Shown: positions 1 through 34,719 of the stretch, piece after piece
Layout of the letters: the number at the start of each line of letters is the position of its first letter
How positions within the stretch are numbered: position 1 is the first letter of the stretch
DNA from: Candidatus Tectimicrobiota bacterium
GTDB taxonomy: Bacteria; JACPSX01
Reading direction: 5' to 3'
DNA: 34,719 bases
NCBI GenBank assembly: GCA_016193065.1
Contig: JACPSX010000246.1
Span: 1-34,719, forward strand
Notes under the pieces: generated by a model
Told to the model about the DNA's origin: nothing
Database searches by the model: none
The model's input: the letters and a program-made list of their open reading frames with translations, nothing else
Position numbers and translations under genes: made by a program

Positions 1-962
1 TCCATCGTGTTAATGGGAGCACAGGGGATCCCCTCGACGTTTAAGAGTTCGATCCACTCGTCTCGGGTTTTGGTCTTCATGATCGGGGCCAGGATCCCGA
101 TGCACTCCTTGCGGTTCTCGACCCGCAAGGGGTTGGTGCGAAAACGCGGATCATCGATCAGTTCCGGAACTCCAAGGACTTTACAGAACCTGGCCCAGAG
201 CTGGTCGTTGCCTGCCGTGATGATGACGTATTTATCCTGGGCCTCAAACCCCTGGTAAGGAACAATGGTTTCGTGGGCTGTCCCCCAGCGCCGGGGAATC
301 TCGCCGGAGATCAGGTAGGAGCTGGCCATGTTGACCAGGGCCGCCACCTGAGTCTCCAGGAGGGAGAGGTCGATGCGCTGCCCCTTTCCCGTCTTTTCCC
401 GGGCATAGAGAGCCGCACAAATCGCCCCCTGAGCCGAGATTCCGGTGCACACGTCGGTGATCGCCACACCTACCTTGACGGGAGGACCCTCGGGCTCTCC
501 GGTAATTCCCATGAGCCCCCCGATGGCCGACACCACCAGATCATACCCCGAGCGGTTGCGGTAGGGGCCATCCGGGCCGAAGCCGGTGATGGAGCAGTAA
601 ATGATCCCCGGGTTCACGTCCCGGATCGCCTCGTAACCAATCCCCAGTTCATCCGTTGTGCCCGGAGAGAAATTTTCCAGAAGCACGTCCGATTTGCGGG
701 CCAGGGCCTTGATGATCTCGACCCCCTCCGGGGCCTTCAGATTCACCGTGACGCTGCGTTTGTTGCGGTTGGCGCAAAGAAAGTAAGCGCTTTCTCCGGG
801 GGCTGCAAATGGAGGTCCCCAGTGCCGGGTTTCATCGCCAATCCCCGGGCGCTCGATCTTAATGACATCAGCCCCCAGGTCCCCCAGGATCATGGAGCAG
901 TAAGGCCCTGCCAGTACGCGGGAGAGGTCTAAAACCCGAATGCCTTCTAGTGCCCCTGCCAT
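1..962 (-). CDS. Family III CoA-transferase (CaiB/BaiF, formyl-CoA transferase-like), 3'-truncated by window edge
   Basis: Not in the ORF track because no stop lies in the window. Manual translation from ATG at 962 gives MAGALEGIRVLDLSRVLAGPYCSMILGDLGADVIKIERPG, and later AYFLCANRNKRSVTVNLK, DVLLENFSPGT, SITGFGPDGPY and VAAGNDQLW, all typical of family III CoA-transferases. Confidence 0.92.
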   Translation of the reverse strand, partial: MAGALEGIRVLDLSRVLAGPYCSMILGDLGADVIKIERPGIGDETRHWGPPFAAPGESAYFLCANRNKRSVTVNLKAPEGVEIIKALARKSDVLLENFSPGTTDELGIGYEAIRDVNPGIIYCSITGFGPDGPYRNRSGYDLVVSAIGGLMGITGEPEGPPVKVGVAITDVCTGISAQGAICAALYAREKTGKGQRIDLSLLETQVAALVNMASSYLISGEIPRRWGTAHETIVPYQGFEAQDKYVIITAGNDQLWARFCKVLGVPELIDDPRFRTNPLRVENRKECIGILAPIMKTKTRDEWIELLNVEGIPCAPINTM

Positions 963-993
963 CAACCTGCCCCTTTTATTCTGGTCTGAAAAT

Positions 994-1032
994 CCCCCTC
1001 ACCCTCCCCCTCTCCCCCGGCGGGGAGAGGGA
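994..1032. repeat. REP-like extragenic palindrome (CCCCTCACCCT..CCCTCTCCC...GGGAGAGGG type)
   Basis: ccccctcaccctccccctctcccccggcggggagaggga forms a CCCTCTCCCC/GGGGAGAGGG stem. It resembles a widespread intergenic repeat that translates as the spurious peptide PLTLPLSPGGER. Confidence 0.7.
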
Positions 1033-1098
1033 TGAGAAGAGAGAAGAAAAGCCGGGGGATTGGACAGAACTTCTGCCCGAAAGTCCCCCGGTCAAAGT

Positions 1099-2037
1099 TT
1101 ACCGCAAGATGGGCGAGGGGAAGGTGTACTCAATTCCCGCCGCTCGCAGGGGCGCCTTGACTCCCGCAGCCAGGACCAGGCGCCTGAGTATGAGACCGCC
1201 AAACAACCCCAGGATGGCGGCAATCCGGGTCACCCACAATGTGGAGGAGAGGTCCCCTTCCGCCACCGCAGCCACCTCGATGATCATCAAGGCCAGGGGG
1301 ATCAGCAGGCCAGCCACAATGAGCCCGAACCAGAAGGTCCCCGCCAGCCGTCCCTTCAGCAGAAGGCGGGCCGAGGCACGAGACTCATCGGTGCGATGGG
1401 AGGACTGGACGTAGAAAGCAATCACGATGCACTGAACAACAAGGAGAACCAGAAGCACTTGGGAGAGGAGTCTGAAGGCCCCGGAGAGGGCCGGGCTCGA
1501 TGGGGTCAGAAGGATAACTGCCATGACTCCCGTGCTGCCGGCCGACACCAGAAACAGCAAAGGAAGCATGGCCGTGTTCCAGAAGGCGATGACCCGGGAA
1601 GCTCCCAGGAGAACCCCTGTGTAGATCATCACCAGGATCGCAAACACGAAGTTCACTACACCAATCACTCGAAGTAGGGGAGCGTTAACGGCCATCTGCC
1701 CCGGCCACACCATCAGGACCAGGTGGAGAAAGCCCAGGGTCATGAACACGGAGATGATCAGGCTCCCCCGGGTCATCCAGGAAGTTCCCGGATTGAGAAA
1801 GACCCGCAAAGCGCGCATCTTCACTCCAAGGTCCAGGATCAGGAACAGGCTAGCGATGAGCAGAAGCGGGAACGCCAAGGCGACCCCTGTCCTAGCTACG
1901 GGCTCCCAGTCCGCACCGCCATAGCTCGCCAGCACACCCATGGCGTAGCCGCCGGCCCCTGTTCCCGCCAGGAACAAATCGGCGGCAACAGGCCATTTCC
2001 ATTCATTCTGGACTTGACTCTCCAATTTGTTTGCCAT
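1099..2037 (-). CDS. NrfD/PsrC-family integral membrane anchor subunit of a molybdopterin oxidoreductase
   Basis: Start reassigned to MANKLE (ATG 2037). Motifs W.WPVA.DLFLAG.GAG, LILDLG, NPGTSWMTRGS, YTGVLL...IAFWN..LPLLFL.SA.STG, and about 8 hydrophobic segments. Confidence 0.9.
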   Translation of the reverse strand: MANKLESQVQNEWKWPVAADLFLAGTGAGGYAMGVLASYGGADWEPVARTGVALAFPLLLIASLFLILDLGVKMRALRVFLNPGTSWMTRGSLIISVFMTLGFLHLVLMVWPGQMAVNAPLLRVIGVVNFVFAILVMIYTGVLLGASRVIAFWNTAMLPLLFLVSAGSTGVMAVILLTPSSPALSGAFRLLSQVLLVLLVVQCIVIAFYVQSSHRTDESRASARLLLKGRLAGTFWFGLIVAGLLIPLALMIIEVAAVAEGDLSSTLWVTRIAAILGLFGGLILRRLVLAAGVKAPLRAAGIEYTFPSPILR

Positions 2038-2050
2038 CGCGATCACCCCT

Positions 2051-2521
2051 TTATCTCGGCGACAGGTAGTAAACCCGCGGGTTCGTCCCAAATTCAGGCG
2101 CTAACTGGAAGCCTCGCTCGGTCTTGATGAGCCGGGAGACCTCGCTTTCCGGATCATCCAGATCCCCGAAATAACGGGCGTTGGCAGGACATCCGGGGAT
2201 GCAGGCAGGCTTTAACCCCTTCTCCACCCGCTCGACGCAGAAGTCGCACTTCGTTGAGGTCCCCTCCCCGAACTTCTCAATCCACTTTTTCTTGCCGTAC
2301 TCTTCCAGGGGGGACAGGGGTTGGTCATCGCCGAAGTAGCTGGTCCACTTCTCCACGAAGTTGCGGGCGCCATAAGGACAGGCGATTGCGCAATATTTGC
2401 AGCCCACGCACAGATCCTTGTCCACAGTGACAATCCCGTCGGAGCGCTGCTGCGTGGCCTGGGTCGGACACACCTTCATGCACTCAGGATCCTCGCACTG
2501 CATGCACAGGATGGGGATCCG
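2051..2521 (-). pseudogene. DmsB/NrfC-type 4Fe-4S electron-transfer subunit lacking its N-terminal part
   Basis: Contains CMQCEDPECMKVCPT, CVGCKYCAIACPY and KCDFC...PACIPGCP..AR.FGDLDDP. An in-frame TAG at 2530-2528 directly precedes (LT)RIPILC, so the usual N-terminal CxxCxxCxxxC region is absent. Confidence 0.8.
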
Positions 2522-5084
2522 TGTGAGCTAAATCGGCTTCCACCAGATCATTAAAGAAAACCCCCTTCCCCTTAGCAATGGGCTGGAACGGGGTCCAGTG
2601 ACCCGCGCAAGCCGCAATGGCCAAGTGCTGGGGCTCGATTCCTTCAGTAAGGCGAACCTGCCCCTTGACCCTGTGCCCTTCGGGGTTTTCCAACCAGACC
2701 CAATCCAGATCCTGCAGCCCCTTCTTCTTGGCTGTCTCCGTATGGATCTGGATCGTGTAGGCATAGGGATCCTGCTGGGCAATCTCGTCGAGCCAGGGGT
2801 TCTGCATCGTCAGTGAGTTCGTATGCATCACAGCCCGCCAGTAGAAGGGGTACAGGTCGTACTCCGTGCCGTCATACATGTGAGTGGGGCACGGATACCA
2901 GTCGGGAAGAGCCTTGAGCCGGGACCAGTCGAGCATATCGCCGGCGCCGAACTGTTCGGCGATCTTCTTGACCTTCTCCCTACCGACGGGGAAGAACTCG
3001 AAGTAGATGGGGACCCGGACGTTCAAAAACCACTTCCAGTAGATCTCATCCACCTTCTTAGGCCAGGTAATCACCCCGTCTTTCTTGGCGTACTCCAGCC
3101 CCTTGTCCGGGCCGAAACGGTCCCGGATCAGGCGGTCACAAATCTCCTGCCAGGTGTAATCCTCACCGGGCTTGAGCTTGTTCTCTTCGTTGAGCGGCCC
3201 GCCGTAGCGGGTGGGAACGGCCGCATTCAGGGCCTCATAGTATTTGTCGGCGATCCCGAGCCTCTTGGCCAACTCCAGCATAATCTCGTTGAAGTCCCGG
3301 CGCTCGTACATAGGCTCGATGACCGGCTGCCGGATCTGCCAGCCCCAGTTTCCGAGCCCCTGGGGGTGGCTGAAAATGGAGGGGAAGGTCACCGCCGGGG
3401 TGTAGCGCTCCAGGAAGCAGCAGTCGGGCAGGACAATGTCCGCCACAGCGTCCGTGAACTCCGTGAGGTAGATGTCAAAGGAGAACACGAATTTGAACTT
3501 CTTCAAGTAGTTCTCCGTGATGGCCTCGGCGTTGGAATTCGTCATGACCGAGTTGGAGCCGAAGTTGATCAGGATCTCCGGCCGGTAGGGGATCTTGAAC
3601 TGCTGCCAAAGCTTCTCGTTGTCCGGGGAACAAATGGTGAAGCAGTTGTAAATAGAAGTCGGGAACATGTCATGGAGATCCAGGCGGGTGGGAGCCTTGG
3701 GCTCGTGAAGGGGATACGCCTTGTGATCGTAGACCCACCCCTTGGCCACCATGAGGCCATCATCATCGGCATACATGACCGTATTCGGTTTGCCTGTGTC
3801 CGGATATCCATGAGAGTTAGGAGGTCCCAGACCCAGGGAACTTCCCACGGTGTCCGCCGCCCCGACGATGTGATTGAGAAGATCGATGGACAGGCAGGTC
3901 CAGCCCGAGTTCACGTGTCCCTGAGCGCCGCGGAAGAAGATAGCCGCCACAGGGCGATAGGGGATTTCTTTGCCGTCGATAACAATCTTGCTGCCGATGC
4001 GGGCCTCCTCGGCAAATTCCTTAGCAATCCGGCGCAGTGTGGAAGCCGGCACTCCCGTGATCTTTTCCGCTTTTTCCGGGGGATAAGATTTCACGTGGTC
4101 CTTGAGGAGACGGAACGCCGGGGTGCAAGTCTCCCCGTCCACATTCACCGACTCGAGGAGTTCGTAGTCCACGATGCTGGGGTCATCAAAGGTCTTGGCC
4201 TTCCCCTCGACTCGGTCCCAAATCATGGGCTTGTTTGTCTTCGGATCCCGTTTGTAGAAGCCGTCTGGCTTGATCAGGTAGGAGCCGTTGGTCTTGAGCT
4301 TGATATACTCTGCGTCGTAAATGCCGAGCTCGTTCAGGATCACGTTGATCATGGCCAGGGCTGCAGCCCCATCGGTACCCACACGGATGGGCACCCACTC
4401 ATGGCCTTTGGCAGCCTGGGCACTCAGGAAGGGGTCAAAGACCACCGTGCGGCACCCCCGGGCCCGGGCGTCGGCGGCCTGGAAGGCGTTCTCGACGGCC
4501 ACGTGACCCGCCCCGTGTCCCTTGGAACAGCCAAAATTAAGGACGTAGTTGCAGTGCTGGAAGTCGGGGACGATGGACCAGGCTGCGTGCATGATCCCGT
4601 TCATAAAGTGCGCCCCGTTGCCGCAGTGCACCCCGCCTCCGGAGACCCAGTAGTTTGTAAAACCGAAGGCCTTCATGAACCCGGTTACTGCAAAGCGGAT
4701 CTCGCTGGTCTGCGTCGTCGTGGCCTGGAATAAGCAGGCCCGCGGGTCTTTTTTATAGGTCTCGCGCAGCTTCTCGACGATGGTGTCCATCGCCTCTTCC
4801 CAGCTTATGCGCTGCCACTGGGGATCAACACCTATCCCTTTCTTTGGATTGCCTCGCTTGAGAGGATAGTTCACCCGGTAAGGATCATAGAGAAGCATCG
4901 GACCCGCCACCCCTTTCGGGCAGATTCTCCCCTGGCCCGCCGCCGCTTTGGGATTCCCCTCCACCCGGATCACGACCCCGTCGACCCGGTGGGCCCGGAC
5001 GCCGCACTGGCAATAGCATTGTCCGCAGGAGGTTCCTATCCATACATCCTCTTTCACCACGCTTTGCCCCTTCTCTAGTGCCAT
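2484..5084 (-). CDS. Molybdopterin (bis-MGD, DMSO reductase family) oxidoreductase catalytic subunit, no Tat signal; true C-terminus probably lost
   Basis: N-terminal 4Fe-4S motif CGQCYCQC...ICPKG, DPYRVNYPLKR, WQRISWEEA, ADIVLPD..FLER and a C-terminal MGD-binding domain (HTNSLT.NPWL.EI). The last ~9 residues are an out-of-frame read of the Fe-S subunit gene. Confidence 0.9.
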   Translation of the reverse strand: MALEKGQSVVKEDVWIGTSCGQCYCQCGVRAHRVDGVVIRVEGNPKAAAGQGRICPKGVAGPMLLYDPYRVNYPLKRGNPKKGIGVDPQWQRISWEEAMDTIVEKLRETYKKDPRACLFQATTTQTSEIRFAVTGFMKAFGFTNYWVSGGGVHCGNGAHFMNGIMHAAWSIVPDFQHCNYVLNFGCSKGHGAGHVAVENAFQAADARARGCRTVVFDPFLSAQAAKGHEWVPIRVGTDGAAALAMINVILNELGIYDAEYIKLKTNGSYLIKPDGFYKRDPKTNKPMIWDRVEGKAKTFDDPSIVDYELLESVNVDGETCTPAFRLLKDHVKSYPPEKAEKITGVPASTLRRIAKEFAEEARIGSKIVIDGKEIPYRPVAAIFFRGAQGHVNSGWTCLSIDLLNHIVGAADTVGSSLGLGPPNSHGYPDTGKPNTVMYADDDGLMVAKGWVYDHKAYPLHEPKAPTRLDLHDMFPTSIYNCFTICSPDNEKLWQQFKIPYRPEILINFGSNSVMTNSNAEAITENYLKKFKFVFSFDIYLTEFTDAVADIVLPDCCFLERYTPAVTFPSIFSHPQGLGNWGWQIRQPVIEPMYERRDFNEIMLELAKRLGIADKYYEALNAAVPTRYGGPLNEENKLKPGEDYTWQEICDRLIRDRFGPDKGLEYAKKDGVITWPKKVDEIYWKWFLNVRVPIYFEFFPVGREKVKKIAEQFGAGDMLDWSRLKALPDWYPCPTHMYDGTEYDLYPFYWRAVMHTNSLTMQNPWLDEIAQQDPYAYTIQIHTETAKKKGLQDLDWVWLENPEGHRVKGQVRLTEGIEPQHLAIAACAGHWTPFQPIAKGKGVFFNDLVEADLAHTDPHPVHAVRGS

Positions 5085-5469
5085 CGATCACCTCGTTTGT
5101 TGAAGTTCCCGGAACTCTCCGGAAAACGATTCCCCGAGCCTTAGGCCCTGGAGCTCAAACTTTCCTCAGCGGGAGGCTGTTTGATCAAGGGCTGGCCTTG
5201 GCCGCTCTTCCCTCCTGTGGGTAGAAATCGCGGGTCTCACCGGACTGGGAATGGGATTTACAAACAAACAGTCGAAACGCCCCTGCAGAGTCAGGTTGGT
5301 CTCCCTCGGATGACGAGCGGTTTCTGCATCCCTCCGGCCAGGATCGTCCAGCGGAGCAACATGCAGATTGGACCGATCCAAGGCTGCCAGAAAACATAGC
5401 AAGATCCACCAACTGCTTAAATAAGGCGGTTACCTCATTTTGTTGATGAAATTTCCCCAAAGTTCCCGC

Positions 5470-6423
5470 TTACAATTTGGCCCCGCACTGCCCGCAGTAC
5501 GAGAACGATTCGGGAATTCCCTTGGCCCCGCACTTGGAACAGGTATGAACGTATGGGCCCCAGAGGAACTCACTGGACTTGCCCTCGGCGGCCAGACGGC
5601 GCACGCCAAGGTAATCGGGCTGGCGCTTCTCGACGAAGGCCTTCATGCCTTCGTAAGGCTCGATGGCCATGTAGTGCAACGAGAGCCAATCCTTGGCGTG
5701 CCCGATCGTCAGGTTCCAAACGAAATCCTTCCAGAAGTTGACCTGCTGCTTCGTGTAGCGGGTGCACTCGGGGAACTTATTGATGAGCTTCTGGCACAGC
5801 TCGTCCACGGCCTTGTCCAGATCGGCGTAGGGGACCACCTTGTTGACCAGCCCCCATTCCAAGGCCTGCTGGGCCGTAATGGGATCACAGGTAAACAGCA
5901 TTTCCCGGGCCCGGCGATCCCCGATCACGATGGGCAAAAACTGGCTAGCACCCCCGCAGGCCACGCTGCCCACCCGGGTTCCCACCTGGCGGATCGTGGC
6001 GTGGTCGGCGCAAACCGCCAGGTCCGCCGACAGGTTCCATTCGTTACCCCCGCCGGCCACCATGCCGTTGATGCGGGCAATGGTGGGCTTGCCGATGTTG
6101 CGGAACGTGTCGTGGGCCTGCACGAAGGCCCCCATCCACTTCCAATAATCCCGGGGTTTCTTCGTGAAAACGCTCTCGTATTCCTTCACGTCACCGCCTG
6201 TGCAAAACGCCTTGTCTCCGGCCCCCGTGAGCACCACGACGGCGATCCCGTCATCCCAGGAGGCGTCCAGGAAAGCCTGGGTCATCTCGAACAGGGTGAG
6301 CGTGCTGTAGGCGTTGTAGGCATGGGGCCGGTTGATCGTCACCCGGGCCACCCAGTCCTTCTTTTCGTAAATGATCTCCTTGAACTCGAAACTCTCGGCA
6401 GGACGCGGCTCAAAGTAACCCAT
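5470..6423 (-). CDS. Crotonase-family ring-opening beta-oxoacyl-CoA hydrolase (Oah/BadI-like), paralog 2, with C-terminal CxxC...CxxC
   Basis: TINRP..YNAY, AFCTGGDVKEY, GKPTIARINGMVAGGGNE, Q.G.RVGS..GG and terminal CSKC-x11-CGQC; located in a benzoyl-CoA reductase cluster. Confidence 0.75.
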   Translation of the reverse strand: MGYFEPRPAESFEFKEIIYEKKDWVARVTINRPHAYNAYSTLTLFEMTQAFLDASWDDGIAVVVLTGAGDKAFCTGGDVKEYESVFTKKPRDYWKWMGAFVQAHDTFRNIGKPTIARINGMVAGGGNEWNLSADLAVCADHATIRQVGTRVGSVACGGASQFLPIVIGDRRAREMLFTCDPITAQQALEWGLVNKVVPYADLDKAVDELCQKLINKFPECTRYTKQQVNFWKDFVWNLTIGHAKDWLSLHYMAIEPYEGMKAFVEKRQPDYLGVRRLAAEGKSSEFLWGPYVHTCSKCGAKGIPESFSYCGQCGAKL

Positions 6424-6487
6424 TTGCTTCTCCTTCTTCCCTCGCGAAGATTAACCTTCCCCCTCCCTTTCCTCCAATACAACAAAC

Positions 6488-7354
6488 CTATGCCGAACGG
6501 TCCGGAAGCCTGAGAATCCTGCGGGCGTTCCCCTCGAGCACTTTCTCCCGCACCCCCTCTTTGAGCTCCAGTTCCTCAAAACCCTTGAGCCAGCGCTTCG
6601 GGTCAATGTAAGGATAATCGGAGCCGAAGACCATTTTATCCGCAAGCAGCGTGTTCATGTGGGAGATGACCGCCTTGGGAATGTACTTGGGGAGCCAGCC
6701 CGACAGATCGATGTAGAGGTTCGCTTTGTGCAGGCAAATGGCCAGCAGCTCGTTTTCCCAGGGCCAGCCGTTGTGGGCCGCGATGAGCGTAAGCTCGGGA
6801 AAATCAGCGGCCACGTCGTCCAGGTAGATGGGCCGGGCGTATTTCAGTTTGATCCCCATCCCGCCGACCTTCCCCATTCCCAAGCCCGTGAAACCGCAAT
6901 GGAACAGGATGGGAATATCGAGATCGATGCATTTCTCGTACAGCGGGTAGACCATCGGGTCGTTGGGATAGAAATCCTGAATCGGCGGATGAAGCTTGAG
7001 CCCTTTGAGGCCGAGGTCGCCGATGGCCCGCTCCAGCTCCGCCAGCGCGGCTTTTCCTTTCCAAGGATCGACGCTGGCAAAACCAATGAAACGGTCCGGG
7101 AATTCCGCCACCAGCTCGGCAATGTGATCGTTGGGGATCGGGGGAAGCCCCGTTGCGGATTCGGCATCCCAGCCAAAAATCACCCCCAGGGCCACGCCTG
7201 CACTGTCCATGTCCTCCACCACCTCGTCGACATCCTTCACCGGGTGATTCACCTTGAAGAACTCGTCGATGGCTTTCAGATAGTCCCCACCGCCGGCCAT
7301 AAAGAGGTCCGTGGAGGGGTGCATGTGGATGTCAATGGGACGGACGTCTGCCAT
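6488..7354 (-). CDS. Amidohydrolase_2 family metal-dependent hydrolase (resembles CouO-like beta-ketoacyl-CoA hydrolases)
   Basis: IDIHMH, GLKLHP, LFHCG, LDDVAADFP.L..IAAH.GWPW, YIDLSGW.PKY, FGSDYP and NARRIL. Confidence 0.85.
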   Translation of the reverse strand: MADVRPIDIHMHPSTDLFMAGGGDYLKAIDEFFKVNHPVKDVDEVVEDMDSAGVALGVIFGWDAESATGLPPIPNDHIAELVAEFPDRFIGFASVDPWKGKAALAELERAIGDLGLKGLKLHPPIQDFYPNDPMVYPLYEKCIDLDIPILFHCGFTGLGMGKVGGMGIKLKYARPIYLDDVAADFPELTLIAAHNGWPWENELLAICLHKANLYIDLSGWLPKYIPKAVISHMNTLLADKMVFGSDYPYIDPKRWLKGFEELELKEGVREKVLEGNARRILRLPDRSA

Positions 7355-7368
7355 GGGATGTCTCCTCT

Positions 7369-8523
7369 TTACTTCTTACCGGTACCCAGGAGGTCTCGGG
7401 CGATGATGATCCTCTGGATGAAGCTCGTCCCTTCGTAAATTTCAAAGCCCTTGATGTCCCGGTAGTAGCGCTCAACGGGGTAGAGATTCGTGTAGCCGTA
7501 GCTGCCGTGCAGGAAGACCGCCTTGGAAGCGGCCCGGGAAGCGGCCTCGGTGGCATAAAGCTTGGCGGCGGAGGTCTCGGATGTGGTTCTCACACCGGCA
7601 TCTTTGAGAGCAGCCGCCTTGTAGGTAAGCAACCGAGCGGCTTCGGTCTCCACGAACATGTCGGCCATGGCCTGCTGCACCATCTGAAAATCAGCCAGCC
7701 GCTGGCCAAACTGCTGGCGCTTGGTCAGGAACTCAACGCAGGCATCAATGCAGGCCTGAGCTACGCCTACAGCCCCGGCCGCCACTCCGAGCCTGCCGTG
7801 GTCCAGGGCCCCCATGGCCACCTTGAACCCTTCTCCTTCCTTGCCCAAAAGAGCGCTTTTGTGGACCCGGCAGTTCTGCAGACGGATCACCGCATGATCC
7901 GAGGCCCGGTGACCCAATTCCTGACCTTCCATCTTCTCCCGATGAAAGCCCGGAGCGGAGGTTTCCACGATGAAGGCGGTTACCCCCCGGTGCTTGAGGG
8001 AGCGGTCCACACTGGCGAAGACCAGAGCCACATCTGCGATGTTTCCGTTGCTGATCCAGATCTTGGTCCCGTTCAGGAGGTAGTGATCCCCATCCCGGGT
8101 CGCCGTGGATTCCATGCTTCCCACGTCGGAACCCGCGTTGGGCTCCGTGAGAGCGTAGCAGCCGATGATCTCGCCGCGGGCCAGTCTGGGAAGCAACGCC
8201 CGCTTTTGTTCCTCGGTCCCCCAGTCCTTGATGCACATGGAAACGAGCCCCAGATGCACAGCGATGAACCCCCGGGTCGAAGAGCAGGCCCGGCCGATTT
8301 CTTCATAGGCAATGGCCGTGCTCACGTAGTCCCACCCCTGGCCCCCGTATTCCCTGGGCAGTGGCCCTCCCAGGACCCCCAGTTCGGCCAGGCGACGGAT
8401 GATCTCCCGGGGCATGGCGCGGTTTTCATCCCACTGCCGGGCGAAGGGCGCCACTTCATTCTGGGCAAAAGCGCGCATCCTGGCCTGCAATTCCTTTTGA
8501 AGCGGGCTCAGTTGGAAATCCAT
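7369..8523 (-). CDS. Acyl-CoA dehydrogenase
   Basis: YALTEPNAGSD, LNGTKIWISNG, GRLGVAAGAVG, RQQFGQRL..FQ, HGSYGY and IYEGTS.IQR. Confidence 0.93.
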   Translation of the reverse strand: MDFQLSPLQKELQARMRAFAQNEVAPFARQWDENRAMPREIIRRLAELGVLGGPLPREYGGQGWDYVSTAIAYEEIGRACSSTRGFIAVHLGLVSMCIKDWGTEEQKRALLPRLARGEIIGCYALTEPNAGSDVGSMESTATRDGDHYLLNGTKIWISNGNIADVALVFASVDRSLKHRGVTAFIVETSAPGFHREKMEGQELGHRASDHAVIRLQNCRVHKSALLGKEGEGFKVAMGALDHGRLGVAAGAVGVAQACIDACVEFLTKRQQFGQRLADFQMVQQAMADMFVETEAARLLTYKAAALKDAGVRTTSETSAAKLYATEAASRAASKAVFLHGSYGYTNLYPVERYYRDIKGFEIYEGTSFIQRIIIARDLLGTGKK

Positions 8524-8529
8524 GATCTC

Positions 8530-9483
8530 TCACCCCTTCAGCGCACGCAGCCGCTCGCTAAGTTTGGGGAGAACCTTGTAGAGGTCCCCGATGATGCCGT
8601 AATCGGCATATTTGAAAATAGGAGCATCCTTGCTGGAGTTGATGGCCACGATGACCTTGGCCCCTTGAATGGCCACGCTGTGCTGGATCTGCCCTGAGAG
8701 GCCCACGGCGAAATAGATTTCCGGTTTCACCCTCTTTCCCGACAGGCCGATCATGCGATACTCGGGCAGCCACTGCAGATCCGTGGCAACAGGGCGGGTG
8801 CAGCCCACCTCGGCCTGGGCGCTGCGGGCCAGATCCTCGACCAGAGCGAGATCCTCCTTTTTCTTCACGCCGCGCCCGAAGGCGACCACCCGGGAAGCCT
8901 CCTCCAGGTTCACCCCCTCCATGGCCTTAGGACGCCGCTCCACCACCCGGAGCGGGGAAGAAGGAGGAGTAAACTCCAGCAAGGTGGTCTCACCGCTGGC
9001 CGGAAAATCCTCATGGCTGGAGTACTTCCCGGGCAAAACCGCCACCACGAAGATCTCCCCGCCCAGGACCTCGGTGGCGACCGTACTTCCCCCTAGCGCG
9101 TAGCGTTCCGCTTCGATGCGCCCTTCCTGAACGCGCACTGCCAGGGCATCCGTAATGCAACCGGCGGTTAACTTTTGAGCCAGGCGCGGGGCCAGCTCCT
9201 TGCCGCGCTTGCTGGAGCTGATCAGAATCAGCTTGGCACCAGTGCTTCGGGTCATCAAGGCCAGAGCCTCTGCCACAACCTCTACAGCAGTTTCCGGGGC
9301 CAAAGGTTTCTGGAGCCCGAGAACCCGGCGGGCACCGCAACGGAAATACACCTCTGCATTTCCTTCTCCCCAGAGGGAAGCGACCGCTACCTCTCCACCC
9401 AGATCCTCCGCCAGCTCCCGGCCGCGAGTCACGAGCTCGCAGGCCTGGGCCACCTTGTCTGCGTATGCTAGTACCCCCCCCAT
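8530..9483 (-). CDS. fixB: Electron transfer flavoprotein alpha subunit (FixB/EtfA)
   Basis: Start reassigned to ATG 9483 (SD GAGGAGG); the ORF-track extension is MITE sequence. Motifs VVAFGRG, VGCTRPVA, IGLSG..VKPEIY.AVGLSGQIQH and APIF.YADYGIIGDL. Confidence 0.92.
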   Translation of the reverse strand: MGGVLAYADKVAQACELVTRGRELAEDLGGEVAVASLWGEGNAEVYFRCGARRVLGLQKPLAPETAVEVVAEALALMTRSTGAKLILISSSKRGKELAPRLAQKLTAGCITDALAVRVQEGRIEAERYALGGSTVATEVLGGEIFVVAVLPGKYSSHEDFPASGETTLLEFTPPSSPLRVVERRPKAMEGVNLEEASRVVAFGRGVKKKEDLALVEDLARSAQAEVGCTRPVATDLQWLPEYRMIGLSGKRVKPEIYFAVGLSGQIQHSVAIQGAKVIVAINSSKDAPIFKYADYGIIGDLYKVLPKLSERLRALKG

Positions 9484-9497
9484 CCCTACCTCCTCAG

Positions 9498-9635
9498 CAG
9501 GCTGCTGAAAAACCGGGTACCCGTCCCGGGTGTGCGTTGTTGGCTGCGTCGTTCGTCGCTGCGGCGTACCTAACCGCGTACGCCTCGCTCCTCTCTCCTT
9601 GCCGCCTAGCATCCGGAACGTTTTTGAGCAGCCTG
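9498..9635. mobile_element. MITE-like element (138 bp) with 16-bp terminal inverted repeats
   Basis: Left end CAGGCTGCTGAAAAAC (9498-9513); right end GTTTTTGAGCAGCCTG (9620-9635, reverse complement CAGGCTGCTCAAAAAC, 15/16 match). Internal GGCGTAC/GTACGCC hairpin at 9563-9584; no transposase. Confidence 0.8.
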
Positions 9636-9639
9636 TAGA

Positions 9640-10413
9640 TCATCTTCTAAGGACCCCTTCGTTCTCCAGAGCCCGCACCAGTTCTTCAGCAACCTTGTCC
9701 GCATCCCCTTCCAGAAAGATCCCCTTGCGGGAAAGGGGAGGAGCCACGTTGCGGATCTGCTCCACGTAGGTTCCGTTGCGGACCTCCTGGAGCTCCGCGG
9801 GTGTGGTCACCGTTACGGGCTTTTTCGCCGCAGCCAGGATTTTGGTTAAAGAGGGAAGCCGCGGAGAGTTCAGCTCACTGGTTACGGAAATTAAAACTCC
9901 GAAGGGAGCTTCCACCACCTCGTAGCAATCCTCCAGATCCCGGGTGGCGCGGATCTTCCCGTCGACAAGCTCCAGGGCCCGTACGTAGGTGATCTGGGGG
10001 ATTCCCAGACGTTCCGCCAGCCGCGGCCCGACCTGGCCCGAATAGTTGTCGGCCGACCCCTCACCCACCAGGATCAGATCAAAGGTTCCCAACTTTTCAA
10101 CGGCGCGAACCAGCAGGCCGGCCGTTCTCCCCGGATCTCCGCCGGTCCAGCTTTCGTCTACGACCAGCAAAGCCTCATCGGCCCCCATGGCCAGAGATTC
10201 CTTGATCGTCTCTTTGATCTTGGGAGTACCGATCGAGACGGCCGTTACTTTGCCCCCGTGCTTTTCCTTGAGAGTGATCGCGGCCTCCAGAGCGTTCTTG
10301 TCGAACTCGCTCAGACGATAAGGAACTCCGTTAATCACGGGTTCGCCTGTGTCCCCTTTGATCCGGATCTGATTGAGATCCGGAACCTGCTTCACGCAAA
10401 CAACAATGTTCAT
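9640..10413 (-). CDS. fixA: Electron transfer flavoprotein beta subunit (FixA/EtfB)
   Basis: MNIVVCVKQVPD, FDKNALEAA, LAMGADEA, GEGSADNYSGQVGP.LAE.LGIP and N.PRLPSL..ILAA.KKP. Confidence 0.93.
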   Translation of the reverse strand: MNIVVCVKQVPDLNQIRIKGDTGEPVINGVPYRLSEFDKNALEAAITLKEKHGGKVTAVSIGTPKIKETIKESLAMGADEALLVVDESWTGGDPGRTAGLLVRAVEKLGTFDLILVGEGSADNYSGQVGPRLAERLGIPQITYVRALELVDGKIRATRDLEDCYEVVEAPFGVLISVTSELNSPRLPSLTKILAAAKKPVTVTTPAELQEVRNGTYVEQIRNVAPPLSRKGIFLEGDADKVAEELVRALENEGVLRR

Positions 10414-10422
10414 CTCATCCCC

Positions 10423-10710
10423 CTACCCGAACCGAAAGCTGACTCCGTACCCGCCTTCGGGGTAATCCCAGGTCACCGCTTCGTGGGGACAGCCGACGCG
10501 GCAGGTGCCGCACTCCAGGCAACCATCGCAGTCGTGGACGATGTCCCCTTCCGCATTGAGCTTGAAAAGGTCCGCTGGACAAAAATAAAGACACGGTTTC
10601 TCTCGACACTTTTCCCGGCAGACCCGGGCGTCCACCAGGATATGGCGCTGGCCGCTTAGTTCGAAGACGTCTTTCCCCAAGCGCTCCGCGATGGACAGCT
10701 TCAAGCTCAT
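10423..10710 (-). CDS. fixX: FixX-like ferredoxin
   Basis: C..KPCLYFCPA, GCLECGTCRVGCP and W.YPEGGYGVSFRFG. Confidence 0.9.
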   Translation of the reverse strand: MSLKLSIAERLGKDVFELSGQRHILVDARVCREKCREKPCLYFCPADLFKLNAEGDIVHDCDGCLECGTCRVGCPHEAVTWDYPEGGYGVSFRFG

Positions 10711-11976
10711 AGGGCCCGGTATCCTCGGATGACATCCCCCAGGGCCTGGCCCAGAGGAATACGGGAGAAGAGGGAATTGCGAAAGCCCCGCAAGATCTTC
10801 CCCTTGGAGTTTTCCGTGACGCGATATAGATCCTTAAATGCCCCGGTCAGCGCCCTGGGATAGAGAGTGTAGAGCCGGGGATTGGCAAGGAAAGACGGCA
10901 CCTGCCGGTAGCTCTTGAAGTCTTTGCCGATAAAGCTCTCCTGGACGGACCGGTCGTAAGCCGAAAGGGTCTGGCGGGAAAAATCTCCCTGCTGGTGAGC
11001 CGCCAGGGCAGCCTGGCCCGCCAGAACACCGGAAGCCAGGGCGTAATCCATCCCCCGGACGGTCACCCCCAGATTCAGGCAAAACCCTGCTGCGTCCCCC
11101 ACGGTTAGAAAACCATCAGCGCTTAGAGGCGTTCCCGCGCCCGGACCCGCCTCAGGAATCAAGTGGGCCGAGTACTCGACCACGTTCCCCCCCCGCACGA
11201 GCGGGGCCACCGCAGGGTGCTCTTTAAACTCCTCGATCAGTTCGTGGATCGGCACCCCTGCTGATCCGGCGGCCTGGACTCCCACGACGACCCCCAACGA
11301 GAGGGTCTCCCGGTTTGTGTACAGGAAGCCGCCGCCCGGCATACCCCGGGTCACGGAGCCGGCAAAGAGCTGAGCCGCTCCTTCCCCTCTCTCCAACTGG
11401 AAACGCTCTTCAATGACGCCCCCGGACAGTTCGATGATCTCTTTGGCAGCCACCGCGAAGTGGGCGGGGTCATGGCGAGCTCGCAGCCCCGCCTTCTCAC
11501 TTAACAGAGAATTGACTCCATCGGCTGCGATGACCACGTTGGCTCCTATTTCATCCCCTGCAGCGCGGATCCCGCAGATCCTGCCATTTTCCCGAATGAC
11601 CCCATCGACCCGGATTTTGGGGACCACAAGGCCTCCCCATTCGNNNNNNNNNNNNNNNNNNNNNNNNNNNNNNNCTCTGGGGAGTAGAGGAACAAAACTC
11701 CGGAGCTTGCAGGGAAAGAGCCAGAGAATCGGAGCCGTCCATCAGCGTGAGGCGTTCGTGGGTTACGGACCGCTCAAAAGGAAGGTCGCCGTTCAAGAGG
11801 TCCGGGAGAAGACTGGCAACCGGTTTCAGGTACAGCCGGCCCCCCGAGACATTTTTGGCACCCGGGAAGATACCTCTTTCCAAAGCCAGGGTGTTGAGCC
11901 CTCCCCGCACGCAGACGGAGGCAGCCGCCAGGCCGGAAAGCCCACCGCCCACGACAATGACATCGAACCTCTCCAC
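10707..11976 (-). CDS. fixC: FixC-like FAD-dependent ETF:quinone oxidoreductase, one gene spanning the N gap
   Basis: N-terminal DVIVVGGGLSG...ERG..PGAKNVSGGRLY before the gap; IAADGVNS, GGGFLYTN and VGDAAGF..N.G.TVRGMD after it. The two halves differ in frame only across the estimated-length gap. Confidence 0.88.
11644..11674. other. Assembly/scaffold gap (31 N)
   Basis: Run of n characters in the sequence. Confidence 1.
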
Positions 11977-11989
11977 CCTAATCTCCTAA

Positions 11990-12118
11990 CAGGCTGCGGA
12001 AAAACCGTCCGTTCACCCTTCGACACAAGGGCGAACGGAGGATGGTTTGAAATGATTGATGATTTTCCGTTCATGCTGAGCTTGTCGAAGCATGAAAGTC
12101 ACTTTTTTAACAAATCCC
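11990..12118. mobile_element. Degenerate MITE-like element carrying a REP-type palindromic pair
   Basis: Left end CAGGCTGCGGAAAAAC matches the 9498 TIR at 15/16. Internal CCGTTCACCCTTCGACA..AGGGCGAACGG and CCGTTCATGCTGAGCTTGTCGAAGCATGA motifs; the right end (TTTTTTAACAAATCCC) is degenerate. Confidence 0.65.
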
Positions 12119-13321
12119 CTAGCTCACGGGCATGAACTCTTTACCGAGAAGCTCCTTGCCGATGATGATCCGCATGATGTTCAGAGCCCCCTCGGCACCC
12201 GCCAGATAAGAGAGGATGCCGTTGAGCCCCATCCCCAGTTCCACATCGGTGTTATAGCCGGCACCCCCGTACCACATCATGACATGCTTAAAAATGTCGA
12301 AGGCCACTTGCGGGGCCATGAGCTTGCTGATCCCCATCTGGAGGTTCAGCTCCGAGATGGTGGCATCTCCCCCTCTCTGGATTTCATCGTAGAGCCAGGC
12401 GGCCTTCAGGACGGCGGTGCGCACCATCTCCAGCATGGCGTAATCGTTGGCCAGCTCGAACTGGATCCCTTCGAACCGGGCGATGGGTTGGCCGAAGGCC
12501 TCCCGGGTCTTGATGTAGTCCATGCCCAGTTCCAGAGCCCGCTCGGCCGCTCCGATGCAGGCCGAGGCGACGAGGGTCCGGGCCAGGGAAAATCCGTCCA
12601 TGGCGTAGTTGTAGCCGCGGTTTTCCTCCCCCATGAGATAGTAGGCGGGAACCTCCACGTTCTCGTAGGTCATGCCCCCCGTGGAAAAGCCTTTCCGCCC
12701 GAGGTGGTTGTAGTGCGTGTACTTCATCCCCGGGCAATTGTAGGGGACGTACACGAAGCTGAAGCCCTTGGTCCCTTTCGAAAGGTCGGTTCGCAGTAGG
12801 GTCATATGACCGCCCCGTCCGATCTGCTCACACTCCCTGTGCCCGCTGTAGAAGGCCTTTTCCCCGTTAATGATGAACTTGTCCCCCTTGCGGACGGCCG
12901 TGGTCTTCAGGTTGGCGAGATCGGAACCTCCGCCGGGTTCGGTGGTGGCGATGCCGAGGAAATTGTCCCCCTTGGCGATGGCCGGGAGCAGCTCCTTCTT
13001 GGCCTCCTCGCTGCCGTACTTGTTGATCACGACGCTCCAGCCCGCCTCCAGGAGGTAGTAGACGGGGACGGCCATGCTCACGTCGCCGCGGGCCACTTCC
13101 ATGGCGCCCACAGCGGCCAGAACCGCGTCGCCACCCGGGCCCCCGTAGGTTTCCGGAATGGTCACTCCCAGAAGTCCCAACTCTGCCATCCCTTTGAGCA
13201 GGCTCAGGGGAATCTGTTCGTTGCGGTCGATGTCCTTGGCAAGCGGACGGATGTTCTTCTCGCTAAATTCCCGAGCCATATTCCGAAACAAGATCTGCTC
13301 ATCCGTAAGACGAAAATTCAT
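12119..13321 (-). CDS. Acyl-CoA dehydrogenase (divergent; possibly acting on an alicyclic acyl-CoA)
   Basis: IATTEPGGGSD, INGEKAF.SG, REAFGQPIARFEGIQF, WYGGAGY and AEGALNIMR. Substrate is inferred from context only. Confidence 0.88.
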   Translation of the reverse strand: MNFRLTDEQILFRNMAREFSEKNIRPLAKDIDRNEQIPLSLLKGMAELGLLGVTIPETYGGPGGDAVLAAVGAMEVARGDVSMAVPVYYLLEAGWSVVINKYGSEEAKKELLPAIAKGDNFLGIATTEPGGGSDLANLKTTAVRKGDKFIINGEKAFYSGHRECEQIGRGGHMTLLRTDLSKGTKGFSFVYVPYNCPGMKYTHYNHLGRKGFSTGGMTYENVEVPAYYLMGEENRGYNYAMDGFSLARTLVASACIGAAERALELGMDYIKTREAFGQPIARFEGIQFELANDYAMLEMVRTAVLKAAWLYDEIQRGGDATISELNLQMGISKLMAPQVAFDIFKHVMMWYGGAGYNTDVELGMGLNGILSYLAGAEGALNIMRIIIGKELLGKEFMPVS

Positions 13322-13352
13322 CAGGGAATCCTCCCGCCTTGAATTATCCCGG

Positions 13353-14312
13353 TCACTGTTTCAGCGAGGCCCCGCAGGATCCGCAGAACCGGAAGGTCTC
13401 GGGAATGCCCTTCGCCTGGCAGGACGGACAGGTTTGAGTATAAGGGCCCCAGAGAAATTCGCTGGATCCCCCCGTCGCCGCCCGCTTCCGGAGACCGATA
13501 AAATCCACCGGACGCTTTTCCACGAAGGCTCTCATCCCCTCGTACGGTTCGATGGAGCTGTAGTGCAAGGTCAACCAGTCCCGGGCATGGCCGACGGTGG
13601 CCGCCCAGGAGAGTTTTTTCCAGAAGTTCACTTGCTCCTTCGTGTAACGGGTACACTCGGGGAATTTGTTGATCAACTTTTCACAGAGGGCCGCCACGGC
13701 GCCGTCGAGCTCCTTGTAGGGGACCACTTGATTCACAAGACCCCACTCGAGAGCCTGCCGGGCTTCCACCCATTCGTTGACGAAACACATCTCCCGGGCT
13801 CGCCGATCCCCGATGAGGACCGGCAGCCACTGGGTGGCGCCGCCTGCTGGAACACTCCCGACGCTGGGGCCGATCTGGCGAATCCGGGCATGCTCGGCGG
13901 CGATGGAGAGGTCGCAGGCCAGATGCAACTCGTTGCCGCCCCCGACGACCATGCCGTTAATGCGGGCGATGGCGGGCTTGCCCAGATCCAGGAGAAGAGT
14001 GATGACCCGATCGAAATAGGTAAACCACTTCCAGTAGTTTCTCGGCCGGCGCAACATGGTGGTGGCGTATTCATTCACGTCGCCCCCGGTGCAAAAAGCC
14101 TTTTCTCCCGCCGCCGTCAGAACCAAAACGGCAATGGAGTCATCCCAGGACACGTCCAGGAGAGCCTGAGCCATTTCCTCCAGAACTTCGGTGTTCATGG
14201 CATTAAACACCTGCGGGCGGTTCACGGTAATGGTGGCCACCCAGTCCTTCTTCGTGTAGAGAATGCTGTTGAAGTGGAAGCCCTCGGCGGGCTTCGGCGA
14301 AAAATAAGCCAT
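13353..14312 (-). CDS. Crotonase-family ring-opening hydrolase (Oah/BadI-like), paralog 1, with C-terminal CxxC...CxxC
   Basis: Start reassigned to ATG 14312 (SD AAGGAGG). Colinear with 5470-6423, sharing AFCTGGDV.EY, KLINKFPECTRYTK.QVNFWK and SSEFLWGPY; ends CPSC-x11-CGSC. Confidence 0.75.
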   Translation of the reverse strand: MAYFSPKPAEGFHFNSILYTKKDWVATITVNRPQVFNAMNTEVLEEMAQALLDVSWDDSIAVLVLTAAGEKAFCTGGDVNEYATTMLRRPRNYWKWFTYFDRVITLLLDLGKPAIARINGMVVGGGNELHLACDLSIAAEHARIRQIGPSVGSVPAGGATQWLPVLIGDRRAREMCFVNEWVEARQALEWGLVNQVVPYKELDGAVAALCEKLINKFPECTRYTKEQVNFWKKLSWAATVGHARDWLTLHYSSIEPYEGMRAFVEKRPVDFIGLRKRAATGGSSEFLWGPYTQTCPSCQAKGIPETFRFCGSCGASLKQ

Positions 14313-14328
14313 TCCCCCTCCTTCGTTA

Positions 14329-14826
14329 TTATTGAGCTGGAATTTGTTTATCCACCATCCTTCGGTGGAGGATCTGTTGACCGAGCGGGAAAAATATGTG
14401 GTCCTCACTGCGGATATGACTGGTCAAAGTGGAGGTCAATGCGCTCAGGAGCTCGCTCAAACGGCCGAAATAGGGCCAGAACTGGTCCTCCACGACCCCG
14501 AGGGACAAGGCGAGTACCTTCCGGATATCCTGCAGGATCCGCCGGATCTGCTGGTGTTCAGCCAGGACAAAGCGCGTGGGACTCTCTGCGGCCCCCAAGC
14601 CCCAGTCGACGACGGGGAAAAAGTTGGTCTCCTCGCCGGACATGTGGTCTTCCAGGTCCCGGGAAAAACAGCGCAGGCCCCGGTTTAAACTCTGCCATTC
14701 GTTTTCCCGGGGTGCGTCACCCGCCAGGCCGAGTCGAACCAGCTTGGAGCGCAACTCTTCCAATGTATCCAGCAACCCGATATGTTCCGGGCAAAGCCCC
14801 GCTTTTCCAGTGCGAACCTCCGCCAT
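14329..14826 (-). CDS. Hemerythrin/HHE cation-binding domain protein
   Basis: Helical protein with EH, H...EETNFFP, LAEHQQI and HIRSEDHIFFP motifs. Confidence 0.75.
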   Translation of the reverse strand: MAEVRTGKAGLCPEHIGLLDTLEELRSKLVRLGLAGDAPRENEWQSLNRGLRCFSRDLEDHMSGEETNFFPVVDWGLGAAESPTRFVLAEHQQIRRILQDIRKVLALSLGVVEDQFWPYFGRLSELLSALTSTLTSHIRSEDHIFFPLGQQILHRRMVDKQIPAQ

Positions 14827-14853
14827 GGCTTCCCCTCCTCCCCCCAATCCTCC

Positions 14854-15096
14854 TCACCCTGCGCCCGCATCCTGGGGCCTGGTGTATATGATCTTGTACC
14901 GGCCGGGTTCCATCAGGTAGCAATCGAGACACTCATAGCCTTCCTCGGGTTCAAAAGGCTCCAGGCGCACTTCAAATCCCAAGGACTCGTAAAGCTCCAC
15001 AAGTTCGCTCAAACGAGGCTCGCAGACAGTGGTCCGGCGCTCCCAACCTTCCGCTTTCAGGACCGCGCTCTTCCCTCTTCGTTCCTGCTCCGCCAC
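14854..15096 (-). CDS. Small hypothetical protein (80 aa) with a CxxC motif
   Basis: GTG start at 15096, packed tightly between neighbours; GWERRT...EPRLSELVELYESLGFEVRLEP...CLDC...IYTRP. Confidence 0.7.
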   Translation of the reverse strand: MAEQERRGKSAVLKAEGWERRTTVCEPRLSELVELYESLGFEVRLEPFEPEEGYECLDCYLMEPGRYKIIYTRPQDAGAG

Positions 15097-15106
15097 AGCT
15101 CCCCCG

Positions 15107-15574
15107 TTACAGTTTGCGCTCCAAATGAATCGTCTTGCTTTGGGAAAGAGAGAAACCACCGCTGCTGAAGAACTTCAACAGATCCCAATCATTCCAATAC
15201 ACCCGGGTATTGATCACCTCAACGCCGGCTTTTCGCGCCACGGTCAGGAACTCCTCCATCAGGGACTGGCCAATGCCGTTTCGCCGGTACTTGGGATCAA
15301 CTCCGATTGTATCGATGGTGGCCACAGTGTCCGGGATGCCGAACTCGCCGCGGTAAATCTCCCCCATGATGAACCCGACGACCTTCCCCTCGACCTCCGC
15401 CACCAGGGAAGTGACCAGGTGACGCCGATCATCCAGGGCCAGATCGACCTTTTGCTCATAATAGTCGGGCCTTTTCTTGCCGAAAGCCTGGGCATCTATG
15501 GCCACAATCGCGTCAAAATCCCTTCTTTGGATCAGTCGAATCCGAATCTGTTCCTGCGCGAGCTTGGCTGTCAT
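15107..15574 (-). CDS. GNAT-family N-acetyltransferase
   Basis: LVAEVEGKVVGFIMG, IDTIGVDPKYRRNGIG (acetyl-CoA binding motif A) and FFSSGGF. Confidence 0.88.
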   Translation of the reverse strand: MTAKLAQEQIRIRLIQRRDFDAIVAIDAQAFGKKRPDYYEQKVDLALDDRRHLVTSLVAEVEGKVVGFIMGEIYRGEFGIPDTVATIDTIGVDPKYRRNGIGQSLMEEFLTVARKAGVEVINTRVYWNDWDLLKFFSSGGFSLSQSKTIHLERKL

Positions 15575-15601
15575 GGCATTCCTCCCCGCCCCTCCTCTCC
15601 C

Positions 15602-18037
15602 CTAGAAAAGATCGTCCAGGTCCGAGGCTCCTCCGCCCGGCATCTCCCCATGCTGCTGGAGGTATTGCTGCAAGAGTTCGCTCTCCCTCTGAGTGTACAT
15701 GGGTTCTTCTTCGAAAGTAAAGTAGCGGGCCGGGGAATTTTCCTGGAGCTTTTCGGTCAAACTTTGACGAAGATTTGGCGTTCCGGAGATCGCCAGAACG
15801 TTTTTTTCCTCATCCAGCAATTCGAACACTCCCTCCACCTCCGGTACCAGAGCCACCTGTTCCGCCGTGAACTCCAGCCAGCGGGCGGGCGGATGCGGCA
15901 GCGGGGCCAAATCCAGGCGCAGATCGCAGCGCAGGCAGCGGCTGGCCTCCGCCATGGCGGCCTTCTCGTCCAGACCCAGTTCGACGAGCGGGAAGCCGGT
16001 CAGGCGCTCGGCGAGGCTCAAAGTGGGCATTTCGGCCCGCACACGTGCTAAAAAGTCCTCTTCTCTGCCCAGGAAGGAATTTGTGTCTTCGGAATCCACT
16101 AGAGATTCGTCAATATTGCCATCGCCTCCCAAAGAACGATCAATCACCGAGGCAGCCGTCCTCCCCATGGCAATGGCTTCAATCACCGAGGCGGGCCCGC
16201 TCACCGCATCTCCTCCGGCAAACACCCTTTCCCGGTTGGTCTTCAGGGTATCCCGATGGACCTCCAGAATATCCCCCTTACCCAAAGAGACCTGGAAATG
16301 ATCGGGAATTTCAGGCCGCTGGCCGATGGCAGCAATGACCGCGTCAAACTCCCGGGTATACTCGCTGCCGGCCAGAGGTACGGGCCTGCGCCTGCCGCTT
16401 TCATCGGGCTCGCCCAGCTCCATCCGCACGAACTCCACCCGGAGGTTCCCGTTGGTAGACAGGACCGATACGGGCGCGGTCAGGAACTCCAAAGTGATTC
16501 CCTCGTGGATTGCTTCTTCCACTTCATGGGGAAAAGCCGGCATCTCAGTGCGGGAGCGCCGGTAAATCAAGGTCACTTCCCGGGTTCCCAGACGCCGGGC
16601 GGCGCGGGCTGCATCGATGGCCACGTTTCCGCCCCCGATGACTGCCACCTTTTGGCCCACAGAGACCTTTTCTCCAAGATTCACCCGGCGCAGAAATCTC
16701 ACCCCATCCATAACCTTAGGCGAATCCTGTCCGCTCACCCCGAGCTTGCTCCCCTGATGAGCCCCAACGGCAAGAAACAGAGCATCAAATCCCTCGGCAA
16801 ACAAGGCATCCAGATCTTCCACCCGGCAGCCGCTTTGAATTTTCACCCCCGCATCCACGATTTCTTGGATCTCCTTGTCCAGAACCTGACGTGGGAGCCG
16901 GTACTCGGGAATTCCCGTGCGCAGCATGCCCCCCGGCTCCGGGTAGGCCTCAAACACAGTCACATCGTGCCCTTTGCGGACCAGGTAGTAAGCTGTCGTC
17001 AGGCCTGCAGGCCCCGAGCCGATGACCCCCACCTTCTTGCCGGTGGCGGGAGCGAAGTTTGCCTTTTCCTTCCACAACCCCGTATCCCGGGAAGCCGCAA
17101 AACGCTTGAGGGAACAGATGGAAATAGGCTCATCAATTTTCCCCCGCCGGCACACAGGCTCACAGGGGTGATAACAGACATAACCCAGAACCTCGGGAAA
17201 CGGGACCTTTTCCCGGATCACAGCCACCGCATCGGGGAACTTCCCTTCGGCGATCAGGCGCACATAGCGGGGAACATCGATCCCTGCCGGGCAGGCTTCC
17301 CGGCAAGGAACCAGGGAGGTCTCCACCTTGCCGGGAACCTCGGCCACTTTGTCCAGCAAAGAGCCACTGGGACAAACCTCCACGCAGGATCCGCAAAACT
17401 TGCAGCCGGAAGCCTCCAGCGTGTCCGCAATGGGCCCCATATAGATGTGGCCATTTTCCTCCCGGGTTCCCAGGGCGCCGACGCCCCTTACATCGCGGCA
17501 AACCCGGACGCAGCGATCACAGGCAATGCACAGGTTGAAGTCGAGGTTGTAGAAGGGCTCGTCATGAACTACGGGAAGCCCCCGGTGGACATAGCGGGGG
17601 GTGTCGTTCTTGATCCCCACATAGTCCGAGGCCCGCCGGATCTCACAATCGTTAAAGATCGAACAGCAGCGTTCCTCAACGGGAATTCCGTACGAGCAGG
17701 TAGTGCGGCTGCACCCCTCCCTCTGTGGACAGGTCAGGCAGACGTGGGGATGGTTGGCGAGGATCTTGGCCAGGTTGTCCTGCCGGGCCGCGGCAATGGC
17801 CGGAGATTCCGTCCTTACCACCATCCCGGCCTGGACCTTCACATCGCAGGCCCGCACGAGTCCCGCCTCTCCTTCCACCTCCACCAAGCAGAGCTGGCAT
17901 GATCCTTCCGGCGACAGGTCCGGATGGGCGCAGAGGCTGGGGATGTACTTCCCTTCCTTCCATGCCAGCTGCAGCAGAGAGAGACCCGCAGGGGCTGTGA
18001 CTTGTTCTTGATCCAGGCTCAAGGTGACCGTTTCCAC
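15602..18037 (-). CDS. bzdV: BzdV-like NAD(P)H:ferredoxin oxidoreductase (2Fe-2S + 4Fe-4S + GltD-like FAD domain + C-terminal extension)
   Basis: GTG start at 18037 with SD AGGAGG. IPSLC..P..SCQLCLVE (2Fe-2S), HPHVCLTC, CIACDRCVRVC, CKFCGSCVEVCP, PCREACPAGID, GSGPAGL, GGGNVAID and FAGGDAVSGP; directly follows bzdM. Confidence 0.82.
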   Translation of the reverse strand: METVTLSLDQEQVTAPAGLSLLQLAWKEGKYIPSLCAHPDLSPEGSCQLCLVEVEGEAGLVRACDVKVQAGMVVRTESPAIAAARQDNLAKILANHPHVCLTCPQREGCSRTTCSYGIPVEERCCSIFNDCEIRRASDYVGIKNDTPRYVHRGLPVVHDEPFYNLDFNLCIACDRCVRVCRDVRGVGALGTREENGHIYMGPIADTLEASGCKFCGSCVEVCPSGSLLDKVAEVPGKVETSLVPCREACPAGIDVPRYVRLIAEGKFPDAVAVIREKVPFPEVLGYVCYHPCEPVCRRGKIDEPISICSLKRFAASRDTGLWKEKANFAPATGKKVGVIGSGPAGLTTAYYLVRKGHDVTVFEAYPEPGGMLRTGIPEYRLPRQVLDKEIQEIVDAGVKIQSGCRVEDLDALFAEGFDALFLAVGAHQGSKLGVSGQDSPKVMDGVRFLRRVNLGEKVSVGQKVAVIGGGNVAIDAARAARRLGTREVTLIYRRSRTEMPAFPHEVEEAIHEGITLEFLTAPVSVLSTNGNLRVEFVRMELGEPDESGRRRPVPLAGSEYTREFDAVIAAIGQRPEIPDHFQVSLGKGDILEVHRDTLKTNRERVFAGGDAVSGPASVIEAIAMGRTAASVIDRSLGGDGNIDESLVDSEDTNSFLGREEDFLARVRAEMPTLSLAERLTGFPLVELGLDEKAAMAEASRCLRCDLRLDLAPLPHPPARWLEFTAEQVALVPEVEGVFELLDEEKNVLAISGTPNLRQSLTEKLQENSPARYFTFEEEPMYTQRESELLQQYLQQHGEMPGGGASDLDDLF

Positions 18038-18047
18038 AGCGAGCCTC

Positions 18048-18329
18048 CTACCAGGAATGAGTAATGGCGCCCGGAGTGCACGCGGCCATGCAAGGGAGTA
18101 CCCCACGCCCCGTAGTCGGCTTGCAGGCAGCACAGAGGTACTTCAAAGTATTGCGGACGTCCCGACGGACCGCCGACACGTTGTCGTCGTAATCGTCCGT
18201 GATCATCTCGTAGATATGCTCGGGGCATCCATCAATGCAGCCGTGATGAGGGCAGCTCGTGCACTTATCCGTGTCGATCGTTACGAAGTACTCCCCGGAG
18301 CCGTCTTTGTAACCGTAGTTCGCAAGCAT
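18048..18329 (-). CDS. bzdM: Benzoyl-CoA reductase-associated ferredoxin (BzdM-like)
   Basis: MLANYGYKDGSGEYFVTIDTDKC..C....C...CP and LKYLCAACKP....PC...C.PGAITHSW; directly after bzdQ. Confidence 0.85.
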   Translation of the reverse strand: MLANYGYKDGSGEYFVTIDTDKCTSCPHHGCIDGCPEHIYEMITDDYDDNVSAVRRDVRNTLKYLCAACKPTTGRGVLPCMAACTPGAITHSW

Positions 18330-18346
18330 TCTCAACCCCCAAGGTT

Positions 18347-19225
18347 TTAGGCTACTTTGCCAGCCGCTTTTTCTTTCTGGAGCAAGGCTTGTCCAAACAG
18401 CGCCGCCCCCAGGGCTCCGGCAAGCTGGCTGTCGTACTTGCTCTGGACGGCGCTTATGCCGATGACCTGTTCCAGACGCTTGACGACTCCGGCGTTCTTC
18501 GCAATGCCTCCTGTGATGAAGAATTCCTTCTCCACCCCGATGCGCTCCAGGAGCTCCGAAACTCGCTTTGCCATAGCTAGGCAGTAAGCGGCCAGCACCT
18601 TGCTCTTGGTCCAGCCATCTTTGAGAAGTCCCATGGCCTCGGACTTGGCAAACACCACGCAGGTACTGCTGACCGGCTCAGGCTCCTCGGGAACGTTAAA
18701 CGAAAGCTCCCCGACTTGCTCAATCGGGACGGCCAACAGGTCCGCAATGACCTCCATACCCCGTCCCGTGCCGGCTGCGCATTTATCGTTCATGAGGAAG
18801 TTGGTCACTTTCCCCTTCTCGTCGCAATGGATCGCCTTGCAATCCTGCCCTCCCATATCCAGGATCGTGCGCACGCTGTTGCCGGCCATAAAGTTCGCCC
18901 CCCGGGCATGACAGGCAATTTCCGTAATTGCCTTGTTGGCGAAGGGAACGTTCACGCGCCCGTAGCCAGTGCCGACGACGTATTGGATATTCTCCTGCTT
19001 CATCCCCGTGTCCTGCAAGGCCCATTCGAGCGCCTTGCGGGCGCTGTCCGGGCTGTTGGAGCCGGTGCGCATGCTGGAGTAAGCGTAGAGCTCCCCATCG
19101 GTCGCGATGACCGCCTGCGAGCTCACGGAACCGACGTCAATGCCCGCCGTGATCATCTTGGCAGTTTTCCAATCCTTGTCTGGATCTTTCCAGTTGTATT
19201 CTTTCCATCTCCAGAATTCAGCCAC
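18347..19225 (-). CDS. bzdQ: Benzoyl-CoA reductase, bzd-type, subunit Q (ASKHA ATPase activase)
   Basis: EFWRW.E..W N-terminus, ITAGIDVGSVSSQA, GTGYGRVNVPF, EIACHARGA, DMGGQDCK, MNDKCAAGTGR and STCVVFAKSE. Confidence 0.93.
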   Translation of the reverse strand: MAEFWRWKEYNWKDPDKDWKTAKMITAGIDVGSVSSQAVIATDGELYAYSSMRTGSNSPDSARKALEWALQDTGMKQENIQYVVGTGYGRVNVPFANKAITEIACHARGANFMAGNSVRTILDMGGQDCKAIHCDEKGKVTNFLMNDKCAAGTGRGMEVIADLLAVPIEQVGELSFNVPEEPEPVSSTCVVFAKSEAMGLLKDGWTKSKVLAAYCLAMAKRVSELLERIGVEKEFFITGGIAKNAGVVKRLEQVIGISAVQSKYDSQLAGALGAALFGQALLQKEKAAGKVA

Positions 19226-19242
19226 GGTTAACCTCCTCCCCT

Positions 19243-20019
19243 CTAGTTTCCAGCCGCGCCGGCAACGACGGCAGCCCCCAGAGCTCCCACGTATTCAGGA
19301 TCCTGCGGGACCACGACATTCTCGATCCCCAGCGTCCGCTTGATGGAATCCAAGAACCCTATGTTGTAGGCCACTCCGCCCACCAAAATCACATCCTGCT
19401 CCAAGCCGACCCTGCGCACCATGGCGGAAATTCGGCTGGCGATCGCGTCATGCACTGCCCGGGCAATGTCCTCCTTGGAGGTGTTTGAGTGAATCAGGGA
19501 CACCACTTCGGATTCGGCGAAGACGGTGCATTGGGCGTTCATGGGAATTGACTTGTTTGATTTCAGGGAAATATCCCCGAACTGGGCCAGAGTCACTTCC
19601 AGCGCCCGCGCCATGGACTCCGTGAAAGCTCCCGCCCCGGCGGCGCATTTCTCGTTGACCGCGAAGTCAACGACCTTGCCGTCGGCGTTGGTTTTGATTC
19701 CGCGCCCCTCTTCGGCACCTACATCGATGACCGTGCGGGCAGACGGATGGAGGAAGACAGCTCCCTGTGCATCCGCGCTCACTTCCGTGACCACGGTCTG
19801 GGCAAACGCCACGGCTTTGCGGCCCGCTCCGGTCGCCCCCACCTTGCCCACGGCGCTACGCTCGATCCCGGCCTTGGCGAGCGCTTCTTTATAAGCCTCC
19901 TCGACAGACTGCTCCGTCTCAAAACCGGCCAGCACACTGGTTTTGGCCAAGATCTTGCCACCGTCAAGAAGCACCACCTTGATTGTTTTGGCTCCCACAT
20001 CGATTCCGGCTGTGATCAT
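19243..20019 (-). CDS. bzdP: Benzoyl-CoA reductase, bzd-type, subunit P (ASKHA ATPase activase)
   Basis: MITAGIDVGA, ATGAGR, DVGAEEGR, NEKCAAGAG.F and MNAQCTVFAESEVVSL. Confidence 0.92.
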   Translation of the reverse strand: MITAGIDVGAKTIKVVLLDGGKILAKTSVLAGFETEQSVEEAYKEALAKAGIERSAVGKVGATGAGRKAVAFAQTVVTEVSADAQGAVFLHPSARTVIDVGAEEGRGIKTNADGKVVDFAVNEKCAAGAGAFTESMARALEVTLAQFGDISLKSNKSIPMNAQCTVFAESEVVSLIHSNTSKEDIARAVHDAIASRISAMVRRVGLEQDVILVGGVAYNIGFLDSIKRTLGIENVVVPQDPEYVGALGAAVVAGAAGN

Positions 20020-20031
20020 GACGTTCCTCCC

Positions 20032-21342
20032 TTAATTCTCGAGCTTGTTAAAGCCCAGGCTTTCCATAAAGGAGTCGATGCGGCTTAGAGTTCGTGGGTA
20101 ATCCATTTCCTTCTCGTCGCCCATGTTCCCTTCATAGGTCATCACAGGCACCCCCGCTTTGACGAGCCCAAGCCGGTTTTCCATAATTCCCTTGCTCAAG
20201 CCCTCGCAACCTCGATTCAGGTGCAGGATCACTCCGTTCAGCTTAAACTCCTTGACCATCCTGAGCATTATGTCGGTCTTGATTTGGGGGTCGTAAAAGT
20301 GTTGCCACTCCGGCTTGGAGAGGTTCCAGTCGGCGTAGATCCGCAAGGCTTCTTCCCGGGTGCGAATCTTGATCCCGAGCTGCTCCGGTGTAGGCCGGGG
20401 GCCCCAGGAGCCGTCCGGCTGATCCGCGAAGACCCCTTCCAGTGCGAACGTGTACAGCGAACCCACGGAGACGGCCCCGTATTTCTCCATATAGCGGTAC
20501 ATGGAGAGATAGCTCCACGGCGGCTGAGTGTCCGTGATCAGGCGGCAGCGCTCGGTAGACACCGCGGCAATGCCGCGCGCAATGCGGTCCTTCACCTCAT
20601 CCCTCAGCTCTTCGTAGAAGTCCCCGAACTCTTTGGAATGTTTCGACAGGGTGGCCAGAACGTAGAGAGCATACATCGTTTTCTCTTCCAGAGGAGCCGG
20701 GACTGCCTTGTTGAGCGTGCAAACCTCGGCCCACAGAGAGGTCGTGCGGCACTCATTGTTGACGGCGGCGATAAACTTCTCGTCATCAAATTTGCGTCCT
20801 GTCACCTTCTCCAACCAGGGGATGGACTCCTGCATCTGGTTCACGACATAGGCGATCCTGCCTTCATCCACGTCCTTGTACAGCCCCACGCTCACGTCGA
20901 TGGTGAAATAGGGGATCTGCTTGTATTCGGCCACATGCTGGTACCACTTGTGGTGGCTGCAGCATATCTGGGTCTGAAATGCAAAGTCGGGCTTGGGGAA
21001 CTCACCGCCGAAGGCGTATTTGTTGACATACATGGAGCCCCAGTAGGTTCTCATGTAGGAGCATAGATCCCGCGACCAACCTTTGGCATCGGCCGCGCTC
21101 TGACATTCCGCATTGAGCTTTGGATCGAAGGCCACGGAAGCAGCGTAGGGCTCGCTGGTCAGGGTGTAGACGTCGTCGCCGAGCCCGGCGGGAATCGCGT
21201 CCATTGCCCAGGCCCCGCCGCTCCAGCGGATGCCGCCGCGCTGTTTACACTCCGCATAGTCCTTGTAATACTTCAGGCGCAGCTCCTTGGCCTTATTCCA
21301 GCACTTCAAAGGTTCGGTGGGATATTTCGTTAACGTCGCCAT
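20032..21342 (-). CDS. bzdO: Benzoyl-CoA reductase, bzd-type, subunit O
   Basis: [54 protein letters not shown] and YEGNMGDE (2-hydroxyacyl-CoA dehydratase family). An alternative start at 21360 is possible. Confidence 0.93.
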
Positions 21343-21387
21343 GATTTTCTCCCCATTCAAAAATTCGTTGCCGTTTCCATTCCACCC

Positions 21388-22518
21388 CTAGAAGAGATCA
21401 TCCGTTCTCAGCGTCTCCAGGAAAGCTTCAACCCGGATGCGGAATGGCCCCAGAGGGTTCGTGGAGTCGAATTCCAGCCCCAGTGTCGGGATCCCGTTGT
21501 CCTCCAGATACTTCTTGAGGACCGGGTTGTCCCCCTCATGGGGATCGCAGAATTTTTCCTGCATGATGATAGCACCCTGAGCTTTATAGTCCTTGGCCAA
21601 TTGAAGCACGTGGGGAAATCGCTGGCGTTCCGGGTAATCTTTGGTCGGACAAGGAGGCCGCTCTACATACCGATCGCTGATCGTTTGCAGACGATCCGGC
21701 TGGATCCGCGCCTCGTTCCAAAAGTAGCGGGTGCCGGCACACTGCTCATCAATTACTACGGTGGCTCCCACGGATTCCACCATCTTGAAGAACTCCACGT
21801 CGTCGTTCTCGCTCCCCACGGCCATCAGGCGGATCCCCGGGTCCCGGTCGACCGTGCGGTCGGCCACTTCCTCGCTGGCTTCTTCCAGGGCTTTGTTGTG
21901 CTCTTCGTAATCGACAAACTGGGCAGTGGTGGCAATGTAGAGAGCTTCCGTCCCCGTCAATTTCGGCGGGTCGGTTTTCCGGAACTCGTAGATCTTGTGG
22001 AGAAGCCGGCGGTTCTTGTTGGTAAGCTCAATCCCCCTGTCCAGATCTGCGTCCGTGATCTTTTTGCCGGCGTACTCTTCAAGGGCGGCCTTGAATTTCG
22101 CCACCTCCCCCACGTAGTACGACTTCGCCGAGGGGCTCTGGACCATGTTGGGCATCGGCAAGTAGTAAGTGAACTCGGTCGGGATGTGGGCCCTCCAGCT
22201 ATCAAAGGTCTGGCGGTAGTGGATGCAGGAGTGGGCCAGCACGATCCCGTCCAGGTAGTTGAATCTTCCTTTCAGCCCCTGAGCCAGAGAGTCGCGGCAG
22301 AAGGGGCAAAACATTCCGAAGATGTGGGGCTCCGTCACATCCTGGGGCTCATGGCTCCCCAATATGCGGGAGTGGAGCATTCCCGCCGCGGTTAAAATCT
22401 CATCGGGGACGTAGGTGCAAAACGTCCCGATGACCTTGCCCCCGGTCCTCTTTTTCCATTCTCGCGCGTACTCGTGACGATTGTGGTACCAGTGCTCGAA
22501 TTTCTCTAGGGCGGCCAT
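21388..22518 (-). CDS. bzdN: Benzoyl-CoA reductase, bzd-type, subunit N
   Basis: WY.NRHEYAREWK, FCTYVP.EI, RILGSHEPQDVTEPHIFGMFCPFCRD, RPPCPTKD, KFCDPH and GPFRIRVEAFLETL. Confidence 0.93.
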   Translation of the reverse strand: MAALEKFEHWYHNRHEYAREWKKRTGGKVIGTFCTYVPDEILTAAGMLHSRILGSHEPQDVTEPHIFGMFCPFCRDSLAQGLKGRFNYLDGIVLAHSCIHYRQTFDSWRAHIPTEFTYYLPMPNMVQSPSAKSYYVGEVAKFKAALEEYAGKKITDADLDRGIELTNKNRRLLHKIYEFRKTDPPKLTGTEALYIATTAQFVDYEEHNKALEEASEEVADRTVDRDPGIRLMAVGSENDDVEFFKMVESVGATVVIDEQCAGTRYFWNEARIQPDRLQTISDRYVERPPCPTKDYPERQRFPHVLQLAKDYKAQGAIIMQEKFCDPHEGDNPVLKKYLEDNGIPTLGLEFDSTNPLGPFRIRVEAFLETLRTDDLF

Positions 22519-22669
22519 CACATCCCCTCCTCTATCCGTTCGGTCTCTCGAACGTTCGATAGGATAACAGACCCAAAAAAGAACCCTTTTCCACCCCCAT
22601 GTCCTCCATACAACGTGTTCTCCTGCGCTTGTGCCAAGATCAACTGAAAACCCCTCCTGGCTTTCCCTC

Positions 22670-22714
22670 TTGAATGTTCGTTCTAAACCTACCCTTTCCC
22701 CTAACTCCCTTCAA
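22670..22714 (-). promoter_or_regulatory. Putative sigma70 promoter of the bzd operon with an overlapping imperfect palindromic operator
   Basis: Minus strand TTGAAG (22714-22709), 17-nt spacer, TAGGTT (22691-22686), immediately followed by TAGAACGAACATTCAA (22685-22670). Confidence 0.45.
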
Positions 22715-22749
22715 GAATGCAGGTTCCCTATTTTTCTAGTGAGTTTGCA

Positions 22750-22856
22750 CTAGTGCCGTTCCAACTATTTTGGGCTAGGTTCCCGGTTCGCGTAGTCCAT
22801 ATTTTTGCTGCCACGTACATCGCTCAATTGGCCGCATCAAGTTGGAACGGTACTAG
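22750..22856. mobile_element. MITE-like element (107 bp) with 17-bp terminal inverted repeats bounded by CTAG
   Basis: CTAGTGCCGTTCCAACT (22750-22766) versus AGTTGGAACGGTACTAG (22840-22856, reverse complement CTAGTACCGTTCCAACT), 16/17 match. Confidence 0.72.
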
Positions 22857-22877
22857 CACTGTCCCGTGGACCCGGGC

Positions 22878-23675
22878 TCAATAAACCAGGGACCAGGACA
22901 GGAGGCAAAGGCCGACAAAGCCCATCGCGTGGGCTACCCCCAGCCACCCCAGACGCTTAATCTGAAAGCGCCGCGATGATTTCAGAGCCGACCACAGGGC
23001 CTTCAGAGGAGAAGGAACAAACGGGAGAAGAAACGCCGGGGGGAGAAAGGAAAACAGGGAAAGGACGAAAACACCCGCCAGAATAGCGGCAAAGGCTGTG
23101 CAAGCAGTTCCTCGCAGGATGGGGCGGCGCAATCGCAAGGATTGCACTCTCATCTGCACGTAACAGACCTCGGAACCAAAAAAAGCCGCGTTCAGGATCC
23201 ATAGAATCAGCGCCCGGGAATCCAGAACTCCGGTAGCCACGTAGTAAGCTCCCGGGGCCGTCAGGGTAAGCCCCACGGCTGCCAAGAGCTGATTGGACAA
23301 AGCACGATCCCGGCGCTCTCTGACAGCCCGCAAATGAAAGGGAAGAAAGGAGAGGCCCGCACCGCCGATCAGGAGAAGAAGCGGGCGTTGGTAAAGAGCC
23401 AGCAAGGGGAAAAGGAAAAGAAGGGACATCCCACTATAGGTTAGAAACCAGATCCAAAGGTTCCTGCGCCAGACCTCCGGAGATTTTCCGGCCGGGACCC
23501 CGAGCACCATACTGACCAGCGGAGCCCGGGCCGTAAAGGCAAACAGTGCCGCAAAGACGAAGAGAACCGTGGAGCCGGTGAATTTCCCGCCCGCCGCAGT
23601 GCCAATGAGAAGGGGGATCAGGAAAATCGCCCAGCCCCCGTGTTCTTTGGGAAAAGGAACCTCGCCCCACCTCAT
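22878..23675 (-). CDS. YwiC-like family membrane protein
   Basis: N-terminal P.EHG.W signature, multiple transmembrane helices, YVQMR and C-terminal IKRLGWL. Confidence 0.8.
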   Translation of the reverse strand: MRWGEVPFPKEHGGWAIFLIPLLIGTAAGGKFTGSTVLFVFAALFAFTARAPLVSMVLGVPAGKSPEVWRRNLWIWFLTYSGMSLLFLFPLLALYQRPLLLLIGGAGLSFLPFHLRAVRERRDRALSNQLLAAVGLTLTAPGAYYVATGVLDSRALILWILNAAFFGSEVCYVQMRVQSLRLRRPILRGTACTAFAAILAGVFVLSLFSFLPPAFLLPFVPSPLKALWSALKSSRRFQIKRLGWLGVAHAMGFVGLCLLSWSLVY

Positions 23676-23731
23676 CAAACGCCGCTCTCTCCCTGCAGCA
23701 AATGCACCCTCTCAAACGCTGCGGCGGAGAA

Positions 23732-25309
23732 TTATTTCGCCCTGAAGCCCGCCAGCTCCTGGAGGAGGCGCCAGTTGGAGAGGCGGTCCTCCTGGGCTTT
23801 CAAAAGAGTTTCAGAAGGGGTTCCATCCTTTTTAAACTGTTTGGCAAAGCGCCTCTCGGTGCGGGCAAAGGCAACAAAGTCGAATATCTCTCCCGTCTTG
23901 GGATTCTTATACCAGTCCTCTTTCTGGGCCGGGTTCCCCTGCAAGGAGAGGCGGTCCTGGAGCCGGGGCCCCTTACGGGGATCATGGATAAAGATCGGAA
24001 AAGCCCGGGAATCGACGGCCATCCGGGCCTGCTCGAAGGACTGGTCGTCGGCCACGCCATGCTCGGGCTGGCAGGTGGAGTAGACGTTGACCAGAGCCGG
24101 GCCCGGATACTCGTTGGCGGTCATTATGGCCCGGTAGAAGTGGTTAATGTGGGCCGGCGTGGTCTGGGCCACATACACGTCCGGGTGCATCATGGCGATG
24201 TTCCCCAGCTCCTTGCGGCGCTCCAACTTGCCCATCTGGGCCGAGCCGATCATGGACATTTTGGCATCCTGTCCCAGGAAGGAACTCGTGGAAGTTTGCC
24301 CGCCCGTGTTGGAATAAACCTGGGTGTCGAGAACAATAACGTTCACATTCATCCCGGACATGAAGAGCCGGGAGAGAGCCTGGAAGCCGATGTCCAGCAT
24401 GGCTCCGTCCCCACCAATAGCCCAGAGCTTTTTATCCCGGTACCCCATCTGATCCCAGCGGGCCCGAACCCCCATGGCCAGCGTGGCCACGTTCTCAAAC
24501 AGGGAGTTGGACCAGGGGACCAGGAAAGGATTGTAAGGGTACGTCGAGCCGTAAACTGTATTGCATCCTGTGGCTGCTACCAGTCCCACGCTGTTCGGTC
24601 CGTAGACAAACCCGGTGGCGGCGAGCATCATGCGCAGGCCGGTGGCCTCTCCGCACCCCATACAGGATCCCGCCCCTCCCACAAACAGCAGGGAGCGGTC
24701 CGCTAGCATCATGTCAGCCAGGACTTTTTCCTGAATATAACGTTCCGGAGTCGGCGGCAGTGCGCGGAAAAATGCAAAGGCCCGGCGATATTCGTCCAGG
24801 TTTTCCGGAGTCTTCCTGATCATTTCCAGGGCCAGATGGTCTCCGCACACTTCCACGCATTCACCGCACCCCTTGCACTTCGTCGGATCCACGAAGATCC
24901 CGAAATATCCTCCTTCTTCGCCCTTCTTTTCCGGATTCCCGAAGTACTTGGTGGTCTCGGCAAACCGGGACTTCAGAATCCTCGAATCGACTTCGCTCGG
25001 GAGATCCGCGAGCTTTTTCTCCAGCGTGCTTTTGGAAACCACCCGCCCGAGGATCGCCGTATCCGGGCAAGCCACGACGCACTCCATGCACCCCACACAC
25101 TTCTCGGCGATAAGCCGGGGCATTTCCGGGGCAATGTAGCTGAAGTCCCGCAGCGTGCCCGTTCCAGGCGCAATGAGGCTGCGGGCAGCGTCCAGGTCCG
25201 CGGGCAACTCCTCCTCAGCCGTGCCCGCATTGTAGGTCCCCACGATCCGCTCGTTAAAATCGGCTACATTGATGAACTCTTCCATCGTGCCGCTCTTTTC
25301 TCCGTTCAT
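23732..25309 (-). CDS. 2-oxoacid (pyruvate-type):ferredoxin oxidoreductase, fused delta (2x4Fe-4S) + beta (TPP-binding) subunit
   Basis: CVGCMECVVACP, CKGCGECVEVC, GSCMGCGE, ATGCNTVYGS, GGDGAMLDIG and DTQVYSNTGGQ. Confidence 0.9.
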   Translation of the reverse strand: MNGEKSGTMEEFINVADFNERIVGTYNAGTAEEELPADLDAARSLIAPGTGTLRDFSYIAPEMPRLIAEKCVGCMECVVACPDTAILGRVVSKSTLEKKLADLPSEVDSRILKSRFAETTKYFGNPEKKGEEGGYFGIFVDPTKCKGCGECVEVCGDHLALEMIRKTPENLDEYRRAFAFFRALPPTPERYIQEKVLADMMLADRSLLFVGGAGSCMGCGEATGLRMMLAATGFVYGPNSVGLVAATGCNTVYGSTYPYNPFLVPWSNSLFENVATLAMGVRARWDQMGYRDKKLWAIGGDGAMLDIGFQALSRLFMSGMNVNVIVLDTQVYSNTGGQTSTSSFLGQDAKMSMIGSAQMGKLERRKELGNIAMMHPDVYVAQTTPAHINHFYRAIMTANEYPGPALVNVYSTCQPEHGVADDQSFEQARMAVDSRAFPIFIHDPRKGPRLQDRLSLQGNPAQKEDWYKNPKTGEIFDFVAFARTERRFAKQFKKDGTPSETLLKAQEDRLSNWRLLQELAGFRAK

Positions 25310-25318
25310 AACGCCCCC

Positions 25319-27301
25319 TCAAACTTTTGCAGAAGGGTCCTTGCCCCCGGCGACAACCGGAGCGAGGTGCCCATCGATGACTTCTCTGGGAATCTCAAAG
25401 ACCTCCTCGAAACCCCGGCGGACCGCCTTCAAGTTGTCACGCACGACCTGATCCCCTCTGCGCCCGAAGTACTTGCGCAGGGACTTCTCCACTCCCCTGA
25501 AGAGATCTTCTTCGCTCAGACCCAGACGCTCCCGGAAAGGAGTGAAGCGCAGAAAAATCCCCAGGAGAACGATCCCCTGCATGCGCTGGATCAGGTCGGG
25601 ACTGGTAGCCACCTCGCGGGCAATTTGCACGGTATCCAGGACCAGGACCCGGATCTTCTTATTCCGGATATTGCTCCGAGCGTGCTCGGGAACGTCGGCC
25701 CAGACGTCTTCGGGAGTCGTCTTGTCCGTCTGGATAAAGACCATCCCACCGCTGCTGAGACCAGCCAGGGGGTTGCCCTGCTGAAACGCGTTGACGTCGT
25801 TGAGAGGGACAAAGTCCACCTGCTCCAGCTCGCAGTGGGTGCGCACTTTTTCCGGCGCCGCCGTCAGGTAATAGGTGGTCGGCAACCCCTTTTTCTCCGA
25901 CCCATACTTGGGGTAAGCCTGAACCTGAAGGCTGAAGAGGTCCTCCACAATTGTGGCAATGACCTTGTTGGTAGTCACGGAACCGTAGCCCCCCACCGAA
26001 TGGCCCCGCATGGAAAAAGCTTGCGGCGGCCTCACGTCGGGATCTTTCTGACGAGCAAGAGCCAGAGGGTGCTTAATCCCCAGGACGAAGAACCGTTTTC
26101 CGTTGGGAAGGGTCATGTTCTTCGCGGCGGCAATGAAGTCCCCCGGCCGTACGTCCCGGCTGCCCAGTCCCGCAGAGCCGGAATAGATGGCTGGAACCCG
26201 AGCAACCTGCGGATATCCGGGCGCTCCCTGAACGGCATCGGCAAAAGCCGCCTTGATCTCCGCGGTCAGGGGGTTGGATTGGGCGAGGGGGATATCCAGA
26301 CGCTCAACCACCGCGAAAGCTTTCAGGTGGGCCAGAGCCGAGACAATCTGGGCTCCGGGAAAGGGCCGGAAAGCAGTCACGTGGAGCACTCCCACTTTGA
26401 TCCCTTCGTTGTCCCGCAGCCAGTCCGCCGTGGCCATGGCCGTTTCCATGTACGTCCCCATTCCCACAATGGCGTACTCGGCATCTTCCAGGCGGTAGGT
26501 CTGGACCATATCGTACCGCCTCCCGCTGAGTCGGTAAAATTCCTCCAAGGCCGCCTGGAGCGCTCCTGGGACCTTATCGTAGTAATAGCGCTGGGCGATT
26601 TTGCCTTTCATGTAGCTATCCTGATTCTGGACCACCCCGCTCATAACCGGGTGCTCGGGATCCATCAGGCAGCGCAGCTTGTCCGAGGGGGCCCCCACGA
26701 ACTGCCTCATCATCTCGGGTTCGGGGAGTCGAACGCTTTCAATCGTGTGGGTGGTCAGGAAGCCATCTTGAATGTTCAGAAAGGGAGTCAAGGAGTCCTC
26801 GGCAGCCCGGCGCGCAATGAGGGACAGATCGGCCGCATCCTGGGCATTTTTCGCAAAGAGCATCCCCCAACCCGCGTCCGCCACGGCCATCACGTCATCG
26901 TGGCCGGCGTGGATGTTCAGGGAGTGGGAGGTGAGGGCCCTGGCGCCGATGTGGAAGACGATGGGGAGACGCTTACCGGAAATTGTGAAGAGCACCTCTT
27001 TCATGAGCACCAGTCCCTGACCCGAGGTAAAGTTCGTTACCCTGCCTCCGGCCAGAGCAAAACCTTCACAGGCAGAAGCCGAGCTGTGCTCCGATTCCGG
27101 CTCCAGAAACACCAGGGTTTCTCCCCACAGGTTCTTTTTGCCGTTGGCGACTTCCTCCTGGAATCCTGTGCCCATATTGGTCGAGGGGGTGATGGGGTAC
27201 GCGCAAGCCCCCTGCGCAATGTGAGACTCCACCCAGACGACGACGCTGGATCCATCGGCCGTGGTGGGGATGCCGGGATAGGGGAAGGTCTTCTCTATCA
27301 T
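25319..27301 (-). CDS. 2-oxoacid (pyruvate-type):ferredoxin oxidoreductase, fused alpha + gamma subunit
   Basis: YPITPST, ESEH, TNFTSGQGL, HIGARAL, QDGFLTTH, FRPFP, GLGSRD, HSVGGYGSVT and YGSEKKGLPT. Confidence 0.9.
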   Translation of the reverse strand: MIEKTFPYPGIPTTADGSSVVVWVESHIAQGACAYPITPSTNMGTGFQEEVANGKKNLWGETLVFLEPESEHSSASACEGFALAGGRVTNFTSGQGLVLMKEVLFTISGKRLPIVFHIGARALTSHSLNIHAGHDDVMAVADAGWGMLFAKNAQDAADLSLIARRAAEDSLTPFLNIQDGFLTTHTIESVRLPEPEMMRQFVGAPSDKLRCLMDPEHPVMSGVVQNQDSYMKGKIAQRYYYDKVPGALQAALEEFYRLSGRRYDMVQTYRLEDAEYAIVGMGTYMETAMATADWLRDNEGIKVGVLHVTAFRPFPGAQIVSALAHLKAFAVVERLDIPLAQSNPLTAEIKAAFADAVQGAPGYPQVARVPAIYSGSAGLGSRDVRPGDFIAAAKNMTLPNGKRFFVLGIKHPLALARQKDPDVRPPQAFSMRGHSVGGYGSVTTNKVIATIVEDLFSLQVQAYPKYGSEKKGLPTTYYLTAAPEKVRTHCELEQVDFVPLNDVNAFQQGNPLAGLSSGGMVFIQTDKTTPEDVWADVPEHARSNIRNKKIRVLVLDTVQIAREVATSPDLIQRMQGIVLLGIFLRFTPFRERLGLSEEDLFRGVEKSLRKYFGRRGDQVVRDNLKAVRRGFEEVFEIPREVIDGHLAPVVAGGKDPSAKV

Positions 27302-27718
27302 GGTTCGTCCGTTCTCCTATTCATCAAGGGACCCCGGGCCGTCCCTGTCGTTCCCCCCGCAAATTCTCCTCCAGCCAGTCGCAACCGGCTGTAAGGATTG
27401 CTGGTTTTGTACTCTATCGCCCGGGGGGATATCCGTAAATGATGCAAACACCTCATTCTCCTGGGGCACGGCTATTAAGCACTATTTTCTCCTATCGGCA
27501 TTAGATTCCATCACTTAATCAGCCTCAGGGGACTCTGAGAAGGGAAGTGTGAAAACTAGCTCCTTGGTGACTCTCAACTCATGTGGAGAATCCGCATTAG
27601 TAAAAATAGGCCAAGTGCATCTTGCGATTTCCCCCCGGGAGAGCCAATCTGCTTTTCGTGGGGGGATAAGAAAAGCCCAATTTTTCAGGCAACTGCGAGA
27701 GAGGATCAAAGCATCCCT

Positions 27719-28891
27719 GTGTCAATTCAAACGGCCGACATTCTCATTATTGGCGGGGGAATCATCGGCGCCAGCCTTGCTTACCAACTGGCTCTGCGCA
27801 AGCCTTCCGATTTGAAGGTCGTCCTGCTCGAAAAACGGGGCTTGGCCGAAGGCACCACGGGAAAATCCGTGGCGACCATCGACCACCAGCAATCCACTCC
27901 CCTGGACATCGAATTGCGCCAGCAAAGCCGCACTATTTACCTGGAACTGGCCGGCGAGTTTCCCGCCCAGATCGGCTATAAACCCATCGGTTTTCTCCAT
28001 ACGGTAACCACACCGCGGGCGAAAGAAATCCTGGAACGGGATATCGCCCTGCAGGAAAGGATGGGGGTCCCCGTGGAATTTCTGAATCCGGAGGAACTGC
28101 ATGAGATCCTCCCCATCTTGCGGACGCGGGAAATCCTCGCAGCCGGGTTCTGCCCCAAGGACGGCTACCTGGATCCCTATGGAGCCACTCACCTATTCGC
28201 CCATCAGGCCCAGAAGCGTGGGGTCGAGATCCGTACGGACACTCCCGTTACCGAATTTCTCGTGGACTCCGAGCGGGTCTGCGGGGTCCGGACTTCGGCC
28301 GGAGAATTTCAGGCCGCCATCGTGGTGAACACGGCAGGTCCCTGGGCCCAGACAATCTTCCAACGGGCGGGGCTCCGCCTGCCGCTGAAGCTCGTGCGGG
28401 GAGAGATCCTGGCCCTCAAGCCCGAAATCCTGTTACCTCACACCCTTCCCATGACGCTGAACCGGGAGACCACTTTCTATTTCCGCGAGGAAACGGGCGG
28501 GATCGTTTTGCTGGGGCGTCTGGACACGGACTACAATGCCCCGCGCCCGCAGGTCGATCCCGACGACTACTACGGCTGGGAGCAAAGGCCCGGCGACCAG
28601 CACCGCTCCTTTGTTTTCCGGATGCTCCAATCTCACCTCCCGGCCCTTCTCGACGCGCCTGTCCACAAGGGCTGGGTTGGTTTGCGGACGGTCACACCGG
28701 ACGCCCACCCGATTCTAGGTCCCACGCCGCTTGCCGGGCTTCTGTGCGCAGTCGGATTTAGTGGCACGGGGATTCAGATCGGCCCCGCCTGCTCGGCCTA
28801 CCTGGCGGAATACATTCTCAGCGGGGAAAAAACCGAGGTTTTAAAGACTTTCGGGCTCGACCGTTTCTTCCGCGAGCAAGCCCAGGATTAG
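27719..28891 (+). CDS. DAO-family FAD-dependent oxidoreductase (sarcosine oxidase beta/glycine oxidase-like)
   Basis: GTG start at 27719; IIGGGIIG.S.AYQLA, TTGKS, DGYLDP, VNTAGPWA, W.GLR..TPD.HPILG and GFSG.G...GPA. Confidence 0.88.
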   Translation: MSIQTADILIIGGGIIGASLAYQLALRKPSDLKVVLLEKRGLAEGTTGKSVATIDHQQSTPLDIELRQQSRTIYLELAGEFPAQIGYKPIGFLHTVTTPRAKEILERDIALQERMGVPVEFLNPEELHEILPILRTREILAAGFCPKDGYLDPYGATHLFAHQAQKRGVEIRTDTPVTEFLVDSERVCGVRTSAGEFQAAIVVNTAGPWAQTIFQRAGLRLPLKLVRGEILALKPEILLPHTLPMTLNRETTFYFREETGGIVLLGRLDTDYNAPRPQVDPDDYYGWEQRPGDQHRSFVFRMLQSHLPALLDAPVHKGWVGLRTVTPDAHPILGPTPLAGLLCAVGFSGTGIQIGPACSAYLAEYILSGEKTEVLKTFGLDRFFREQAQD

Positions 28892-29655
28892 AGTTTCAGC
28901 AGTTTCTTCAAACTTTCGGTGGTGATCCGGCTGACCTCCTGGGCGGACACCCCCTTGAGCTGGGCCACCTTCTCCACGATGACCTTGCCGTGGGCGGGTT
29001 CCGTCTTGATTCCTTTCTCCCGGTTCATCGGGAACGGCACCGGAGAGTCCGTCTCGATGGCAATTCCATCCAGAGGAAGGCGCCGGAAAACGCCATCGAG
29101 CCCGCGCTCCGCAGGGACGTTGACCAGTTCCCGGGCCGAAATGAGAAAGCCCATCTCCAAGCACTCTCTGGCCATCTGATAATCCCCTGAGAACCCGTGG
29201 ACCACCCCTCCCACCTGGGAGGCTCCTTCCTCCTGGAGGCAGCGGACCGTGTCTTTGTGGGCTCCCTTGTCATGAATGATGATCGGGAGACTGAGCTGCT
29301 TGGCCAGGGCAATCTGGGCACGGAAAACCTCGATCTGGACCTCCTTGGCCGGGATTCCAGGCTTCAGGTAGTCCAGGCCGATCTCGCTGATGGCCACCAC
29401 CTTCGGTTCTCCGGCCAGAGACTCGATCGTGCTGAGGCTCTCCCGAGTTGCCTGGTCTGCCATCCAGGGGTGAATCCCGACTGCCGCATAGACGGGGGCA
29501 AATTGACTGGCCACTTTCAGGGCCTGGCGGGAGATTCCCACCGTCTGGCCCACGGCGATGATGACCTCCACCCCGCTTTCCCGGGCGCGCGCCATCACAT
29601 CTTCGAGTTCTTTCCCCTCATAACGGTACAAGTGCGTATGGGCATCCGTCAGCAT
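28888..29655 (-). CDS. tatD: TatD-family metal-dependent hydrolase
   Basis: DAHTHL, AVGIHP, AISEIGLDY, LPIIIH, GVVHGFSG and IETDSP; start reassigned to ATG 29655. Confidence 0.88.
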   Translation of the reverse strand: MLTDAHTHLYRYEGKELEDVMARARESGVEVIIAVGQTVGISRQALKVASQFAPVYAAVGIHPWMADQATRESLSTIESLAGEPKVVAISEIGLDYLKPGIPAKEVQIEVFRAQIALAKQLSLPIIIHDKGAHKDTVRCLQEEGASQVGGVVHGFSGDYQMARECLEMGFLISARELVNVPAERGLDGVFRRLPLDGIAIETDSPVPFPMNREKGIKTEPAHGKVIVEKVAQLKGVSAQEVSRITTESLKKLLKL

Positions 29656-29917
29656 GTCAGCTCCCCCTTCCAGTAGGTCCCCTCCAATCCCAGGTCGTTT
29701 TTCCACTCCTCAGATCGTTACTTCCGGTTGTGCTCCTCTTGGCCTGCTCCTGCGGCGGGTGCGAAAACCCCTCCCCCTTGCCGTCCCTCAGGGGATTTGA
29801 ATGATTTCGCCGGCCGGAAAAGTTTTCTTCAATTGCTGCTCGGGTACAGAGTAAAGGATCGTCGGATTCAGATCAAGAAGATCTGGAAGGTAAGGAGGAG
29901 CCCACAGCGATGAGATG

Positions 29918-30226
29918 CTAGCGGCGCTCTTCGAGCTGCTTTCGCCCCTGAGCGGAGATTCTCTCGGGAGTCCAGGGAGGATCCCAGACCACCTCTACGT
30001 TCAACTCCTTGACCCCCTCCAGCCCGTAAAGAACCCGGTAGACGGCCTGGGTCAGGCTGTCGTGAAGCGGGCACCCGGGAGTTGTCAGCGTCATCTCCAC
30101 GCGGACCTTACCATCTTCAACTTGAACCTCATAGATGAGGCCCAGATCCACGAGGTTCAACCCCAGTTCGGGATCGACGACCTTCTTCAGAGCCTCCAGC
30201 ACCGTCTCGTTGGTTAAACCCGCCAT
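29918..30226 (-). CDS. DUF59/SufT-like Fe-S (metal-sulfur) cluster assembly factor
   Basis: VVDPELGLNLVDLGLIY, MTLTTPGCP and VWDPPWTPERIS. Confidence 0.92.
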   Translation of the reverse strand: MAGLTNETVLEALKKVVDPELGLNLVDLGLIYEVQVEDGKVRVEMTLTTPGCPLHDSLTQAVYRVLYGLEGVKELNVEVVWDPPWTPERISAQGRKQLEERR

Positions 30227-30236
30227 GGTTGACCTC

Positions 30237-31400
30237 CTAACTCACCCGGAGAGAGAGCTGCCGGCTCTCACCCGGGACATATACACAGTATGGATCCGAT
30301 TCCAGGTAATCGCCCGTGATCGCATAGGCTCGGGCTCTGGACCCACCGCAGAGCGCCTTATACTCGCAGCGGCCGCACTTCCCCTTGAGCATTTCCGGAT
30401 CCCGCAGTTCCCGAAAAATGGAGTGGTCCCGGTACAGGCGAACCAGACTCGCGCGCTTCACATTGCCGGCGGACAGGGGCAAAAAGCCGCTCGGGTAGAC
30501 TTCTCCCAGGTGATCGATGAAGACAAACCCGTTGCCGTCGTTCACGCCTCGAGGGGCTCGCCCGATCCCGTCCAAGGCGACTTCCATGCTTCCCCCACCG
30601 GTCCAGGGAAAAGGAACCTGCCGCGCTTCACCGGCCCGTCCCACTGGAATGGGGCCCGCGGGCCTTCCATCCCGGCGAATCCCCTGCGACCGTTCGATCG
30701 CCACCCGGCGAAAATGGGGAGCTTCCGTCGTCTTGATGCCGAAGGGGACCCGCATGGAAAGTTCGTACAGGGAATTGAGGACCCTTTCGTATTCCAGCGG
30801 GGTTACCTCGTCCTCGACTTTTCCCCGCCCCACGGGGACCAGGAAAAAAATGCTCCACAGCGCCACGCCCAGCTTTTCCACGAGCTTTGCAAGGGGCTCC
30901 AGTTCCCCCAGATTGTGCCGGGTGATCGTGCTGTTGATCTGGATCGGGAGGTGACACTCGCGGGCGTACTCGCAAATCCGCAGCGTCCAGCCAAAGGATC
31001 CCTTCACCCGGCGGAAGGCGTCGTGAACCTTGGGAGTCGAGCCGTCCAGACTCACGGCCAGACGGGCCAGCCCCGTTTCTTTGAGGGCCTGAACGTTGTG
31101 TTTCTTGACGGCCGCAGTCCCGCTCGGAGTCAGTGAGACCCGAAACCCCCTTCGGACGCCGTGGCGCACCAGATCGTAAATATCCGGCCGGCGCAGAGGA
31201 TCACCCCCCGTAAAGACCAGGAGAGGGAGGGGATCGCCAAATGCGAGAACTTCATCGAGAAGGGCGATCCCCTCCTCCTGGGTTAATTCCTGCGGGTGCC
31301 GGCGAGGGATCGCCTCAGCCCGGCAATGGACACAGGACAAAGCACAGGCCCGGGTCACTTCCCAAATCACAATAAACGGTGACTTCTGAAAGTCGAACAT
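30237..31400 (-). CDS. Radical SAM/SPASM protein (TIGR04053-like, NirJ/Ahb-related)
   Basis: PFIVIWEVTRACALSCVHCRAEA (CxxxCxxC), FTGGDPL, TTEAPHFRR, VNDGNGFVFI and KGKCGRCEY...CGGSRARAYA....DPYC. Confidence 0.88.
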   Translation of the reverse strand: MFDFQKSPFIVIWEVTRACALSCVHCRAEAIPRRHPQELTQEEGIALLDEVLAFGDPLPLLVFTGGDPLRRPDIYDLVRHGVRRGFRVSLTPSGTAAVKKHNVQALKETGLARLAVSLDGSTPKVHDAFRRVKGSFGWTLRICEYARECHLPIQINSTITRHNLGELEPLAKLVEKLGVALWSIFFLVPVGRGKVEDEVTPLEYERVLNSLYELSMRVPFGIKTTEAPHFRRVAIERSQGIRRDGRPAGPIPVGRAGEARQVPFPWTGGGSMEVALDGIGRAPRGVNDGNGFVFIDHLGEVYPSGFLPLSAGNVKRASLVRLYRDHSIFRELRDPEMLKGKCGRCEYKALCGGSRARAYAITGDYLESDPYCVYVPGESRQLSLRVS

Positions 31401-31407
31401 GCGCGCC

Positions 31408-32688
31408 TTACGCTCTCCGGGCCTGGGTCATAGCGACCGCCAGCACACCGACCGCTGCCAGTAAAACCAACCCCGCCAGACGGACCAAGACAGGATTCAG
31501 CAACATGAAGCCCAGGGTCAAGGCCGGAATCCCCGCGTTGAACAGAAAAAAGCCGGCCCGCGGCAGGCGCTCATCCACCATGGAGTCCATGGCAGGAACG
31601 GGCTCCAGGCCCACCTTGTCTCCGTATTTCTTGAGCCAAACCAGATGAGGGAAAATTTTATACAAGTAACCCACGATGCTGAGAGAAATCCAGCCCAGGA
31701 TGACCAGGGCTCCCAAGCCGAAATCAAAGCCCTCGGAGGAAGCCCCCAGCCCCAGCATCCGGAGCACTCCCAGAAGCGCCGCGACATGGAGGTAGAAAAC
31801 CGCCGTCAACGCATACTTCATGGGAACTCCGAAGGGACGCAGCCGGGCCCTGCTCATGGCGATCACCTGTTTTCCATAGGAAAAGACCGCTAGCACGATG
31901 AGGAGCGAAGCAGCGCGATTCCAGGCCGGCGGTGAGCCCAGGACCCAATCCCCTAGGAGGAGACCCAGGAGCCCCATGTTCCCCAGTGAGAAAGCCACTT
32001 TCGCAGCCCGCAGGGAATAGCCGTGGGCCAGGGTAAACATGGGGAAGAGCTTGTAGGAAACCCCGATGATCAGCAGGCTCAACCACCCCCAGAGTCCCAA
32101 ATAAAGGTGTCCCCTCAAAGTCGCAAGGACCGCTTCACTCAGGAAACCCGTGCGGAAGTTTACGGCCAGGGCCAGGCCGGAAAGAGCAGTTAGTGTAAAC
32201 CACAAGAAAGCCGCCAGGATGTGAATCCCGGTCATATCGATCTTCTTCACTCGCGCCAGCGTGAAGGCCACATTGATCAGGAACAGGACAATCCCAACCG
32301 CCACCAGGAGTCCAAAGAACGGGACTCCGTCACCCAGACGCCCGTGCCAGAAACTCCCGGCCAGCCCCAGGACTCCGATGGTGTAAAACCAGAACTGCCA
32401 GCGCCCCAGTAGGTCGCTCCAGAGAGTGACCTCCAGGACCACCGGCACGAGCTGGAACAAGGCGCCCATGGCCACCATGGTGGCCCAACCCAACACGGCC
32501 AGATGGGCCAAGGCCAAGAAGCGCGGATGCAAAACCCCACTGTCCAATGACGCGGCGGCGATCGGAAGCAGAGCCATCAGGAGCAGGAAGGAACCCGAGG
32601 CCGCCCAGAAATAGCGGAAGGGCAGGTTCAGGCCACCTTCCTTCGCGATTGTCGGAGCCGCGGTGGTTTTCGTCATGACGCCGTTCAT
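31408..32688 (-). CDS. Polytopic membrane protein with repeated H..LGW....G...L.P units (heme-copper oxidase subunit I-like repeats)
   Basis: About 12 hydrophobic segments; three repeats HLAVLGWATMVAMGALFQLVP, HLYLGLWGWLSLLIIGVSYKLFP and LVILGWISLSIVGYLYKIFP. Confidence 0.7.
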   Translation of the reverse strand: MNGVMTKTTAAPTIAKEGGLNLPFRYFWAASGSFLLLMALLPIAAASLDSGVLHPRFLALAHLAVLGWATMVAMGALFQLVPVVLEVTLWSDLLGRWQFWFYTIGVLGLAGSFWHGRLGDGVPFFGLLVAVGIVLFLINVAFTLARVKKIDMTGIHILAAFLWFTLTALSGLALAVNFRTGFLSEAVLATLRGHLYLGLWGWLSLLIIGVSYKLFPMFTLAHGYSLRAAKVAFSLGNMGLLGLLLGDWVLGSPPAWNRAASLLIVLAVFSYGKQVIAMSRARLRPFGVPMKYALTAVFYLHVAALLGVLRMLGLGASSEGFDFGLGALVILGWISLSIVGYLYKIFPHLVWLKKYGDKVGLEPVPAMDSMVDERLPRAGFFLFNAGIPALTLGFMLLNPVLVRLAGLVLLAAVGVLAVAMTQARRA

Positions 32689-33524
32689 GAGACGGGTTTC
32701 CAGATCCTCAAGATGACTTTCCCTGCTCCCTCCTCGTTAATCTCGTAGGAATAGCCGCGCTCCTCAAGCCGGGGAAGCAGGAACATGGGCCGGCGCTCGT
32801 GAATCACGAGGAGACGCTGGTCCCCCTGGAGACGATTAAGAGCCGAGAGGATCCGCTCCATGGGCTGCGGGGGCTGCAGACCGCGCACATCAATCGTGAC
32901 CTCATCGGATGTTACCTCCCCTCCTTCCGCTGGCCCAGCGGCAACACGGCCTGAGGAATCAGCAACGCGGGTTCCATCCCGGTAAAAGTAGACCCGCCAA
33001 TCCTCCGGACCGTCCGCCTGAGCCCAGCCGGAAAAACCCATGGGGCGCAGCACTTCGTAAAGCGGAATGGGTTCAAAGGGGACCCTCAGGAGAAGAACCT
33101 GCTCCGGCCGGAGTGCCTTGATCCTTTTCATGATCTTAGCAAAGGGCTCTTCCCCCCGGCGCAGGTCCTCACGCACATCGAGAAGAACGACCCGAGCAGG
33201 GTCCAACCTCTCTAGGATCTCGGGTTTGGGGCTGCTAGGCGCACGCGGGCACCCACCAGGTGGGTACCCGGCCGTGCCGGTCCCATTTCCCTCCCCGTGA
33301 CACGGTACCCCACCCAGAGATTTCTTGAGGGTCAGCAAAAGATCGGCCAGGTCAACCCCCGCCATCCGGGCCGCCTGTTCCAGCGTCACCCTCGGGGCCA
33401 TGAGCTTCCGCAGGACTCTGTTCTTGAGGCGGCCGAAGTGGGGATGGTAGCCCGCCAGGACAGGCAACAGCTCGGGGTAACGTTCGAGCAGTTCGGAAAC
33501 TTTCATCTCCTTGGTAATCACCAC
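32685..33524 (-). CDS. DUF1858 + tandem DUF2249-domain protein
   Basis: ITKEMKVSELLERYPEL...VTLEQAA (DUF1858-like), LDVREDLRRGEEPF..IM...PFEPIPLY and IDVRGLQPPQPM.RIL...RRPMFL. Confidence 0.78.
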   Translation of the reverse strand: MVITKEMKVSELLERYPELLPVLAGYHPHFGRLKNRVLRKLMAPRVTLEQAARMAGVDLADLLLTLKKSLGGVPCHGEGNGTGTAGYPPGGCPRAPSSPKPEILERLDPARVVLLDVREDLRRGEEPFAKIMKRIKALRPEQVLLLRVPFEPIPLYEVLRPMGFSGWAQADGPEDWRVYFYRDGTRVADSSGRVAAGPAEGGEVTSDEVTIDVRGLQPPQPMERILSALNRLQGDQRLLVIHERRPMFLLPRLEERGYSYEINEEGAGKVILRIWKPVS

Positions 33525-33558
33525 AGCCCCCTTTTCTTCATCCTGCAGTCTCTATGAC

Positions 33559-33798
33559 CTACCCTTCCTTGCGAATCTCCACCTTCCACACTGTAGGCCC
33601 TCTCTCCACATATTCCCAGCCGAATTTCCCGGGGCGCTCGGCCTGGAACTGGTAGTAGAGGGGCTTGGGATCATGGTCATTGATCAGTAGAAAACTGCCG
33701 CCTTCCGGAAGCTGGTCAAAGGTGGAAAAGATTCTCGGGTGCTTCTCCCGCGGCGGGATCGGACGAACGTCGAGTTCCAGTTTTTCTGGGTCGGTCAT
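33559..33798 (-). CDS. DUF2249-domain protein
   Basis: LDVRPIPPREKHPRIF..FD.L..G..F.LINDHDPKPLYYQF.....F.WEYVE.GP.VW.VEI. Confidence 0.88.
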   Translation of the reverse strand: MTDPEKLELDVRPIPPREKHPRIFSTFDQLPEGGSFLLINDHDPKPLYYQFQAERPGKFGWEYVERGPTVWKVEIRKEG

Positions 33799-33982
33799 AC
33801 TCCCTCCTCCGTTTGTCTTACATTTCTGCTGAATTGAGATCCAGTCTCCACGGTGTCTCTTTCCCCAGAAGTGTTAAACCCGAACGCGGGCGTGGCAGGA
33901 AGCTCTCCGCAAGGATCTGCAAGTAAAGATTTTCCCGGAACAAGACCTTCGCAAATCCTTCCCCTGCTCCGGCGATAAAAAA

Positions 33983-34228
33983 TTATTCCCCCGCGTGCTG
34001 GCGCTCTTTCTTTTGCAGCAGTTCCTCCCGGCTCTCGACATAGTCCGGATGGGTAACAATACAATCCACAGGACATATGGCAATGCATTGGGGCTCGTCG
34101 AAGAACCCCACACATTCCGTACACTTCTCCGGATCGATCACGTAAATGCTGTCCCCCTCGCTAATGGACTCGTTGGGGCACTCCGGCTCGCAAACTGCAC
34201 AGTTGATGCACTCTTCATTGATCAGCAA
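33983..34228 (-). CDS. YfhL-family 2[4Fe-4S] ferredoxin
   Basis: CINCAVCEPECPN, YVIDPEKCTECVGFFDEPQC...CPVDCI; TTG start with SD GGAGG. Confidence 0.92.
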   Translation of the reverse strand: MLINEECINCAVCEPECPNESISEGDSIYVIDPEKCTECVGFFDEPQCIAICPVDCIVTHPDYVESREELLQKKERQHAGE

Positions 34229-34266
34229 TGCCCTCCCTCCTTTGGCACAGGCCGCCTGCCCTAACC

Positions 34267-34308
34267 AATATGGGCAAGGAGTCCCAAAAGTTTTATGACC
34301 TGGATCAG
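34267..34308 (-). promoter_or_regulatory. Putative Crp/Fnr-family class II promoter
   Basis: Minus strand CTGAT-CCAG-GTCAT (34308-34295; Fnr consensus TTGAT-N4-ATCAA) with a -10-like CATATT at 34272-34267. Spacing places the box centre near -41.5. Confidence 0.5.
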
Positions 34309-34454
34309 GGTTTCGTGCCTTGACCGTAAGGTGGTTTCGTCATGAGCCCTGCGCTTCCCTCCTTTCCAAGAACGCCATAAGTTTCTCCCTTTCATTCCCC
34401 TCCGTGAGAAGGGGGGTGGCCGCCTGCAGACGAAGCAGTCAGCTGAAACGTGAG

Positions 34455-34614
34455 CCAGAAACCCCACATTCGCCAGCCAGAACTGGACCCTGGCCATGGT
34501 CAAACTGTGAATCACGATCTTTCCGGCATAGTTGGGGAGGAGCTTGTAGCCGACCCCAAAGATCATCATGGAGATCCAGCCGAAGAAATTCAGGTGCAGG
34601 TGTGCGCTTTTCAC
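34455..34614 (-). pseudogene. Fragment of a membrane protein containing one H..N..GW....G..Y..LP repeat
   Basis: VKSAHLHLNFFGWISMMIFGVGYKLLPNYAGK..HS...ARVQFWLANVGFL resembles the repeats of 31408-32688; in-frame flanking sequence on both sides looks non-homologous. Confidence 0.55.
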
Positions 34615-34719
34615 GTTCCCCCTCCGGTCCGGCACTGGGCGACCAAAACTGATCTCAGCATAACGTGGCAGGGAGGTCAGTAAATGGGTTGGACTTCCCA
34701 TTTTGTTGATGCGATTACA

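What the first reader, a model, noticed from the sequence alone, without database searches (positions are those of the whole stretch)
5470..22518. Non-canonical bzd-type benzoyl-CoA reductase operon: two ring hydrolases, two ACADs and FixCXAB, but no dienoyl-CoA hydratase or hydroxy-enoyl-CoA dehydrogenase
Seen: about 17 kb of co-oriented, tightly packed genes, bzdNOPQM-V-GNAT-small ORF-hemerythrin-oah1-acd-fixCXAB-acd-amidohydrolase-oah2. Known: in Azoarcus/Aromatoleum-type bzd clusters the reductase product is processed by a hydratase (BzdW/Dch), a dehydrogenase (BzdX/Had) and a single hydrolase (BzdY/Oah). No Dch-like crotonase or alcohol dehydrogenase is recognisable here. Inference: this may be a variant dearomatisation route, for example for a hydroxylated or otherwise substituted aroyl-CoA whose reduced product is already an oxo-compound, or a route via cyclohexene/cyclohexane-carboxyl-CoA using the two ACADs.
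Basis: partly seen in the sequence, partly recalled or inferred. Interest (0 to 1): 0.75.

Follow-up and report, generated by a model that had tools for sequence, protein, structure and literature searches.

The report
Benzoyl-CoA reductase operon, unusual downstream genes
An uncultured groundwater bacterium carries a standard ATP-driven benzene-ring reductase in one operon with two copies of an unnamed ring-opening-type enzyme and an electron-transfer module, while the usual hydratase and dehydrogenase genes are missing from the operon and probably replaced by unrelated or distant genes elsewhere.

Summary

**What the genes are**
- BzdN, BzdO and BzdQ pass NCBIfam equivalog cut-offs, so the reductase is canonical. 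A substituted-substrate reductase is not supported.
- The two "oah" genes are not canonical Oah, BadI or MenB.
- They belong to a large, generically annotated crotonase family with a C-terminal zinc ribbon. It groups with canonical Oah in a quick tree.
- In 20 of 21 well-flanked metagenome loci this family sits beside class I reductase-like genes, usually with a Dch-like crotonase and a Had-like or SDR dehydrogenase.

**Dch and Had**
- No Dch or Had over cut-off exists in this MAG (86% complete) or its sister genome (91%).
- The Dch cut-off is uninformative: 0 of 5 other BzdO-positive genomes reach it.
- The sister genome has a Dch-like crotonase of the reductase-linked type.
- Both genomes have an SDR orthologous to the SDRs that follow Oah-like genes elsewhere.

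**Reading**
- Most likely the usual hydrate-oxidise-hydrolyse chemistry runs with non-orthologous, dispersed enzymes.
- acad2, ETF and FixCX probably serve lower-pathway acyl-CoA oxidation.
- An ACAD-based cyclohexene route is not excluded.

Verdict: a new variant of a known pathway cluster, of moderate interest.

The parts
21388..22521 (-). bzdN, catalytic subunit of the Bzd-type class I benzoyl-CoA reductase (ATG at 22518)
   Evidence: TIGR03190 554 bits against cut-off 453.8; Pfam HGD-D
20032..21360 (-). bzdO, catalytic subunit
   Evidence: TIGR03191 699.9 bits against cut-off 448.6. 65-73% identical to 119 listed BzdO relatives of many phyla.
19243..20019 (-). bzdP, ATPase subunit
   Evidence: Pfam BcrAD_BadFG 175 bits. 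TIGR00241 223.5 against cut-off 125.4. No equivalog cut-off reached.
18347..19225 (-). bzdQ, ATPase subunit
   Evidence: TIGR03192 498 bits against cut-off 380.2
18048..18335 (-). Small 2x[4Fe-4S]-type ferredoxin in the BzdM position
   Evidence: Weak Pfam Fer4_10 hit (20.6 bits, below its cut-off of 25.5). 99% identical in L019 and 54% in L097, at the same position after bzdQ.
15602..18133 (-). BzdV-like multidomain oxidoreductase: 2Fe-2S, 4Fe-4S, GltD-like NAD(P)H/FAD domain and DUF7508. Start codon uncertain.
   Evidence: Pfam Fer2_4, Fer4_20, Pyr_redox_2, DUF7508. A 45%-identical 844-aa ORF holds the same position in L097.
15107..15574 (-). GNAT acetyltransferase
   Evidence: Pfam Acetyltransf_1. 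GNAT plus the small ORF lie upstream of the Oah-like gene in L061, L064, L067, L084 and L105.
14854..15159 (-). Conserved small ORF of no known family (about 80 aa; start uncertain)
   Evidence: No Pfam or NCBIfam hit. 85% identical in L019 and 36-56% in six metagenome loci.
14329..14847 (-). Hemerythrin-domain protein
   Evidence: Pfam Hemerythrin 55.6 bits
13353..14312 (-). crot1, an Oah-related crotonase with a C-terminal CxxC...CxxC zinc ribbon; the divergent paralog
   Evidence: Oah 180, BadI 177 and MenB 174 bits, all below cut-offs. Alignment A1, tree. Differs at 11 of 135 near-invariant family columns.
12119..13321 (-). acad1, a divergent acyl-CoA dehydrogenase of unknown substrate
   Evidence: Pfam ACAD N, M and C domains. 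Best NCBIfam hit AcrC 236 against cut-off 640. Best PDB hit 5lnx, 194 bits. In the genome collection only L019 (91%) and L020 (44%) were close.
12008..12039 (-). Terminator-like hairpin inside a short dispersed repeat in the acad1-fixC spacer
   Evidence: 13-bp stem with a T-rich tail (the total count of such sites was not above shuffles). Spacer modules recur on 15 other contigs. Contig depth rises from 13-30 in most flanking bins to 124-1814 there.
10707..11976 (-). fixC, ETF:quinone-oxidoreductase-like flavoprotein, interrupted by the N run 11644-11674 (an assembly gap, not a frameshift)
   Evidence: NF007542 FixC matched by both pieces (63 and 296 bits). Intact 429 aa in L019. Bridged by contigs of X1, X2 and X4.
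10423..10710 (-). fixX, ferredoxin-like protein
   Evidence: Pfam Fer4_ETF_QO 28.5 bits against cut-off 24
9640..10413 (-). etfB / fixA
   Evidence: Pfam ETF 139.7 bits. NF002888 FixA 155 against cut-off 219.
8530..9612 (-). etfA / fixB (true start probably near 9486)
   Evidence: Pfam ETF_alpha plus ETF. NF002889 185 against cut-off 549. L020's copy is 318 aa.
7369..8523 (-). acad2, a Bcd/glutaryl-CoA-dehydrogenase-like ACAD
   Evidence: AcrC 392 bits, non-decarboxylating GDH 371 against cut-off 470. PDB 5ol2_C 346 bits and 3mpi 316 bits. Best GDH score of the 3 ACADs found in the assembly. A 63%-identical ACAD lies beside the Oah-like gene in L066.
6488..7354 (-). Amidohydro_2 metal-dependent hydrolase/hydratase/decarboxylase-type protein of unknown function
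   Evidence: Pfam PF04909 181 bits. Best PDB hit is the uncharacterised protein 3irs, 122 bits.
5470..6423 (-). crot2, an Oah-related zinc-ribbon crotonase close to the family consensus
   Evidence: Oah 190, BadI 189 and MenB 194-197 bits, all below cut-offs. 64% identical to crot1. 57-74% identical to most of the metagenome-locus family members and 68-76% to the 119 listed relatives other than its own cluster.
1099..5084 (-). Downstream on the same strand: molybdopterin oxidoreductase (2484-5084, no evident Tat signal), 4Fe-4S protein (2051-2503) and NrfD-type membrane subunit (1099-2091). Possibly quinone-linked; whether it belongs to the operon is uncertain.
   Evidence: Pfam. PhsA 237 against cut-off 694. 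385-bp gap after crot2.
3..965 (-). Family III CoA-transferase, cut by the contig end
   Evidence: Pfam CoA_transf_3 399 bits. Best NCBIfam hit succinate-glutarate CoA-transferase, 364 against cut-off 750.
23732..27301 (-). Upstream on the same strand: two-subunit 2-oxoacid:ferredoxin oxidoreductase, a candidate ferredoxin-reducing system for the reductase. A YwiC-like gene (22878-23678) lies between it and bzdN.
   Evidence: Pfam POR_N, PFOR_II, POR, and Fer4 plus TPP_enzyme_C. PFOR model 359 and 199 bits, below cut-off.

Best explanation
This is a benzoyl-CoA degradation operon of a deep-branching, uncultured groundwater bacterium.

**Shown by family membership**
- BzdNOPQ with its ferredoxin is a canonical ATP-dependent Bzd-type benzoyl-CoA reductase.

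**Inferred from position**
- The BzdV-like oxidoreductase and the upstream 2-oxoacid:ferredoxin oxidoreductase re-reduce the ferredoxin.

**Inferred from a quick tree and gene neighbourhoods elsewhere**
- The dienoyl-CoA product is processed by the usual sequence of hydration, alcohol oxidation and hydrolytic ring opening. The enzymes are not orthologs of Dch, Had and Oah, and their genes are scattered.
- Ring opening falls to the zinc-ribbon Oah-related crotonases crot2 and/or crot1.
- The dehydrogenase is an SDR encoded on another contig (G000:C239, beside a thiolase).
- The hydratase is a Dch-like crotonase seen so far only in the sister genome, or else one of the two Oah-like paralogs.

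**Inferred, less firmly**
- acad2 is the glutaryl-CoA (or other short-chain) dehydrogenase of the lower pathway.
- It passes electrons through EtfAB to FixCX and on to menaquinone.
- The roles of acad1 and the Amidohydro_2 protein are unknown.
For: **The reductase is canonical**
- BzdN, BzdO and BzdQ exceed their equivalog cut-offs.
- BzdO is 65-73% identical to 119 listed relatives across phyla.
- It scores 700 bits, like the BzdO of 5 of the 7 other positive genomes (689-736) among 401 sampled.

**The crotonase family**
- All 5 aligned members carry the C-terminal Cys4 motif.
- A canonical Oah (P0173, 630 bits on TIGR03200) lacks that motif and scores only 215 bits on the family profile.
- A split with 100% SH-aLRT support places the family with canonical Oah, apart from MenB, BadI-like and ordinary crotonases (quick tree).

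**Neighbourhoods of the family in metagenome loci**. L050, the window's own lineage, was dropped.

| Feature | 79 loci | 21 loci with at least 5 kb on both sides |
|---|---|---|
| Reductase-like genes | 53 | 20 |
| Dch-like crotonase within 3 kb | 27 | 11 |
| Had-like Zn-ADH within 3 kb | 18 | 9 |
| SDR within 3 kb | 29 | 6 |
| Both Had-like and SDR | 5 | 1 |

- L067 reads Oah-like / Had-like (251 bits) / Dch-like (184 bits) / BcrC-like / BcrB-like.
- L097 reads Oah-like / SDR / crotonase, next to a Bzd-type cluster that is 57-74% identical to the window's.

**The SDR in trans**
- 24 of 29 Oah-adjacent SDRs have their best match in this genome at the C239 SDR, at 46-71% identity. Its next paralog reaches 40-50%.
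- It is 96% conserved in the sister genome, where an ORF of thiolase length lies in the same relative position.

**The Dch-like gene**
- The G001:C7 crotonase scores 165 bits on the Dch model. That is the same range as the Dch-like genes of other BzdO-positive genomes (141-166).
- It is 50% identical to L097's cluster crotonase.

**The ACADs**
- Only 3 ACADs are found in the assembly.
- acad2 has the best glutaryl-CoA-dehydrogenase score: 371, against 201 and 192.
- A 63% homolog of acad2 lies in L066's Bcr-like cluster.

**Precedent**
- The mbd cluster of Azoarcus sp. CIB holds upper- and lower-pathway genes together; its legend names an mbdO-orf9 operon (PMC4424350, figure legend passage).
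Against: - No ortholog of the Dch-like crotonase is in this MAG's assembly; the best match is 29% identical. Synteny with the sister contig breaks there rather than simply running off a contig end, so the gene may truly be absent.
- In the sister genome the Dch-like gene lies beside UbiD-family genes, not beside the reductase.
- The SDR sits next to a thiolase. It could equally be the 3-hydroxypimeloyl-CoA dehydrogenase of the lower pathway, which would leave the Had step unfilled. 5 of 79 loci carry both Had-like and SDR genes.
- The Thauera-type route needs only one ACAD, so acad1 is unexplained.
- FixABCX-type ETFs are known (recalled) for electron bifurcation and for feeding an ACAD that works as a reductase (CaiA in E. 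coli). This direction of electron flow is the opposite of the one proposed here.
- No member of the zinc-ribbon family was found characterised. All 119 listed names other than the window's own are generic.
- The tree is a quick search with long branches near the Oah clade.
Confidence: 0.5

Rival explanations
1. ACAD-based route of the Rhodopseudomonas or Syntrophus type.
- One ACAD (acad1 is the candidate) receives electrons through the Fix-type ETF. It reduces the dienoyl-CoA to cyclohex-1-ene-1-carbonyl-CoA.
- This could run as a bifurcating NADH-dependent system that also regenerates reduced ferredoxin for the reductase.
- The monoene is then hydrated, oxidised by the SDR and cleaved by an Oah-like enzyme acting like BadI, giving pimeloyl-CoA.
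- The second ACAD oxidises pimeloyl-CoA or glutaryl-CoA.
For: - Two ACADs flank fixCXAB inside the reductase operon.
- The Thauera-type route needs only one ACAD.
- No Zn-ADH Had-like gene scores above about 100 bits in either genome. By contrast, 3 of 5 other BzdO-positive genomes have one at 233-449 bits.
- An SDR is the dehydrogenase type of the R. palustris route (BadH; recalled).
- The Oah-like proteins score as well on BadI as on Oah: 177 and 189 against 180 and 190.
- Recalled: E. coli fixABCX supports the reductive ACAD CaiA, and ACADs interconvert cyclohexene- and cyclohexadiene-carboxyl-CoA in Syntrophus and Geobacter. PMC12016498 (passage) names those Syntrophus enzymes.
Against: - Neither ACAD approaches the cut-offs for cyclohexane-1-carbonyl-CoA dehydrogenase (181 and 274 against 650) or the R. 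palustris enzyme (218 and 232 against 575).
- The closest acad1 relative outside the lineage (L020, 44%) lies with a glycyl-radical enzyme and CoA-transferases. That context suggests oxidative, BbsG-like use.
- The presence of FixCX points to quinone coupling.
- The tree places the crotonases with Oah, not with BadI-like proteins.
- The sequences carry no direct evidence for the direction of electron flow.
Confidence: 0.2
2. Paralog takeover. The extra, divergent Oah-like copy (crot1) has become the dienoyl-CoA hydratase, replacing Dch. crot2 remains the ring hydrolase, so no separate Dch gene is needed in this genome.
For: - This is the only lineage with two family copies in one locus: 0 of 79 other loci have two.
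- It also lacks a cis Dch-like gene, and the MAG has no ortholog of the sister genome's Dch-like gene.
- crot1 departs from 11 of 135 near-invariant family columns, against 4 for crot2, and sits on a long stem branch of 0.76.
- Canonical Oah already hydrates a ring double bond before it cleaves the ring (established knowledge, recalled).
Against: - The sister genome keeps both paralogs as well as a Dch-like gene.
- At 4 of the 11 deviating positions crot1 carries the residue of canonical Oah. That looks like retained ancestral states rather than a new function.
- crot1 and crot2 fall in different subclades, at support of 85-91. This fits acquisition of a second hydrolase rather than recent neofunctionalisation.
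Confidence: 0.12
3. Assembly artefact. Canonical or near-canonical dch and had genes exist but lie in the unassembled 14% of the MAG. On that view the operon is an ordinary bzd cluster plus lower-pathway genes.
For: - The MAG has 294 contigs with a median length of 7.3 kb and is 86% complete.
- The sister genome contains a Dch-like gene in a region that is not collinear with this assembly.
Against: - The sister genome (91% complete) also has no Had-like gene above 103 bits and no Dch over cut-off.
- Two independent assemblies (L019 plus L044, and L050) show the same operon content without dch or had.
- In canonical clusters these genes usually adjoin the reductase or Oah genes.
Confidence: 0.1
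4. The reductase acts on a substituted or bicyclic aroyl-CoA (for example methyl- or hydroxy-benzoyl-CoA, or tetrahydronaphthoyl-CoA as in the thn operon), and the unusual downstream genes handle its reduced product.
For: - The gene set partly resembles the thn operon of N47, which has a reductase, ferredoxin, oxidoreductase, crotonases, the amidohydrolase ThnN, the ACADs ThnO and ThnT, and the CoA-transferase ThnP (PMC12016498, Table 1 passages).
- The sister genome carries UbiD-type carboxylase or decarboxylase modules.
Against: - BzdN, BzdO and BzdQ are far above the benzoyl-CoA reductase equivalog cut-offs and highly conserved.
- According to the authors' tree, the thn crotonases lie outside the MenB/BadI cluster (PMC13689101, Discussion). 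The window's crotonases score best on the MenB, BadI and Oah models.
- The window has no MaoC dehydratase, thiolase, hydroxyacyl-CoA dehydrogenase or AtuA-like lyase genes.
- No labelled Mbd or Thn subunit sequences were available, so a direct phylogeny was not made.
Confidence: 0.05

Closest known systems
bzd cluster of Azoarcus / Aromatoleum (bzdNOPQM...V, then bzdW/X/Y = Dch/Had/Oah)
   Same: BzdN, O, P, Q, then a ferredoxin and a BzdV-like oxidoreductase, in the same order. N, O and Q are over the equivalog cut-offs. A 2-oxoacid:ferredoxin oxidoreductase lies nearby, as korAB does in the Chloroflexi bzd clusters described in PMC5736913 (passages).
   Different: - No BzdW, BzdX or BzdY orthologs.
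- Two zinc-ribbon Oah-related crotonases take their place.
- Two ACADs, FixCXAB, an Amidohydro_2 protein, a GNAT, a small ORF and a hemerythrin lie in the operon.
- The full bzd gene order is recalled, not taken from a call.
[quoted passage not shown]
   Same: Same side of the best-supported split in the crotonase tree. The C-terminal helical extension matches Oah profile positions 264-349. Genomic linkage to class I reductase genes.
   Different: - Scores of 180 and 190 bits against a cut-off of 464.
- A canonical Oah scores only 215 bits on the family profile and lacks the Cys4 zinc ribbon.
- No biochemical data for the family were found.
Rhodopseudomonas palustris bad pathway (BadK hydratase, BadH SDR, BadI hydrolase, pimeloyl-CoA oxidation)
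   Same: An SDR-type dehydrogenase is the linked candidate. The BadI score (177 and 189) equals the Oah score. An ACAD demand beyond glutaryl-CoA dehydrogenase would fit a pimeloyl-CoA product.
   Different: - The reductase is Bzd-type, not BadDEFG-type.
- The crotonases do not group with BadI-like proteins.
- The BadH model was not among the top 25 families of L097's SDR.
- The pathway outline comes from PMC5736913 and PMC13689101 passages and from recall.
mbd cluster of Azoarcus sp. CIB (3-methylbenzoyl-CoA)
   Same: A Bzd-like reductase cluster in which lower-pathway genes lie alongside upper-pathway genes (PMC4424350, figure legend).
   Different: The mbd cluster keeps hydratase, dehydrogenase and hydrolase genes (recalled). 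The window's reductase scores as the main BzdO group does. No Mbd sequences were compared.
thn operon of culture N47 / strain NaphS2 (tetrahydronaphthoyl-CoA reductase and ring-cleavage genes)
   Same: Reductase, ferredoxin, oxidoreductase, several crotonases, an amidohydrolase-superfamily protein (ThnN), two ACADs and a CoA-transferase in one operon (PMC12016498, Table 1 passages).
   Different: No MaoC, thiolase, hydroxyacyl-CoA dehydrogenase or AtuA-like lyase genes. The crotonases are of a different subfamily. The reductase is a canonical BzdNOPQ.
E. coli caiA with fixABCX, and FixABCX of diazotrophs (recalled)
   Same: An ACAD genetically coupled to an ETF (FixAB) plus an ETF:quinone-oxidoreductase-like FixCX.
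   Different: The Fix subfamily scores are below cut-off: FixA 155 against 219, FixB 185 against 549. The context is aromatic degradation. The direction of electron flow is unknown.

Membership tests
Bzd-type class I benzoyl-CoA reductase | Subunits N, O and Q reach the equivalog cut-offs (TIGR03190, TIGR03191, TIGR03192) | tested here: met
   554 against 453.8, 699.9 against 448.6, and 498 against 380.2
Bzd-type class I benzoyl-CoA reductase | Four adjacent genes, two HGD-D type and two BcrAD/BadFG ATPase type, followed by a ferredoxin | tested here: met
   Pfam HGD-D twice and BcrAD_BadFG twice, then a 95-aa Fer4-type ORF
Bzd-type class I benzoyl-CoA reductase | ATP-dependent two-electron reduction of benzoyl-CoA to the 1,5-dienoyl-CoA | not testable with these tools
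   Requires an enzyme assay
[quoted passage not shown] | A protein over the cut-off of 292.5 bits in the window or genome | tested here: not met
   Best is 70 bits in G000 and 165 bits in G001. However, 0 of 5 other BzdO-positive genomes reach the cut-off either.
[quoted passage not shown] | A Zn-ADH over the cut-off of 338.65 bits | tested here: not met
   Best is 99 bits in G000 and 103 bits in G001. The comparators score 449, 261 and 233.
Oah / BamA (TIGR03200) | Score over the cut-off of 464.45 bits | tested here: not met
   crot1 scores 180 and crot2 190. Nothing else in the genome is over the cut-off.
Oah / BamA (TIGR03200) | Phylogenetic grouping with characterised Oah rather than with MenB or BadI | tested here: inconclusive
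   A split with 100% SH-aLRT support puts the family and a canonical Oah (defined by model score, not by assay) on one side. The tree is a quick search and has long branches.
BadI (TIGR03210) and MenB (TIGR01929 / NF005637) | Score over the cut-off (467.6; 342.7 and 380) | tested here: not met
   BadI 177 and 189. MenB 174-197.
FixABCX-type ETF system | Adjacent fixC, fixX, etfB and etfA genes with FixX carrying the ETF-QO 4Fe-4S domain | tested here: met
   Order C-X-B-A. PF05187 28.5 bits against cut-off 24. ETF and ETF_alpha domains.
FixABCX-type ETF system | Subunits reach the NCBIfam Fix subfamily cut-offs | tested here: not met
   FixA 155 against 219. FixB 185 against 549. FixC pieces 63 and 296 against 610, with the gene interrupted by N.
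FixABCX-type ETF system | Bifurcating-type EtfAB (second FAD and NADH site) | not tested
   The motifs are only recalled, so no reliable test was run.
thn operon (tetrahydronaphthoyl-CoA pathway) | MaoC pair, thiolases, hydroxyacyl-CoA dehydrogenase and AtuA-like lyases alongside the reductase | tested here: not met
   None of these families occurs in the window. The thn gene list comes from PMC12016498 passages.
Non-decarboxylating glutaryl-CoA dehydrogenase (NF045552) | acad2 over the cut-off of 470 bits | tested here: not met
   371 bits. This is still the best of the three ACADs in the assembly.

The most novel reading that the evidence does not exclude
The operon encodes a self-feeding dearomatisation module. 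On this reading acad1, with the Fix-type EtfAB/FixCX, reduces the dienoyl-CoA product of BzdNOPQ to cyclohex-1-ene-1-carbonyl-CoA by flavin-based electron bifurcation. That regenerates the low-potential ferredoxin which the ATP-dependent reductase consumes. The two zinc-ribbon crotonases then divide the hydratase and ring-hydrolase roles, so neither Dch nor Had is needed. This would also name a candidate for the long-unidentified dienoyl-CoA-reducing step of the Rhodopseudomonas-type pathway.
Probability: 0.1. Interest if true: 0.8.

Novelty: new variant of a known kind. Interest (0 to 1): 0.45.

Why it matters
**For environmental surveys**
- The benzoyl-CoA pathway is the hub of anaerobic aromatic degradation.
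- Surveys score it by canonical marker genes: bcr/bzd, dch, had and oah/bamA.
- Here a canonical reductase is paired with a ring-hydrolase-type family that equivalog models do not name and that public records annotate only generically.
- That family is very common: 4706 clusters at E <= 1e-60 among the 8000 candidates scored, in Bacteria and Archaea.
- It lies beside class I reductase-like genes in 20 of 21 well-flanked loci.
- If it is the functional Oah, marker-based surveys may undercount anaerobic aromatic degraders. The 'missing' downstream steps in many MAGs may then be an annotation gap.

**For this lineage**
- Its particular arrangement of two copies, two ACADs and FixCXAB offers a testable case of how electrons leave, or re-enter, the pathway in a menaquinone-type anaerobe.

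Tried and rejected
- **thn-operon membership.** Considered because of the amidohydrolase, ACADs and CoA-transferase. Rejected on gene content and crotonase type.
- **fixC frameshift or pseudogene.** Rejected. It is an N run, bridged by contigs of 3 of 4 runs and intact in L019.
- **The 106-aa ORF as fixX.** Rejected for the 95-aa frame.
- **Relatives of acad1 in species genomes.** The scan gave only 13 loci, 2 of them informative.
- **Earlier-findings look-up.** It returned one unrelated note.
- **Protein Atlas look-ups for acad1 and the amidohydrolase.** Only generic family names came back.
- **Names of molybdoenzyme homologs.** All generic, so the idea that it resembles phenylacetyl-CoA:acceptor oxidoreductase rests on recall alone.
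- **Promoter and terminator scan.** Counts did not exceed shuffles: 5 promoter-like sites against a mean of 4.9, and 20 terminator-like sites against 20.0.
- **Sequencing runs.** No RNA holder was listed, so nothing can be said on expression.
- **Literature searches**. None of the listed titles, abstract starts or passages read describes a bzd operon with this gene set or the zinc-ribbon crotonase family. Most subscription-journal papers are not in the library, and supplements were not read.
- **Not done:** a labelled phylogeny of BzdNOPQ against Mbd, Thn and archaeal enzymes (no labelled sequences could be obtained); structure prediction; complex prediction.
- **Tree quality.** The careful tree search did not finish within the time limit, so the quick tree is what is reported.
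- **ORF picking.** Greedy picking on high-GC metagenome loci (L053, L066) chose some antisense ORFs. Those loci were used only through BLAST matches.

Full report
**1. What is in the sequence**

The window is one whole contig (C149) of a MAG of 2.9 Mb in 294 contigs, 86% complete. From 22521 down to 5470 the minus strand carries 19 consecutive ORFs.

- bzdN, bzdO, bzdP, bzdQ
- a small ferredoxin
- an 843-aa BzdV-like iron-sulfur flavoprotein
- a GNAT, a small ORF with no family, and a hemerythrin
- crotonase 1 and ACAD 1
- fixC, fixX, etfB, etfA
- ACAD 2, an Amidohydro_2 protein and crotonase 2

Two details needed correction.

- fixX is the 95-aa frame 10423-10710 (Fer4_ETF_QO, 28.5 bits against cut-off 24), not the overlapping 106-aa ORF.
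- fixC looks split only because of 31 N at 11644-11674. It is an intact 429-aa ORF in the sister contig L019. Contigs of three of the four public runs laid on it bridge the gap with 20 extra letters, which restores 429 codons.

The same gene order, at 80-96% protein identity, is seen in independent assemblies: L019 and L044 of the sister genome G001, and the metagenome contig L050.

**2. The reductase is canonical**

- BzdN (554 against 453.8), BzdO (699.9 against 448.6) and BzdQ (498 against 380.2) exceed the equivalog cut-offs.
- BzdO is 65-73% identical to the 119 listed relatives beyond one 96% near-copy. They include proteins named for Zixibacteria, Calditrichaeota, Anaerolineae, Planctomycetota, Thermoplasmatota, a Betaproteobacterium (68%) and a Rhodocyclaceae MAG (69%).
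- In a sample of 401 genomes, 8 hold a BzdO over the cut-off. Six of them, this genome included, score 689-736 bits, and a truncated one scores 604.
- The four paralogs in genome G096 score 391-449. The window's protein therefore sits with the main group, not with divergent paralogs.

Nothing points to a reductase specialised for a substituted ring.

**3. The two crotonases**

They are 64% identical to each other. They score about equally, and far below cut-off, on the three relevant models:

| Model | crot1 / crot2 score (bits) | Cut-off |
|---|---|---|
| Oah | 180 / 190 | 464 |
| BadI | 177 / 189 | 468 |
| MenB | 174-197 | 343 and 380 |

- Both end in a CxxC...CxxC zinc-ribbon motif. The two relatives from other phyla in the alignment (G017, G034) share it.
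- A profile search over 1.84 billion representatives shows one dominant 50% cluster (562 bits), followed by a steep fall.
- A canonical Oah (P0173, 630 bits on TIGR03200) scores only 215 bits on the family profile and has no zinc ribbon.
- In a quick maximum-likelihood tree of 115 rows, a split with 100% SH-aLRT support puts this family together with canonical Oah. MenB, BadI-like and ordinary crotonases fall on the other side.
- crot1 and crot2 fall in different subclades (support 85-91), and crot1 sits on a long stem branch.
- crot1 departs from 11 of 135 near-invariant family columns and crot2 from 4. At 4 of those 11, crot1 has the residue of canonical Oah.
- The family is very large: 4706 clusters at E <= 1e-60 among the 8000 candidates scored.
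- The 119 best relatives other than the window's own cluster are 68-76% identical and carry only generic names. Named taxa include Acidobacteriia, Armatimonadota, NC10, Dormibacteraeota, Anaerolineae, Asgard archaea, Thermoplasmata and the cultured Heliophilum fasciatum.

**4. What this family sits next to**

A metagenome scan found 532 relatives, of which 80 loci were kept. L050, the window's own lineage, was dropped, leaving 79.

| Feature | 79 loci | 21 loci with at least 5 kb on both sides |
|---|---|---|
| Reductase-like genes | 53 | 20 |
| ...of Bzd type | 1 (L097) | 1 (L097) |
| Dch-like crotonase within 3 kb | 27 | 11 |
| Had-like Zn-ADH within 3 kb | 18 | 9 |
| SDR within 3 kb | 29 | 6 |
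| Both Had-like and SDR | 5 | 1 |
| None of the three | 30 | 6 |
| Two family copies | 0 | 0 |

- Almost all the reductase-like genes are distant, Bcr-like sets that are 22-44% identical to the window's subunits.
- L067 reads Oah-like, Had-like (251 against 339), Dch-like (184 against 292.5), BcrC-like (280 against 421) and BcrB-like (237 against 487).
- L097 reads Oah-like, SDR and crotonase, next to a Bzd-type cluster 57-74% identical to the window's.
- No other locus has the acad1/fix module.

This family is therefore the crotonase that travels with class I reductase-type clusters. It holds the position that Oah occupies in canonical clusters. That is association, not a demonstrated activity.

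**5. Are Dch and Had really missing?**

- No Dch, Had or Oah is over cut-off in this MAG; the best scores are 70, 99 and 147 bits.
- No Dch or Had is over cut-off in the sister genome G001, which is 91% complete; the best scores are 165 and 103 bits.
- The Dch cut-off is not informative outside the model's seed taxa. Of five other BzdO-positive genomes, 0 reach it.
- One of those five has its 166-bit Dch-like gene 2.5 kb from a canonical Oah.
- G001's 165-bit crotonase lies in that same range. It is 50% identical to L097's cluster crotonase and 40% to L067's Dch-like protein.
- It has no ortholog in this MAG (best 29%), and synteny breaks there rather than simply ending at a contig edge. Its absence from this species stays open.
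- Had-like Zn-ADHs of 233-449 bits occur in 3 of the 5 comparators but in neither genome of this lineage. That absence is more credible.
- Of 29 SDRs lying within 3 kb of an Oah-like gene, 24 have their best match in this genome at one SDR on contig C239, at 46-71% identity. Its next paralog reaches 40-50%. The other 5 match an SDR on C63, which lies two genes from a Zn-ADH.
- The C239 SDR sits beside a thiolase, downstream of a sigma-54 two-component pair, and is 96% conserved in G001.
- Had-like and SDR genes are largely alternatives in the loci: 13 have only Had-like, 24 only SDR, and 5 both. This favours the SDR as a Had substitute.
- The SDR could instead be the 3-hydroxypimeloyl-CoA dehydrogenase of the next step.

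**6. The ACAD-Fix module**

- The assembly holds only three ACADs.
- acad2 is closest to the bifurcating butyryl-CoA dehydrogenase 5ol2_C (346 bits) and to the non-decarboxylating glutaryl-CoA dehydrogenase 3mpi (316 bits).
- acad2 has the best glutaryl-CoA-dehydrogenase model score of the three: 371, against 201 and 192, with a cut-off of 470.
- A 63%-identical ACAD lies next to the Oah-like gene of L066.
- acad1 is divergent. Its best PDB hit is 194 bits. Its only relative outside the lineage in the species collection is 44% identical.
- That relative lies in a Dehalococcoidales contig, where it again precedes fixC-fixX-etfB-etfA. A glycyl-radical enzyme, three family III CoA-transferases, a crotonase, an AFOR and BzdN/O-like genes lie beside it. 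Such a context suggests oxidative use.
- Neither ACAD approaches the cyclohexane-carboxyl-CoA dehydrogenase models.
- I read the module as acyl-CoA oxidation feeding ETF, FixCX and quinone. That direction is inferred, and one ACAD remains without a role in a Thauera-type route.
- A hairpin at 12008-12039 lies in the acad1-fixC spacer and may divide the cluster into two transcription units. It is part of a short repeat found on 15 other contigs, and contig depth spikes there.

**7. Comparison with known systems**

- The front half is a textbook bzd cluster.
- The mbd cluster gives a precedent for lower-pathway genes lying in the same cluster as a Bzd-like reductase (PMC4424350, legend passage).
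- The thn operon shares several gene types but fails on content and on crotonase subfamily (PMC12016498 passages and PMC13689101 Discussion).
- In three literature searches, none of the listed titles, abstract starts or passages I read describes this arrangement or the zinc-ribbon family. The library lacks most subscription journals, and I read no supplements.

**8. Verdict**

| Reading | Probability |
|---|---|
| Standard chemistry with non-orthologous, dispersed enzymes | about 0.5 |
| ACAD-based cyclohexene route | 0.2 |
| Paralog takeover of the Dch step | 0.12 |
| Assembly gap hiding canonical genes | 0.1 |
| Substituted substrate | 0.05 |

The more general result is the unnamed Oah-related zinc-ribbon family that accompanies class I reductase-type clusters across Bacteria and Archaea.

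Noticed in passing
window 1099-5084 (-); paralogs on G000 contigs C20, C292, C84, C255: A molybdopterin oxidoreductase (866 aa, N-terminus starting directly at the Fe4S4 Cys motif with no evident Tat signal) lies with a 4Fe-4S protein and an NrfD-type membrane subunit. They follow crot2 after a 385-bp gap.
- The genome holds four paralogs, at 50, 48, 40 and 34% identity.
- All listed homologs carry generic names.
- The subunit pattern recalls phenylacetyl-CoA:acceptor oxidoreductase (PadBCD). That resemblance is from recall only and was not tested.
   Followed up: partly
G001:C7 (L048) 2-4534 and 8472-9932; G000:C123 479-2497: UbiD-family (de)carboxylases, two family III CoA-transferases and a UbiX-type flavoprotein lie together with ABC-transporter genes. 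The layout resembles anaerobic phthalate-to-benzoyl-CoA modules (recalled). It would give the organism a source of benzoyl-CoA.
   Followed up: partly
window 11977-12118, 22747-22857, 9496-9635: Intergenic spacers of the operon carry short dispersed repeats.
- acad1-fixC spacer: modules recur on 15 other contigs.
- Upstream of bzdN: on 13 other contigs.
- etfB-etfA spacer: on 2 other contigs.
- Public contigs break at the acad1-fixC spacer, and summed contig depth rises from 13-30 in most flanking bins to 124-1814 there.
- One module recurs just downstream of the C239 SDR-thiolase pair.
   Followed up: partly
L020 (Dehalococcoidales MAG contig), 1-21042: A glycyl-radical enzyme with its activase, three family III CoA-transferases, an acad1-like ACAD followed by fixC-fixX-etfB-etfA, a crotonase, a 4Fe-4S protein with an AFOR, and BzdN/O-like genes (41% and 34% identical). 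It looks like an aryl- or alkyl-succinate-type pathway joined to a divergent reductase.
   Followed up: partly
window 14854-15574 (-); L061, L064, L067, L084, L105, L122: The GNAT and the family-less small ORF upstream of the Oah-like gene recur in the same order in five distant Bcr-like clusters, at 37-45% and 36-48% identity. The small ORF also occurs in L122, at 56%. Function unknown.
   Followed up: no
G000:C241 13350-16323 (L132 5285-7647): The genome holds a second pair of HGD-D family genes followed by a BzdQ-like ATPase (39% identical). This is either another reductase or a dehydratase of the 2-hydroxyacyl-CoA dehydratase superfamily.
   Followed up: no
whole genome G000 / G001: In the held collection of one genome per species, only one genome shares the genus. 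All 399 other sampled 'relatives' are related only at domain level. The sister record is titled simply 'bacterium'. The lineage seems to have no classified close kin. The four strong DNA holders are groundwater metagenomes of one study.
   Followed up: no
window 27581-34719: The far flank holds:
- a DAO-family FAD oxidoreductase and a TatD-type hydrolase;
- a radical SAM/SPASM protein over the TIGR04053 cut-off (482 against 395);
- two COX1-like membrane proteins;
- a DUF1858/DUF2249 protein.

A 45%-identical radical SAM gene also lies in the Bcr-like locus L053.
   Followed up: no
They may be a set of specialised aryl-CoA reductases.
   Followed up: no
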